This document shows positions 1 to 64,000 of a stretch of 64,000 bases of DNA, piece by piece. This stretch comes from Phallusia mammillata (Eukaryota). The translations under genes were made by a program, and so were the position numbers. How positions within the stretch are numbered: position 1 is the first letter of the stretch; every line of letters begins with the position of its first letter. The stretch is taken from NCBI GenBank assembly GCA_965637545.1, contig OZ281495.1:29078001-29142000 (forward strand), read 5' to 3'. The notes under the pieces were generated by a model, which saw only the letters and a list, made by a program, of their open reading frames with translations, made no database searches and was not told where the DNA came from.

Positions 1-760
1 GGTTTCAAGTCTTTGGCGAAACTCTTTTCTCGCCTGGTTGAGTAGATTGCCCTTAACTAAAGAGGTTTCCAAACCTGCTCTAAGCAATTGGCATGTGTAT
101 ACTCATTGCCCATATGATAACGGTTTGTATATTGAGTTTTAATTTTGACATTTAAACAACCAATGACTTTTGTTTGGACATTTCAACAACCAAAACAAAG
201 AGTCGCCTCTTTGTCTGAGTGAAACTGCAGTTTCGACAATCGATGTACGTTTTATTCAATCCCCGGCCGTATCAACTCAACCGCGTTTTAATATTTAAAG
301 TGCAGTGAAATATGATGGTAGTGTAATTACTTGCATTTTTGGTAAAAAAGCAGACCTCTGAATTTATTAAAACCGTCTGGGTGCATTTTGTTGCTGTGCA
401 AACAATTCCGTTAGATGCTCGTTAAGCTTAAACTAGTCTTTAATCCTTAATCGATATTCTGCAGTGCACTTTGTTGACAGTGTCATTTTTACACATCTAG
501 GAGAATGAAGTAAATTGGCACGTGGCGTTTCAAAGGCCGTTGAACTTCGAGCAAACTAGTGCTGGAAGGTTGCAATTCCTTGGCAAAACTTTTTTCTAGA
601 CTATACCAACAAGGTTGCGGTTTAATAAAGAATGACTGTCGTGGGCGATTTGCGTAGGTGGGCCTGTTCGACAAGGGAAACTGTAGTTTTGACAATCGAT
701 ACACGTTAATCTTAGGCCTCGCTAACTCTCCCGCGTTTCAATATTATAACTGCTATGCAA
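1..760 (-). promoter_or_regulatory. Two diverged copies (about 1-300 and 560-760) of the conserved non-coding module found upstream of GTPase genes C and D
   Basis: The reverse complement of 1-250 contains cgtacatcgattgtcgaaactgcagtttcactcagaca and aagggcaatctactcaaccaggcgagaaaagagtttcgcca. These align by eye with cgtacatcgatcgttgaaactttagtttcgcccagaca (about 50431) and aagggcgatcaacctaacttggataggcaaaaatagagtttcgcca (about 50609). The same strings recur at 565-600 and 675-745. Regulatory function is inferred. Confidence 0.55.
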
Positions 761-1724
761 TGCAGCAGTTGGGACAAATTAGAAAGTCAAGATTTGCAAC
801 TTGATAGTTGGGTCAAATTAGAAAGTCATTATTCGCAACGTGGCAGTTTTGTTAAATTCATTTATTTTCTTTTAGGTGACCTTTGTTGCCTTTCAACCAT
901 AGTTTTCTCAGTTTGTCAAAATTTATGGGGGATTTAAGCGAAAAATCATTGTTGTATCCAACTTCAAAAGCATTGAAATCGGTCGGCGTACCAAAAATGT
1001 CACTCTGTACAATACGAAACATTTGCGAAAAAGCAAGAGGCTACGGACCTTGTACAAATGTATTAAAACTTAGCTTTTTTATTCAAGTGTTGGGTAATAT
1101 TTGAAACACTACAGACACCAAGTAACGAAATTGTATACCATAGCTTACGCGAGACATCATGTGGTAAAACATATAATTCAGATGGGTTTCACGACAATAA
1201 TGTTATGAATATAATAATAAGTTGTGTTTTAGTTCATCACAGGTCATACAACATAAAAGTCAATAACCTTATTCGTTTCAGAAATAACTGACCAAAATGA
1301 TTCATGTCAAGATATTTAGCATTGGGTGCAAACGACAAGTGAAGTTTTTAATTTTGCATTTTTTGTTTGGCGAAACTAAAGGAACCATCTTTCTCATTAT
1401 AAGTACAAGAAACGAAAACACGTTGTAAATGACAACACACTTTGTGATGAAAATTGAATTAACCATGAATTCAGGTGCTACGACATATTCAGAAAACGCG
1501 TTTAAATTGCGGTTAAAAGTCGAAAATGTGGATAAGGTAAGTGAAAACTATATCAAGCTGTTGACAACAGACGATAACTTATACACATATACGATGTTGG
1601 CATATATGTACATTCATGTAACTTTGATTTTGCTTAAATTTACTCATTTGTCCATTTTGTTGCGTTCTTGTCTTATATTTCTGTGTCGACTTGTTTCTTT
1701 TTCGGATGTCAAATTTATGACAAC

Positions 1725-4700
1725 CTAATTTTCTTTTAAAACCTTTTTGAACATGCAAGACGACTCCTCCGTACTTATAATTTCATTTTTTTGTTTCCCA
1801 GTTTCTGATTGATTGCATTTCATGTAATCTATTTGTTTCTCATGTTTGGCAAGAATCTCAAAAATTTTGGCAAGAACCTCCTTTTCTTCAAGAATTCTTC
1901 TGTGTTTCTCTTCGTTTCTTTTTACTTCTAAAGTCAGTTGCTGTACTTTCTGATCTTTTTGCTTCAAGTCTATAGTCATTTCTAGTATTTTCTGTTCATT
2001 TTGCTTTGCTTCTGCAGTCAGCTGATGTATTTTGTGTTGTTTTTCTCCCATTTCTGCTGATAGACGCTGTTTCAAATGAGCATTTTCGGTGGTTAGTTGT
2101 GCATTTCTGGCTTCCAGGGCTTCACTTTGATTTTGAACATCTTTGTTAATTAATTTTTGTTGTGCATGAGCACACGAGAGTACATTGTAAATGTGGTTAA
2201 TGGTGTCAATTAACTCTTTCCTGTATTCACCGACCAAGTCCTTGCTTCCCATCTTTGCCTCATTAAAAGCTTGCAGTATTTTTTGCTCCAGGCGCTTGTG
2301 GTTTTGGTGACAATAAAATAGCCCGTGTGTACAGTCTTCTAACGTCTGCACAACATAACAAAATTAAACAATGACAAAAATAACTGAAACAGTTTTGCAA
2401 ATAACAAACAGTTTGTAAAAACCTTTGTCATAGTAGCCTCGTAATAAGTCGCTTTTTCTTCCAAAAGTCTTTCTAGATGGGACGTTGCCACCGACTATAA
2501 AAATATATTTTGAAACACACATTCATAAGTTAAATACCGGTTGCACCAAAAGTGTAATAGTAAGAGTAAAAGTATGCTTTCCTTGTGTCATTTTACCGGT
2601 CGTTGTTTTCAGTACTAAAGTACAATCGTATTTATCGACTTTCATATTTATTTGAAACAAACCTTGCCCAGCTGTGCAGCACTTAGATCTTGATCGGTCA
2701 GCAAGTGCTTACAGCAGTTGAGGATGTGGTCATAAATTTGCTGACCGTTGACTTTAACGCTATTTAGATGAACTGGTCGCGCGTATTTCTTGATGTCATT
2801 AAATACAGTGTCCACTTGTTGTAAAAAGTTGTCACCAATACCTATTTATACACAATAAGTCGTGTTACGAATCATTACAAGATTAACTACTATAGTCGTT
2901 TTAATTATATGACTTACCAATTACTTCAATCGGTTGCGTTTCCATTTCATTTCGTCCTTTCACGCTTACATAGGGAGTGGGAAATTTTTTTATTTTGCTC
3001 CGAGTTGCTAATTTTTCAAACCCTGTTACTTTTGCCTCTTTTGACATATTTTCATCGCACGAATCGTCTCGAATAAAAAAGGACATTTCCTAATAATGAA
3101 AATGTACCTGGCCAAGTTGAAATGTTAAACAGCAAATTAAAACGAAGGTCTTCGATTCAATTTAAGAAGAAGGCGGAACTTATTATTTAAACAACCAACC
3201 TGAAGTATGGGCTTTGGCGATCCTTCATGCAAATAGCTACAAACATCCTTTAAAAACTAAAAAATGAATCCAAAAAGATATTACCTTCAAAATTTTAAAA
3301 TAGACAAATGTGCTACACTTACATTAAAATTTTCGCTAAATCCCGCTTGTATTTGTCCAGTGAAGTTTAAGATCAGGTGCGAGCTCATAAGGGTTACAAG
3401 CGTGAATATTTGGGTCAATTCCTTCTTGGGGGTTTGATCATTTAACGTTCCTTGCTGTACGTCCATCAGGTACAAAGCAACCTGCATAATTTGTGTTAGT
3501 GGTGAGCCCAGAACTATGATACAGCCATGGGGACGGGAAAATTTTTGCATGGCAGGGGGGGGGGGGGAGTGACGTATTTGTACAGTGGTTCATTAGCTAT
3601 AAATGAAAAACAGAAGAATTGCATTGCATTCATCCTGAAACACCCTACAATGTGAAAAAACTTCACACGCAGCCACACATCCATAATCACGTGTACCATT
3701 TTGTACAACCTCAAAGATTATGGAAACAAGGGCAAGTGCACCTCCTTGACGTTCCGGCGCCCTTCGTTACAGCTTCAATAAATTTCTACAGAATGTCAAT
3801 CAACCTTGCCATTAGAAGAATCGACCATCAAAGGTTTGTCCAAGATCCAGATTCCTTCAGTGTTTGATCTGTTTCCATAATTCCGCCCAAACACTGTCTG
3901 TAACTGTTCTGGTTTGAAGAATGGAAGATAATCTTTCAACCCTTTTTTCGGCATGCCCTATAAGAAAAACGTCACATCATGCACTTATCCGGGTTTTGTG
4001 TTTTTGTATGTGTGTCCCAAAACTAAACGTTAAATCAGGTAAAAGAATAAATAACAAAACAACAAAATAAACACTGTTTTAAACAAATTGGTTCGGTTTG
4101 AATTGGATTTGATGTTCTCATTAAAACGCATGTGGCGCATTTATTGCTAATTGTATCATTTTTGCTGCAGTATGAGCCTTACATTGACGTGTCAGGTCAG
4201 GCTCCACAACTGCTACTGGTACCACGTAGCCCAGTACAACCTGTGGACGATTAAATGGCTAAACAACCCTGTATGAGTGACTTGACTTACATTAACGTTT
4301 CACCCTAATTTTTTTCGTTTCTAAAGTTTTTTCATTTTCTTTCATTTTTTTCGTTTATTTTTTTAATTTTTATTTGTGCCTAAAAAGAGTTTGTGGTTAT
4401 TTGTGATTAAAACAAACGCAAGATGCACTTTATTGTTAACAATGCACTCATTTGTACCTTAACTTGGAGATGTACAAACAAGTTGAGCATGAACGATTTT
4501 CCACTTTTCCTACTCCCGCATATGGTTATGATTGATATCGGATGTCCCTCGGCATTGTCCAGCGCTGTTTTTAAACCAGATTTATCGATTTCCAAGTGTT
4601 TCTCCTTGACTCTTTTTAGTATTTGTATGGCTTTTCGATCCTCTGAAAAAGCATATAACTTGATTTAAATCAGGTGACCTCATATATTATTGTTTAATTA

Positions 4701-4923
4701 AGTTTTTTTCTTGAATTACTCCATAACTTACTTTACGTTTAAAGGAAGTTTCTTCTTTAAATTAAGCTGGACAAAAATTATTCCTAATAATTCTAGTTAG
4801 TGTAACTTTGGCTAATGCTGTAATCAAGATCACGCATTACTTGGGGTAACAAAAATTTGGGTAATTTAGGATTTATCTTACATGTAAGAGATAACGCATT
4901 TTGCTGGATTACTTACCTGCCAT
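1725..4923 (-). CDS. Atlastin/GBP-family large GTPase-like protein with coiled-coil tail, divergent class (copy M1), about 534 aa
   Basis: Exons 4923-4917, 4642-4458, 3957-3805, 3481-3323, 3256-3200, 3089-2918, 2841-2663, 2494-2423, 2345-1725. All introns are GT-AG, total 1605 nt, open frame. Motifs: P-loop GSRKSGKS, G2 NTEGIWI, G3 region MDVQQG, FFIRD. Intron positions and phases match the plus-strand paralogues. Confidence 0.85.
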
Positions 4924-4934
4924 AACTTATTCCC

Positions 4935-7900
4935 AATGAGCAACTCGTTCTTGTTCAGAAATACTTAGAAAAACCTATACACAAAACGTTTTAGTGGCCT
5001 ATTGAAGTTCAAAGTAAAAAATACGAATAAACAAACAGAACAGAATGGCACAAATAGTTTAAGTATGTAAGTTGAATTTTATCGTTGCGTGTAACCCGAA
5101 ACAAAAAACAAAAACCGATGAAATTGCCAAGGTTGAGCGTAAGACAATAGGCGCCATAAACCGCTTTAACGAAGTGTTTGACATACAGGTCAGTGCTGTA
5201 GTGAGTTTAGTCACCAATTATGCCATCTACTATTTTGCGCAATATACCTAACTTAACTTAAATTAAGACCCCGACCAAACTATTGTTGCAGCGTGCCTGA
5301 AATTGTTTGTCAAAACGCGGGACAGCCGCATAGCTTACAAACCCCAACGCAGAAAACTGTATTAATCATATTGTTTCGTTTCAAACCTAATTTGGCCTAG
5401 TCGGTCTATCACTGCTAAGTAGGATGCGGTGATAAAAACAGGAAATGGGTAATACGTTTAGCGCATAGCAATTAGCAAGTATACCCAAGCGTTAAATATC
5501 TTTTCTTAGGCCATACAATCGAACCAGTTGAAGTACTGGAAAAACTGACGTGTGAGATTTTAGCTTTGTGACCCCTGGCCTACGCTTTCTGCACAAGTGC
5601 TCAAGGATGACAGACGCTGCAAAGCCGGTGTTTGACACCTTGCATACATTCCACCATTCGTGCCGTTACGTGGCCATCACCGTTCTCGCTTCATATGCTG
5701 GCATATCAACACTGCACCTTATCTTAACTAACCTATCAAAACCAAAATCAAATCGTTATATATAACGCCTTTAATGAGCATGGCCAAATCACAGTACACC
5801 AGACCCATTGAAAAGTGTCTATCATATTTCTATATCAGTGATCGCTGGTCCGCAAATACGCTTCAGGGCTGATCCCAGTATTAAAATAGCCCGTTCACCT
5901 TGACAAACCAAAATCTGACAGACAAAGCCGCACAGTGTAAAAGATATTATACTTCCACACTAATAGGTGCTACGTCGACCAAACATGACTCACACATAAA
6001 ACGGAAACGCTGACGTGTTTGTGATTCTACATGGGAGCCACTGCGAACTGTGAATCCAAAAACAATGTATTAAGAATTTTAAACAACAAAAGACTTTCAA
6101 TGGATTCACAAAAAAGCAATCGGAGTGGAAATAAAACACAAGCCCTACTTAAGTCAGTGTTGTTTTTACAAAGTTTATACAACAGATTTTTTTAAACATT
6201 AAAGATTTTTTTAGACTTAAGTATGACGAGGTCAAGAATTAATGATTTTTGAAGACTTAAGTATGGCAAAAACAACACGGCTAACATAAAAACTTCTTGA
6301 TCAAACCAAACCCAGTCAAGCAATAGCTCTGACAGCCATAACGTATAGTTCAAAAAATATTGTACTTCTGCACTATAGGGTGCTAATATATAGGCAACTC
6401 GGTTTTGTTCAGAAAAACTTGGAAAAACCTACACACAAAACGTTTTGTGGCCTATTGAAGTTCAAAGTAAAAAATACGAATAAACAAACAGAACAGAATG
6501 GCACAAATAGTTTAAGTATGTAAGATAAATTTTATCGTTGCGTGTAAACCGAAACAAAAAACAAAAACCGATGAAATTGCCAAGGTTGAGCGTAAGACAA
6601 TAGGCGCCATAAACCGCTTTAACGAAGTGTTTGACATACAGGTCAGTGCTGTAGTGAGTTTAGTCACCAATTATGCCATCTACTATTTTGCGCAATATAC
6701 CTAACTTAACTTAAATTAAGACCCCGACCAAACTATTGTTGCAGCGTGCCTGAAATTGTTTGTCAAAACGCGGGACAGCCGCATAGCTTACAAACCCCAA
6801 CGCAGAAAACTGTATTAATCATATTGTTTCGTTTCAAACCTAATTTGGCCTAGTCGGTCTATCACTGCTAAGTAGGATGCGGTGATAAAAACAGGAAATG
6901 GGTAATACGTTTAGCGCATAGCAATTAGCAAGTATACCCAAGCGTTAAATATCTTTTCTTAGGCCATACAATCGAACCAGTTGAAGTACTGGAAAAACTG
7001 ACGTGTGAGATTTTAGCTTTGTGACCCCTGGCCTACGCTTTCTGCACAAGTGCTCAAGGATGACAGACGCTGCAAAGCCGGTGTTTGACACCTTGCATAC
7101 ATTCCACCATTCGTGCCGTTACGTGGCCATCACCGTTCTCGCTTCATATGCTGGCATATCAACACTGCACCTTATCTTAACTAACCTATCAAAACCAAAA
7201 TCAAATCGTTATATATAACGCCTTTAATGAGCATGGCCAAATCACAGTACACCAGACCCATTGAAAAGTGTCTATCATATTTCTATATCAGTGATCGCTG
7301 GTCCGCAAATACGCTTCAGGGCTGATCCCAGTATTAAAATAGCCCGTTCACCTTGACAAACCAAAATCTGACAGACAAAGCCGCACAGTGTAAAAGATAT
7401 TATACTTCCACACTAATAGGTGCTACGTCGACCAAACATGACTCACACATAAAACGGAAACGCTGACGTGTTTGTGATTCTACATGGGAGCCACTGCGAA
7501 CTGTGAATCCAAAAACAATGTATTAAGAATTTTAAACAACAAAAGACTTTCATTGGATTCACAAAAAAGCAATCGGAGTGGAAATAAAACACAAGCCCTA
7601 CTTAAGTCAGTGTTGTTTTTACAAAGTTTATACAACAGAATTTTTTAAACATTAAAGATTTTTTTAGACTTAAGTATGACGAGGTCAAGAATTAATGATT
7701 TTTGAAGACTTAAGTATGGCAAAAACAACACGGCTAACATAAAAACTTCTTGATCAAACCAAACCCAGTCAAGCAATAGCTCTGACAGCCATAACGTATA
7801 GTTCAAAAAATATTGTACTTCTGCACTATAGGGTGCTAATATATAGGCAACTCGGTTTTGTTCAGAAAAACTTGGAAAAACCTACACACAAAACGTTTTG

Positions 7901-9291
7901 TGGCCTATTGAAGTTCAAAGTAAAAAATACGAATAAACAAACAGAACAGAATGGCGCAAATAGTTTAAGTATGTAAGATAAATTTTATCGTTGCGTGTAA
8001 ACCGAAACAAAAAACAAAAACCGATGAAATTGCCAAGGTTGAGCGTAAGACAATAGGCGCCATAAACCGCTTTAACGAAGTGTTTGACATACAGGTCAGT
8101 GCTGTAGTGAGTTTAGTCACCAATTATGCCATCTACTATTTTGCGCAATATACCTAACTTAACTTAAATTAAGACCCCGACCAAACTATTGTTGCAGCGT
8201 GCCTGAAATTGTTTGTCAAAACGCGGGACAGCCGCATAGCTTACAAACCCCAACGCAGAAAACTGTATTAATCATATTGTTTCGTTTCAAACCTAATTTG
8301 GCCTAGTCGGTCTATCACTGCTAAGTAGGATGCGGTGATAAAAACAGGAAATGGGTAATACGTTTAGCGCATAGCAATTAGCAAGTATACCCAAGCGTTA
8401 AATATCTTTTCTTAGGCCATACAATCGAACCAGTTGAAGTACTGGAAAAACTGACGTGTGAGATTTTAGCTTTGTGACCCCTGGCCTACGCTTTCTGCAC
8501 AAGTGCTCAAGGATGACAGACGCTGCAAAGCCGGTGTTTGACACCTTGCATACATTCCACCATTCGTGCCGTTACGTGGCCATCACCGTTCTCGCTTCAT
8601 ATGCTGGCATATCAACACTGCACCTTATCTTAACTAACCTATCAAAACCAAAATCAAATCGTTATATATAACGCCTTTAATGAGCATGGCCAAATCACAG
8701 TACACCAGACCCATTGAAAAGTGTCTATCATATTTCTATATCAGTGATCGCTGGTCCGCAAATACGCTTCAGGGCTGATCCCAGTATTAAAATAGCCCGT
8801 TCACCTTGACAAACCAAAATCTGACAGACAAAGCCGCACAGTGTAAAAGATATTATACTTCCACACTAATAGGTGCTACGTCGACCAAACATGACTCACA
8901 CATAAAACGGAAACGCTGACGTGTTTGTGATTCTACATGGGAGCCACTGCGAACTGTGAATCCAAAAACAATGTATTAAGAATTTTAAACAACAAAAGAC
9001 TTTCAATGGATTCACAAAAAAGCAATCGGAGTGGAAATAAAACACAAGCCCTACTTAAGTCAGTGTTGTTTTTACAAAGTTTATACAACAGAATTTTTTA
9101 AACATTAAAGATTTTTTTAGACTTAAGTATGAAGAGGTCAAGAATTAATGATTTTTGAAGACTTAAGTATGGCAAAAACAACACGGCTAACATAAAAACT
9201 TCTTGATCAAACCAAACCCAGTCAAGCAATAGCTCTGACAGCCATAACGTATAGTTCAAAAAATATTGTACTTCTGCACTATAGGGTGCTA
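4935..9291. repeat. Near-identical tandem repeat, 3 x 1453 bp, followed by a diverged partial sub-unit to about 9480
   Basis: The same 65-aa ORF recurs at 5568, 7021 and 8474 (period 1453). Units differ by only a handful of bases, e.g. gactttcaatgg vs gactttcattgg and ggcacaaat vs ggcgcaaat. Confidence 0.97.
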
Positions 9292-10050
9292 CGTCAACGC
9301 CAAAAATGGAAATGCTGACGTGTTTGTGGCATGACCACCGCTCAATTTCGACAGGGAGCCACTACGAACTATGAATTTAAAAACAATGTACAAAGAATTT
9401 TCAACAACAAAACAATTTCAATGGATTCATAAAGACATTAATCATAAGTAAAATAAAACACAAGTCATACCCTAAGAAAATGCTGTTTTTGCGATTGGCA
9501 GTTCACCTGTGCAACAATTATGTATTTTACGTCATTAATCCCATGCCCAAAACGATTTGTAATATAAAATTACATTACAGACAATAGCCACAATGAATAA
9601 AACTTGTCACAACCTATATGGAGCAAAGAAAACAATTGCTAAAACTATTTTTTTTTACTTTCTTAGCAAAAATAGAACAGTAAATCCAGCGTAGAATTCC
9701 GAAAACCTACTTTTGTTACTATTAAAAAGCTGTTATTTTGGTCAAAAACAGCTACATGAATGTAGTCAGCATAATCAGACGATTGTGGTGCATTGTTTTC
9801 TGGTACGTTACCGAGTGGTGAGTGTTTTTGTTGTTGTTCTGTCGTTAAAGTGCTGTGGATTTGGAACCAAAAGTATCCAATCTGACCGCACTAAACGAAC
9901 ATTTTGATTTCTGTAAGTCTTTTTAGGTTCAACATTGCCGCTTTTTCAAGCTGTGGTCACCAGACGATATAGACGTGCACATCTTTCTAGTATAAGTGGG
10001 AACAGAAGTAGCATATATGTACATTTTTGTATCTCCAGTTGTGTTGCAAT

Positions 10051-13000
10051 TTATTCAAATATCTGTGATGTCCCGGTGTTGGTCGTGTGCTTGTCGCAAT
10101 TTTGTTCATCATGTTTTGGTATCGTTGGCATTATGGATTCATTAAATGTTGTCAAACTTTTTGAAATATTCTCCATCAACTCCGTCTGTTCCTCATTGTG
10201 TGTTTGGTTACATTTCATTTGTTCTATTTGTCCCTCATGGTTGCCTAGAATCTCATAAACCTTTCGATTCTGCATTCCCTGTTTCTTTTCCAACTCTTCA
10301 ATTTTGCGTTTTTTTTCCTTCAGTTCTATAGTAAGCCGTTGTATTTTTTGTTCTTCGTCTTTGACAGCAGTTCTCAGTTTTTTTATTGTCTCTTGGTTTT
10401 GGTTTGCGTCTATAGTCAGCCGTTGTATTTTTTGTTGGTTTTGCTCTGCGTTTTCCGCCAGTTTTTGCAGTTTTTGTTCGTTTTCTTTTCTTTCAGCTGT
10501 CAAACAAGCATTTTTGTTTTTTAGTTCTGCATTTGTAGTCATCAGTTCTTCATTTTGGTTTTGAACCACACCAAGCGAAAATTTCCTTTGTGCAAATGCA
10601 CATGACAGGACCTTATAAATGTGGGTAATGTTGTCAATTAACTCTTTCCTGTATTCTGTGACCAAACCATCACTTCCTAGCTTCGGAGCTTTGTCAAAAG
10701 ATTGTAGTATTTCTTGCACCAACCGCTTGTGGTATTGATGACAATTATAGTGGCCTTCCTTGGAGCCTTGTAAATCCTGGACAAGAAAATTAAACAATTA
10801 TTAAACTCCCACAATTTTACTCCTGTTACTTCCACCAAAGAGTACTTAAATGGCTACAGAATGGTCAAACTGTGTATGTCTTATCCCCACTGCACTGATG
10901 AGACCTTACCAGTGGAAATAGTGTGCACTGTCTGTAGCTTACTTATCATTAATTGCCTTGGTAGTTTGATACTACATTTACATAAAAAATACACCTATGC
11001 TTACCGTTGTCATAGTAGTCTCATAGTACGTCGCTTTCTCTTTCAAACGTTTGTCCAGTTGCGAAGTTGCCACCGACTAAATTTTTTTGTATTTCTGTTT
11101 AAGATAACTATATGTGCGCAAATATGAAAACGAACCTCGTTAATATCATCAATTTTCTCTGCCATCTCTCCCTTGCATTTTTCTATTAAGTCATGTCTTC
11201 CCCACTTGGGAGCTTCATCAAATTTTTGAAGGGATTTTTCCTTAAGGTGCTGACAACTGCGTTCACCTTTTTCAAAGTCTTGCAAGTTCTGCGCATTAGT
11301 ATATATAAAACGGTTTGAAAATTGTAGTTTTGATAATAAATTATGCTCACCTTATTAATAACACTTTCGTACTTTTCTACACTTTCCTCCAACAGTCTTT
11401 GTAGCTGTAAAGAGGCCATCGCCTAAAAAGGTTTTGCTTTGATACCGAATTACAATTTAAACAAGTTTCTGTAGCTACAAAAAGTAACACTTGCTACATG
11501 CAGCAACTTTTGTGCATCTATGCAACATAAATCAGGCGACCTACAGTCATAACATGACTTTTGTTTTGAATCCAAGGATTTAGGAATAATCATTTTTTCA
11601 GTCGACAAACCTTGCCCAGCTTTGCAGCACTTGGTTCTTGATCGGTCAGCAAGTGCTTGCAGCAGATCAGGGTGTGGTCATAGATTTGCTGACCGTTAAG
11701 TTCAAGGTCATTTTGTTGAAATGGTCGTGCGTTTTGTTTGATGTCATTAAATACAGTGTCCACTTGTTGTAAAAAGGTGTCACCGATACCTAATTACACA
11801 CAATGTGCGTTTAGTGGTGTTACAAATCATTTCCAATTTAAATCGCATAGATATTTTACTTATGACCGACCAAGTATTTCAATCGATTGTGTTTCCTTTT
11901 CATGTCGCCCTGTCACGCTTTTATTAGGAGTGGGAAATTTTATTATTCTGGTCCGAGTTGCCAATGTTTCAAACCCTGGTACTTTTGTCCCCTCTGCCAT
12001 ATTTTCCTCGCACGAATCGTCTCGAATAAAAAAGGACATTTCCTAACAATAAAAAAGTGTCCGAAAAGTTTGTAGTATAAAACAGCAATATAAAAACACA
12101 ATTACAAAACCACATTAGGTAATTTTAAACAACCAACCTGAAGCATAGGCTTTGGCGATACTTCATGTAAATAGCCACTAACATCTTTCAAAAACTAAAA
12201 CAAAGTAGAAGCATTAAACTAAACCAAAAACTTTTTTAGAAAATAGCTTTTACTTTGTGTTACTGAAAGTGGAAATTGACAACATGCTACACTTACTTCA
12301 AAGTTTTCACTGTACGCTGCTTGTATTTGTCCTCTAAAGTTCAAGATCAGGTGCGAGCTCATAAGGGTTGCAAGAGTAATTATTTGAGTCGATTCCTTCT
12401 TAGAGGTTGAACTATCCACCGTTCCTTGTTGTACGTCCACCAGATAAAGAGCAACCTGCATTTTTTGTGGTGATGAACCGGAAACTAATTGTCAACTGCA
12501 ATAAAGTTCAAAAGAAAGTTAATCAACCTTGCCATTTAAAGTATCAACCATCAAAGGTTTGTCCAGCATCCAGATTCCTTCACTGTTGGATGTTCTGCCA
12601 TCATTCCATCCAAACACTGTCATTAACTGTTCTGGCTTGGTGAAGGCGGAAAGGATTGCCCACCCTTTTTTCGGCATTCCCTAAGAAAAATATCGCATTG
12701 ACCAATCATGGTAAGTAATAAACTTCTTGTAAAATCCATCCTCACTAACGCTTGACTTAAGTTTCATATAAGCAACTGCAGTGAACGGGACAGATTGCGT
12801 TCTTTTGAACGCCTCGCCGAGTGCGCCGTATTCGCCAATCAGCATTACGTTTTTTTCTCTAGCTCAGAGAAACACACCACCCCAATTTTAATGGAAACAC
12901 ATTTCAAACAAAAGGAATTGGTAAATTATTAAACTGATGTCACTCAGTGTTAAAGAGCCACGCACAGAAAAATTATTGTTTTTTTAGATGCCAGAGGGTC

Positions 13001-14669
13001 ATAAAAAGGGTCATTTAATAGATGTAAGAGGGTCATAAAAACGTCTGCAGTGTTAAAATTAAAAAATCAATGTTTAGAAATACAGTTTGAAATCTAAAAC
13101 ACCGACACCCTGCGAATATTTTTACAGCTAAAATGCTAAATGTTCGCGGGAATATCGTAAAAACGGCAAGTGATTAAAATACAAGACTAAGAAATATCGA
13201 ACAATACGTTCCGCCATTTTTTTTACCTTTATATGGAGATGTACAAACACGTTGAGCATAAAGGACTTTCCACTCTTCTTGCCTCCACTGATGGTAATGA
13301 TTGATATAGGATGTCCTTCGGCATGGTTCAGTGCCGTTTTCAAGCTCAGTTTATCGAGTTGAAATTTTTTGTCCTTGCCTCTTTTAAGTATATGTATGGC
13401 TTTTCTTTCCTCTGTAGCAAACGTTAGCTTGATTATAATTTTGTTATGACGGTTGTTTACAACGTACATTGCCGTTGGAAATTAATTTCACCATCATTAA
13501 CAGATGTTGGATTTCAGCTTTAACTATATATAGGCCTTTATTTTATATTTTTCATTCCAAGATAGGGGTGGCTTTGACTAATAATTTACTTCACTTTTAA
13601 GCTACCCTCTAATACTATTGCTACGTATTTTTGGCATCACCCTCTGACGTCATAAATGCAATTCTATGTTGCGTCGTTGTAGCGAGACGTGGCCCTTGAG
13701 GTTAGACGGGGAGAGTTGGTGTTGAGCGGTGGTTCTGTCGCGACCGTTATATCTGCATTGCTTGTCTTTTATCGTTTGTACTCTTTTAATATTTTAATAC
13801 AAGTATAAATTGAGTGCTGACAAATTTCTTTCCAACAGCGCCTTTAGCTTTTCAAAGCTTTTTACCACTATAAATATCAACAAATAATAAATGTTCTGAC
13901 TAAAGAGTTATACGGTTTTCTGTAGTAAGAAATACCTTTTTCCAACGAAGTTGAAGATGTGTTTTCTTTGTAGATGTCCACCTTCTGAAAAAAACAAACA
14001 TACTAAATGTACTTTGAATTGAATTCAAAAACACATTTGTAAGCTCAACTTTTAGTTGCTTCTAGGTCATTTATAAGCCCGTGACACTATTTTTTCGCTT
14101 TTTTTCTTTTTATCTTTTCTGGGTATGCGATTTGTTCAATAGATAGTGTTTTGACTCAAAAATACGCAGCTTACTTCTGTCTGTCTGAGTCCGTTTCGAG
14201 CCGCAAGTGCAAGATTTCGTTTAGCATCTTCTTTCCGCCTTCGCAATTTGTCCGGTCTTGATTTTACTTTTTGATGAGAAGTAATTTGAATTGACTCAAA
14301 TTGACCCACACCGTCTTGGAATTCGCTGGAATATCTTGAAAGAGCCTTGTTTATCTCAGCCAACAAAGCACCGGATTGACATGCATCCGTCACCCTTTGC
14401 GCTATCTCCGATGTTTCAGCAAGGACTGTGAGAACTAGAGAGTCCCTGAGAGTCCCTCGGCGTATACGCTCGACAATAGCTCCTGTCACCTCAGTTACTG
14501 ACGCGCATATGGCGTCAACAAATCTATTTGGATTTTGAACCTTCCAGAAAAAATATCCACCCGCAGTTGCCGCTGCGGCTATAGCAAGTTGTGCAGACCT
14601 CCCATGCAATTCAATAATAATCACAGACGTATCAATTAACAATCTATCTACTGGCATTGAAACTGCCAT
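10051..14669 (-). CDS. Atlastin/GBP-family GTPase-like protein, divergent class (copy M2), with N-terminal extension and duplicated helical module, about 823 aa
   Basis: Exons 14669-14175, 13984-13936, 13411-13227, 12680-12528, 12455-12297, 12194-12138, 12042-11871, 11789-11611, 11422-11351, 11288-11136, 11076-11005, 10776-10051. Total 2472 nt, open frame, GT-AG. Motifs: P-loop GGKKSGKS, NSEGIWM, VDVQQG, FFIRD. An acceptor AG lies 2 nt before the ATG, so a further upstream exon is possible. Confidence 0.82.
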
Positions 14670-16655
14670 GCCTAAGTGACAAATGGTGCTGACAAAACGA
14701 AACGATGCATTGAAAACAACCTACATGTGTAAGTTTACAAGTAACGTAAAGTAAAGCAAACGTATCAAACCCCTGTCTCGATAACATGAGGCTAAGACCG
14801 TTCTGCTATCAATAAACAGGCCCAACAACATTCTTTTTTTTAACTGGATGTATGTTCAGAAATCAACTTATGGATGTACTTTTTTTGCATCCATTGTTAT
14901 AAGGTTTATTAGTCTTCATCCACCAAGCAACGGACTGGGTGATTCCAGTTTTAAGTTTCAATTACGAGTATTGTTTCTGTACTATAAGTCATAGGTGTAC
15001 CGTAAAATAAAGTTGATCAGCTACTTAGAATTTACTTAAAATCAGCTACTTAGAGCTGCTGTCAGACACCAAAAGACGTTGTTTACGACAGCATGGTCAC
15101 GTAAAATGTTACCAAAACTAGTTCCTCTTTTTGAGGCACACAAGCCCTTTTACAGCGCAATTGCGATGCAATTCATCCGATTGGTAATAAAGCGACCGAA
15201 AACAAGGCTAAAACGAAATCATCATTTAGAGCGACACTATCAGAATTCGAGTTTTAGTCACTTGGTCAGAAAATAACCTCTGATATTTCACAAACCTCAC
15301 AACAACTGGAACGAATCATTTGAACTGGAATTTGTTATTCCTTCCACAGTACCGCCACAACCCAGTGACGTGGCGTCGCGCCTCACGTATGATCAATAGA
15401 GCGCAAGTAAAAAGGTGATTGTGTTGTTAAACAAAAAAACTTTTGACTCTGAATAAAGACGACGTCTCTAAATATAACAACCATGTGATCATGCGCGCAC
15501 GAAGACTTTTGTGAACATTGCGGGCTTCTAATTTGTACACATTAGTGGATTGTCCGTTACTTCACTGTAGTCTGGGATAACCTATACATCACATACCGAA
15601 GTGCATAGGTTTTCAACGCGTTTTAGGTCATGGACCACTGGTTCGATTAAGAGAATAACCTGGATCAGTCCGTTAAATAAGGATAAAGGAGGCATCCTTA
15701 ACAAGCATATTGACTTGAAATGTATTCCTTTAATACAGAATTTTGAGCACTGATATCAAGCAACTAACCAGATATGGCCGATAATTCGGATAGGCTTTGA
15801 TCGTAATGAATATTCAACAAATTACAAAAAACTTATTTAAGTTAATTACCAAATATAATTAACGTCCTGTGGTCCTGTGGTCCTGTGGACCAACCCCTTA
15901 TAGACCACTAAGTCCATGGGCCCCCAGTTGAGAACCACGGCCGTAGTAGATACGAATAGTGGGGAAAATAAATCTTTTTAAAGATTCAAAAATAACCATA
16001 CATCATATTAGCCTAATGTATAAAAAAACGTCTTTAGCTTCTTTTATAGAATTGCCAGAAGTCAGTAGTTTCCCATATATTTATATTTTGGCCTGAGAAT
16101 GTGTATCCCGAATAATTTCTAAAACAGTACAGTCTCATTCTGCTATATAACGTATGCCTGGTCGATTTAAAAAGTCGAAAATAACCTTATTATGTCAATG
16201 CACTAACTGCTTGGATTTTTACTGTTTTTTTTATAGATGATACATGCATGTGACACAAACGAACAGCATATCTTCAACAGTATTTCATACCCTTTCAGGC
16301 CCTTTTTTGTTCTCGCATAAAACTCTGCCAGAAACATTGTTCCAGAGCGATCAGTTTGATTCGAAATCAAACAAAGTAATATTTTTCAGAAAAATTTATG
16401 AAAATAAAAAGACCCTATAGGTATAAGAAAAAAATATGACAATTTTTCTAGCAAGCATGGAAACGTTTGTTATTATGTTATATTCTGTTCACTTTTCAAC
16501 ACAAAATATTTTTTCTAGAAAAGAACCGTTACGGGATATTTTAAATAAACTTTTCCAGTTTAAGTTATCTTTGCGGACCACTAGAAGGCCAATCACTTTG
16601 TGAGTAGTTGAAAATCAATCGAAAATCTTGCCGCATTTGTTGCCCTCTTTCACAG

Positions 16656-16813
16656 GTTCAAGTCAAATTCAAACCGTCCCGGTTTCGACTTGATCTGTTC
16701 CGCACTAAAACGCTTTTTCAGCAGTTCAGAGCAAAGAGGTTGAATCCCAGACATCTGCATTAACGCAAGGTAGCGCTACAGAACAAGCTCAACCACCAGC
16801 TTACGACGACTAA
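16656..16813 (+). pseudogene. Orphan last exon of an MS4A-like gene with two premature stops
   Basis: Homologous to 23695-23852, with frame (G)SSQIQTVPVST*SVPH*NAFSAVQSKEVESQ...EQAQPPAYDD*. The upstream intron (about 16430-16655) and 3' UTR are also homologous. No earlier exons were found. Confidence 0.85.
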
Positions 16814-17744
16814 AACGCTTTACTATGTGGAAGAGGGGATGTATATGATCATTATATTTTTCCTATAAAGTTGAGTTTAGCAAAGTGGAATTGGTCTTTA
16901 CCTTTCAAAAATATAATTTTCTGCTTTAACATTGTCAAGAACTGCGAATAGTCGAAAAATCGTTACGATAGCAAAACGAATACATAAAATCTACATGTGC
17001 AAATATATAAAATAGATTAAAAAGTTATACATGCTGCAATTTAGTTCTGCACCTAAAGAAGCGCTTCTGCGTCAAACGCATAAAGCTGTCTTTTCGTGGT
17101 ACTTTATGTTATTGCTTGTTTAAGTGTTTTCTTTATTCTTTGCTCTTTTGCTGTTTAGATGTTTACGACGATGTCATCGAAACATGTCTCTACGATTCCA
17201 ATCTTTAGTTTCCGTGTTTGTTATCTTATCAATACACTACCCAAATAAAAGTTTTTATCATAGTTTACGCCAAGCTAGAATACTTATTTTCTGGTAGATG
17301 GTGTGTGTGACAATGCCACACTAGCAGTCGGTAAAGCTTTATGCCTGGTACACGTTTTGCTTACTCAGCATTTCTGCGTCCTTTAATAAAGATAAAATGC
17401 CTCAAGGCACTTGCTGGCGTTGATGAGACACTTGGTTTTACAGCAGTTTGTGAAGCAGTTCTACTTTTTGACAGTTGTTTTGTATTTGGGTTTTCTGTAT
17501 CAGGTTAGATTAATCAAAAAGTAAATTGCACAATTTTGACCGTTAACAATGTGATTGCAAATATAAGCTGTTCAAAAGGTTGGAACAAAAAGTGGGTATT
17601 AATGATGATATAACATTTCAATCTTCAATGTACAAAAAACTACTTGTCAAGCTATGCAAGGTCCTTGTTATTTTGGTGATCAAGCTAACAATAATCAAGA
17701 TCAAGTGTTTTTATGAATAAATTTGCCCCGAGCTTGTCGCTAGC

Positions 17745-18040
17745 CATTGGTTCTCAACTCGTTTCGGGCCATGGACCACCGGCCCAGTAAAAATAATATC
17801 ATGGACCATTTCGTGTTTGAGCAAGACTGAAGTATGCATACATAACAACCATTTGGGCTTTAAGTATAATTTATTAAAACCGATTTTCAAGAAGTGAGAT
17901 ACATTTATTAACAGCTAGCATTTTGATACTCTTTCAACATGTAGTATGTAATCATCTCAATTTTGTTACTAAATTTTGTGGACCACCAAAAAGAGCATAA
18001 TGGACCACTAGGTCCATGGACTACCAGTTGAGAACCACTA
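17745..18040. mobile_element. Degenerate hAT-like MITE
   Basis: Termini cattggttctcaac and gttgagaaccacta. A related right end occurs near 15900-15940. No clear TSD. Confidence 0.55.
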
Positions 18041-18860
18041 CACTTGCCACTTATGTTAAGGGGGAATTCCCACAAGCGTATTTTTTCTGTGTGACGTTTG
18101 TCCCTCGGGCTCAAAACAGACACGCTCGAGTGACGGCATCGCGTCAGACAGAACTAGCCAGCTGACAGATTGGCGTCACTGCTTCCTGAAAAGTTTATCA
18201 CGAGTGCTCGTGACAACATACACCCTGCGTGTTGCAGATAAACATGTAGTTTGTGTGATTGGCATTTAAGTTAGTGCGGTTCTGTTTGTTTGCAGTGTAG
18301 TGGTCGTGTTTCGTGTATGTTATACACAGAGGAAATATATTTTGTCAAAAAAGGAGAAACAGGTTTAGATTTGGTTTAATTGTCTTGGTCTGCTGTGATC
18401 GTGTATGCAAATGTGACACTAATAGAGTAAATCGAAGTGTTAACTTTATTACACGAAATGTTGTTATATTAAAAAGAAAATCTGCATGCGACTGGCATTT
18501 TTATTGTTTTCCTTTAGACCAGCAGCAGTACATGGACTACTTACATGCAATATTAGTTACACAGGGTCACATACAACTAAGTTTAATGACATATAAGGAA
18601 GTCATCCTTTTGTGAGTTTCAATTTATCTCACAGATTACAGGAATAGATGTCAAAAAAGGGTTCCTTTGCAAGGATTTGCTTGTTTATAATTTATTTTCC
18701 ATGTAGTGATGGTACATAAACTAAAATTATTGTTTATTGGCATAGAAAATTGCTACTTTGCCACAAAATATTACCATACAACTAACCCTAGCATGTGTAA
18801 CCATTTTTCTTGCAACTTGTTTGAAGGTGAATTTAGCAAACCATATTGACTGATATAAGA

Positions 18861-21800
18861 ATGACAACGCTTCAAGCACCTATCCAGCAGCCTGGAATGA
18901 TGATTCAAGTCCCGGTATCAGCGGTTGTGAATTCAAATGAAAAGAGACTGGCGCATTGCAAGAAAGTTCTTCTTGGCCTGGGGGTAATTTTAATTTGATA
19001 AATTTTTAATTACGTAGTCTGGCTTTTACGCGTCGATTACGCGATTATTTACTGGTAAATTTCATGACAGGCAAATAAAGTTGTGTCGCATATATCCAAG
19101 CGGTAAGCATCATTTGCTTATGAGCCTTAGTTTTGGCAATTGCGTTCACAACACTATTGTGCTGAAATACGGCAACACCAGAATATGGATGTAAATATGA
19201 AACAGTTGAACAAGTGGTTTGCCGACGTGAACAATCGGTTAGCGCAACTGCCTTATGTTCGTAAGAGCGTAGGTTCAAATTCTGACTCAGGGTTTTGTGT
19301 TATTTGAGAAAAAACTTCAAAAGAATTGAAGTTTAAAAAAACTGTACTGACCCTTAGGTAGACAAATCGTAAACACACCGTATGTCTGAGTCCTTGACGC
19401 CGGACACCACAGTTAAGTTTCCAGGTCGACAAAGCATGTCGCGAAGCACAACGGGCGCTACTTGTGGTGTGAGCACATAACACAAATACTGTGATATTAT
19501 GTACTATGTACTGACTAAACATAAAAAGTTCTTGACTTGTATAGCGTTCAGGTCACGACACATAGTTCGAAACGCGTCTTCAGTAGTTTATCGAATATAC
19601 ATGCGAATAAAATATTTGAATTTAATGTCCAATTTTGATATACAACTAAGCGGAATTTGATGGCTTGAACAAATTAAAGTCATAAACACCAGAAATAAAA
19701 AAAATCAACTGAAAATGATATAGCTAACTTGCAGTGAAACAACGGCGGCGGAATCATTGTGAGCATTACGCCCATTGAGCATAACAAAAATTACAACTGT
19801 TCTAGTGGTATAGCCTGATGTTTAACTTCTATAATTTTCATTACCAAGACTATAGGAATTGCAAATGTTCGAATGAATGCAAATATTCTAATAATGCAAT
19901 CTGTTTATTGTTTTAAACAAAACATTAAAGTTTGTTGAATAAAGTTGGTTTAAATTCTTTATCGCAATGTCTACCTTTGTATGTGAATAAGTTTTCAATG
20001 TCCTATATTTTTTTGATTGTAGGTCACTGAATTTTTGCTCGGTCTTTTCTCAACGTTGCTTGGAATCGTTGCACTGGCTTACAGCTACGACGACAGAATA
20101 ACATCGTCATATTATAACGAAACATTTTATATGGGTCAGGGGTTATGGTGTGGAGTATGGGTAAGTGTTTAAATACGAAATATTGCACTTCCGACATTAT
20201 GCCTATAAAAGAGTCATAACATTTTTTCAATTTAAAAAATACTTAAAGTTAAGATTTCAAAATCGTACCTTTGTTTTCAAATGAATGTGATTCCTGCTTT
20301 TCCGATTCTCTCTGTCCTGTCCTTTAAAAAATATTTTTGATTTTAGCGTGTTCAATAGATAAGAAAGTGAATACACTGTTGCTGCCAGGCATAACGTATC
20401 AACAAAATTTTCAGCTCTTCCGGCAGTTTTTTATTTTAATATGCCAACGTTTCGATGTCCCATACGAAACACCTTCATCAGGGTAATGACATACATTGCA
20501 AACAGATAAGAAAGTGTTTATCCACTGATGACTTTTAGTTTGCTGTATGACTCAGTAACAACGCTTAAGCCTTAGTTATTAGGGGAAGGCAATATGCGTC
20601 AAAATAATACAATAATAAATTTAAACAACTAATTTTTTGTTTAGAATCACATCAGTTTAACGACAAAATTGTTATGAAACCTGGTGGACGAAACGCTTGT
20701 TCAGTATTTTCTGTTATCCCACCTATGTAGCTTTGTGAAACGATAAAATTAAACGAACAAGGGTGTAAAATGTTAACTACAATATTACCCTGCCTCATTT
20801 AAACATAACTTACATATATTTTACCGCTTAGTTTGTATATCAGGTTATTGTTGCCGGTTTGCTTGGAATCCTGAGTGGAAGAAAACATGCAACCCAATGC
20901 ATGGTAGGTTGTTTGATATTTAACTTTTTAACTCTTCGATTTTTCAACCGGATTCTCTTTTATAGATCAATAGCCACATGTCTTTGTCGATCGTTGCTTC
21001 CATCTTCTCAGCAGTTATGTTCTCAATTGCCATACCCATGTCTCTTATTCTCAGATTCAGGGTATGTATCGTTTTCTTACATTCAATGGCCAACCACATT
21101 AAATGATGCTGAGTGTTTTTTCTGCTGTTGACCGAATGCTCGCCATATGTTTAGGCGTTACCATTTGCGACAACGTCGGCCCAATAAATAACTCAGTAGG
21201 TCTAAAATTACTGGGGGAATAATTTAGAATTTCACGAAACTACAAAAGATATTTTACGAATCAAAACTATAGCATAAGACAAAATAAACGGTCCAAATAG
21301 ACGTAAAAAGCGACATGCTCTATTGTTCAAACGTCTCGGCAAATGATCATGCCATCATCAGTGATGTAAAGGGTCACTAATGATAAAAATAATCTGTTAC
21401 ACCCGCTTATACCCACTTGAGCAATGTACAAACTACAAACATGTCATAAAATTGTGCGTATTTGTCTACATTTATACATTCAATGACGTTTGATAACCTT
21501 ATGTAATCAGAGTACTGTCAGATGCATAAAACCACAAGTTTGCCATACATTTTTTTTGTCAAGCCTGTGATTGCTTGCAATAGTTATAGCAGTGGTCGGC
21601 AACCGTCGATCCGGTACCGGTTCGCGAGGAGTTTGTTACCGGGCCGTTACTTTTTCATGTTTAATTCTTTAAAACCATGTATCCCGGGAATGATGAACTT
21701 ATTTAGGCGTTTTCATTGCTAAATATTTGTGGTTATTGTTTGTAGACCGGTCCGCGATAAAATTTCTGTTTCAAAAACGGTCCGCAATAAAAAAGGGTTG

Positions 21801-23852
21801 TCGACCACTGAGTTATAGCACACTGAATCAGTGTTGCTGGGTCGCATTCCCAAACAGTAAAACTCAAGCCCAAATACACTCTCTTTAACTGCTTGCAATG
21901 CACATGTATGTTAAAATGCATTTAAAATAACAAATAATTAAGCTGTTAACCACTCGCCGAAAAAAAGCAACCCGTAATTCGATGTCAGAAACCGGCCCAA
22001 TTGGGCGGGATAATCGCCCCATGGGCAACAATGCGTTTACTCAAAACAACAGTCATAAAACCTAAGTATGTCCATCCCTTTTAAAAGTACAGTCGTGTAA
22101 TGCGACAAGAATCTGTAGGGTGTAACTTTTAACATTGTAAACCTTTCAGAGCTCTAGATCCATTTTTCTTCATAATATCGAAATCGTCCTAGCCGTATTT
22201 GGGTTTGTAACTTTCATCCTATGTATCGTGAGCGCCACCTACTGTTGTTACACTCTTTCTGCTGCTGGACACGTCAGTTGTTGCAGTAGCTGCTGTGACT
22301 GCTGTGCTTATAACAACCAGGTAAACATAATTTCTGCTTTTTGTATTTGGCTGTATTGTTAAAATTTACCCTGTAAATTACCGGTTCTAACAATTTTTTT
22401 GCGTTTGTACCTTTTTAGGCTTTAACGCTATTTGTTTGTACTTTTTTCCTACAACGACTAATAAAAGAAAATACAAATCTTGTGAAGGACATGAAATTTA
22501 ACATTTGATGTATGCATGCATTAGGACCAAAGTCTTTAAATATAATCAAGGTTTCCAGCACAACAGTATTCCAAACGGTACTAAAACCGCTTTTTTACAA
22601 ATGTTTGTTTTGACATTTTTATCTCTTAACCCTATGCTTTAATTATTGCTTTATACTCCCAAGGGGTTACACGTACCCCCGGTTAAGAAACTCTGTATTT
22701 CTATTCTACAACGACTGGTAAAGAAAATGTAAATTTGAGTAGTAATTGTTTATTGTGAAAAGTGACATTGGCATTCAAGTTACCAATTGACCATGTGGAC
22801 ACAAAACTTAAACGTTGGTGCGAGCAGCCGCACGATCTTGTTATCGCTGGTTTTTGTGTGTAGTTGGTTGCAATTTGTCGCTTTATCAGAAATTTGTCTC
22901 CCAAAAAAGCCATTATCTTGTGTAGGACGCCTAAACGTCGATTATAACAAAACTGCTGGATGAGCAATACTCGATTATACGATACTTAAACGTTACCATG
23001 TTTAATGTACAGTAGATATGTTGTGTGTTAAATTGGCAAATGTTTCCTTTTTTACACTTTGGGTGAGTCAAATGACGTTTTATGTTATATTCAACCTCAA
23101 TGATGTTTGTATTGCAGACCCGACCAGAAGGCCAAGCTGTTTATGTTGTTCAAAGCATGAACCCAAACCAACAATTTGTTCCTGTGAACACTGTGATGGT
23201 ACCAGGTATGCTTTTGCTAAAGTTATTTCGACAAAGCGTTGGCTATTTTTGGTAAAAAGTTGTAGAAAGATTTCAAAACATAACCATTAAAGCACTACAT
23301 TGTTTCTAAAAAATATTTGTTGTGCTCCTTCTTTTTTGGTTTACCAATGAGATTTTAACTTGCTTTAACACACAATAAATTACAAAGAATGAGCTCCATT
23401 TATGCTTATTATGCAGATGTTTGAACTTTAAAGTAACTTATAGTATAGAAAAATACAGAAAAGGCAATTTTATAATAACGTTTCTATAATTCCTACAAGC
23501 ATGAAAACGTTTGTTCTTAAGTTATAATCTGTTAGCATTTTAAAATCATACAAGCATCTTTGCTATCGCCAAGGGCTTTAAAAAAACTTTCCCAGTTTAT
23601 GTTATCTTTTGCCAACCACTAAAATAGGTTACCATTGTTTAGGAAGCAATTTGGTGCTTGACCTTTTTTGCAGCACTTTTATTCTTTTTTACAGGTTCAA
23701 GTCAAATTCAAACCGGCCCCGTTTCGACTTCAGCTGTTTCCCAACAAAATGCATATACGGCAGTTCAGAGCAAAGAGGCCGAATCACAGGCATTTGCTAT
23801 ACCTCTAAGTGGCGCTACAGAGCAAGCCCCACCACCAGCATACGACTACTGA
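18861..23852 (+). CDS. MS4A/CD20-like four-transmembrane protein (copy 1), about 277 aa
   Basis: Exons 18861-18983, 20023-20160, 20844-20903, 20966-21061, 22150-22320, 23118-23205, 23695-23852 (834 nt, open). Four hydrophobic segments; TM2 GQGLWCGVWVIVAGLLGILS fits the CD20-family pattern. A Cys-rich juxtamembrane segment and a terminal PPPAY follow. Confidence 0.85.
19221..19291 (+). mobile_element. tRNA-like head, possible SINE remnant, in MS4A intron 1
   Basis: A-box-like tgaacaatcgg and B-box-like ggttcaaattc at tRNA-like spacing. It does not fold convincingly as a tRNA. Confidence 0.3.
20441..20488 (-). ncRNA. Minimal hammerhead-ribozyme-like motif, probable Penelope-like element end
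   Basis: The minus strand reads CTGATGA-A-GGTGT...ACATC-GAAA-CGTT, giving the conserved core, a 5 bp stem II and a palindromic ACGT helix III. Stem I pairing is weak. Confidence 0.5.
21590..21810. mobile_element. hAT-type MITE in MS4A intron 4
   Basis: 15 bp TIR CAGTGGTCGGCAACC / GGTTGTCGACCACTG (one mismatch). Perfect 8 bp TSD AGTTATAG on both sides. Confidence 0.9.
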
Positions 23853-24785
23853 AATGCTGCACAATATTTCTTATGAATTGTATATGATCGTTATCTTGCC
23901 GTAAACTTAAGTTCAGAATAAATTAATTCATTTTTTAGCTTTTTTAAAAAAATGCAGTTACTGCTTATAAACAGCGTTGTTATTATCTTCCAGAAGGCAA
24001 AAAATCGTAATGATAGCAAAGTGAACGCATAAAATATCTACTACATGTGCAAATATATAAAGTAGACATACAATTTTTTTATACAAGTTGTAGCAATATT
24101 GTCGTACTTGTTATTTTTTTAGGCTCTTTTAATACTATGTTATAAATGTTGAATCAGTGTTTTTTTACTCAACTGTGCCATTTGCTGTTCTTTATATATT
24201 TAAAACGTGATCACAGAGAAGTGTCTGAACCATTCTATATGTTTTTTTTTATTTTCAAAACTTCTTAGCACACTACCTTAATAAAGGTTTGTACCGTAGT
24301 CATCACATAAGCAAAAGTATTTGTTTTCCGGTAGGTGGTGCACGTAAGCTAAAAAATGCCACACTTCTAGTCTTGTGCCTGTGGGAAGTTTTATGTTCCT
24401 GGCGCACGCTCTGCTCGTTCGGCATTGTTGCATATGCGGCTGACAAGAAAATGCCTCAAACCACGTGCTGGCTTTATTAGCAGTTTTGCTTTGAAATTTT
24501 ATGCCTGCTTTGCAGCCCACTGTTTTGCATTTTGGTTTGCTGCAGTATCAGCCAGTGTACAGTCATAGATCAGTCAAACAATGAATTGCACATTTAAGAT
24601 ACTTTTGTATTATCAATTGTATAGGATTCTTAGCATTTGTGTGCGGTTTGCGACTAAGTACGTTTATCTGACAGCTTTACTTCGCTTTCAACGCTCATGA
24701 GCGAAATTTACGTTTACAGACGTTAAGCATAAGGAACAGTTTTTTTCTGCTTGACCACAAGCATCAAGTCACTGTCTTCTTCATC

Positions 24786-24915
24786 AATGAACTGTTTGAG
24801 TTAGGTTGGTAGTGAACTTCCCTCTGTGTTGGAGTGTAGGTGAGGTAGCAGAAGACACACGGACGGAATCTGGATCTTGGATCGTCCCTCGTGGTGGAGG
24901 GGGAGGTTCGTGTTA
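24786..24915 (+). pseudogene. Orphan degenerate exon 3 of a B-type GTPase
   Basis: ggttggtagtgaacttc...ggaatctggatcttggatcgtccctcgtggtggag...ggggaggttcgtgtta matches about 38432-38563, including the donor site. Contains stops and a deletion. Confidence 0.85.
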
Positions 24916-25586
24916 CAATTCCAACTTCTACAACAAACTATAGTCACTTCTATTAACCGCCAACTGTGTAATAATTAATCGCTCGATGATGATTTGCTGA
25001 CTCGAACAATCACTCGTAAAATTCCTAAAAGTAACATAACTTATATGTAGCATTTTCTATGAAATCAATGCATGTAACAGAATACAATGGGTCTCAGCAG
25101 TGTTTCTCTGCGTTAATAGGTCTCATAACCAGGTTTGTTTAAGGTTTGGTTTGGGTGACCGCTAAGTAGTTTTAAGAGACCGCAAGTGTTTCATTTAAAT
25201 ACCAAAAAATTAAAATACCCATTTAAATACCAGTTTTGGGAAACCGCTGGAGAAATGCCTTAAAAAAACACTGCTCATAACCATTAGGTTTTGGACGGAT
25301 GGAAATCGAAGGAATGTTTTATAGTCGTACAAAATAGGAAAACCGTGTCTAACCTATAAAACTTTGGTTCCCATAGTAGTATTAACAACAACAACAAAAG
25401 CAAAACCCGTACAACCAAATGCAAAAGTTGATGGCAATGCTGCGTTATTAATTATAAATCAAAGTATTTTGATGTCCAAGTTATATTAATATCAAGAACT
25501 TTTGTAAAATTGCTTTAAGCTTGTTATATTAAACTGCTTTAAGTTGTTATATTAATGGGGAAATTCTGGCTGGCTGATTGACAGAC

Positions 25587-25607
25587 TGACGTCACTGCTT
25601 CCTGGAA
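25587..25607 (+). promoter_or_regulatory. Adjacent CRE (TGACGTCA) and STAT/GAS-type (TTCCTGGAA) motifs upstream of MS4A copy 2
   Basis: Exact consensus strings lie inside a block conserved with 18160-18260 (TGGCGTCA, TTCCTGAAA). Function is inferred. Confidence 0.35.
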
Positions 25608-25939
25608 AGTTTGTCACAAGTGCTCATGACAACAGACTCATCGCGTGTTGAGGATAAACATGTAGTTTGTGTGGTTGGGGTCTCAGTTAAGTTCAGGTCT
25701 GTTGTTTTTTGTTAGTGTTATGTGTTGAAAGAAATTGCACTGTTGTGTTTGTTTAATTGAACTGTACTGATAAGACATATGTATTCAACATTTGTATTAT
25801 TATACTAGTTTATCAATCCTATTTTATTCAGAGAGGAAATAATTGCCTAAAATTATTGTTTGTTCGCATAAAATATACATTAGGAGTTTCTTCTTTCACT
25901 TTATGTTAATGCAGTTGAATTTAGCATCTGATACAAAAA

Positions 25940-28497
25940 ATGACAACACTTCAAACGGTTCCCAATCAGCCTGGAGTCATGATTCAAGTCCCGGTATCAG
26001 CGGGTGTGAATTTAAATGAAAAGAGACTGGCGCATTGCAAGAAAGTTCTGTTTGGCCTTGGGGTAATTTGAATTTGATTGCAAGCCAAATTATGTGACCG
26101 ATTATAAAGTCAGACCCGAGTCAAGCTTGTTTTACTTTATTAAAAAAGCCCGAACCCGACCCGAAATCAATTACATAAGTTTGTCTTCTGTTTTTCGATT
26201 GTAATATACCTTTCAAATTTTAGGTCACCGAATTTTTTCTCGGTCTTTTCTCAACCTTGCTTGGAATCATGGGTCTCGCTTTCACATTTGACGACAGAGT
26301 TGCATCTTATTTTTATCTGAGAACACTCAATGTTGGTCAAGGGCTTTGGTGTGGAATATGGGTACGTGTTTGAACATGCAAAGAAGGACTTAAACGTTTA
26401 CAAACCAATCATCGGATAGAATAGTCAGTTTTAGTAAAATCGTGTAAAAGCAAGCCAAAGCCTTTGAGGTAATTAAACGCATTACAAGCTGTGAACACAA
26501 GCCTTTTATTACTCATGACGTAAACCGGTATAGACCTAAATATTAATCTGTTCAGCACAGTTCATCTTTGTTTAACATTAAATCATTTTTAATGTGAAGT
26601 TCAGTGTTCTTCTATGGAATGATTTACCATTGCCCATAGTTACAAAAATTCCGCTTACAAATTTAGTACTTTAAATTAAGAAGAAACTCAATTTAGTTGC
26701 GGCCTTCTTAAACGATTGTCGCACGTAAATGGAAATACCAGCCGATAAACTGCTGACGCACTGATGACTTCAATAACGTACATGACTCAGCAATAACTTT
26801 AGGTGATTAAGGGGCAAAACTGTCAGGAGAGGGCAAATCAGTTCAAAACAACACTAAAATAAGTTTAAAGCATTTTTTATTCTAAACGAATGAAATATGA
26901 CACTTAATTATACGATACTAACCAGGTCTACTTATTTCCATGCTTTAACAAGATTAATTATTTAAGTACCAAAGTTTAAACACTAGGCTTTTATTTGTTT
27001 GAATTTTTTTCTTCTTCCAGATTACTGTTGCCGGTTTACTAGGAATTCTAAGTGCAAGAAAACATGCAACCCAATGCATAGTAGGTTAATGGTCGATGAA
27101 ACAAAGTGTTCGCATTTTAAACCAGATATTTTTTTCTTTTATAGATCAACAGCCACATGGCTTTATCGATTGTTGCTTCATTTTTCTCAGCAGTTATGTT
27201 GGCAATTTCTGTTCCTATATCTATGATTCTTTGGTTTTCGGTAGGTTTTTTTTATGTTAAACCAGTGTTTTGAATGTGTTTATGTCATTAATCGAGTGTT
27301 ACAGAAAAGAAGCCTTTTAACCACGTCGAAACATTGCGTCTAAAATGGACTGAGCATTCGATTGAATTTAGATAAAACTTTAAACAACAAGCTTGCTATA
27401 AACAACCTGTTGTATTCCTTTGAAAAGCTAATGGCTGCCAACATATATTGTACAACAAGCGCAACTAACTAAAAACAATACGTTTGTCAAAAAGTAGTTT
27501 AGTATCATTACGTTACGTTTTTGGAGTTTCAAATCAGGCAAGTGTAAACTTTTGCCTCTGCGTGTTGGAACTTGTTTATTTAAACAACAATCCACACGCT
27601 GTAACGATGTAAACATCTTTGTAGCAAGGTTCCGTGTTCCTTGCTAACATGGAAATCGTCCTCGCCGTATTTGGGTTTGTAACTTTCATCCTATGCATCG
27701 TGAGCGCCACCTACTGTTGTTACACTCTTTCTGCTGCTGGACACGTCAGTTGTTGCAATAGCTGCTGTGGTTACAACAACCAGGTACATGTTGTTTTAAA
27801 TTTTTTTAATAAAACATAGGTATTTGCTAACTATTGCGGCGATGAAATTTCGTGGTGCTGATGACTAGATCAGGTTTTATTTGAGGTAAATACCTTTTTA
27901 TTGTAAGAAACATTTATCATGTATGCAAAGCCTTAAATTAGTTATCAACTGGCCAGGTGTACGCTATATAAGGACGTTCTCATTAAAAAAACTGTAGACA
28001 TTTCTCTGCATCTTTTTACTTACTTAATCGTTAAATGGTTGTCCAAAATGATTTTCTTTTTACTATTTACCTTTATGGTTTTGTTTTATAGCCCCGACCA
28101 GAAGGCCAGGCAGTGTATGTGGTTCAAACCATGAACCCAAACCAACAATTTGCTCCTTCCAACACTGTAATAGTACCAGGTATGTTTTTGCTACAAATTT
28201 TTAGTTTAGGTCGTTTTTTGCACAAGAAGGCTGATCGGCACTATAAACACTATTGAAATATTATAGGATGAGGTGTACAAACCACATTTTTTTTCCTTGT
28301 CTATTTTTTACGCTTGTTGCTTTTCTACAGGTTCGAGTCAAGGTCAAACCTTTGGGGTTTTGGCTTCTACCGTTCCTCAACAAAATACATATACAGCAGT
28401 TCAGAGCAAAGAGGCCGAATCCCAGGCGTCTGAATTATTGCAAGGTGGCGCTACAGAACAAGCTCCACCACCAGCCTATGACGGTTATAATAATTGA
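25940..28497 (+). CDS. MS4A/CD20-like four-transmembrane protein (copy 2), about 276 aa
   Basis: Exons 25940-26062, 26224-26361, 27021-27080, 27145-27240, 27625-27783, 28092-28179, 28331-28497 (831 nt, open). Same exon structure as copy 1. Ends EQAPPPAYDGYNN. Confidence 0.85.
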
Positions 28498-28689
28498 CAA
28501 ATTGCTGTTTTGTATATGATGGTTTTCCTAAAGTCATTCGTCTTTACGTTTTGGGGGTAAATTTGTTTTCCTGTAACAGCATTATTGGTATCCGCAAATC
28601 AAAAAATATTGTAACATCAAAAACTTATACATAAAATGCCAAATTTTAGTAGTTGTTTTGTTAGTCATGGTTTTCAGTTAGTTGTATGC

Positions 28690-29012
28690 CAGGGGTGCCC
28701 AACCTTTTTTGACTCGAGATCGACTTCTGAGTTAGTTTCAACTCTCGAGATCTACTATTCCAATACAAATTAGCAAAGACATAGCTAGCACCAGAACAAA
28801 GTAACAATTACTACTGCAACTATTACTTTTGTAAAGCCTACTTATGAACTTATTAACATATCCTTATGATTAATTCTCCCAATAAAGTCATCTATGTACA
28901 GCAACGCGTTACAGAGCAACTATTTTAAATAATTTTCTGCAACCCTCGCGATCGACTTGAGATCAGTCCGAGATCGACCAGTCGATCGCGATCGACGGGT
29001 TGGGCACCCCTG
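28690..29012. mobile_element. hAT-like MITE
   Basis: Perfect 15 bp TIR CAGGGGTGCCCAACC / GGTTGGGCACCCCTG with internal gatcga repeats. No clear TSD. Confidence 0.8.
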
Positions 29013-30140
29013 TTAATATGCTGTAAAAGTCGATTTTTCTTTGATTTAACTGCACTATTTGTTGCAGTCTTTTTTTGTTCACTTAAAATTCTATATATTG
29101 TGTATGAATAAATTAACGTTGCATGCTTTGTTTCTTGTAAGCGCACTGTCCAAATAAAAGTTTTTGTTTTCATTTTCACCAAGATAGAAATGTTACCCTT
29201 TTGCCGGTAGGAGAGGCACTTGAGTGAAATGGCGCATATTCCTCCAAGGTAGAGCTACTAACACCATAACGCAAATGTCGATTGGTTATATCTCCACCAA
29301 TACTCACGGTTAGGGCTATTAGGGTCGGGGTAAGGTAGTAGCATTTAAAATTCAACAAAACAAACCCAAAAAATGAGTTACTAATGTAAAAATTGTAAAA
29401 ACTTATTTCCCAACCCAACCCAATTATAGCCGCTAAATAAAAAAGTCAGCTCTTTACGCCCCCTTGTGAAAGCGAATCTCCCGAGGTTGTCATTTGCGTT
29501 GTGGTGTTAGGAGCTCTACCTTCCTTCAAGCATCGCGCCTGTGGGAAACTTCCGCCTCCGCGGGTAATGAGAAAATGCCTCAAGGCACATGCTAGCTTTG
29601 TTGGGGCACTCGGTTTTACAGCAGTTTGTGAGACAGTCCTGCGTTTTAGCTACCTGCTCTGTTGTGTGGACAAAAATGTTTTTGGCATCTACTTTGCTGT
29701 AGTATCAGTTTAAACACATATATCAATCGAACAGTGCAATCATGATTATAACTGGCTGCGTTAGCGAGAAGCGCTGTGAGATGAAGGTGGTTTACCAAAG
29801 AGCTTTGTGCAGTCAAGCACCTATCTTGTCACCGCCCTTAAACCAGGATCGTGGAAATAAAAAAGCATATGTTGGTGAGAGACATGTTCTGGGCCCTAAC
29901 AAAAATGCCGTAATGATCAACTACACCAACACTTTTAACTTTTAACGAAACAGTAAAAGTGTTAATTGTCCATTTCGGTTCTGAAAGTTATGGGCCCTTG
30001 TTGCACCCCTACTTGTGGGCCATACTGGTCCCAAAATCATATTATTATATGTTACTTGTTTTAAACTTTAAATTACGTTCAGATTTTTTCACGTTTGTTT
30101 GTAAAATTCGACGTTGCGGTAAAGACAATGGCAGTTGTGT

Positions 30141-30396
30141 AAGCAAGAAAAGGGGCAAAGGTGGGAACCGGAGGAGGCGCGTGAGAGAAAAAAAGAACAG
30201 GGGAAAGAGTACCAGCGTCTGGAGGAGCTCCGACAACAGGAGGCAGAAAGCCAGGCAACAAGCTGAGAAACAGTGGGAGCAACTGCAGGCTTTGGAAGAG
30301 AGGAGATCCAAGGAATCAAAAGAAGCTCGTGAGGTGATGGGGAAGCAACTGAAAACGATGAGAGAAACTATGGGACAACAGGGAAGAATCTTGGAG
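30141..30396 (+). pseudogene. Orphan 3' part of the coiled-coil exon of a B-type GTPase
   Basis: Highly similar to about 40815-41072 (QQAEKQWEQLQALEE.RSKESKEAREVM), including the GAG|GTTTG donor. A 2-nt deletion at gaggcagaaagccagg shifts the frame. Confidence 0.88.
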
Positions 30397-31960
30397 GTTT
30401 GGTTTGTATTTTGATTTTTAGGTTTTTGTTTCATCTACTTTTCTTATTATATACATTTGTAAGACAATAAATATCATGAGTTTAGGATTGACTTGGGTTA
30501 CACTGCCATTGTACTTAGTCTTTGCCTCATTTTAAAAAGATTATACTTTAACTGCATTATTTCAAGCAAACAAAAATGGATGGGTTTGTCACATGTGAAA
30601 TTGGGTACATTAAAGATTTTATACAAAAAAATCATTTTTTTTTTGGTTGGACCCAACGTGTTACTGTAAACAAACATTACAAATTTGTGCTATTTTTAAA
30701 ACGGCTCTACGCCATGATGTATACAATATGGTACGGAATATAGTCAAGTCGGCTCGATCTATTCCGTCCTCGTTCGGACTTTGATTTGTACTTAATTTAG
30801 TAATTATTTCCCGGGGTCCGAAGTTTCATCTTTCGTTTGTTGATAAGTATTGGAATCAACATGCTTCTCCTAACCGGTGCTTACAAATCTTATAAAAAGA
30901 GGGGAGACGTTGGATTCCAATACTCCCGGTTTGGGTCTGCTGTACAGGTAGGCGTGTCACATGATTAATGTTATGATTACTTTTGCCAATTTCAATGGTT
31001 ATTAACGTCCCTAAGAGAAACCGCTTGTTTGTGTGTGGGCGAACAAATTGTGTGAAACATGCTGTATTGTTTGTACAGCCGTCGTTATCTGATTGATATT
31101 AAGTGTCAGCTTAGGTGTTATAGGTTGATTTCCTCTGTGTTAAAAGCGGAAAGTAACCAGCAGCAACTCACCCAAATTTGCATGACGTTAGCTAAATCAC
31201 GCTCAGTCTATACAAAGAACCACTCTATGTGTATCTTTAAAGGTGTCAGGCAATTTAAAATGACCTTGATTGTCTTAAACATTGTATTCGAGATCAACGT
31301 TGATTGCAAACCTGTTTTTATGCCTACACACCCATTCGCAGCTAATTTATAAATCTGACATAATTTGTGCAATGAAAAAAATCTGCCTCCATTGGCATTT
31401 ATTGTTTTCTCATCTGCTTTGGAAGTGTTCAGAAACTGTTATCTTTTATTGCAGCTTGACATAAGTCTCTGCAAGGGAATAGAAATAAAAAACTCCGCTG
31501 TGGTGAAAAGGGGCGTACGGGTCCAAAATCGGTTTACAGTGGACCTATTATTGTTTTGTTGATGTGCTTTTCGATGCACCTAATTATTCCCACCATTCAA
31601 AGCACCTAATTACTTTCCCACAGAAATTCAACGCCGGAGCAAAAGAGCGTAGCGAGAGGCGTTTGGCCTCTCAGCATTGCTGGTGTGGTCTACTGTTTTT
31701 TTTTTCTGTTTTAAGAGGTTTGAGCTTTTTTGTTGAGTTGAGTGATCTACATGTAATTTCGACAGTGTAAATTATTTGACAATATATAGTAAGGGTTGTG
31801 TATAAAGACGTAAAAGTAGTGGAGTGAATAGACAATTAAGTTGTAGCCTTATAGCTACATCAATAGGAAGGTGTCCAATAATTAATTTTTAAGGTACTAA
31901 TACTTGATGTATTATTGACAAGCTGCCACATTTCACATTTGTGACTGGCAACGCACTATT

Positions 31961-34900
31961 ATGACAGGTATATTTTAGCACTTATCAACATCCAATTTTG
32001 TAAATGCTGCAAATTTTGTCAATGTTTTCGACTACCTTTACAGCACATATGTTGCTATGTTACAATTTCGCGAGCTGTCCTTTTTAAAAGTACACAATTT
32101 AACAAGAAAACGTTAACGTTTAGTAAAAAATGAAGAAACCAACTTTCCTGGTGTTGATGCGATTGTTGAAGCAAAATAATTAAATGAATTAACTATTATT
32201 TAGACAAATACAACTCCGTCCAAATTCTTATCAAAGGCGCTAATGACTCATTCGAACTTAATAAAGCTGCTTTGAAAGAGGCGTTAAAGGATGCATGGGG
32301 ATATCCTGTCTCATTCATATCCATCTGTGGTGACAAGAGAATGGGAAAATCACACATTCTCAACTTATTTTTTAGTTACCTTATAGAGGTGAGTTTATTG
32401 AGTTTTTCTATTATATGAAAGGCATTTATGGCTAAAATGTAAATTCTAGTCCGAAAGAAGACGACGGTTTTAAAGATCATTTAAAACTATAATATATCTG
32501 TTAATTTGTAAACGTTCCTGAAATTGGAGTCCAAACCCCCCTCACAGATTTTCTGAGCTTACCACAAAGGGCTTGCAGCGCTGTGAGTTTAACCATTTGA
32601 TGCTATGTTGAGTGTCATTCAGACTATTGAAATGGATCTGATAAACACACGGATTACGTTACGCACGGATTTCGGTATTTTTACGACCTAAACATCCCCG
32701 TACAGTGTACGGGGGTTTATTTTCTGCTAAGTAAATCACACCATTCTATCACACCAGCTTTATTAAACCACGAATTGTTAAATGACTTTACACGACTAAC
32801 AAGCAAACAATGCGTTGAAAAGAGAACCAACAGTTCTCAATGCGGATTTTTCTCGTCACTCATGAGATCAGCTTTTCACGAAATGATGCATGTACAAGCT
32901 GTCTTCGAGTCAAAAGGAGGGGCACGAAGAAACACAGAAGGAATTTGGATTCTTGACAAACCAATTATGGTTGATACTTCGGAAGGCAAGGTTAATAGTT
33001 TCTTATTGCACTTAGGTAAAAATGCAATTAAAAGTAAGGGGCGTATGCTTACACATTGTCTTACCTTTTGTCTGTCCAAATTTGTCTAAACAACAAATAA
33101 ACTTATATTTTTAAAGAGCACATTGCATTTACCTTTGGTAATGCTTTAGTCACAAGATTTTAAAATATTTTAACAGTTCCTGTGACCATCCTAATGTTTG
33201 AGCAGGTCGGTGTCTACTTGATGGACACACAAGGAATGTTTAGCAGTCAAACCACTATGAAAGAATGTTCCCAGATATTTGCCATTGCCACGCTTATGAG
33301 CTCACATCTAATCTTTAACGTTATGAGACAAATACAAGCAAAGGATCTCGAAAATGTAGACGTAAGTTCATAAATATAAAAATGAGGCTTTACCAGACAC
33401 GGAAACTTTTTTAGCGTAGGCAACAATAAGTCAATATGTCTTTAGTCAATACTTCGTTAACAGTCGCAAAAGAGAAACAGTTTGTAAAATGTCTGCGCAG
33501 TGCTTGCTGTACTCATGTCTTGGTCGATAGATGACCTGAAAAGAATCTTATTTGTTTTGTAGTTTTGGACACAGTACGCGAAGGACTTAAACCTGCAATC
33601 AGACGATCAAACTTTTCAGGTACAATCTACCAGTTTCAATTTTGTGTTTGTTTAACGTTAACAGTTATTTATTGATTTACGTTGCTCTAAATCCATTGCA
33701 TGTAAAAAAATTAGAATTTGCTCTTTCTCATCCGGGACTTTGACTGTTGCGATTATGGTTTCGGAATCCAAGCAGGGGAACGTTATCTTCAGGAGGAGTT
33801 AAAAGAATCTGACGACAAAACGGCGACAGTGAACGAAAATATCAGAAACATAAGAAACGTGTTTTCGAGTGTAAAAGCATTTGCAGTCCCAGCACCCCCA
33901 AATAGATGCGACTTTGAAGACAGATTGGTGCATAATCAAACCAACTTCACAAGTAAGGAATTTAATAGAATTAGATAAAAAAGCCGTTTGTACCATTGCT
34001 ATTTTAAATAGATTTGGTTTCAGTTACAGAAGTATTCTTGAGTATACGATGTCTATACATAATCTTTAGTTCGCCTGTCACTAATTCAAGTCTAATAGAA
34101 GTTCTAAAAACGGTATAAGGCATCTCTTTACTTTCTATACCCCAATAAAGCGTTGCCAATTGGCCTGAAAATTGAGCCCTAACCCGGTCCGTACCCGACC
34201 CGAACCCTCGGCCCGAACCAGGCTCGAACCAGGCTCGAATTAGGCCCGAGCCCGGCCCGAACCCGAATCTTTTATGAGAAGTCCGTTTAGGCCCGAAAGT
34301 TTGATTGCCAGGCGTATACATTGAAGCCTTAGAAAAGGCTGAGAAAACATACAATTGGTCTTTAATAAGGCTTTTTAGGGCTGTTTGACATTAGGTCAGG
34401 TCAAGCGACTGGCTATAGCTGATAGAGAGAATAAAGTCATGCCCGAATCAACCTTGATTTTTCAGTTGGAGGGTATTTTGTACGACAAGTCAAAGGCCTG
34501 TTTGAGTATCTTCTGGAAAGCATAAGTCCCCTGACCATAAACGGAAATCCGATGAGCGGGGAGCGACTGTACGACTACGTGTTGAAATGCAGCGCAAATC
34601 TGCTGAGCGACAAAGTACCAGAATTATTTCCTTTAAGTGAGGTAAATTACAGGCTGCAGTGTTTGTAGATAGGTTCGCACAAGTGAAGCACTAAATATAC
34701 AGCATAAAAAATGTTATTGACAACAGGCGATTCCAGTAAAAAACAACTGGTTTTGTGTTATATTCTGCAGCCGGTTTTTAAATTCCATCTTGACAAGCTT
34801 GTGAAACAGGAAAGAGCCAAATACAAGAAAATTATAAAGAAGGTAAGAACTATATATCGAAAGTCATTTACATGTTTGAGTAACTTTAAGCAATTTTTTC

Positions 34901-35706
34901 AATCTTATACTGCAGGCTAGGTATACCTTAGTGAAGTTCAACACTTCCTGTGTGATAATAATTCTCTTATGAACCAAACAAAACTCGTTATACTCTCTTT
35001 TCTGCATAATTGACAGGCGATGGACACCAATGAATGCTCGGTTTCTGATCTTTACAAATATCACAATGATCAACTCCTTGAGGCACTGGGAAGATTTGAC
35101 AAAGTTGTAAAGTTGAGTGATAATTTGATCTTGGACTACAGGCGTAGGCTGGAGTCTGACATTGCCGACACTTATGAAGTTCTTTCTTCTTACTTTACCC
35201 AGAAGTTGGAGCAGAAAGACTCCGAGAGCAGGCGAGAAGAAGAGGCAAAGATTGCAAAAATGCGGGAGGGCCAACTGAGTGAGATGATAAAGAGGCAGGA
35301 AGAACAGATAAGAGAAACGGCTACAAAACACGCCAGGGATGCAGAGGAGATGAAGAAGCGCCTTGAAGAACAGGAGAAGCGCTTCCAGGAGGCAGAAGAA
35401 ACAAGAAAAAAGGAAGTGGAGGAAGCAAGCAGGCTGCTTGAAGAAAATCAGAGGCTGCACAAAGAGGCGGAAATTTTCAGAAAAATGGAGGCTGCCGAGG
35501 CAAAAGCTAGATATGAGGAGCAAAAGCAACTGATGCAAAGGATGGCGGATGACAACTTAAAACAGGCGCGGGAGGCAAGGAATAACTTCCAGAAGATGAA
35601 GGAGCGCTTTAAGGAAGAAGAAGAACTGCTAAAATCTGACCCTAAAAACACGTGTCCAAAATCAAGCAACAATCAGGAAATGACAAAGCAATGCAGTAGA
35701 AAATAG
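31961..35706 (+). CDS. Atlastin/GBP-family large GTPase with coiled coil (copy A), about 580 aa
   Basis: Exons 31961-31967, 32204-32388, about 32823-32990 (acceptor uncertain), 33206-33361, 33563-33619, 33715-33952, 34466-34641, 34771-34842, 35017-35706. Motifs GDKRMGKS, RRNTEGIWI, MDTQG, FLIRD. Ends QCSRK*. Confidence 0.78.
34140..34320. repeat. GC-rich cccgaa/cccgac-repeat element, probable MITE remnant, in a gene A intron
   Basis: Clustered cccgaacc/cccgaccc units. A shorter related piece lies at about 26110-26165. Termini not resolved. Confidence 0.45.
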
Positions 35707-37365
35707 ACATTTCTCTTGTCCTGAAAGGTTTCTGAACTGGAATTAAAGTTTTGGTGATTCGTTTATGTATTATGGGTCTGTGTTTACAATTTAACTTTGG
35801 ATTATAAAATGCACTTTGCCAAAAATGCGCAGTAATGATATCAAAAATAAATTTGTTACAAAAAATTAAGATTTTATTAATACTTTTTGTGGTTTTTGTT
35901 GTGTAGTTTTTGTTGTGTACTGAATGTAAAATGTAACCTAGTAAACAAGTGCGAATACCGTTTCACGACAAATGAAAGAATTGTGTGTTTTGTAAAACTT
36001 AAGTTTTATTAGAAAATTACACATGCTTTTGGTGCCCAGACATTGCAAATTAATCCAATATATTTGAAAAAACTATCTGTTTTTTTAATTGCGTTTTTAA
36101 AATCAACATTTAAACATCTTGCTCTTAGAGGTATTGCTGTGTTTTGCAAAACTGACTATATTTATATGGTCTTCCTTTGTAAATATAACTGGGAAGTTTA
36201 TGTATGCTTCTCGATGTTTTAGATTTATGTTGATTTTTGTTGGCACATTACCTAAATGAAAGTTCCTGATCTTGGTTATAACCTAACTAAAATAAAAACT
36301 TTTACCGGTAGGTGATGTGCGTGAGCAAAATAATGCCACGATCCACGTCTCGCGCCTGTGGAAAGCTTCATGCGCCTGGCGCACGCTTTGGTCGGCAATC
36401 GACAACTCTACGTCTGCTGGTAATGAGAAAATATCTCGAGGCACGTCCTGGCCATGCTGAAGAGCAAGGTTTCGCAGCAGTGTATGTAGTTAGTTCCGCT
36501 TTTAAATCCATCGAAAATTGCAGCCTGGAAAGAAATGAAATACGTGTTGTGTTAGGTTTATAATACTGTAGTATCAGATTATGAAAAGGTATTACGAAAA
36601 AAAGTTAATTCACTTCTCAGAAAACTGTTGTATTTGTTTTAGAGCTTTTAATGATCAACGAATACGCCGGGTTTATAACTGCTGAATGGCGCAAACTGTA
36701 AAGCGCAAAACTGTTATGCTGCATAAAATGGGATTGCACGTATGGTTGTACAAGCTATTTAAGTTGATCATAAATGATAATGTCAATACGGTATTCTGCA
36801 TGTAAACATAACGACAATGTTTTTAGCTGGCTGCAGTATTGGTTTAAAACTAATCGCAGTGTTGTCGTTATCCTGTGTAGCGTTCTAAAAATATCTACAT
36901 CACGTTATTGCGCAAACATGAAAAAACGCGCTTAAACTATCGTAGGTGCACTTGAAACAACTTTAGATATGTTTATTCGAATCGGTCACGAGGATCACGT
37001 GACAGCCCTGGCGCAAGCGACAACAGTGACGTAATTTTCAGTTCCTCTCTCTCCCACGCGAGCGAGTTCTTTCACCCTGCGGTGTTTTACTTGGTGATTT
37101 CCCGCAGAGGCGCGCCTTATGTACGATGGTAGAAACTGGGCTCTCAGTTGTCTGTCTTGCAATTCAATCTGTATGCAGATATGTTTTTTGTTGTAATTGT
37201 ATTCAGAGCTGCCTAAAAAGTGCATTTGCTGTATGGTTAGCTTACAATTATACTCGTAGATCTTAATTTAGTATATTTTATATTGTGTTTCTGTTATAAT
37301 CGCCTAATGTATATTGGTTTCAGATTTTTATGAAGTTTTATTAGCATTAAAAACCGCAAGACGCC

Positions 37366-40300
37366 ATGCCTGGAGGTAAGAATAACCTTTGTAACTAAAC
37401 GTTATTGTGTTTCTGTTGGTATCAGTATAAAGCATGTTTGCACAAACATCTTAACTGGGTTTACAGATCGCCGGTTGTGTGGATTTAAACTTAACCGATT
37501 GCAATTGTAAATACCAAATTGTTAACTTGACTGTTGAGTATTTAGAAACGTAAACTGTATGTTTAAATAATTGAAAAGGTGGCCATTTCCTAATAACTTT
37601 ACACCTGTCAAAATCATAGTACACCAGGCCCTTGAAGTCATGATACCACATTGACCACTCCCAACTTTAAACCTGTATTTATTTTTGGCTTATTTTTATT
37701 TCAAGACATTTTTGTTTCAGATAAACGGAGTTCTGTGTCGATTTTATCCAAGGGAAAAGATGATGTTTTCAAATTGGAAGTACCCGCATTAAAGAAGGTT
37801 TTGAAACCAGCTTGGGACAAACCTATCGCTATCATATCAGTATGTGGCGACAAACGGAAGGGAAAGTCCTTCATTCTCAACATGTTTCTACGCTATTTGG
37901 AACAGGTAAGACATCGAACTATGATGGGTGGTACTAAATATCCATTGATACCGCATGTTACCGCATGGTATACAACACCGTATTGTGCATGGTTTAAGGC
38001 ACGTGAGAATGTAAGCACCAACAAAAGTACATGAGCCTAGATTGTAGTGTATTTTTCAATTGCATACCCCCACCCCAAAAGCTCCAATTAGCCGAAGTCG
38101 ATTTCAAAAGTCCGCAAAATTATAATCTTTACGTAAAGTTAGTTTGTGTCCCATTAAAACTGCTTACCATGCGGTAGCATGCGGTATCAGGCGGTATTTA
38201 GTATCAACGACTGTCACCGGTCGTTTACAAGTTGTGGTTAAGCATTCCGTGTTGGAACCGCCTTTCTTGACTAACACGTTGTGTGAACTTCGATTTTAAT
38301 AGCTTTAAACCTTTATACTGGGATCAATAATGACAACTGTTTCTTGCCTAGTACTGAAATCAATGGTTTGTTTATCGTTTTCACCTGTTGTACAGACTGG
38401 AAGTGGCAGGGATCGCTCTACATCCATGAACCCGCTCAAGTGGGTTGGCAGTGAACTTCATCCTGCGTTCGAGTGGAGAGGAGGAAGTAGAAGGAACACA
38501 GAAGGAATCTGGATCTTAGATCGTCCTCTTATGGTGGAGACATCCGAAGGGGAGGTTCGTGTTATTGTTTCTGTACCAAAGATCAAATGCATGCGTCAGT
38601 TACTTTTGCTATCTCTACAGTTTGCCTGCCACAATATGTAACTCAGTAGCCACAAACATCATAAAGTTGGAGGTTTAAATTCAATAGCAAGCACTTTGTT
38701 GTTTATTATATGATAGCTGACAAGCTAAAACTGGTCAAATTATCAGCAAACCGTATGTAACGAACAGGTCGCCCTGTATCTGATGGACACACAAGGAATG
38801 TTCGACAGTCAAACCTCTAAGAAGGAATGTTCCCAGATTTTTGCTCTTGCGACCCTTATGAGCTCGCATCTCGTCTTTAACCTCATGAGACAAATACAAG
38901 CAAACGATCTTGAGTATCTTGACGTAAGTTAGATATTCAAGACGACACTCTAACTTGAATATAAAATTGAATAAAATTTCTTTCTACTTTAGTTTTGGAC
39001 GCAGACAGCCAAATACGTTGAAAGCGGGACATCTGAGGCATTTTTCCAGGTACTCCATGTAAAAATATTAAATATTTAGTCGCTTTATTGTAGTTGTTAC
39101 TAAATGAACTTTAAGCTGGTTAAGCTTTCAGCAGTTAACTCTGCGAAAAAGCACACATCACTCATGCAAGAACGCTACAATTACACTATAGTTTGACCGT
39201 TTATACCTCAATCAGTATGTGTGCACAATGTCAACAGGTTACACAACATTTTATAACACTGAATTCTTTTAAATAAAGTCCCTTATTCAAATAGAATCTT
39301 CTTTTCCTTCTACGCGATTTCTCTTTTGCCGATTACGGGTTTGGAATCGAAGCCGGAGAACGATATTTGAACGAGGAATTCACTGAATCGGACGACAAGG
39401 ATCGTGCAGTAAACGAAAACATACGTAACCTGAAGAACGTCTTCTTCAATGTGTCTGCGTTCGGAATGCCGGAACCAGAAAGATGTGTTACTGCACGGAA
39501 AGAGGAAGACCAACCGATTAACTTGCAAGGTATCTACACTATATACGCCCAACCTCTTGTTGCCGTTTAAAACTAAAATAAACTGAGAAAGCAAAGGGGT
39601 TGTGTCAACGTGAAGGCCAAATGTTTAGTCGAACGCATACATTACAGTTAAAGATGACGAGCTTTATATTGAACGCTGGTTTTAGTTAGCTAGGATTTAA
39701 GAATTATCGTGAATGTTATCTTGTAGGTTTTTTTGTTGTAAGACAACTGTTCTAACCATATTTACCAATTTTAACTTTTTTGTAGCTGCCGGAAAAGACT
39801 TCCTGAAATCGGCAACCGACTTGTTTAAATGTCTACGAAACGACATCAGTCCACTGCAATTGAACGGAAATCCGATGAGTGGTGCACAGTTATACGACTA
39901 CGTAGTAAATTGCAGCAAGAATCTGCTCAGCGACAAAATTCCAGATCCTTACACACTGAGTGAGGTAAAAATCCTATTTAGTGAAGCTTTTCTCTACTTG
40001 AACAAACTCATAACAGATCTGACAGTGGAGTGGAGAAGCAACAGTCTATTTTATGTTGTAAATTTGTTTCTTTTTTGCAGTCAGTCTCTATGTTTCAACT
40101 TCGCAGTCTCGTTGATCGCGAAAAGGATAAATATGAAGCGGATATGGAAAAGGTAACAGATCGGAGTTTATTAGAGTCTTGGATTTACTATTGTACTTTA
40201 TGTGTTGATTTTAGATTCTGGAGGATTTCAAAGGCAGCATGATCGACGTCCTTAACCAACACACAAAGCTTTTAAAAGAGGCTCTGGAGCGATATGACAC

Positions 40301-41283
40301 AACTTCCAAATTCGGAAGAGAGGATGTGATCTTGGACTACAGGGGCATGCTGGAGCTTGGGATAATGGAGGCCTACGATGTATTTTACTCTTACCAGGAG
40401 AAGAAGCTCCAGCTGAAAGACTCCGAGAACAGACGTGAGGAAGAAGCAAAAATTGCTCAAGAACGACACGATCAACTCAACGAACTGGTCGGAAGACAAG
40501 AGCAGCAGATGAAAGAAGCTGCCGCAAAACATGCAAAGGATGCAGAGGACCTGCGAGAATGCATTAAGGAGCAGGAGAGGCGCTTTAAAGAGGTAGAAGA
40601 GGCTAGAAAACGGGAAGCTGAAGAGGCAAGGAAAGTACTCGAGGAGCAGCAGAGGATGTTTAAAGAATCCGAGATCGCCAGAAAGAAGGAAACTGCTGAG
40701 GCGACTGCAAGGCTCAACGAGCAGAAGCGCGAAATTCAAAAGATGGCTAACGACCACTCCAAGGAAGCAGAAGAGGCGCGTAAACGCTTCAAGGAGCAAG
40801 AGGAACGGTTTCGCGAACAGGAAGAGCAACGTAAGAGGGATGCAGAGAAGGCGCGTGAGAGAAATGAAGAACAGAGGAAAGAGTACCAACGTCTGGAGGA
40901 GCTCCGACAACAGGAGGCAGAAGAGGCCAGGCAACAAGCTGAGAAGCAGTGGGAGCAACTGCAAGCTCTGGAAGAGAAGAGATCCAAGGAATCAAAAGAG
41001 GCTCGTGAAGTGATGGAGAAGCAACTGGAAACGATGAGAGAAACTATGGAACGACAGCGAAGAGAAATGGAGGTTTGTTTTGTGTTTTTCCTGTCGTTTA
41101 CTTGCACTATGTTTGACTTGCTTTAGGTAAACCACGAAAGCAGCTTTGATTTCCTTTCCGTGGTTTTAATCATTTTGTCATCGGTATTCAAAGACCTAAA
41201 AAGTACTTGTTTTTTAGGAAGAACAGGCAGTCGGAGGTATTGGAAAGATTATCGGTTGGGTCGCAAACAAATTCCTGAAATAA
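37366..41283 (+). CDS. Atlastin/GBP-family large GTPase with coiled coil and amphipathic tail (copy B), about 658 aa
   Basis: Exons 37366-37375, 37721-37905, 38396-38554, 38768-38923, 38993-39049, 39295-39529, 39786-39964, 40081-40152, 40215-41072, 41218-41283 (1977 nt, open). Motifs GDKRKGKS, FEWRGGSRRNTEGIWI, MDTQGMFD, FLLRD. Ends EEQAVGGIGKIIGWVANKFLK*. Confidence 0.9.
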
Positions 41284-42145
41284 AGGTGATAAAAATAAGT
41301 TATGAGTACTCTACTTCTACACTTTATAAATGACCAAACATTTATGTCATATTGTCATCATAACATATAGATTTTTGGCTATCTACATGTCTGGCACATG
41401 ACAGCAAACCAATGCAGTCCAAAACGCAAATACAATGCTTGTTGTGTGGAGCCTAATAATTGGGAAGCTTTTTTGTTTAAAGGTTTTCGTCTTCCTTGAC
41501 GGGCGGTGATCAAGAAAGCCTACTTGGATTTTTGTCTTGGCTTTATTTTCTTGTTGATATTTTTGCAATGTTCCGTATTGTACAGTGTTTCGTTTTTGTG
41601 CGCCTACAAAATGTTTTGTTATGCTTTTAATGTCGCTTGTTGTACTGAAAAACATTTCTTTACGAAATCTTAAACTGTTTTCGGAATAAACAGTGCTTTT
41701 ACTATGCGACCAACTAAGTGTATTGGCGAAGATGAAAAATATGTTTTTGCACTAGACCCTGCAAGTCTCACAAAAAACGGGACATGTTCTTGCGTGGGTT
41801 GTGTGCCAACCGTTTGCGTGGGGGCGTTGTGTAAAGAATCGTTCCGTTTGTCAAGAAATTCCAAAGGTCATCGGCTTTCCAATGAGGAACTGGTTATGCG
41901 CGGGGTGGATTAATTGTCTGCATCAAATCTGTAACTCCATACCTCTGTAACAGTCGCTTGTTGTTTGACGTGGTTCCTTTTAAATAGATTATTTGCTTGG
42001 TATTTGTTTCAATGTTTTGTACGCCATTGATTTATATCGCAGAAACCCGATACCTAACAATCGATTGGCAAGTTTTGCTGACAGAGTAGTGCGACTGGAT
42101 TTGCCGCGTCTGGCGTAGACGGTTGAAAATCGCTGAATGTGTATA

Positions 42146-42440
42146 GGGTTGCCATCGACATGGACCCTAAAGTAAAGACAACCGAAAAAATGCACTTTTA
42201 TACGATTCCAAACAAACGTGCTGGAACAAAACTTTGCGGTTATACGATTAAATATCACATGCCATATATTATGCCAAAAACAATCTGTTCCAGCAACTCC
42301 TTGTTCGTAGAAATTACTTTGTACATCTCACAACAGCTGAGGTCTAGGTTTACTTTAATTTGTAGCAGGGACTTGACTGGGATTAGACATTGCCCTTCAA
42401 AAAAGGACAAATATTATAAATAAGGACGGTATGGCAATCT
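42146..42440. mobile_element. hAT-like MITE
   Basis: Imperfect TIR GGGTTGCCAT / ATGGCAATCT flanked by the 8 bp direct repeat TGTGTATA. Confidence 0.6.
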
Positions 42441-42489
42441 TGTGTATAGGCGAACTGAAATAAAAGCACACAACAGCATACATCGTGAT

Positions 42490-43060
42490 TAAAACCCTTT
42501 AAGTTTACTGAGCAAATATCGTAGTTGTTTGCAAAGCAATAAATAAGTCACCCAAACGACTTACGTCAAGTCGCTGACCCTGTCTTTTAAGGATTAAACA
42601 GTCACTGTGTTGCCTTGCACTTTAAATTTTAAAACGGGATTGCGTTTGTGCGGCATGAGATTAAATGAAACCTGCATCGACCTTCGAAACTTTAGTTTCG
42701 CCCAGACAGCCAAACAGGCGTCACTTTGTCTATGATAGCGGTTGTTTGAATGTCGTCATTTAAAACTTTACCGGTATCACGTGAGCAACGAATGTTTACA
42801 TGCAGATCGCCTACGGTCAGTTTCGGTTCCTCTCTCGTAAGGGCAATCAGCTTACTTGGAGAGGCGAGAGTAAAGTTTCGCCACCGTCAGAAAACTTTTT
42901 AAACTTTAATTTGCAACTCCAAGCGTTTTGCACTCGAAGCTGAGGAGAATAAATGAGCGCTCCACACCGTTTCTTCTTTTCTCCTGTGTGCTCCTCGCTT
43001 GCGCGGTGTCGTGGGTGTAAGCTGGATAAGGTTTTTGATAAACAGAGTTCTCCGTTTAAC
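42490..43060 (+). promoter_or_regulatory. Conserved upstream non-coding module of gene C
   Basis: Shares blocks with 50260-50830: aagtttactgagcaaatatcgtagttgtttgcaaag, gaaactttagtttcgcccagacag, tcgcctacggtc, agtttcgccaccg. Confidence 0.55.
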
Positions 43061-43981
43061 ATTGTTTTAGAATGAAACTAAAAGCGATCCACTGTTGCAC
43101 ACGCTGGAAAGGCCTTGCATCGATATACATTTTGATTTGAATGCAGTTGAAAAGGCAAATGGGATTTTTCAAATTAAACAGTGTTAAAAATGTCCAAGAA
43201 GTGCACAAAATGTGTGTTGCTTTATATTGGGACGTTTTTTTAATGTTGAAATAACAAAACCACATCCAGGCACCAATTTCAAATAACGTAGGCAAGGTGG
43301 TATTGTTTGGGGAGTTCTATAATAGGAAAGCTGTTACCAGTTATCAGTAGCCCAGGAGTTCTAAAATGTTAAACAAACATTTAAGCCAGCAAGTTTTGCC
43401 ACGAACATGTGACTGTGGATTCAGTTCCTATTTTGACTCATAACTTATATACGGTCGATGACGTTACAGTCATACTTTTTTGGTTCCTCTGTGGACTCAT
43501 GTGAATATTGAGTGAAATTAGAGTCAGTAAGTTTGATTCCCTTTTGACGCCGCACCAGCGAATCGCTCGAAAGGGCAAATCTGCCTTGGTATTGTCTGCG
43601 TGTAGGAATGTTATTGAGCGCAGCCGGCACGGTGCTTCCAGACATGTGACTAGTATAGCGAAACTTTGGACTAAAGGTGGTTTTTGCTAGCCAGTTGTCA
43701 TCGGTTAAAGGGTTATTTGGTTATTTGGATTCATACAGAAAGCAAAGTATTAGATTGTTGCACAGTTATTGTCACGTAAAAGTAGAAAAGTTATTTAGTC
43801 CGCTTTGACATCTGAGTTTTAGTCCGTAATTAAGTCAGATCGTTGCTGTATGTGGCTTGTTTCGCCCACGCCAAAAATTCTCTCGACTCAATTTAAATTC
43901 GTACGTATTTCTTTTGCAGAAACTTGATGTTTTAAGGAAAAACTTAAAATGACACTGTGACAGCACTGAAAAAGTATTGCT

Positions 43982-46900
43982 ATGACAGGTATGTATGCGC
44001 ACAAACAGTACGTAGGTCAATATTTGCAGTCTGTTTCTACTTTTTCCACACATTTTTCGTTTAAGGACTCATAGCCAATATTGAGATTTATTGTGTTCAT
44101 ACATTTGCCGTCGTACTAAATCTATCAAGGTTACGCTGCTATATTACCGCACATTTGTTTGGTTTCATGGCAACCTGACATATAAAAGCAAGCTAAACTT
44201 GAGGTCAATCGTTAATGCTTGATTTAAACCCGATACCTTATCGTAGTGGGACAAGGACTGCGCAGTTTATGACCCTGGGAAACACGTAAGGAAAATCACT
44301 AAACCCACAGTCTGCAGACCAATAAACATTACAACAAAGATCAACTTTCATTTCCCTTGTATACATTGCAATATTGCCTAAGTTTAACATTTTTTCAGAC
44401 AATTACAACACCGTCCAAGTTCTGATCAAAGGCCCAGACGACTCGTTTGATCTTAATAAAGACGGTTTGAAAGCAGCTTTGAAGAATGCATGGGAATATC
44501 CTGTTTGTATCATCGCCATCTGTGGTGACAAAAGAAAGGGAAAATCCTTTATTCTCAACATGTTTCTTCGTTACCTTATAAAGGTAGAATTATAATGTAT
44601 AAAGTTTATGTTTGTAATTGTACCAAACACTTTCACTGACTTAATCTAAAAAGTTGTTTAAAGCAATGTACTGACTTCGTTGTTGCCTATAAAAACAGTT
44701 GTGATTCAGGATTAACGACAGAGGTGTCAAACCGTAATCTCAAGACAATTAGCTCTTTTACCAAAAAACTGCTCTGCATAACCAACAACGTCAGATTTTT
44801 TTATGGGGAGATTTAGTAATTTTTTATTAATTTTGGGTACTTTTTTGCAGGGTCTACCAAAAACCTCACTATTGTCATACTGGTGGGGTACCAAGGAAGA
44901 TCTACATGCAGCTTTCGAGTGGAGAGGAGGGTCAAGAAGAAACACAGAAGGAATCTGGATTCTTGACAAACCAATCCTGGTCGATACCCTCGATGGCAAA
45001 GTGAATATTTTTATTTATTTTTGCTACGAAGTTCGATCAAGATATAACTTTGCAAAACAGAAATTTGACAACAGCTCGTATTAGCAAAGTGTAGTTTGTA
45101 CTGCTAGCTAACGCATACATTGTTGAGTAATAACCTACAGTCAAAATAGGCCTGAAAACATCTTTATATTTAACCAGGTTGCTCTTTACTTAATGGACAC
45201 ACAAGGAATGTTCGACAGTCAAACCTCCAAGAGGGAATGTTCCCAGATTTTTGCTCTTGCCACGCTTATGAGCTCACAGCTTGTCTTCAACCTCATGAAA
45301 CAAATACAAGCAAACGATCTTGAGTATCTTGACGTAAGTTTGATAATATTTACCTCGACAATATCGTTTCAAAACACGTGTGTACCCATCTGATTTAATT
45401 ACATAAAAAATGTCTAAGACTTTAACTGAACAAAACGATACAAACCGTTAAAAAACGACGTTATATAGTAATGTGAAAAGCGTTTTAGAACGATAGTTTT
45501 TATGCAAGCTTTATAAGTTGTCATAATGTTTGTTATTAAACTTAGACGTTTTCTGGCGACCACAATAGACATTTTTCTTTGCCTTGTAGTTTTGGACGCA
45601 GACGGCGAAATTTGTAAACACTGGATCAGACGAGGCATTTTTTCAGGTATTTCTTTTGATTTTATGCCTTTATTTAAAACTTATAGTAATGAGAGTTAAC
45701 ACCATTGTGTAATACACAAATCAAAATTACCATGAACATGAAAATTCGAAATTGCAGAGTTTGCTGTTCCTCATCCGGGACTTTTCCTTTCCCGATTATG
45801 GTTTTGGAATCCAAGCAGGGGAACGTTATCTTCAGGAGGAGTTGAAAGAGTCTGACGACAAAACGGCTACAGTGAACGAAAACATCAGAAACTTAAGAAA
45901 CGTGTTTTCCAGTGTAAATGCATTTGGAATGCCAACACCTCATAAATCCGTCACTGCGCGAAAAGAGGAAGACAAACCGGTTAATTTGCAGTGTAAGAAT
46001 AAAAATAGAAGTGCCGTTTACAATTATTTTTGCCATTTTACCAAAACGTGTATTTAAAAAAAAATAAACATGTTTATTACTGCATATTTCAGATGCTGGA
46101 AAATCGTTCATGCAGAATGCTGAGGACCTGTTTAAGCATCTTAAGGAAAATATCTCTCCTCTGAGTTTAAACGGAAGTCCGATGAGCGGAGAACAACTGT
46201 ACGACTACGTGTTGAGTTGCGGCGAAAATCTGCTTAGTGACCAAGTTCCTGATCCAGTTAGTCTGAGTGAGGTGAGTCCCATTGTTTTCAAAATTGTAAA
46301 GCAGCATAGTAGTTTTGTGATTTTACCTGAACACTGAACACACATTGTTAGGAGTGGTTTTAAACGTGTTATTGCATTCTGCAGTCGGTTTCAAAGTTCC
46401 AACTTGGAAAACTGGTGGAACAAGAAAAGGCCGAATACGAGAGAATCATGAAAGAGGTAAGTTCAGTTTTAATTCCAGAAAATGATTACGTAGGCTATTT
46501 TCAAAGTGGTTTAGTCCTACCCTGGTAGTAAATTTTCATAAAAATACAATGTGTCCAATTGAGTACGCAGTCAAGCTCGTCTCACGTGCATTTAATACAA
46601 AGTAAATACTTCGTTTGTCTTCAGTGAAAACGGACAGCTTTGTGCTGTAATTGTTTTCACACAACTCAGATTTTCGGAAAAGTGTCAAAAACTGGACTTG
46701 ATTTGACCTTATCTATGAGCGTGTACTGTTTGCAGCTTATATCGAAACCTGTTTTATATTTTTGTTGTGAGGCCAACTTGCCAACTCTTTAGTTTTGTGT
46801 ACTATCTTGCAACACTATTATACCTCACAGGCGATGGACACCTACGAAGGTACGCTTTCTGATCTCTATAAATATCACGAGCTGCAACTCCTCGAGGGGC

Positions 46901-48519
46901 TGGGAAGATTTGACAAGGTTCATAAGTTCGGCAGAGATGATGTGATTATGGACTACAGAAATACGCTCAAGCTGGACATTGTCGAAATTTACAACGTCCT
47001 CTCAACCTATTTTACCCAAAAGTTAGAGCTGAAAGACTCCGAGAACAAGCGAGAGGAAGAGGCAAGGATTGCCAAACTAAGGGAAGATCAATTGGGCGAC
47101 ATGGTACAGAGACAGGAAGATCAAATGAAAGAAACAGCTGCAAAACACGCCAGGGATGCAGAGGAGATGAAGAAGCGACTTGAAGAACAAGAGAAGCGTT
47201 TTCAGGAAGCAGAAGAACAAAGAAAAACGGAAACGGAGGAAGCAAGAAAGCTGCTGGAAGATCAACAGAGGCTACACAAAGAAGCGGAAATCGCGCGAAG
47301 CATGGAGGCTGCCGAGGCAAAAGCTCGGTTTGAGGATCAAAAGCAGAAGATTCAGAAAATGGAAAATGACAATTCGAAACAGGCGCAGGAGGCACGAAAG
47401 AACTTCCAGCAGATGGAGGCGCGTCACAGGCGGGAAGAACAAGAAAGAAAAGCTGACGCAGAAAAGGCGCGTCAAAATTATGAGCAACAAATGAAAGATT
47501 ACAAAACGATGCAGGAGAAAAAAGAAACAGAGGCTAAATCAGCGAGAGAACAGCAACAGAAAATGTGGGACCAGCAAAAAGCTGCTGACGATCGTCGATA
47601 CGAGGAGGCCAAAGCAGCACAAGCAAGAACAGAAAAGCAATTACAGGAAATGCGACAAAAACTGCAAAATCACCCGAGGCGTGTAAGTATTTTTTCATCA
47701 CATATGGGTTTTTTTAATTCTAAACTGCAAATTGCAGTAAATGTTATACTGCTTTTTTTGTAAACATGTTGTTCAATCACGTTTGTAGAGCTCTTCTGAC
47801 AAATGTAATTATATTCCGACGTTTCGACGTCTCATATAGGTCGTCTTCATCAGGGTAGATAACACTGAATGCGACTAGTACAGTGCATTCACGCGTTATC
47901 ACAAGGCCGCCGTATTGATATTAATGCGGCGTCTGTTGTGGCCCGGGAGCCTGACTATAGGAAAAGATTATTTCTTGAGTCATGGAATATTCACCAACGG
48001 GGTAACACAATGAACATCAAAACAGACGTGATGCTTTCAACGTGCTACAGGCACCTCCTTAAAGATTCTCGCGCGGTGCTTTCGTTGCGTTGTGACGTGC
48101 TTGCGTTCCATTATTTTTCCTTTGTTTATCGTGCACTGTCCTCGTTGCATTCAGTTTTATTTACCCGGATGAAGACCAGTGCTGGATTAACCATTAGGCA
48201 AAGTAGGCACGTGCCTACAGGCCAGTCAAAAATCCAGGCCACAAAATTATGACAATGATTAGGCAACACTGATAATTCTTTTTTTTCTTTGGCAACCCTG
48301 ATTTTCGGGCCACTTATAAAATGTGCCTACTTCCCAGCAGACCCTTAATCCGGCAGTGATGAAGACGACCTGTACATTTCTCAGAAGAGCTATACAAACT
48401 TGATATTATGCCTTGATATGGCAGCAAATAGCTTATATGTTGGTCAATAGTCAAAAACCTTAATTATACTTGCTTAACTTGTTTTCCAGAAACGAAAGGA
48501 TAAGTGCATCATCTCATGA
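43982..48519 (+). CDS. Atlastin/GBP-family large GTPase with coiled coil and CaaX box (copy C), about 640 aa
   Basis: Exons 43982-43988, 44399-44583, 44851-45000, 45178-45333, 45590-45646, 45758-45992, 46093-46271, 46385-46456, 46831-47682, 48490-48519 (1923 nt, open). G1-G4 intact. Ends KRKDKCIIS*. Confidence 0.9.
47781..48399. mobile_element. Penelope-like retroelement remnant (GIY-YIG C-terminal fragment, inverted ends, hammerhead core) in the last intron of gene C
   Basis: Plus-strand peptide HALSQGRRIDINAASVVAREPDYRKRLFLESWNIHQRGNTMNIKTDVMLSTCYRHLLK resembles the end of PLE GIY-YIG endonucleases. Inverted repeats at 47781-47807/48373-48399 and 47838-47852/48357-48371. Hammerhead core on the minus strand at 47853-47818. 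Absent from the 139 bp equivalent intron of gene D. Confidence 0.75.
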
Positions 48520-50259
48520 ACTCATTTTCTATTTGTCTTTGAAAACTGCTTTTAATTTTTGTTTTGTTCTATTTCTTGTGTGAATATTCATGTGTGAATA
48601 TTTTTATGACACTATTTTCATGTGCTGGGTGTGATTTGTTTAAAATCTTTTAACTAATATTTGTTTTAGTGTTTTATACGAGACTGATTTTCATCGCTAT
48701 GTACCTATATTCCAAAAACATTTTACTGATCTATTTTGTAAACATGTTAGTCAATCAATACACGTCAAAAATCCTATTTTTACTTGCTTAACTTGTTTTA
48801 CAGAGACGAAGGTAACTGCATCATCTGAACCAATGAACCATTTCCAGTTCTTGCTTTGCCAATGAAAAATGCCTTTTGTTTTTGTTATATTGTTAGTGTG
48901 AATATCCAAAGCTGTTTTTATGATAATGGTTTCATGTGTTGGGTGTAATTTCTTACCAAGCTAAATATCTCTTATATTTTGTAACTTTTCGTTAAACAGA
49001 CATCCACTTCTTGAATTTCAACCAAACTTATCGGTCTTTGTAACTATTTTTGTGCGGTTTGGCAATTGTAAAATTGTTTACATGGTTTTGCATTGCTACA
49101 TCTATACGTGTTTAATCTTACTTCTGTTGCATTTTTTGTGTGTGATGTTATCGATACCTTTTCGATTTATGCTTTTTTGCTTTCATATGTCCTTTTTTGC
49201 ACTTGACAGAAAGCAGTAAAAAAGAAAAAAAGCCTAGAAGAGCGTACTTGTTTTGTGTCACTTAATATTGTGTCATTTTGTAATGTGATTGATGTGTATT
49301 AGGCACTTTTGCTTGTTGTTTGACGTGGTCCTTTTAAAATCATATATTTGATATTTGTTTCAGTGTTTAGTACGCGATTGCTTTACGTTACGACATCCCA
49401 CAACTCTCTCAGTATCTCAGAATTTTTTTTAATATATCAATTGTGAAAAACATTGCATAAATCGGTTAAAGTGTGTGCAATAAAACCGTGGGTGTTAAAA
49501 GCCCCTGGACTTGACTTCTAATCTGTTTCATACTTCCAAAAACTTGATAGGTTGCCTATGTGCACCTGAACATTACAGTGCACAAATATTCTGCATCGCA
49601 TTTTCAATAACGTGTGGTATTAATTAGCGAAACCAGAGTTTCGTCTAAAGCAGTGGTTCCCAACCTTTTTGTAGTCACGGACCCCTTTTATAAATTTTAT
49701 CGGTCCGCGCACCCCCAACGTAATTTAGTCTTTTTTCGTTTCCTTCATTCATTATACCTATACGTTATTATACTTTTTTGGGGGCAGAATTGTAATCAAC
49801 CTTCACAGTCCTAATAAGGTTCTGTACTGTAGCAGTCAATGCAACAAAGAGATAAATTTTCTGGTGTACAATACTTAAAACAAAGCACAAAGAATTATAT
49901 TGTTAATGTATGTTGTGATGTCACAATGGAGGAACAATCACAAGTTTTTCTTGATCCAAGGATTTGATAAACAGTTTGCACTCAGATGCAGGATTGTAAA
50001 AACGGTTTGGGAACTTAAAAATATTGTACTGTTGTTGTTAATACTACTACAAATGTTTGTTGCTGCGTCTGATGTAGTCGACCAGAAAACTTTTGACACA
50101 GTATAGGGCCTATAACATTTTATGTTACAAAACTTATATATCTATGATTGCGAACTACAATAGCGAATAGCTACAACCAAAATCACTTTTCATGGAAAAA
50201 GATAACTCAGTAATAAACCGCTGCCCACAAAGTGCCCCTTAGCATAGTCGTAATTAAGG

Positions 50260-50830
50260 TTCCTTAAAGTTTACTGAGCAAATATCGTAGTTGTTTGCAA
50301 AGTAACAAATAATTCAACCACACGACATACGTTAAGTCGCTGACCTTGCATTTTAAAGATTTACGCTACTACCATATTGCTTTAACTTTAATGTAAAAAC
50401 GCGTTTGGTGAGGCTCGAAATTTAATAAAACGTACATCGATCGTTGAAACTTTAGTTTCGCCCAGACAGACCAACAGACGTCACGGTGCCAAGGTCAACG
50501 CTGTGCAAATGTCGTGATCCAAAACCCAACATACATAACCGCTATCTCGTCACCAATGAATGTTAACATGCAGTTCGCCTACGGTCGGTTCAGATTTCAC
50601 TTTAATAAAGGGCGATCAACCTAACTTGGATAGGCAAAAATAGAGTTTCGCCACCGATCAGAAACCTCCCAACACCATTTTACCACTCCGGGCGTTTTCA
50701 ACAGCCACTCCAAGCTGACGAGGACAAATGAGCCGCTTATGCTTGTTTCTTCCTTTCTCCCATGCGTTACTCGCTTGCGCGGCGTCGCTGCTCCACAAGC
50801 CAGGTTCAATTTCTGTTGAACAGAGTTTTC
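50260..50830 (+). promoter_or_regulatory. Conserved upstream non-coding module of gene D
   Basis: Paralogous to 42490-43060 and, on the opposite strand, to 1-300. Confidence 0.55.
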
Positions 50831-51734
50831 ATCTACTTGTACTTTTCCATTTTACACTGCTTTAGAATAGAATTACGACAGCTATCTACTATTGGGCTAT
50901 GCTGGAAATGCATTGCATGGATATGTATTTTGATTTGAATAAGTTTGGGAAGGTAAATAGGTCGAGATATTTAAAACTAAACTGTGTTTTAACAGTTGTC
51001 GGAATTCCAGGAGTTTCAAAACGCGAAACAAACACTCAAGTCAGCAAGTTTCGGTACGAACATAATACTGTAGATTCGGTTCCTCATTGAACTCCTATCT
51101 ACGGTCGGTGACGTTACAGTCAGACTTTTCGGTTCCCTTTTGTCGCCGCACCAGCGGGAATGCTTGCGCAGGGTAAGTCCGTGTTGGGAATATCATTCGG
51201 GACAGCTTGTGGGTGTTTTAGCGTAGGCGGCATGGTTTAAGACTGTCGGGCTTGTGAATTGCATGCAGAAAGTTTCGTTGAGGCATCGAAAGCAGTTGTG
51301 TTGGGTTAATTTTGCATTCCACTAAAAATACAACGGCATAATTGTACTGAAAAATTAAATGGTTTTTGCTGGTCAGTTCTCTTTGAAGGTTGAGATTTTA
51401 TTTTGTTAGCTAGATTTAGATATGCTAGGGTCGTTTTTTTGTACAGTTGCGCCGGTTTTTGCCACGTTTAGCTTAAAAGAACGTGGTTTGTTGTGACTTT
51501 TAGCACAAAGATTATTCAGTCACATTTGACAACCGAGTTTTAACCCGTATTTCAGTCAAACCGTTGCTGTGTGTGGCCACTAACTAGCCCCGAGCTAGTA
51601 TACTGTCGGGCTAGCATACTGTCGAGCGAGAAGTATATTCAAACTATTAACTTTTTTGTTTACAGATACTTGATGGTATAAGAAAAAAACGTCGTTTTAA
51701 ACTTCGCTGGTGACTGCATTGAAAGAGCATTGCA

Positions 51735-54700
51735 ATGACAGGTATGTGTGTGCACTGACAAACAGTATTTTGCAGTTTGTTTTTCTCGTTTTGTCATGTT
51801 TGACCACTCCTATATAAACACACATCCAATATTGTCGACAATGAAATGTCTGGTTACAAGCGTATGTTTGTACGGTTAAGAGCACATGTCAACTTTATTT
51901 CAAGGATGGATTTAATCTCGTTTTGTTGGTATATAACCGAGGTTGCTCACAATCACAGCCTTCGACATTTTAGCACACACTGGAAAAACTGTGGTTGTAT
52001 TCATACGTTTGCCCTCTAATCGACGTGTACTATATCTTTTAAGGATACGCTGCTTTATTTTCGCAAAGTTGTATAGTGTTATAGCAACATGACACATAAA
52101 AGCAAGGCGATCTTAAACTCAGCCATACATACCTGATTTATTTCAATCCCTTGCAAGTAGGACAAAGTTTGCGGAGCGGTTAATGACTCTGGAAAACACG
52201 TAAAAGAAACCACTAAATCCATAGTTTTCAGACCTATAAGCACGTCATAAAAGATCAACTTTGATTGTTTTTATTGCTAAAATACCTTAGATAGTCTGTT
52301 ACCATGTTTTAAGACAAGTACAGCACCGTCCAAGTTCTGATCAAAGGCGCCGATGACTCGTTCGATCTTAATAAAGTCGGTTTGAAAGCGGCTTTGAAGG
52401 GTGCATGGGAATATCCTGTTTGTATCATCGCCATCTGTGGTGACAAGAGAAAGGGAAAATCCTTTATTCTCAACATGTTTCTTCGTTACCTTGTCAAGGT
52501 AGATTTATAATGTAAGATCTAGGTTGAGTTAATAAATTGCGGTTTTATCTAGAGCTATTGACAATTTCTTTGGCTAAAGAGGTATTACGGGAACGTAATG
52601 AAGTCTTCTATTCCCTGGAAAAGCAGTAAAGGTTGTGTGGGGTTTAAACAATTCTGACTAAGCACATTTTAGCACACAGGGCTGTAATGGGTTCTTCCTT
52701 GTCTGCGCTTTAAAATAAGCCGTGTTAGCACACATTTCAATTGTTTATCAGGCAATAAAATTGACCCTTTAAAAAATACCCTTTAAAAATACATTTGCTG
52801 ACTCATTTATGAAAAGAAAGGGCAAAACTTGGCGGAGCAGTTTTGCTGTCACACTCATCATTACGTCCGGTTTGCTTTAGAGTTTTAGGGGGACTTTATA
52901 ACTTTTTATTGATTGCCAAAGTTAAAGCGACGTATATTGGACTTTAGGATAAATTGGTGGCATACCATTACAAAATCGTTTCCAAATGTGTTTTTTTGTT
53001 ACCGACACCCGTGACTAGTATTTTCTTCTGATCGGACAAACCAGCAATGCCTTCGCTTTAAAATAAATTGAGAAATTGTTTACAGGGCTTACCTGGTAAA
53101 TCAAGTCTACTGTCATACGTGTGGGGTTCAAAGGAAGATCTACATGCCGCCTTCGAGTGGAGAGGAGGGTCAAGAAGAAACACAGAAGGAATCTGGATCC
53201 TTGACAAACCAATCCTGGTTGATACCCAAGATGGCAAGGTGAACATTTATTGTGTTTCAGTTTTTTTAAGTTCTACAGCTTTCAACTTTAAAGGGAAAAA
53301 CACATTTGGGGTCCTATTTTAACAAAGTACAGTTGCCTTTTCGCCTGTCAACAAACATGTGATTGACAACAGCTCATAACAATACAGCGCTAGTCTTTAC
53401 TGCCGTCTAGCGGATACAAGGTTACTTAACCTACGGCCAAAAGGGACTTTGATAAGCTTGTGAACATTTTTATATTTAACCAGGTTGCTGTTTACCTAAT
53501 GGATACACAAGGAATGTTCGACAGTCAAACCTCTAAGAAGGAATGTTCCCAAATTTTTGCTCTTGCCACGCTTATGAGCTCGCAACTTGTCTTTAACCTC
53601 ATGAGACAAATACAAGCAAACGATCTTGAGTATCTTGACGTAAGTTTGATAACATATTCTCCCAACAATTTGCCAGTTGAAGGCGCTTTCCTGTTTTCTG
53701 GACACTAAAGCCTTTAAGACTTTGAAGAAATAAAACGTTACAAACAGTTAAAAAACGACATATTCACAAAATTAGTGTTTTTGAAACTATTGCTGTTATG
53801 TATGCTTCAAAAGTTAGGTATTATTTTTGGTAAGCTGCAGACGTGCACACTGTTTCGACCTATATTGTCAGTGCAGCTGGTGAGAAGACAACGCCGTATT
53901 GGCTGGTGTAGCCATTTTTTATTTGCTTTGTAGTTTTGGACGCAGACGGCCAAATTCGTGAACACTGGATCAGACGAGGCATTTTTTCAGGTATTCGTTA
54001 CATTTATTCTTCTGTTTGAAATTCCGTGTTAACACCACTGCAGAATACCAAACCAAAATTGCCAGAAATTTAAACCATACTAAAATTGCAGAACTTGCTG
54101 TTTCTTATCCGGGACTTTTCCTTTCCGGATTATGGCTTCGGAATCCAAGCAGGGGAACGTTATCTGCAGGAGGAGTTAAAAGAGTCTGACGACAAAACGG
54201 CTACAGTGAACGAAAACATCAGAAACTTAAGAAACGTGTTTACCAGTGTAAAAGCATTTGGAATGCCAACACCTGATAAATCCGTCACTGCGCGAAAAGA
54301 GGAAGACAAACCGGTTAATTTGCAATGTAAGGATTTACAACTAATACAAATGTCACTAATAATTGTTTTATAAACGTTTATTCTCGTGAAACTTTTGACA
54401 AACGCTTCGTCTTTGAGAAACCAACTTACACAAATTGAAATTGTTTGTTGCTGCATTTGTAGATGCTGGAAAACCGTTTATGAAGCACGCCAACGACATG
54501 TTTAAGTATCTGCAAACAAACATCACCCCTCTGACCTTAAACGGAAGTCCGATGAGCGGCGAGCAGCTGTACGACTACGTGTTGAATTGCAGCGAAAATC
54601 TTCTCAGTGACCAAGTTCCTGACCCATTTACTCTAAGTGAGGTGAGTCCCAGGGTTCCAAAAGCCGTGTAGTAATGCTGTCATTTTACCTGAGATTCTGG

Positions 54701-56226
54701 TCGGAGTGTTTTCTTATCTTGTTTTTGCATTTTGCAGTCAGTTGCGAAGTTCCAACTTGGCAAGTTGGTGGAACAGGAAAAGACCGAATACGAGAGAGTC
54801 ATGAAAGAGGTAGCAACTATATGAATTTGTGAAATTTATTAGATATTTTTAGTGGGATTAGCTCCATTCTATACAGGTTCTGAGTTGTGGTAAAATTTGG
54901 CGAATTAGGCTAAATACAAAGCTCAACAGGTCCTGTGCGCATTTAACGCAGAGTGGCTGATTGGCTTCACATCTGCAAAATACTGACTGTTCTGTGTTGT
55001 AACTGTTTTACGCCCAACGCTATTTTACTGAGAAACTTTAAAAACAAGCGTTCTGATTTCAAACAAAAACAAAATTCAATTATACTGTATGCACCTTTAC
55101 GAACTTCCAAATCTAACGAAACCTGAAATATACTTTTGTTGTGAGACCAACTTGCCAAATTTTTAGTTTCTATATACTATACTGCAACACGATCATACAT
55201 CACAGGCGATGGATACCTACGACGGTTCGCTTTCTGATCTCTACAAATATCACGAGCTTCAACTTCTCGAGGCACTGGGAAGATTTGACAAGGTTCATAA
55301 GTTCGGCAGAGATGATGTGATTATGGACTACAGGCGTACGCTGGAGTCTGATGTTGCCGACATTTACGACGTCCTGTCTTCCTATTTTACCCAAAAGTTA
55401 GAGCTAAAAGACTCCGAGAATAAGCGAGAGGAAGAGGCAAAGATTGCAAAAATGCGAGAAGATCAATTGGGCGACATGGTCAAAAGACAGGAAGACCAGA
55501 TGAAAGAAACAGCTGCAAAGCACGCCAGGGACGCGGAGGAGATGAAGAAGCGCCTTGAAGAACAGGAGAAGCGCTTCCAGGAGGCAGAAGAACAAAGAAA
55601 AAAAGAAGCCGAAGAAGCAAGAAAGCTCATGGAAGATCAACAGAGGCTGCACAAAGAGGCTGAAATCTCGAGAAAAAGGGAAGCTGCCGAGGCAAAAGCT
55701 AGGTTTGAGGAACAAAAGCAAGATATGCGAAAAATGGCAGATGACAATTCGAAACAGGCACAGGAGGCACGAAAGAACTTCCAAGAGATGCAGGAGCGTT
55801 ACAAGCGTGAAGAGCAAGAGAGAAAAGCTGGCGCAGAAAAGGCACGTCAAAGTTATGAGCAGCAAATGAAAGATTACAAAGCAATGCAGGAGGCCAGAGA
55901 GAGGGAAGTCAAAGCAGCAAGAGAACAACAACAGAAGATGTGGGATCAAATGAAAGCTGCTGACGATCGTCGATACGAGGAGTCCAAAGTAGCACAAGCA
56001 AGAACAGAGCGGCAACTAGAGCAAATGCGACGAGATCTGGAAAATCAGCGAAATTACGTAAGTACTGATAACAGAGTTTTGTCACCTATCTCTTTAAGTT
56101 CTAAAATCCGACTTACAATTTTGCTGCCCTGATTTGTAAATATGTCAATACAAGGATTCCCAGATCCTAACTTTTCTTGCCTAATTTCTTTTGCAGAGAC
56201 GAAGTGATCCGTGCATCATCTCTTAA
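51735..56226 (+). CDS. Atlastin/GBP-family large GTPase with coiled coil and CaaX box (copy D), about 641 aa
   Basis: Exons 51735-51741, 52314-52498, 53086-53238, 53484-53639, 53934-53990, 54092-54326, 54463-54641, 54738-54809, 55206-56057, 56197-56226 (1926 nt, open). G1-G4 intact. Ends RRSDPCIIS*. Confidence 0.9.
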
Positions 56227-57139
56227 ACCCGTTTTTGCTTGGCGTATGAAGACTACTTTTTATTGTCCTTGTTCTACTTTTAGTGTGACTACCCATGTCA
56301 GTTTTTATGGCAATGTTTTATGTGCTTGATGTTAGTAATTCTGCCCCGCGCAAATATCTTTCATATTTCTTACCATTTCTTCGATCAAACAAACAATAAC
56401 TTTTTATGTGGCAAATAAAAACCTAGACCAAACTTTTTGGGCTTTGTAACTATTTTTATGCGTTTACTCTCTCATTGGCTATGGTGAAACTGTTGTTTTA
56501 TGTAATGTGGCATAATAAAAACATTGTATGGTTTCGCTTTGCCACATCTAAATGAGCTACCTTGCGTTGTCATAACTTGCATTGTCATTAAATGTTGTGT
56601 GTTGCTTATTTTTTATTTTTTTGTAACATGACCTTGATTTGCGATTGTTGCATTCATGTCTTTCATGGGCTTTACTATGACTTAATAACTAAAATTTTGA
56701 ACACTTTCAAAAATACCTTTGAATGCGGCAAAATTAAACTATGCTGAGCACCATGTTTAACATGCATATGCCTATATCGTGCACACAAAAACGCACAGAC
56801 AATAGTACACATATCAAACGCTGTAATCATCCATGCTCACCAATATATAGCACGAAGAAACTGATCAGTTGGTTTTGTGTATTAAAACTTGAAATCTCCC
56901 CTTTGTTTAAATTAAACGGACCAAGGTCAGAGCAATGATACTATACAACACGATCGGACACTTCTGTCTTAACCAATCAGATGTTTCTGCCGTGTCACGC
57001 ACCACTGAGATTACGTTACGGACAGGTAGTTTCCTTCCGCAAAGTGCAGCCTGTTGGTCAAGTCTTACAATTTTCGTGCTCTTTTGCCAATTTTGCTCGG
57101 TTAAACGTTCAGGGATCTTTGATTATCTGTTATTTAAAA

Positions 57140-58796
57140 ATGTCAAAGCATTGTTGCATTCCGGGGTGTGCTGGGAAACGCCCGAACCCTTTGTATAGCG
57201 TACCAGCGAAAAGGTTTTGTCCATCTGACAAAAAGGACTGGGCTAAAAAGTTGGAATGCATTATTTTGTCACTGCGAGCTGATCGTGATATTCATGATTT
57301 GTTTTTACGAGACAGTGTCAAAATATGTGACAAACACTTTGCTGAAGAGGATTTTGTGCAAGGTAAGTCTGTTAAAACTAGGTACAAGGAGTTTACAGAG
57401 CTGTATTGCATAATTTTAGACAATCAGGTGACCGACCTAACATATTTTACAGCCAAGAAGCGAAAGGTGTTAAGGACAGGGGCAATCCCAATCTTTCACA
57501 TGCCGAAAAAATTATATTCCAGTACTGCAGTTGAGCGTAGACCACAAAAACACCGAGTTTTTGTAGAAAAATGTTTATACAAAACATTTGCAACATTTGT
57601 CAGTGCAGCAAAGCAGTACGTGGCCACATCAAACTCCTGGAAGGTTAAAAACGTGTCAGATTCCAATATACACATATCCAAATCAAGTCAATATGACCAG
57701 GAGGAGTATTCAGTGTATGTTAATGTAAATATGGAAATTGATGTTCATCATTTTGGATGGCCAGGAAAAGTTACTCTTGAAGTTAAAGAAAACACAGTTC
57801 ATCAGCTTTTGATGTTTGTGGAAAATTTAAATATCTGTAAGGGAATACAATGTGGTGACCAGGAAAATGAAACAAAGCTTGCAGTCAAGCAAATACTCAC
57901 GAGCCCATGCAAGCCATTTGAAAATAGTCCACCAATGATAACACATTATGCAACCAGGTTAGAGTCTCAGTAGTTACAAGTTGATTTGCTTGAGCACAGG
58001 TGTGTTTATTCACAAACGATTGTTTTTTCCTCAGAAATACTGATTGCATTTTATTTGTGGAGAAGGGCCATGACATATGTAAGAAGTGCAAAAATGAAGC
58101 AGGGACAATTCAAAAAAGGATAAAAGAACGCGTCCGTTACAGAAAAGTTGTATTGCACCAACCACTACAAAAAGTTTCAGTGTCCAGATCATTAGGTTCC
58201 AGAGTAAAGGAAACATTAGTAGATAAACAGGAAAAGTAAGACTTATGTTTATTTAATTGAGGGCACTGACAGCAGTAACAAGTTAACATTAATCAAGAAA
58301 GTATCTAAAGACTAGTATGATAGAAATGTATATTTGCAGAATATGTCATTTACAAGCCCAAATTGATGATCTGTTACAAAACCCTGCAAAACAAATAACT
58401 TTAGAAAAGGATGCGCATTATGATATTCAACAATGTTTACTGACAGGCCAGTATTTTTGAAGAGGTTTATTCTGTTTAGCTGAAGTGTGAAAAAATCAAT
58501 TCATATATCTGTATTTTAGAGAAGGAAAATGGTACAATTGACAAATTTCATGATCTCTTTTGGTCTCAACAAACAAAATTAAATCTAATTGAAAAAAAAT
58601 CCCACCGCTTTCATCCAGATTTAATCAAGTTAGTACAATTTTTGAAAAATATATGTATTGAGTATAGCAGTAATGTATATACATCATGTATAGGTACTCA
58701 TTAATGCTGTATGGAAAGGGCCCAAAAGCTTACAAAATGTTACAGGATACTGGCTTGCTTGTCTTGCCTTCTCAACGAACTCTTAGGCGATATCGG
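57140..58796 (+). CDS. THAP-domain P-element-like transposase, N-terminal half only
   Basis: Exons approx. 57140-57362, 57453-57957, 58035-58235, 58341-58447, 58520-58628, 58696-58796 (one donor would be GC; internal junctions tentative). THAP motif MSKHCCIPGC...W...CDKHF...LRTGAIPIF, then LFWSQQ...RFHPDLIKYSLMLYGKGPKAYKMLQDTGLLVLPSQRTLRRY. No RNase H-like catalytic region follows. Confidence 0.75.
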
Positions 58797-59116
58797 TAAA
58801 ATGTCCCATTTTTTCACATTTTTTTCACGGAGTGGCACATTTTTTAACATATAATATGTTACTTAGAAATATATATACTGCTTTTCTTTGGCATTATCAT
58901 TTAATGTTATGATTTGGAATGTGTACTGGCCTACTAACGGTTTTTCAACAATTTTTTTCTGTTTTAATTTTGTACTTGTGTGCATTTTTAATTTTAATTC
59001 ATAAATAAAGTATGAGTTAAATTTGACTTATACACCTATTTATTTCAAGTCAATAAGATTTTTTTCCAAACAAAAATACACACATATGTAAGTGGAAAAT
59101 AGCCCATTTTATTATA

Positions 59117-60074
59117 TTAGGAAATTAATTTCAGATCTGTTCTCAGAGAGCTTCTTTGTCCTTTTCCATTGTTTTTCTTGGTGGTAAACTTTTTCTGTTG
59201 AAAAAGTTGAGTGACGCGTTTAGCATAGGCATGGCCCCTAGTGCGAACATATTTTCTAATCACTTGGGAAAGTCCATCCAGTACATGATTCATTGTGTTG
59301 TCATGCTCATCTAAGTAGCGTTCAAGTATGTGCAAACTTTCATCAATAATTTCTTCGGCTATAAGCAAGGGGTCTAATTCTGGTTTAGGCTTTGAGAGAA
59401 CGTTTTTTATTTTCAGTTCAGTGGAAATAAACACTGTTTGACACATTTCGGAAATTCCCCAGCAGTTTTTGTTTTTGCTCGGATTTTCTCCTCGAAGGCT
59501 TATAAAGAAAGGGTCACCAGTTTTATGGTACAGGCTTCTTATAACTCTACCACCAATATAACAGCACACTTCCTTCTCAATATCATTCAGTGCCCTTTCT
59601 CCATTACTTTTGATTAAAAGGCCTGGTGAAAGATTTTTTCTGTTTGCCAAGGTTGGCAAGATTTCGCTCATTACAGCCCGTGTGGCTGTGGTCAAATGGT
59701 CGTTATGAAACAAGGTCAGAAACCTGCGCGTGAAAGCAGTTGCGCTCTGACTTGATTCGTAGGCAGCAAGGATCGAAGCACTAAGATTTTGGTTCAGTGC
59801 CGTTACTGCTGGTTCCGCGCCGGTATAGGTGGCAGCCTTTTCTGAAGCTTCGGTCCATAACTCCACTAATTTAGGGGGATCTAGTGCATTTTGAGATTGG
59901 TTGGGCTGGTGTTTTCTTTTTTTTGTGCATATCCATTCCTTTCAAAGATGTGAACTGCTTAAAACATACATCACAATTTACGCTTGAATCTTCGTTTTCC
60001 ATCATAGATAGTTCAATTTCAACCATAATCTGTTCAATTGCCTCATTGAAGCAAGTACTTTCGTTTTCATCCAT
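59117..60074 (-). pseudogene. Transposon accessory gene (C2H2 zinc finger plus helical domain) split by a 1-nt frameshift
   Basis: ORF 60074-59871 has CDVCFKQFTSLKGMDMH. Removing one A from the A8 run gives HKKRKH and fuses it in frame with ORF 59866-59117 (EKEVCCYIGGRVIRSL...YVRTRGHAYAKR...SLRTDLK), about 318 aa. Confidence 0.65.
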
Positions 60075-63000
60075 TCCTAAGTTAGACTTTCACGCTCCCT
60101 CGGTATGTAGCTCGCGTCTACAAGCACTTCCACATGTAAACTCATTGAAACGTGTGACGGCAGAAACAAAAAAAGAAAAAGGCAACTCTCACGCAATGAA
60201 GCCAACAAAGAAAAAAAGAAAAAGGCAAACGAGTGTCCGATCGTGTTGTATAGTATCATTGGTCAGAGTTAGGTCACCCACCAAGAAAACACTGAGGCCT
60301 GCAGGACGCTAAAAAATGTCCTACAAATAAAAGAAGAATTTAGTATTTTAAGCATATTCCAAATGTAACGTTGCTGTTAAAAGTGCAGTCTAAAAAGTAG
60401 TTTTCAAACTTTTGTATTTTAAGTAAAAGGTAAAAAAACACAATTGGTTTGCGGATTTTTAAAACAAAATTGACTTCATCGATTTGCTAAAACGGATTAA
60501 AAAATAAAAAATGCTTACTTGTCTTGGGTAACTCTAGTGTCGAGGATTGTCTTGTTGGTGCTGCGGCAAATTTATTTCAAATTTAAAAATTGGTATCAGT
60601 CAGTATTGCAACTTACAGTATTTGCAAATACTGTACATGTACAGTAAGATTTATTAGTAAGTTTTACAACTGTAAATACAGACAAAACCTATAAAAAATG
60701 ATCTTTTTGTGCCTTAGATTTTACAGTTAAAGCCAGCTTCGTAACATTCTTTTTTCCTTGTGACAAGGTTTTTAAAAAGTAGAGTTTGAAATCTGTGGCA
60801 GCATTTTTATCCAATACGATTTGAGGAGATGCTGGTTTGAGATTAAATACAAATATATATGCCATTCCACCAAATATAAAAAAGTAAGTACAATGTACAC
60901 AAGTGGTGAGTCTGCTTTTTGGCCTATTGTTGTGAAACAAATTAGAGGTATATTTGAACATAGCTACTGATTGGTACAAGTTTATTTTACACATACATTG
61001 GTAAATATAGAAAAAACAAGTTTTGGTAGAATGGAATGCTTGACCATGCATGTTGTTTAATCGAGCTGTAATGGAGCTGTACTTTGATTCTTGCAACAAC
61101 AATCACCACCAGTATGCAATGACAAGTTTTTGGAATGGCAAACTCCTAACATACAGCTACAGAACAATCTATGCAGGAAGCAAACTATATTTGACTGGAC
61201 TTATAATTTTGTGGTCTGTATTTTTTCCTATTACTGAAAATGTATTGTTATATTGTTTATGTGAGAAATACATATTTAATACAGGTATCAATTACATGTT
61301 TTAGTGTGTAGAAAAGCCTGCTATGTTTAATCCACTAACAAAAAATAGATGCAAGTTAATGAACAATGTTTTTGCCTGTAATATTTTACAGGTGTTTCAT
61401 TATATTGTGACCTATATTTTTTAGCATGTAGGTAGAGCAATAGTTCTCAACTTGTTTCAGGTCACATACAACCAGCCAAATAAAATAATGTTCAGCCCTT
61501 TCAGTAAGTAAAATGAGCACACACAACAAGCATTTTATTTTGGTATATATTTTTAAAAAATCATATTTTAAGAAGTGACATAACGTTTTTGATCCCTTAT
61601 AAACTCATATTATTTAAATTCTCCTGTCTATCACCAACATAGCGGACGTCTTGTAAACCAAAAAAAAGTCATCATGGGCAAAGAGGTGAAAATCACTGCC
61701 TTGAGTGATAAGAATACATAATAATTTTAACATTTGCTCTGCTTGTAAAAAAATGTTGTTGTTACATGTTGTGCAGTACTTTTTAATTGTGTACTTCTTT
61801 GGTTGATTTTTGCGCAAATGTTTGTTCTGTGTATTGTGTTTTTAAGCAAAGGTGATGGCATATGTCTTTTGCAGTTTACAATCTAACATGGGATTATATG
61901 TCAGTCAATGCATCATTTATACATAAGGAAGAATATTGAGGAAAAACAAAATGTTCCTATTTGGTCATGTTATTGGCATGAGAAAGAAACCCAACAAATA
62001 GATTAATCTTTGTTTGGACTTGTGATAAGTATGTACATTTTCAGTGTTATAATAACTTGAACATTTTGAAAAAAAGACAGGTTGCAAAAATCAATCTTAC
62101 CTTCGCTTTGTCAACAACTTCCAACAAACATTAAAATCATTACAAATTTCTGTTGCAAAAGGTAAGATTTCAGAATGACAAAATACAGAAAAACATGTGT
62201 CTACATTCAACTTCCAGATGTTTGCCACCCATTGAAATGTCATACGTATACTGCATATCAATGTTAAATTTGGTTATGCTTGAAAACCTATTTTATCTTT
62301 GTGTTAAAAAGTAAGTATCCCAGTTCTGTTTTTTGTTGTGTCTCCATGAAGCAAAAACAAAGGTTTTTTTACTCATTTGAGAGGCCTTGTGCACTGTAGA
62401 GCATAAAAATCGCCACGAAACCTTTTCAGGAAGGAAGGAAGATGTGTGGAGAGCCTGGGACAAACATAAAAGTTGTTTTGTGCAAGTTGGCAAGAAGATT
62501 GAAAAAAACACTTGCCCGTGTGTAAATAGCCACCATACAGATGTTTTTGAATGGATGTTAAATGAGAAAGCACGTGACATCGATTTAGATACGACCATGT
62601 TATTTATGTTTCTACACTAAGCAAGTGTATAAAGATTTTCTGCATTTGTAACATCAGGCAGGGATGCCGCATAAAAAATGTTGAAAGGTGCCAAAAAAGA
62701 ACCAAACAAACGTTTAACGCAAAGAATACCGCCAAACATTTTTAGCAAAACTAGCAGGAGAACGTATGTTATGCAGCTTTATTAAGGTCATTGCTACCAT
62801 AATTTGTTGAAAGTAAAGTCCTTCAGCATTTTCGGCAAAGCAATTTACCGGATAGCATTGGTTTGACTTAGATTCTTACAATAGCAAGTGTTTTTCCACT
62901 TTCATGCACTTTTGCTTACTGGTTTCAGCTTTTTAAATAACAATATTAGACATTAAAAACTCTTTAACTTCGATGCCACACTCGTTGTATGTCACTTCCG

Positions 63001-63405
63001 ACTCAAACATTTGAAATCCAACCTTATTTTCTAATGTCTAATCTGAGACTACAATTGCATTGGTTGGCCAGATAGGTGCATTCACGACGGAGGCAGGCAT
63101 TCAATGAAAAATAATCTTAACCTGCATTGTCAAAGCGCAGCTACGGAATCTAACCTACCTTTTGTTGGGTCAAAAAGATAACCCTTTCACCAGCTATGTC
63201 CAAATTTTCAAAGAAAGCAGAAACGCCAAAGAAATCACTTGGGTGCCAACCAGTTCTATAAACCGCCAAATTTTACAAAAATATCCGTCAAACCGCCAGT
63301 AGCAATTTTTTTTTAGTCCTCAAAAAACACCAAATTAGTGGAAATTGGCGGCAAATCCGCTAAATTGGCAACTGACATCAGCGGTAGAACTACTGGCTGA
63401 ACCGT

Positions 63406-63766
63406 TGAATCCCACCACTGGTTTAGCATTTTTTAGAATGTTTCACTACACAGCTCTGCCGCGCCACCTTGTGCAAGTAATTACACAATCCACGGATGCT
63501 GATGTCGGTAGAGCTACTAACACTGGAATTTGGCTGGCGCCCGGTTTGGTAGGTGGCGCAACGGAGCATAGGCGTTTATGGTGCTGGCTCAGCAATCATT
63601 CTTACCATAAGCCCAAACAATTTTTAACCAGGCGCCAGCCAAATTCCAGTGTTAGTAGCTCTACCGACATCAGCATCCGTGGATTGTGTAATTACTTGCA
63701 CAAGGTGGCGCGGCAGAGCTGTGTAGTGAAACATTCTGAAAAATGCTAAACCAGTGGTGGGATTCA
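63406..63766. repeat. Foldback inverted repeat, about 136 bp arms and 89 bp spacer
   Basis: 63406-63541 is the reverse complement of 63631-63766 with about one mismatch. Confidence 0.95.
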
Positions 63767-63931
63767 GCCGGTTCGCACCGGTTCTATAGAAACGTCTCAA
63801 GGAGTTTCATGAGATCAGCGAACCGGTTAGCACTACTGGTAACTGTCAATGGACTTTTTGTAACAGGAGCGGCTGAAAAATATGACTTTTGTGATAAAAC
63901 CGGCCGACAAAAATTTTGAATCCCACCACTG
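63752..63931. mobile_element. hAT-type MITE
   Basis: TIR CAGTGGTGGGATTCA / TGAATCCCACCACTG. Flanking 8-mers TGCTAAAC and TGCTTAAC match at 7 of 8 positions. Confidence 0.8.
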
Positions 63932-64000
63932 TGCTTAACGTAGCATCATAAAACGACAAATAGTGTTTGTTTGTACCGTCTGTTTGCTTTGTTTCGTGGC

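Follow-up and report, generated by a model that had tools for sequence, protein, structure and literature searches.

The window analysed here, a stretch of 64,000 nucleotides from Phallusia mammillata, carries between positions 1725 and 56226 six intact paralogous large-GTPase genes (g1-g6). They are best explained, at about even confidence on our part, as a tandem, lineage-specific family of dynamin-like GTPases derived from atlastin, with a proposed membrane-tethering mechanism and a probable defence role. The genes were delimited by an all-against-all comparison of open reading frames taken from stop to stop, which yielded six-member exon families, and every one of the six spliced models is a complete open reading frame (Table 1). 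Exon lengths are common to all (185, 150-168, 156-159, 57, 235-238, 176-179 and 72, followed by a long last coding exon), the fifth exon measuring 172 in g1 and g2 as against 235-238 in g3-g6. Intron phases are identical across g1-g6, which bears out the earlier observation of a single intron-phase pattern for six GTPase genes. The start codons lie 2-3 codons ahead of the G domain.

Genes g3, g4 and g5 are expressed, g5 as seen in RNA contigs and g3 and g4 through transcript-derived public proteins. All nine splice junctions of g5, including 47682>48490 to the tail exon, were confirmed by RNA contigs from four studies, and splicing of the tail exon was found in RNA from two runs. The public transcript-derived P. 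mammillata proteins are P0001, P0033 and P0002, two of which carry only the name 'atlastin-2-like'. P0001 (CAB3224310.1, 'atlastin-2-like') is the g5 protein with 2 residue differences, and P0002 is an N-truncated g3 that matches from residue 78 through an identical C-terminus. The nearest paralogue of g6 is g5, with 91% identity across the G domain.

Table 1. Genes and gene relics of the GTPase/MS4A-like locus (positions in the window).
Feature	Positions	Strand	Description and basis
g1	1725..4923	-	Divergent atlastin-like GTPase, 534 aa; predicted, spliced open frame and motif alignment
g2	10051..14669	-	Divergent atlastin-like GTPase, 748-aa predicted model; frame kept through both upstream splices
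Relic of last MS4A-like exon, with flank	16452..17016	+	69% identical to 23496-24066
Ma	18861..23849	+	MS4A/CD20-like gene, seven exons, 276 aa; spliced model and hydropathy
Isolated GTPase exon-B relic (switch I region)	24844..24975	+	Seventh exon-B family member
Mb	25940..28497	+	Second intact MS4A/CD20-like gene, 276 aa, seven-exon plan as Ma
Frameshifted relic, 3' end of g4-like exon F	29917..30411	+	30163-30412 89% identical to 40837-41088
g3	31961..35706	+	Atlastin-like GTPase, 582 aa; spliced model and public protein P0002
g4	37366..41283	+	Atlastin-like GTPase, 658 aa, canonical motifs; model equals public protein P0033 save a few residues
g5	43982..48519	+	Atlastin-like GTPase, 640 aa, ten coding exons; RNA contigs and P0001
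Degenerate duplicate of g5 tail exon	48804..48815	+	RRR then stop
g6	51735..56226	+	Atlastin-like GTPase, 641 aa; predicted model resting on homology to g5

Each protein retains the cytosolic module of atlastins, that is, a GBP/atlastin-type G domain plus a three-helix bundle. A phmmer search of the PDB with the full-length protein matched atlastin-3 over residues 10-402 (E 1.5e-49, 172 bits), Drosophila atlastin (4e-49) and ATL1 (4e-48), followed by RNF112 (1e-26) and GBP2 (1e-10, 44 bits). The atlastin-3 alignment extends to query residue 402 (ATL3 residue 406), spanning G domain and bundle, so that homology with ATL1-3 and Drosophila Atl covers about 400 residues. When the fold model of g5 was compared by Foldseek, the best matches were ATL1 cytosolic domains (E 1.7e-34, TMt 0.75-0.79, whole cytosolic domain covered), with RNF112 second-best (E 5e-23) and GBPs behind (about 1e-19, TMt about 0.46). 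The AF2 model of g5 places helices at 296-310, 318-351 and 356-376, and then from 383 on. The Pfam scan of P0001, P0033 and P0002, i.e. g5, g4 and the N-truncated g3, reported PF02263 alone (E 3e-45) and detected neither PF02841 (GBP_C) nor a RING finger. In the alignment with ATL1, g3-g6 keep the P-loop arginine and the DTQG and RD motifs; the P-loop of g3 reads GDKRMGKS and its switch I is altered to FESKGG. The earlier statement that the G-domain motifs are nearer to atlastin than to vertebrate GBPs was thus upheld by phmmer, with single exons as well as the full protein, and by the ATL1 alignment. These results support a GTPase family of the atlastin clade, derived from atlastin and not from GBP. 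RNF112 (ZNF179; PDB 9jju-9jjx) likewise combines an atlastin-like G domain with a middle domain, but it carries a RING at its N-terminus and TM segments at its C-terminus, and the proteins described here have neither.

The two-TM hairpin of atlastins is replaced in this family by a helical stalk at atlastin's membrane-entry position. No TM segment was found in any of the six spliced models, in which no 19-residue window reaches a Kyte-Doolittle value of 1.6, while the ATL1 sequences used as controls all had TM segments (119/119). The hairpin is therefore absent, as had been anticipated. The ATL1 alignment shows that the stalk begins where the first ATL1 TM segment begins, and it continues for some 140-240 aa. 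A coiled coil of 200-290 aa had been proposed; the long helical extension was found, but at about 137-239 aa it is shorter, because the last big exon also codes for part of the bundle, and it has no heptad periodicity in g3-g6. The stalks of these four genes are about 50% charged and 14-17% hydrophobic, lack a 3.5-residue (heptad) periodicity, and are shorter in g3. The stalks of g1 and g2 are heptad-periodic coiled coils (heptad power 1.04 in g1). AF2 confidence in the stalk was moderate (pLDDT 50-70 over about residues 450-540).

Members of the family have interchangeable C-terminal tails. The tail exon of g5 (48490-48519), confirmed in RNA, encodes KRKDKCIIS, and that of g6 (56197-56226) encodes RRSDPCIIS, each a basic stretch followed by a canonical CIIS. 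A CaaX box in which X is Ser is a signal for farnesylation, an example being CTIS in human GBP1. In g4 the tail exon (41218-41283) codes for a Gly-rich, amphipathic segment. The last four residues of g3 are CSRK, a non-canonical ending, and g1, g2 and g4 lack a CaaX box; a canonical signal for a lipid anchor is absent from g1, g2 and g3. Hence the CaaX endings foreseen for some members are canonical in only two of the six genes. Atlastins, by comparison, carry a two-TM hairpin and a C-terminal amphipathic helix after it, whereas the present proteins have instead a helical stalk of some 140-240 aa and end in a CaaX box, an amphipathic segment (g4 only) or nothing; they are also encoded by a tandem multigene cluster with predicted non-catalytic members. 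The likeness to vertebrate GBP1/2/5 that had been put forward holds for the order of parts, since a large G domain of the same superfamily, a long helical part and a farnesylation box follow one another in g5 and g6, but not for descent, the helical part being non-homologous (no PF02841) and the G domain much nearer to atlastin. Interferon is not known from tunicates.

The genes g1 and g2 form a divergent pair. Their P-loops (GSRKSGKS in g1, GGKKSGKS in g2) lack the arginine and have a lysine at the arginine-finger position, and their switch II reads DVQQG instead of DTQG, a one-residue insertion; g1 has in addition lost 23 aa behind the RD motif. These altered catalytic motifs, seen in the ATL1 alignment, agree with the proposed division into catalytic and non-catalytic members. 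In g2, the part from the G domain to the stop covers 10051 to 13411, and upstream of it lie a phase-compatible 49-nt exon (13936-13984) and an N-terminal exon of 165 aa (14175-14669) that would make a predicted fusion. In its language-model features the N-terminal exon is similar to the death-fold adaptor domain TRADD-like_N, the best atlas clusters carrying PF20694 (0.87, 177/256 shared). The Pfam scan of this exon gave no match to PF20694 or PF09034, and a fold search with its AF2 model (pLDDT 56) placed the TRADD-N structure 1f3v only ninth, at a non-significant E of 0.22.

In a phylogenetic tree g1-g6 are monophyletic (100/99 support), with a long stem, and vertebrate ATL1 does not come out as their sister. 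When exon D was used for an exhaustive search, only the paralogues of the locus itself were recovered above 50% identity. Proteins annotated as 'GB1/RHD3-type G domain' in Macrostomum lignano, mites and ticks also have an atlastin-like G domain followed by coiled coils, and some resemble the present tails: Macrostomum P0032 has CVLM behind a basic stretch at its end, similar in kind to g5 and g6, and mite P0020 and Styela P0042 have Gly-rich hydrophobic tails, as in g4. Such invertebrate proteins are, however, only 25-40% identical to those of the window and do not group with them with support. Since the flatworm P0032 is a CaaX-tailed protein of atlastin/GBP type, the layout is not unique to the Phallusia lineage. 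Overall, what had been observed was confirmed, and its interpretation was supported in part: the atlastin derivation, the GBP-like layout and the altered g1/g2 motifs were retained and the exclusivity of that layout was not. Gene-wide pairwise dN/dS was 0.18-0.39 (pairs g5-g6, g5-g3, g1-g2 and g1-g5), the extremes being g5 versus g6 (0.18) and g1 versus g2 (0.39); these values gave no sign of diversifying selection, and the family, including the divergent g1 and g2, therefore appears to be under purifying selection.

On the basis of these features we propose the following mechanism. With the P-loop arginine, DTQG and RD all intact, g3-g6 would bind and hydrolyse GTP, and their G domains would dimerise as in atlastins and GBPs. 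The products of g5 and g6 would be farnesylated and peripheral on membranes, their stalk holding the G domains tens of nanometres off the bilayer, a geometry that could permit nucleotide-dependent tethering or coat formation. With a lysine at the arginine-finger position and the switch II insertion, g1 and g2 are probably able to bind nucleotide but poor at hydrolysing it, and with their heptad coiled coils they may act as regulators or scaffolds. The IRG system offers an analogy, in that altered-P-loop GMS members regulate catalytic GKS effectors, much as suggested here for g1 and g2, although that GTPase family is unrelated to the present one. We infer, less firmly, that the most likely role of the family is cell-autonomous defence, in place of the GBPs reported absent from tunicates; the immune role, membrane attack and MS4A partnership are all putative. 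The TRADD-like features of the g2 N-terminal exon lend this slight support. Counting against the overall reading are the dN/dS values, the restriction of a canonical CaaX box to two genes, a stalk unrelated by descent to the GBP helical domain and modelled with moderate confidence, and the negative Pfam and fold searches for a TRADD-like domain. Ciona is reported to lack GBPs by Li et al. 2009, as cited in PMC4926086, and a review raises the question of whether the defence role of GBPs passed to atlastins in invertebrates without GBPs (PMC9005921). A precedent is BmAtlastin-n of the silkworm, a TM-less atlastin homologue that restricts baculovirus (BmNPV) as well as microsporidia (PMC4926086). 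By their description, this protein and silkworm Atlastin3/4 resemble ours in having an atlastin-clade G domain and a coiled-coil region and no TM, and they are cytoplasmic, but they are insect proteins of 770 aa for which a CaaX box is not reported (PMC4926086). A more far-reaching version, which we consider unlikely, is that tunicates independently rebuilt a GBP-like defence machine from atlastin. If that were true, the farnesylated long-stalked effectors g5 and g6 would coat pathogen or damaged membranes, the sister effector g4 would carry an alternative membrane tail, and the hydrolysis-impaired g1 and g2 would regulate the effectors, g2 being wired to death-fold signalling through its TRADD-like N domain.

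Alternatively, the genes could be housekeeping paralogues for membrane tethering or organelle shaping (ER, Golgi, endosome or cortex, for instance in eggs and embryos) with no part in immunity, which we judge somewhat unlikely. This reading is consistent with ER-fusion atlastins being the nearest relatives by sequence and fold, with purifying selection, with the presence of g5 in RNA of at least four independent studies, and with the existence, atlas-wide, of atlastin-like expansions in mites, ticks and flatworms in which coiled coils are joined to tails of hydrophobic or CaaX type and for which no immune link is known. However, expansion in tandem that leaves relics, mosaic exons and diverged, non-catalytic copies is seen more typically in defence or sensory families than among core trafficking genes. 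In addition, the clade has a long branch and an exon D that the exhaustive search did not find conserved beyond P. mammillata, and the one TM-less atlastin homologue whose function has been studied acts against a virus (PMC4926086).

The locus also contains two MS4A-like genes, Ma and Mb, both with four hydrophobic (TM) segments; in Ma, TM4 is followed by a Cys-rich stretch, and a PPPAY motif lies at the C-terminus. With exon 2 taken singly, the Pfam CD20 family matched Ma at E 0.0012 (19.3 bits, below the 27.9 cut-off) and Mb at E 0.11, and for exon 5 of Ma the best named atlas clusters were MS4A3/CD20 (0.78). These genes had been described as interleaved with the GTPases; two intact genes do lie in the locus, but as one block between two GTPase subclusters and not in alternation. 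It could be argued that GTPase and MS4A-like four-TM protein form a functional pair, the latter as receptor or anchor, duplicated together as a cassette, since Ma and Mb are intact between the subclusters, exon-B and exon-F GTPase relics flank Mb, and the relic of an MS4A 3' exon is found close to g2. We regard this as improbable, because a single MS4A block stands against six GTPase genes and g3-g6 were duplicated without MS4A copies. Moreover, 29 MS4A genes are known in Ciona, ascidian MS4A genes are clustered and have undergone lineage-specific expansions that include Phallusia, and a chemoreceptor role has been proposed for them (bioRxiv 10.1101/2022.08.15.492342). With genes so numerous, clustered and lineage-expanded, chance adjacency is likely and adjacency by itself is weak evidence of partnership; the MS4A-like neighbours most likely owe their position to chance in the dynamics of the cluster rather than to an obligate partnership.

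Several GTPase and MS4A exon relics accompany Ma and Mb between the two GTPase subclusters. Within the MS4A relic, 16637-16808 is 78% identical to 28314-28483; the exon-B relic has no neighbouring G-domain exons; and the upstream half of the exon-F relic is in a shifted frame. The duplicate of the g5 tail exon has lost the CaaX box, as it reads RRR and a stop. Exon identity is mosaic as well: exon C of g4 shares 90% identity with g5, versus 61-74% for the remaining g4 exons, and exon D of g3 matches g5 at 88% over its first 185 nt but at 47% over the remainder. The birth-and-death features noted previously are hence corroborated by the exon-B and exon-F relics, the degenerate tail exon and the mosaic identity, and in its tandem clustering and such dynamics the locus is like those of vertebrate GBPs. 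That it is a decaying locus in which most copies are functionless pseudogenes might be read from the exon relics, the degenerate copy of the tail exon, a repeat inserted into the final intron of g5 and the altered g1/g2 catalytic motifs, but this is very improbable given six complete open frames with conserved splice phases and dN/dS well under 1 even for g1 versus g2, and it is largely contradicted for g3-g5, which transcripts support. True orthology with the vertebrate-type GBP family, despite a shared Pfam GBP N-terminal domain and a CaaX box in two members, is hardly credible and was rejected, since atlastins score 172 bits against 44 for GBPs in a match running through the three-helix bundle, PF02841 was not detected, and the fold ranking is atlastin, RNF112, GBP. 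As a minor observation on the tail-exon duplicate, one RNA contig end (run X2) runs on into its sequence at 48804.

Exon-family clustering of all stop-to-stop ORFs in the window, which is gap-free animal DNA of 36-41% GC, disclosed eight coding exons with six copies each, plus a few orphan copies. When each paralogue was matched to g5, with GT-AG introns of the same phases required, the six atlastin-like GTPase genes (g1 to g6, listed in the table below) all gave spliced models with an open frame. Exon lengths and phases were essentially identical in the six, which confirms the single intron-phase pattern of the original prediction. The first coding exon consists of 2-3 codons and ends at a phase 1 donor in g1 and g3-g6, and the upstream exons of g2 differ. 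For g5, the runs of four studies contain RNA contigs that reproduce all junctions, the 807-nt last intron included, and an exhaustive protein search retrieved CAB3224310.1, a Phallusia mammillata "atlastin-2-like" protein of 640 aa that equals the g5 model except for two residues. One of these differences coincides with a G>C change at 46898 that RNA contigs of two runs carry and those of two others lack, and that is probably an allele. A further two public proteins of transcript origin equal g4 and g3, the latter truncated at its N-terminus. Public sequences of g3, g4 and g5 are already deposited, with automatic names only (the label for g3 is 'LOC100175442').

GTPase and MS4A-like genes of the locus
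Gene	Position	Strand	Description
g1	1725-4923	-	534 aa
g2	10051-14669	-	748 aa including upstream exons
MS4A-like Ma	18861-23849	+	intact, seven exons, 276 aa
MS4A-like Mb	25940-28497	+	intact, seven exons, 276 aa
g3	31961-35706	+	582 aa
g4	37366-41283	+	658 aa
g5	43982-48519	+	640 aa
g6	51735-56226	+	641 aa

The proteins belong with the atlastins. Pfam recognized only the GBP/atlastin N-terminal domain in the public proteins matching g5 (P0001), g4 (P0033) and the N-truncated g3 (P0002). Against solved structures, the full g5 protein matched atlastin-3, Drosophila atlastin and atlastin-1 with E values of 1e-48 to 1e-49, in matches that extend over residues 7-404 and so include both the G domain and the complete three-helix bundle, while RNF112 followed at 1e-26 and GBPs at 1e-10 or worse; searches with single exons ranked the families in the same way. 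The G domain is thus closer to atlastin than to GBPs, as its motifs had led us to propose. The AlphaFold model of g5 (mean pLDDT 77.8) comprises the G domain, the bundle, helices at 383-474 and 492-626, and a disordered tail. In Foldseek, the best matches were cytosolic domains of ATL1 (E 1.7e-34, TMt 0.75-0.79), ahead of RNF112 and then GBPs.

What follows the bundle departs from atlastin. In the alignment with ATL1, a charged helix starts exactly where the first TM segment of ATL1 starts, and a TM-grade hydrophobic segment occurs in none of the six models, in agreement with the predicted loss of the two-TM hairpin. In g3-g6, charged residues make up about 50% and hydrophobic ones 14-17% of the stalk, as we call the helical extension beyond the bundle, and a 3.5-residue periodicity was sought in these four stalks and not found. 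This lack of periodicity fits a single alpha-helix rich in charge, or a hairpin that packs loosely, better than it fits a coiled coil built on heptads. The coiled coil of the original prediction holds for g1 and g2, the stalks of which show a clear heptad periodicity, and is not supported in the other four.

The C-termini are also diverse. Those of g5 (KRKDKCIIS) and g6 (RRSDPCIIS) are each encoded by a small exon of their own, preceded by a strong polypyrimidine tract. A serine in the last position of a CaaX box directs farnesylation, as in the CTIS of GBP1, and farnesylation is therefore predicted for the CIIS tails of g5 and g6. Of the remaining genes, g3 ends in CSRK, a poor prenylation signal, g4 has a tail exon encoding an amphipathic Gly-rich segment, and g1 and g2 carry no prenylation signal; a search for a CaaX tail exon downstream of g1-g4 yielded none, so that the CaaX endings ascribed to some members apply to g5 and g6. 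A tail anchor encoded by hydrophobic read-through of unspliced exon F in g4 was considered and discarded, since the protein known from transcripts uses another tail exon. The g5 CaaX exon has a degenerate second copy at 48804-48830 that reads RRR; in one RNA run (X2) a contig end runs on into this copy, which hints at a CaaX-less g5 isoform ending in RRR. Within the last g5 intron, the stretch 47725-48315, which overlaps an ORF at 47869-48252, reached an RNA contig depth of up to 91, far above that of the flanking exons, with strand-switch joints, and resembles a repeat or mobile element that is transcribed.

The catalytic motifs divide the family in two. The P-loop of g3-g6 reads GDKR[K/M]GKS, with an arginine at the position of ATL1 R77, and those of g1 and g2 read GSRKSGKS and GGKKSGKS, respectively. 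Switch II is DTQG in g3-g6 versus DVQQG in g1/g2, and the region after the RD motif is intact in the former, whereas 23 residues are deleted from it in the latter. Switch I is FEWRGG in g4-g6, FESKGG in g3 and degenerate in g1/g2. From these motifs, we infer that g1 and g2 may bind GTP and hydrolyse it poorly. That they are pseudogenes was rejected, since their dN/dS of 0.39 is that of constrained genes. In addition, g2 has an N-terminal segment of 165 aa (ORF 14175-14669) that closes at a phase-0 donor, and a 49-nt exon (13936-13984) brings back the phase required by exon A, so that the frame is continuous. The nearest clusters to this segment in language-model features were TRADD-like_N, which we take as a lead; Pfam gave no match and Foldseek, queried with a low-confidence single-sequence AF2 model, no significant one.

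The six genes formed a single clade (100/99) with a long stem in a maximum-likelihood G-domain tree, and within it g1 and g2 were paired on another long branch. This clade was not sister to vertebrate ATL1, and its place among invertebrate atlastin-like proteins was without resolution in this tree, which was rooted on plant GBP-like proteins and did not include ATL2/3, RNF112, Sey1/RHD3, BmAtlastin-n or vertebrate GBPs because word-indexed searches did not return them. With P0001 or an alignment of 14 sequences as the query, such searches gave only 9-11 matches, with no canonical atlastins or Ciona proteins among them, which looks like a limit of the word index; a fish atlastin query gave vertebrate ATL1 only. 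When exon D was searched exhaustively against representative proteins, 27 matched at E<=1e-3, and no Ciona orthologue was among them; identities above 50% were confined to paralogues of the locus, and no protein outside it exceeded 42%.

The locus bears signs of birth-and-death evolution, as had been proposed for it, and of gene conversion: an orphan relic of exon B, a relic of exon F that is frameshifted and 89% identical to g4, the degenerate tail-exon copy, and mosaic exons. Exon C of g4 is 90% identical to that of g5 (61-74% for the other g4 exons), and exon D of g3 is 88% identical to g5 over the first 185 nt and 47% over the remainder. No sign of diversifying selection was seen gene-wide, pairwise dN/dS values (0.18 for g5-g6, 0.31 for g5-g3, up to the value for g1-g2) being those of purifying selection. 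A short non-coding flank is duplicated with 72% identity between 24262-24417, upstream of the exon-B relic, and 36237-36394, upstream of g4, consistent with a segmental duplication of GTPase gene flanks. Most of the g1-g2 intergenic space is occupied by a tandem repeat with a unit of 1453 bp (4940-9291, three copies of 99% identity; a further copy, diverged and incomplete, at 9234-9490). Only 17 bp separate its beginning from the predicted start codon of g1, which lies downstream of it.

These genes are a real, well-supported family, and the role in defence proposed for them is circumstantial. It is suggested by the tandem, turnover-prone organization, by the GBP-resembling layout, by the antiviral activity of a TM-less atlastin homologue of silkworm (PMC4926086), and by the reported absence of GBPs from Ciona (Li et al. 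2009, as quoted in PMC4926086). Moreover, a review of GBP evolution poses as an open question whether atlastins took over defence in GBP-less invertebrates (PMC9005921), of which this locus offers a concrete test in an experimentally tractable chordate. Against it stand the purifying selection, the CaaX box in just two of the six genes, and similar uncharacterised proteins in other invertebrates. Among the latter, Macrostomum lignano P0032 (a flatworm protein) has a coiled coil and a basic-CVLM tail, and Halotydeus destructor P0020 and Styela clava P0042 have Gly-rich hydrophobic tails that resemble that of g4, which suggests a wider radiation of TM-less atlastin derivatives. The locus is thereby tied to an unstudied set of proteins in flatworms, mites and ticks, and our literature search turned up no work on atlastin-like GTPases of tunicates or on atlastin-like GTPases with a CaaX box. 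The features by which GBP1 coats membranes as an immune GTPase, solubility and a farnesyl/basic anchor, have both been acquired here by atlastin-clade proteins (the anchor as predicted), and the members with the predicted anchor share a tandem cluster with paralogues that are probably poor at GTP hydrolysis. Even if not immune, the family would represent the conversion of a fusion GTPase into a peripheral membrane protein in which a stalk and a modular tail take the place of the hairpin.

Ma and Mb, located between g2 and g3, are likely MS4A genes. Each encodes four hydrophobic segments; Pfam CD20, run on single exons, matched exon 2 of Ma with an E of 0.0012, below the cut-off, and MS4A3/CD20 clusters came top for exon 5 in a protein atlas, with a modest score. 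In both, a dense, palmitoylation-like cysteine cluster directly follows TM4 (22150-22320, 27625-27783), and the C-terminal part contains PPPAY, of the type bound by WW-domain ubiquitin ligases (23695-23849, 28331-28497). According to a preprint, Ciona has 29 MS4A genes, and ascidians, including Phallusia, show lineage-specific expansions of the family; the preprint describes a clustered organization and expression in palps, and proposes that these proteins are chemoreceptors (bioRxiv 10.1101/2022.08.15.492342). With so many clustered genes, adjacency to the GTPases by chance is plausible, and the dedicated partnership of the original prediction is unproven. Finally, two ORFs at 59117-59866 (-, 249 aa) and 63345-63749 (+, 134 aa) had no Pfam match, and a 330-aa ORF just downstream of g6 (56981-57973) contains a THAP zinc-finger domain (Pfam E 2.8e-5) and may be a transposase-related gene, either domesticated or active.

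What the first reader, a model, noticed from the sequence alone, without database searches (positions are those of the whole stretch)
1725..13411. Two intact but probably hydrolysis-impaired GTPase paralogues (pseudo-GTPases)
Both minus-strand genes keep open frames and all splice sites but share catalytic changes. P-loop position 4, the arginine finger in atlastin and GBP1, is Lys (GSRKSGKS, GGKKSGKS vs GDKRKGKS in the plus-strand copies). G3 DTQG becomes DVQQG by a one-codon insertion (159 vs 156 nt exon). M2 has Ser at the G2 Thr. The RD-motif exon is 63 nt shorter. Retention of these changes in two diverged genes suggests selection for a regulator, decoy or sensor role, analogous to GMS versus GKS immunity-related GTPases (analogy only).
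Basis: partly seen in the sequence, partly recalled or inferred. Interest (0 to 1): 0.75.

Follow-up and report, generated by a model that had tools for sequence, protein, structure and literature searches.

The report
Divergent atlastin-like GTPase pair, altered catalytic site
A sea squirt (Phallusia mammillata) keeps two intact, selectively maintained copies of an atlastin-like GTPase that have lost the family's catalytic arginine and normal switch-II spacing but kept the GTP-binding residues, so they are candidates for slow or non-hydrolysing regulators, which has not been tested.

Summary
All five sequence claims hold. M1 (4923-1725) and M2 (13469/13411-10051), both on the minus strand, have GSRKSGKS and GGKKSGKS where the plus copies B-D have GDKRKGKS. 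That Arg aligns with atlastin-1 R77. Both have DVQQG for DTQG through a 3-nt insertion (exon 159 vs 156 nt). M2 has Ser at the G2 Thr. The RD exon is 172 vs 235 nt.

The window is from the ascidian Phallusia mammillata. Copies A-C match deposited "atlastin-2-like" proteins.

M1 and M2 are real genes. All splice sites are GT-AG. The exons carry no indels although the introns carry many. dN/dS between M1 and M2 is 0.40 (0.31-0.52), and the two copies change at equal rates. An RNA contig splices a start exon (ATG at 4923) onto the M1 P-loop exon.

The pair sits inside the local clade on a very long stem (1.19 vs tips of about 0.2). GKS, D, QG and RD are kept. The Arg finger, the switch-I WR, the switch-II Thr and a 22-residue stretch after RD are changed in both.

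"Retained under selection" is supported. "Hydrolysis-impaired" is plausible but unproven, because Lys fingers exist and Sey1p is active with Ser at that position. No DVQQG-type protein was found among 1.84 billion representatives. M2 expression and its 5' end are unresolved.

The parts
4917..4975 (-). M1 first exon: 5' UTR plus ATG GCA G (ATG at 4923-4921), donor GTAAGT
   Evidence: RNA contig X2 record 6 joins 4917 to 4642 across a GT..AG intron of 274 nt. An in-frame stop lies two codons upstream of the ATG.
4458..4642 (-). M1 P-loop exon (185 nt); GSRKSGKS at 4517-4494, Lys at the Arg-finger position 4508-4506
   Evidence: Pfam GBP partial hit; the RNA contig covers 4500-4642 with no mismatches
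3805..3957 (-). M1 switch-I exon (153 nt); G2 Thr at 3861-3859; family WRGG changed to RNYG
3323..3481 (-). M1 switch-II exon (159 nt); DVQQG at 3463-3449
   Evidence: Pfam GBP 22.0 bits
3200..3256 (-). M1 57-nt exon, missed at first
   Evidence: homologous exon is present in deposited proteins P0001 and P0017
2918..3089 (-). M1 RD (G4) exon, 172 nt; RD at 3071-3066; 22 residues missing directly after RD
   Evidence: the plus-copy exon aligns with atlastin-1 residues 212-279
1725..2841 (-). M1 exons 2841-2663, 2494-2423 and 2345-1725: helical middle domain and Q/K/E-rich coiled-coil tail, stop at 1727-1725
   Evidence: RNA contigs X1 and X2 cover 1827-2259; no transmembrane segment
13227..13469 (-). 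M2 P-loop exon (acceptor at 13411; in-frame ATG at 13469 continuous with it); GGKKSGKS at 13286-13263
12528..12680 (-). M2 switch-I exon; Ser (AGT) at the G2 Thr position, 12584-12582
12297..12455 (-). M2 switch-II exon (159 nt); DVQQG at 12437-12423
12138..12194 (-). M2 57-nt exon
11871..12042 (-). M2 RD exon (172 nt), RD at 12024-12019, weak donor GTCGGT
11136..11422 (-). M2 extra in-frame module: 72-nt exon-like piece (11422-11351) and 153-nt piece (11288-11136), both with AG/GT sites. They are diverged copies of the following 72-nt exon and of the start of the last exon. Whether they are spliced in is unknown.
10051..11789 (-). M2 exons 11789-11611, 11076-11005 and 10776-10051 (stop at 10053-10051)

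Best explanation
M1 and M2 are functional protein-coding genes. They form a fast-diverged 'M-type' offshoot of the local Phallusia mammillata cluster of soluble atlastin-like GTPases (G domain, helical middle domain, coiled-coil tail).

Before M1 and M2 split, their common ancestor underwent a burst of change concentrated on the catalytic and G-interface elements:
- the P-loop Arg finger became Lys;
- the switch-I WRGG motif was lost;
- switch II changed from DTQG to DVQQG, and the FD after it changed;
- 22 residues after the RD motif were deleted.

The residues that hold GTP and Mg were kept: G..GKS, G2 Thr/Ser, the G3 Asp and Gly, and RD. Since the split, both copies have been held by purifying selection.

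The most likely working mode is inferred, not shown. The proteins still bind guanine nucleotide but no longer perform the fast, dimerisation-stimulated hydrolysis of atlastin and GBP. They would then act as long-lived GTP-bound partners or regulators, possibly pairing through the G domain or the coiled coil with the lipid-anchored plus-type copies next door.
For: Gene reality:
- All introns are GT-AG.
- There are 0 indel columns in the seven exons from the P-loop exon to the 72-nt exon, against 9-368 gap columns per intron.
- M1-M2 dN/dS is 0.40 (CI 0.31-0.52), with dS 0.61.
- Relative rate is 22 vs 24 unique changes, p = 0.88.
- In a neutral simulation the frame stays open in < 1/2000 runs at 10% substitution.
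- A spliced RNA contig joins 4917|4642, and exon-only coverage spans 1827-2259.

Origin: M1 + M2 lie inside the Phallusia clade with 100/100 support, on a stem of 1.19 against tips of 0.18-0.21.

Active site:
- Of 50 positions near-invariant in 10 other family members, GKS, D, QG, RD and core positions are kept.
- R->K, WR->N, T->V plus a Q insertion, FD, and the deleted block containing an invariant Gly are changed in both copies.
- The Lys is kept through a synonymous difference, AAA vs AAG.
- The Arg aligns with ATL1 R77.

Literature:
- ATL1 R77A binds GTP and dimerises but hydrolyses slowly (PMC4576867).
- Mutation of GBP1 R48 abolishes hydrolysis but not dimerisation (PMC5084822).
- The deleted block aligns with ATL1 residues ~219-240, whose R239 is at the dimer interface (PMC4436774).
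- Precedent: the Arabidopsis pseudo-GTPase GBPL1 sequesters active GBPL3 (PMC10473214).
Against: - No biochemical or structural test was possible.
- Lys can act as an activating finger in P-loop NTPases (PMC6310460), and Thr to Ser is conservative.
- Sey1p is an active GTPase with Ser at the finger position (PMC4576867), so the Arg is not obligatory in this class.
- M1 also has an Arg one position earlier (GSRK).
- Omega of 0.40 is weaker constraint than in the plus copies C-D (0.22).
- M2 expression was not tested. RNA support for M1 comes from low-depth contigs of one study.
- No orthologue from another species was available to show long-term retention.
Confidence: 0.5

Rival explanations
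1. M1 and M2 are ordinary active GTPases that use a variant catalytic arrangement. The P-loop Lys (or a bound cation) replaces the Arg finger, and the longer switch II still reaches the gamma-phosphate. They are just a divergent subfamily with its own partners.
For: - All nucleotide-binding residues are retained and under selection.
- Arg or Lys fingers both occur in P-loop NTPases (PMC6310460).
- Sey1p is active with Ser at this position (PMC4576867).
- The Lys is conserved through a synonymous change.
Against: - Five separate catalytic or G-interface elements changed together on one long branch.
- The DxxG spacing is near-universal in this family: 10 of 10 other members have DTQG.
- No DxxxG member was found in the exhaustive search.
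Confidence: 0.3
2. M1 and M2 no longer bind nucleotide at all and serve as scaffolds that use only the fold and the coiled coil.
For: - Switch I and switch II are remodelled, and 22 residues next to the base-binding RD motif are deleted.
- Similarity to atlastin falls to 13-15 bits for the P-loop and G3 exons, against 27-49 bits for copy D.
Against: G..GKS, the G3 Asp and Gly, RD and the P-x-P..V guanine-cap positions are identical in both copies after dS 0.4-0.6. This would not be expected if the pocket were unused.
Confidence: 0.12
3. One or both are decaying or unexpressed pseudogenes that look intact by chance.
For: - Neither is represented among deposited Phallusia proteins.
- The M2 exon-4 donor is weak, and its 5' end and expression are unproven.
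- Omega is higher than in the plus copies.
Against: - Open frames over 531-566 codons, no exon indels, omega 0.40 with CI below 1, and equal rates in both copies.
- M1 is spliced in RNA.
Confidence: 0.05

Closest known systems
Atlastin-1/-3 (human) and Drosophila atlastin G domains (PDB 3q5d, 4idn, 6b9f, 5vgr, 3x1d)
   Same: They are the best structural relatives by sequence, with the same GxxxxGKS, switch and RD layout. The plus copies align over the P-loop, G3 and RD exons at E 1e-5 to 1e-12.
   Different: - M1/M2 have Lys for R77, DVQQG for DTQG, and no WRGG.
- They lack about 22 residues aligned with ATL1 219-240.
- They have no transmembrane hairpin (max hydropathy 1.36), and a coiled-coil tail instead.
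- M-type exons score only 13-15 bits against atlastin.
Plus-strand paralogues B, C, D of the same cluster (deposited as Phallusia mammillata 'atlastin-2-like', P0017 and P0001)
   Same: Same exon structure and phases, same clade (100/100), and same domain order.
   Different: - 35-40% identity in the G domain.
- The plus copies keep R, WRGG, DTQG and the full RD exon.
- Their tails are longer and E/R-rich, and end in a CaaX box (C) or a short amphipathic helix (B). No such ending is evident in M1/M2.
Arabidopsis GBPL1, a pseudo-GTPase of the GBP-like family that sequesters active GBPL3
   Same: A catalytically degenerate paralogue within the same GBP/atlastin superfamily that regulates an active paralogue (PMC10473214). 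It is the closest precedent for the proposed role.
   Different: It is from a different kingdom and has an independent origin. Its inactivity and partner binding were shown experimentally, whereas neither is shown here.
GMS-type immunity-related GTPases (IRGM class) versus GKS IRGs
   Different: - IRGs are p47 GTPases, not GBP/atlastin-type.
- Their change is Lys to Met inside GKS, whereas M1/M2 keep GKS.
Sey1p/RHD3 and BmAtlastin-n
   Same: - Sey1p is an RD-class fusion GTPase that lacks the Arg finger (Ser instead) yet is active (PMC4576867).
- BmAtlastin-n is a soluble atlastin-like protein with a coiled-coil middle domain and an antiviral effect (PMC4926086).
   Different: - Sey1p is membrane-anchored with a long stalk.
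- Motif states of BmAtlastin-n were not examined here.
- Neither is reported with a DxxxG switch II.

Membership tests
GB1/RHD3-type (GBP/atlastin/Sey1) large GTPase G domain, Pfam PF02263 | Profile match to the GBP N-terminal domain | tested here: met
   The M1 G3 exon scores 22.0 bits (cutoff 21.1). The P-loop exon scores 16.3 bits, which is below the cutoff because only single exons could be scanned. Deposited copies B and C carry PF02263.
GB1/RHD3-type (GBP/atlastin/Sey1) large GTPase G domain, Pfam PF02263 | P-loop GxxxxGKS | tested here: met
   GSRKSGKS and GGKKSGKS
GB1/RHD3-type (GBP/atlastin/Sey1) large GTPase G domain, Pfam PF02263 | G4 motif RD instead of NKxD | tested here: met
   FFIRD in both copies. 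RD is described as class-defining in PMC4576867.
GB1/RHD3-type (GBP/atlastin/Sey1) large GTPase G domain, Pfam PF02263 | G3 motif DxxG | tested here: not met
   DVQQG in both copies, with one extra codon. The 10 other family members compared all have DTQG.
Atlastin/GBP catalytic mechanism | Internal arginine finger at P-loop position 4 (ATL1 R77, GBP1 R48) | tested here: not met
   Lys in both copies; the alignment to ATL1 is; the role of the Arg is described in PMC5084822.
Atlastin proper (ER fusion GTPase) | Two transmembrane segments and a C-terminal amphipathic tail after a three-helix bundle | tested here: not met
   No hydrophobic segment outside the G-domain core (max KD 1.36 and 1.08). 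The tail is a Q/K/E-rich coiled coil.
Local Phallusia soluble atlastin-like cluster (copies A-D) | Shared exon structure and phases, and monophyly with B, C and D | tested here: met
   Exon lengths are 185/153/159(156)/57/172(235)/179/72 with the same phases. The clade has 100/100 support.
PseudoGTPase (pseudoenzyme) | Demonstrated lack of GTP hydrolysis and/or nucleotide binding | not testable with these tools
   Only motif states are available. A structure model could not be made because the spliced protein has no reference.
IRG GMS subfamily | P-loop GMS in place of GKS in a p47 IRG fold | tested here: not met
   GKS is retained, and the fold is GBP/atlastin-type.

The most novel reading that the evidence does not exclude
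The M-type proteins are GTP-binding but catalytically silent partners. They would heterodimerise through a remodelled G interface with the neighbouring lipid-anchored atlastin-like GTPases and gate their membrane assembly. That would be an invertebrate-chordate counterpart, of independent origin, to the plant GBPL1-GBPL3 and mouse IRGM-IRG regulator/effector pairs.
Probability: 0.2. Interest if true: 0.6.

Novelty: new variant of a known kind. Interest (0 to 1): 0.38.

Why it matters
The arginine finger and the DxxG spacing are treated as fixed features of the atlastin/GBP catalytic machinery. Here a natural pair has replaced both, also lost part of the G interface, and yet stayed under selection for a long time.

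This gives a ready-made natural experiment on which parts of the dimerisation-coupled GTPase cycle can be dispensed with.

If the proteins prove inactive, regulator/effector pairing of large GTPases would have arisen a further time, in a tunicate with a large expansion of this family. If they prove active, they define a Lys-finger, DxxxG variant of the mechanism.

Tried and rejected
- My first M1/M2 models placed the P-loop exon donor 6 nt too early. At that position M2 would have had AT instead of GT. Comparison with the plus copies moved it to the AAG|GT site, which is intact in both.
- I missed a 57-nt exon until the deposited protein P0001 showed it.
- A word search with the M1 G3-exon ORF found no candidates, because of the length filter and because no exon ORFs are in the database.
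- The profile search of 1.84 billion representatives gave only 11 hits, none of DVQQG type. This is weak evidence of absence: the query has 53 residues, and coverage of ascidian genomes is unknown.
- The word search with copy C found only the three Phallusia plus-type proteins as close relatives.
- Tandem Repeats Finder missed the 1453-bp array because its period limit is 500. A self-BLAST found it.
- A paper search for the PDB entry name LOC432253 found nothing.
- Structure prediction and whole-protein Pfam or PDB searches of M1/M2 were left out. The spliced proteins have no reference, and long sequences may not be typed.
- The 177-aa ORF at 14669-14139 could join M2 only through an AG two bases inside the usual acceptor. 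I did not adopt that model.
- A possible extra M1 3' exon ending in CTQC (1375-1316) is speculative.
Full report
**What is there.**
The window holds six paralogues of a GBP/atlastin-type large GTPase. Two are on the minus strand (M1, M2) and four on the plus strand (A-D).

Pfam assigns the M1 P-loop and G3 exons to the GBP N-terminal domain, PF02263. Among solved structures the plus copies are closest to atlastin-1/-3 and Drosophila atlastin.

Exact or near-exact matches to deposited proteins identify the organism as the ascidian Phallusia mammillata:
- P0001, 'atlastin-2-like', is copy C.
- P0017 is copy B.
- P0003 is copy A.

**Gene models.**
I built exon models from paralogue homology, splice sites and the deposited proteins.

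M1 has nine coding exons:

| Exon | Coordinates |
|---|---|
| start | 4923-4917 |
| P-loop | 4642-4458 |
| switch I | 3957-3805 |
| switch II (G3) | 3481-3323 |
| 57-nt exon | 3256-3200 |
| RD (G4) | 3089-2918 |
| middle domain | 2841-2663 |
| 72-nt exon | 2494-2423 |
| last | 2345-1725 |

- The product is 534 aa, and all introns are GT..AG.
- M2 has the same layout from 13411 to 10051. Its exon-4 donor (GTCGGT) is weak.
- M2 has an in-frame ATG at 13469 that is continuous with its P-loop exon.
- M2 also has an additional in-frame 72 + 153 nt module with its own splice sites (11422-11351, 11288-11136). It is a diverged copy of the following exon pair.
- Homology between the two loci stops exactly at the P-loop exon acceptor, so the 5' exons and promoters differ.

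**The observation.**

| Feature | M1 | M2 | Plus copies B-D |
|---|---|---|---|
| P-loop | GSRKSGKS | GGKKSGKS | GDKRKGKS |
| G3 motif | DVQQG | DVQQG | DTQG |
| G3 exon | 159 nt | 159 nt | 156 nt |
| G2 residue | Thr (ACT) | Ser (AGT) | Thr |
| RD exon | 172 nt | 172 nt | 235 nt |

- The Arg of the plus copies aligns with the Arg of atlastin GAFRKGKS, R77.
- The G3 codons are GAC GTA CAR CAA GGA, against GAC ACA CAA GGA in the plus copies.
- The shorter RD exon removes about 22 residues directly after RD.

I compared the M pair with ten other family members: copies B-D plus flatworm, nematode, oomycete and other sequences. Fifty positions are near-invariant in those ten.
- Both M copies keep G..GKS, the G3 Asp, Gln and Gly, RD, the P-x-P..V guanine-cap positions and the core helix.
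- Both have changed the Arg finger, the Arg of the switch-I WRGG motif, the switch-II Thr, the Phe-Asp after the G3 Gly, and the block after RD that contains an invariant Gly.
- The deleted block aligns with atlastin-1 residues ~219-240. R239 in that stretch is described as lying at the dimer interface (PMC4436774).

**Are they real genes?**
- The seven exons from the P-loop exon to the 72-nt exon have no indel columns between M1 and M2, and 78-87% identity. The introns between them carry 9-368 gap columns and 45-75% identity.
- Pairwise dN/dS is 0.40 (bootstrap CI 0.31-0.52; dS 0.61). It is similar in the G domain (0.38) and the tail (0.37). The plus pair C-D gives 0.22.
- At sites where B = C = D, M1 alone changed 22 times and M2 alone 24 times (p = 0.88). 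Neither copy is decaying faster.
- Random substitution of 10% of sites left the M1 frame open in none of 2000 trials.
- Contigs of two runs of one study lie only on M1 exons (1827-2259). One contig joins 4975-4917 to 4642-4500 across a GT..AG intron. The two DNA-like runs have the unspliced sequence.
- That joint confirms the predicted acceptor, reveals the start exon (ATG GCA G|GTAAGT), and covers the Lys codon without mismatch.
- M2 expression could not be tested, because only one read-laying run was available.

**Origin.**
In a maximum-likelihood tree of G domains, M1 + M2 fall inside the Phallusia clade with B, C and D (100/100). Their stem is 1.19 changes per site, against tips of 0.21 and 0.18 and branches of 0.02-0.31 for B-D. 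The pattern is a burst of change before the M1/M2 duplication, followed by constraint. The Lys is kept through a synonymous difference, AAA vs AAG.

**Relatives elsewhere.**
A profile of the two G3 exons was searched against 1.84 billion representatives. It found 11 proteins, the best being plus-type copy C, and none with the extra switch-II residue. The word search with copy C found only the three Phallusia plus-type proteins as close relatives. M-type proteins therefore seem to be undeposited. Coverage of ascidian genomes is unknown, and the query was short.

**Mechanism.**
Shown:
- intact, constrained genes, one of them expressed;
- nucleotide-binding residues kept;
- catalytic and interface elements replaced.

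Inferred:
- In atlastin and GBP1 the P-loop Arg swings onto the gamma-phosphate when G domains dimerise.
- Mutation of GBP1 Arg48 abolishes hydrolysis but not dimerisation (PMC5084822).
- ATL1 R77A still binds GTP and dimerises but hydrolyses much more slowly (PMC4576867).
- With this Arg gone, switch II lengthened, switch I altered and an interface stretch deleted, the M-type most likely binds GTP without the fast dimer-stimulated turnover. It would then act as a long-lived GTP-form partner or regulator.
- A regulator role has a precedent in the same superfamily, the pseudo-GTPase GBPL1 that sequesters GBPL3 (PMC10473214).

Against a firm call:
- Lys fingers are common in P-loop NTPases (PMC6310460).
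- Sey1p is active with Ser at this position (PMC4576867).
- Thr to Ser is conservative.

I put impaired hydrolysis at about one half, a still-active variant at about 0.3, a non-binding scaffold at about 0.1, and pseudogenes at about 0.05.

**Comparison and novelty.**
The genes belong to the GBP/atlastin G-domain class and to the local Phallusia soluble atlastin-like cluster. They are not atlastins proper, because they have no membrane hairpin. They fail two class features, the Arg finger and DxxG. They are not GMS-type IRGs, because GKS is kept.

This is a new variant of a known kind: a catalytically divergent paralogue beside canonical paralogues. It is of moderate interest, and its value depends on biochemical tests.

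**Limits.**
- Whole-protein family scans, structure prediction and fold searches of M1/M2 were not done, because the spliced proteins have no reference.
- No N runs occur in the window.

Noticed in passing
window 4940-9291: A head-to-tail array of three 1453-bp units, 99.2-99.7% identical, lies between M2 and M1. Its first unit overlaps the 5' part of the M1 first exon (4940-4975). The ATG and the donor lie just outside it. It is either a very recent triplication or an assembly effect.
   Followed up: partly
window 14139-14669 (minus strand): A 177-aa ORF upstream of M2 starts with ATG and has good phase-0 donors (GTAAAA, GTAAGC) near its end. Pfam gave nothing significant, and there is no paralogue elsewhere in the window. 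It could join the M2 P-loop exon only through an AG two bases inside the usual acceptor. Another note of this scan calls it TRADD-N-like.
   Followed up: partly
window 11136-11422 (minus strand): M2 holds an extra in-frame 72 + 153 nt exon-like pair. It is open, has AG/GT sites, and is strongly diverged from the exon pair that follows it (dN about 0.5). M1 has no counterpart. The same 72-nt-plus-long-exon module is reported as multiplied in another gene of this genome.
   Followed up: partly
window 32204-35706 (copy A) and protein P0003: Copy A has GDKRMGKS, and its acceptor for the switch-I exon looks lost. The deposited transcript-derived protein starts inside the switch-I exon, so it lacks the P-loop. 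It is probably an N-terminally truncated or decaying copy.
   Followed up: partly
window 48478-48519, and the ends of P0001 and P0017: The plus copies end in small extra exons. Copy C ends with a basic stretch plus the CaaX box CIIS. Copy B ends with a short amphipathic-looking peptide. No equivalent ending is evident for M1/M2.
   Followed up: partly
window 1316-1375 (minus strand): Downstream of the M1 stop there is a short open piece with a good acceptor that ends in ...VVCTQC. It would be in frame with a phase-0 donor at 1743 inside the last M1 exon. It is a speculative alternative prenylatable end with no RNA support.
   Followed up: no
window 4210-4244: A 35-nt stretch in the intron after the M1 P-loop exon has very high word depth in the DNA-like runs and loose ends on both sides. 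It is probably part of a dispersed repeat.
   Followed up: no
window 56981-57973 (plus strand): A 330-aa ORF with a THAP domain (Pfam 25.2 bits) lies just downstream of copy D. It is probably transposon-derived.
   Followed up: no

Follow-up and report, generated by a model that had tools for sequence, protein, structure and literature searches.

The window (the whole 64,000-nucleotide stretch of Phallusia mammillata DNA analysed here) holds GTPase genes A to D, four of the eight copies (A to H) of a tandem family that is, as far as its sequences tell, restricted to this species. The best explanation of how these genes end, and probably the right one, is that tails encoded on tiny terminal exons, either a CaaX box or a peptide that we term GWV, act as membrane anchors on atlastin-type GTPases that lack the transmembrane hairpin. 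The features in the window are:

30144..30396, + strand: 3'-end remnant of a stalk exon resembling that of B, frameshifted and without a following tail exon
35017..35706, + strand: last exon of gene A, from its open reading frame and sequence; the public protein P0002 maps here
40215..41072, + strand: stalk exon of gene B (exon 9 of 10), P0003 residues 352-637, with the phase-0 donor GAG/GTTTGT at its end
41218..41283, + strand: terminal mini-exon of gene B, the 'GWV' basic amphipathic tail, EEQAVGGIGKIIGWVANKFLK and a stop; P0003 residues 638-658
43982..48519, + strand: gene C, 10 exons, 640 codons; all introns GT-AG; translation identical to P0001 except at 2 residues
Exons of gene C, + strand: 43982-43988, 44399-44583, 44851-45000, 45178-45333, 45590-45646, 45758-45992, 46093-46271, 46385-46456, 46831-47682, 48490-48519
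47776..48404, no strand assigned: insertion of ~630 bp with 32-nt inverted ends in the last intron of gene C
48490..48519, + strand: terminal mini-exon of gene C, KRKDKCIIS and a stop; basic residues, then a CaaX box
48804..48828, + strand: decayed tandem duplicate of the CaaX mini-exon of gene C, with a 2-nt deletion; RRR and a stop if spliced in phase 0
51735..56226, + strand: gene D, 10 exons, 641 codons, intact; model transferred from C, introns GT-AG, 0 internal stops
Exons of gene D, + strand: 51735-51741, 52314-52498, 53086-53238, 53484-53639, 53934-53990, 54092-54326, 54463-54641, 54738-54809, 55206-56057, 56197-56226
56197..56226, + strand: terminal mini-exon of gene D, RRSDPCIIS and a stop; CaaX box

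The terminal mini-exons are real and are spliced as the earlier note had proposed, the junctions of B, C and D all being canonical GT..AG in phase 0. Direct reading of the DNA places the donors at 41072/41073 in B (GAG/GTTTGT), 47682/47683 in C (CGT/GTAAGT) and 56057/56058 in D (TAC/GTAAGT), and the acceptors before 41218 (ttttttag; the exon that follows holds 21 codons and a stop), 48490 (ttttccag) and 56197 (ttttgcag), respectively. For B and C, the junctions rest on public protein records, namely P0003 (658 aa, ending in RREMEEEQAVGGIGKIIGWVANKFLK) and P0001 (640 aa, ending in HPRRKRKDKCIIS), each of which matches its gene exon by exon with the terminal junction exact. For D, contigs from three RNA-like runs of three studies span the junction 56057>56197 without a mismatch (GT..AG, 139 nt skipped), while a DNA run retains the intron and lacks the junction. 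Four D junctions are present in such contigs, with one joined form alone at its 3' end. The RNA label of these runs is a guess, with which their zero coverage of introns and intergenic DNA is consistent without proving it; on these runs and the public protein records, A to D are transcribed. In the tail region of H, only a fraction of 0.09-0.26 of the sampled words is present in the RNA-like runs. The last intron of C measures 807 nt against 139 nt in D because of the ~630 bp insertion listed above.

Both sequence comparison and structural modelling place these genes in the atlastin branch and not among the GBPs. With phmmer against the PDB, atlastin-1/3 are recovered at 1e-48 to 1e-49 over residues 7-402, as against 1e-10 to 1e-7 for the GBPs, and Foldseek with an AlphaFold model ranks atlastin-1 first (E 4e-22), then RNF112 and then the GBPs; hence, a reading of the genes as GBPs was rejected. 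The likeness of the tails to the CTIS end of GBP1, drawn in the earlier note, thus stands as an analogy but not as kinship. Pfam detects PF02263 at 3e-45 and no other family at E<=0.01. Residues ~1-400 of the intact proteins comprise an atlastin-type GTPase domain and a three-helix bundle, and a scan for transmembrane segments found none, the highest 19-residue Kyte-Doolittle mean being 1.26-1.35 and lying inside the G domain. In place of the transmembrane hairpin, there is a stalk of ~240 residues, with ~48% charged residues from position 401 to the end (23-27% D+E, 24-25% K+R). It is predicted to form two long helices (383-497 and 499-626 in the AlphaFold model of P0001) followed by coil (627-640); residues 628-640, before and at the box, are modelled as coil with pLDDT below 50 in a model of modest quality (mean pLDDT 65). 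An exhaustive HMMER search with the D stalk exon against 1.84 billion representative proteins retrieved two representatives, both from this species; in that set, the stalk appears to be without a detectable relative outside Phallusia mammillata.

The ends of C and D are, as had been claimed, canonical CaaX boxes following basic residues, read and spliced as KRKDKCIIS and RRSDPCIIS. The cysteine occupies position -4 of the true C-terminus in the spliced D transcript and in the C public protein (ending KDKCIIS), a1 and a2 are aliphatic, and X is S, a member of the set that selects for farnesyl (S, M, Q, A, C). The CaaX box of Ras2 in yeast is also CIIS, which is farnesylated there (PMC11152559); it is 100% prenylated in yeast and also modified by human farnesyltransferase, with geranylgeranylation absent (PMC10320760 Table 3; PMC11152559). 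C and D, which are 86% identical, are under purifying selection (dS 0.41, dN/dS 0.18, with 0.15-0.19 across all three regions), and their CIIS codons differ by one synonymous change with the residues kept. Further, in a second cluster 1.2 Mb away (C2:30.35-30.37 Mb), three genes, X1 to X3, end in a similar 8-codon CaaX exon (X1, KQKKKK/ANNPCIIS; X3, RRQKKK/ADKLCVIS; X2, CIIS), and 5 of the 30 genome-wide matches to a C[IV]IS-stop DNA pattern are tails of such atlastin-like genes. Given the conserved codons and this share of the pattern matches, a chance origin of the CIIS tails is excluded. A survey of 21 extra loci, from the approximately 50 with a GBP domain in this genome, found clear CaaX mini-exons only in the C2:30.35-30.37 Mb cluster. 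Among the same 21, one locus on C6 has a putative candidate ending in CIVL. The D tail region used as a DNA query against the genome returned only itself, in a search that was too insensitive.

The terminal exon of B had been taken as an unrelated one-off, which proved incorrect: its tail of 21-22 residues is homologous to those of four further copies, E, F, G and H, which lie just left of the window, and GWV is the majority tail of the family, with features of a basic amphipathic helix. The B tail has a hydrophobic moment of 0.51, equalled by 0.7% of shuffles, and a net charge of +3. Across B and E-H, the moments are 0.51-0.63 and the net charges +3 or +4, these moments ranking no better than the top 1-6% of shuffles in peptides that are glycine-rich, so that helix formation is not assured. 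The E-H tail exons are 73-88% identical in DNA, and the introns flanking them have no detectable similarity. F lacks the opening exons and G is interrupted by stop codons; like A, both would be decaying copies.

In A, the reading stays within the last exon to TKQCSRK and a stop codon at 35704-35706, with no exon beyond. The public protein P0002 (505 aa, with the same TKQCSRK end) matches the gene exon by exon and begins in exon 2, the P-loop exon being absent from it, and the stalk is cut off after ~137 homologous residues, homology to the D stalk ending at ~35637. We considered CSRK as a weak CaaX box and rejected it, as R at a2 and K at X are disfavoured by farnesyltransferase (PMC10320760). 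With the P-loop exon missing from the record, the stalk truncated and the end a poor prenylation box, A has all the marks of a decaying copy, and the suggestion that CSRK is a further targeting mode does not survive. The broader claim of one scaffold whose paralogues carry different tails does hold, with CIIS in C and D and GWV in B.

We envisage that farnesyltransferase would attach a farnesyl group to CIIS, which would subsequently be trimmed and methylated and would form, together with the adjacent basic residues, a peripheral membrane anchor. The GWV peptide, for its part, may bind membranes as an amphipathic helix, by analogy with the C-terminal helix of true atlastins. It would follow from these two modes of anchoring that the proteins are soluble or peripheral GTP-driven tethers or coats and not integral fusogens, operating by a GBP1-like logic of independent origin. 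Judging from the tails, it is likely that the related copies differ in how they bind membranes, and the paralogues may, as the earlier note suggested, patrol different membranes.

Other constructions can be placed on the same observations. The tails might have arisen neutrally, through the turnover of 3' ends in a birth-and-death cluster, where breakpoints and insertions replaced the last exon, any short open reading frame after an acceptor became the new end, and the CaaX box is unused for targeting. Several copies do look like this: A has just such an accidental end, with CSRK after a truncated stalk, F and G are broken as described above, the likeness of C and D to the other copies ends at the donor site, and in C the last intron has received an insertion and the tail exon has a second, decayed copy. 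Against neutral turnover stand the retention of CIIS between C and D over a dS of 0.41, the recurrence of C[IV]IS-stop mini-exons at the ends of three genes elsewhere, and the conservation of the GWV exon among E-H next to introns that are not conserved, and we consider it unlikely. A reading by which the tails are splice isoforms, each gene using both a CaaX and a GWV exon, could appeal to the two tandem CaaX exon copies of C, but the second of these is frameshifted, D is seen in one joined form only, and GWV-like sequence is absent from the surroundings of C and D, as CaaX-like sequence is from those of B, E, F, G and H; this we regard as highly improbable.

It may also be that the box is farnesylated but that the lipid serves mainly as an intramolecular or protein-protein switch instead of a membrane-choosing tag. 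It would then either rest on the stalk or bundle until GTP drives the protein open, as happens in GBP1, or be captured by a partner, in which case the type of tail would not set the address. The farnesyl of GBP1 is buried in the closed monomer (PMC9005921, a review). The two long stalk helices predicted for the Phallusia proteins might double back, which would place the tail close to the bundle. Against this, a farnesyl group classically binds acidic membranes in partnership with basic residues such as those beside the box (KRKDK; KQKKKK in X1), as in K-Ras4B, and we think it improbable that the lipid is such a switch.

On the preferred reading of the tails as membrane anchors, their distribution raises a further point. 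The phylogeny of the gene bodies conflicts with the distribution of tail types (AU p 0.02-0.03): it places C and D within the GWV-tailed copies, whereas their CaaX mini-exon is one that they have in common with the cluster 1.2 Mb off. Searches for GWV exon remnants near C, D and A, and for CaaX exon remnants near B and E-H, found none, and C and D have no similarity to the other copies past the donor site. We tentatively raise the possibility, which we rate at somewhat under even, that the tail modules are exchangeable cassettes, passed on through exon swaps by non-allelic recombination or derived from an ancestor with both exons of which each copy kept one. If true, this would be a natural re-addressing of a membrane-remodelling GTPase through exchange of an exon of 30-66 nt.

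Of the known systems, atlastin-1/-3 share the GTPase domain and three-helix bundle and are the best sequence and fold matches of the Phallusia family. They have an amphipathic C-terminal helix of their own, which the GWV tail may parallel and of which C and D have no equivalent. In contrast, the two closely spaced transmembrane segments that follow the atlastin bundle are replaced in the Phallusia family by the charged stalk of ~240 residues, and a separate mini-exon supplies the tail, be it a CaaX box or a GWV peptide. For the G domain and bundle, RNF112 (neurolastin) comes next in structural likeness, with a weaker similarity than the atlastins, and differs in that Pfam found no RING domain in the Phallusia protein. 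Human GBP1 is farnesylated, with CTIS after arginines, and GBP2 and GBP5 are geranylgeranylated. Recombinant hGBP1 has been farnesylated by co-expressing it with farnesyltransferase (PMC2903825). These GBPs resemble the Phallusia proteins in belonging to the PF02263 superfamily, in being soluble with a helical stalk and a CaaX box beside basic residues, and in having some paralogues without a lipid signal (PMC9005921). However, they are distant (E 1e-10), Pfam found no GBP C-terminal helical domain in the Phallusia proteins, and the Phallusia box sits on a separate exon of 8-9 codons; the resemblance is thus best read as convergence. K-Ras4B and yeast Ras2 likewise carry a polybasic stretch before a farnesylated CaaX box, CIIS being literally that of Ras2 (PMC11152559), but they are small GTPases, whereas the Phallusia box sits on a dynamin-superfamily GTPase of 640 residues. 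The invertebrate members of the superfamily are poorly understood (PMC9005921). BmAtlastin-n of Bombyx mori is described as cytoplasmic and antiviral, with no lipid-anchor tail reported in the texts consulted (PMC4926086; PMC9005921).

A literature search for a CaaX-ended atlastin found no paper. Atlastins are integral fusogens of the ER, and GBPs are lipid-anchored soluble coats of cell-autonomous immunity; here, a chordate lineage would have made soluble proteins out of the atlastin scaffold, equipped with either an amphipathic tail or a CaaX tail like that of the GBPs, in what looks like convergent evolution of a 'GTPase, long stalk and lipid tail' design. These genes also constitute a compact natural set of near-identical proteins differing mainly in an anchor of 9 or 21 residues, and they readily lend themselves to testing how the chemistry of an anchor determines the activity of a dynamin-superfamily GTPase and the membrane to which it goes. 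The eggs and embryos of Phallusia suit such experiments, being transparent and readily injected with mRNA. If our reading is true, a lipid-anchored, GBP-like coat or tether would have arisen from the atlastin branch, independently of the GBPs.

The C-terminal ends that the earlier note had read in A–D, four tandem plus-strand genes at 32–56 kb of the window (G000:C2:29078001-29142000) that all possess the GBP/atlastin G domain (PF02263), are confirmed, and every sequence detail it gave of their tails, including the CSRK end of A, is present in the sequence. A continues in its exon to ...TKQCSRK and a stop, and the remaining three genes use a donor followed by a tiny last exon:

C, plus strand: phase-0 donor CGT/GTAAGT at 47682/47683; tail exon from 48490 after the acceptor ttttccag, encoding KRKDKCIIS and a stop
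D, plus strand: phase-0 donor TAC/GTAAGT at 56057/56058; tail exon from 56197, encoding RRSDPCIIS and a stop
B, plus strand: donor GAG/GTTTGT at 41072/41073; tail exon from 41218, encoding EEQAVGGIGKIIGWVANKFLK and a stop

For D, contigs of four public runs (three RNA-like, from three studies, and one DNA) were placed on 50420-56410, where the RNA-like runs cover only exons and the DNA run covers everything and retains the intron. A contig of each of the three RNA-like runs contains the 56057>56197 join (GT..AG, 139 nt skipped, no mismatch), and one of them (a run named X1, distinct from the gene X1 below) provides the further junctions 54326>54463, 54641>54738 and 54809>55206. For A, B and C, the evidence is public protein records recovered by an exhaustive protein search and a word search. 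The records P0001 (640 aa, "atlastin-2-like"), P0003 (658 aa) and P0002 (505 aa) align exon by exon to C, B and A, and terminate in ...HPRRKRKDKCIIS, ...RREMEEEQAVGGIGKIIGWVANKFLK and ...TKQCSRK, respectively. The 10-exon C model equals P0001 save for two differences; because the record departs slightly from this assembly, it presumably derives from another individual's transcripts. Transferred to D, the model yields an intact 641-codon gene with all introns GT-AG.

In a sequence search against solved structures, residues 7–402, comprising the G domain and three-helix bundle, recover atlastin-1/3 at 1e-48 to 1e-49, RNF112 at 1e-26 and GBPs at 1e-10 or weaker, and fold comparison based on an AlphaFold model ranks these relatives in the same order. 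Beyond the G domain there is no hydrophobic segment. The stalk, made up of the last 240 residues, is about 48% charged and is predicted in the AlphaFold model to form two long helices (383–497 and 499–626) followed by 14 residues of coil; the stalk exon has no relative outside Phallusia mammillata among 1.84 billion representative proteins searched. Given the far stronger atlastin matches and the lack of any such segment in the stalk, these proteins are atlastin-branch GTPases that lost the transmembrane hairpin. Their resemblance to GBP1, evoked in the earlier note, reflects shared design and not shared descent (1e-49 for atlastins versus 1e-10 for GBPs).

The 240-Mb genome has at least 40 PF02263-type genes; the stalk exon occurs in eight copies, all inside 100 kb, namely A–D and four neighbors, with divergent paralogues interspersed:

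E, F, G and H, minus strand: further copies that adjoin the window on its left
window 2690-4628 and 10585-13412, minus strand, and G000:C2:29052246-29054143 and 29058708-29060377: four M-type paralogues interleaved with the long-stalk copies

The M-type genes are 35–58% identical to D across the G-domain exons and have altered P-loop and RGGS motifs. Five long-stalk copies (B, C, D, E and H) are apparently intact, G has stop codons and F is missing exons 1–4. The A record begins in exon 2 and hence is without the P-loop exon; in the genome, the P-loop-like exon of A is altered and its stalk breaks off once about 137 residues of homology have passed. The locus is thus a birth-and-death cluster. 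Upstream of A lies the wreck of another copy, consisting of what remains of a B-like stalk exon, now frameshifted, at 30144-30396, with its donor kept and no tail exon thereafter, and an isolated exon-2-like fragment at 24814-24888. Directly downstream of D lies a probably transposon-derived ORF of 330 codons that encodes a THAP domain (56981-57973, plus strand; PF05485, E 2.8e-5).

The 22-codon exon of B stands as described, and only its supposed lack of relatives has to be abandoned, as tails of the same length with GWV at the matching place terminate E–H:

E, minus strand: mini-exon after a phase-0 donor, DDPPIRGLRSFAGWVGRKIFD and a stop
G, minus strand: mini-exon, EDPPIRGVRSFLGWVGRKIAD and a stop
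H, minus strand: mini-exon, DDSPPVRGFASFARWVGRRIVT and a stop
F, minus strand (G000:C2:29048888-29049553): EDPPIRGLRSFAGWVGRKIVD and a stop, continuing the stalk exon in frame with no intron between them

These correspondences make the B-type exon the majority tail of the family; the in-frame fusion in F indicates loss of its last intron. The tail exons of E–H are 73–88% identical at the DNA level, and the introns before them are without detectable similarity. With a hydrophobic moment of 0.51–0.63, a net positive charge (+3 or +4) and F/V/L/I/A on one face, the GWV core has the look of a membrane-binding amphipathic helix and may be one.

The CIIS of C and D is also the CaaX box found in yeast Ras2. 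In yeast it is prenylated to completion, and human farnesyltransferase modifies it too, with no rescue by geranylgeranylation (PMC11152559; PMC10320760 Table 3). The same screen found positive charge at X to be restrictive, as is lysine in combinations involving a1 and a2 (PMC10320760), which counts against the CSRK of A, with its K at X and disfavored R at a2, as a prenylation box. The CSRK end is real, but it is set aside as a targeting tail, the box being disfavored and the copy decaying in both stalk and P-loop exon. Along with their structure and splicing, selection on C and D is evident: at a dS of 0.41, dN/dS is 0.15–0.19 whether measured over the G domain, the bundle or the stalk, and the four CaaX codons are unchanged bar one synonymous change, while the five preceding codons changed at three positions. 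A decayed duplicate of C's tail exon lies 285 nt downstream (48804-48828; acceptor intact, 2-nt deletion, reading RRR and a stop), and the collinearity of its flanks with the D tail region extends further than that of the exon C uses. The last intron of C also houses a roughly 630-bp insertion (47776-48404) bounded by 32-nt inverted ends, with additional inverted repeats inside it.

CaaX exons recur 1.2 Mb away, in a second cluster (C2:30.35-30.37 Mb) of three atlastin-like genes in tandem, whose stalk is ~35% identical to that of D; another candidate is on C6:

X1, G000:C2:30363578-30363592, minus strand: ...ERKQKKKK/ANNPCIIS and a stop, 8-codon phase-0 last exon
X3, stretch L006 5412-5438, minus strand: ...ERRQKKK/ADKLCVIS and a stop, 8-codon phase-0 last exon
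X2, G000:C2:30357325-30357339: CIIS and a stop, known from a 15-base match alone
stretch L014 3096-3134, G000:C6 about 20.905 Mb, plus strand: candidate terminal mini-exon LLRGRKLICIVL and a stop, its box being of the geranylgeranyl type, from a different atlastin/GBP-like subfamily

In X1 and X3, the mini-exon follows a short exon whose end is a run of lysines. The C[IV]IS-stop pattern has 30 genome matches and its reversed control has 19; C, D, X1, X2 and X3 account for five of the 30 with their tails. Of eighteen further loci examined, one had a candidate CaaX end, namely the C6 exon listed above, which reads ...RGRKLICIVL and a stop and for which the preceding frame is guessed. A literature search found no papers on CaaX-ended atlastins.

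Maximum-likelihood analysis of the gene bodies yields the tree (M-type,(X,(B,(A,((C,D),((E,H),(F,G))))))), with moderate support inside the family. Constraining either the GWV-tailed or the CaaX-tailed genes to form a single clade gives trees that are rejected (p-AU 0.028 and 0.020, respectively); as the rows were assembled from matches to individual exons and the tree contains long branches, this discordance of tail type with the tree is suggestive rather than firm. It would imply one of two histories, an exchange of the terminal exon among paralogues or an ancestor with both exons, of which descendants retained one; no remnant of the missing tail type was found next to any copy.

The proposal of one scaffold with several targeting modes is partly supported, once its lineage, the commonness of the B tail and the decay of A are corrected. 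We propose that C and D are farnesylated at CIIS, and that the farnesyl group together with the adjacent basic residues would mediate peripheral attachment to acidic membranes, with B, E and H using the basic amphipathic GWV helix for their attachment. Membranes at the end of the long charged stalk could then be tethered or coated as the atlastin-type G domains pair in a GTP-dependent manner. Lipid-anchored large GTPases are already known as a kind; the variant apparently added here is a CaaX-ended form from the atlastin branch.
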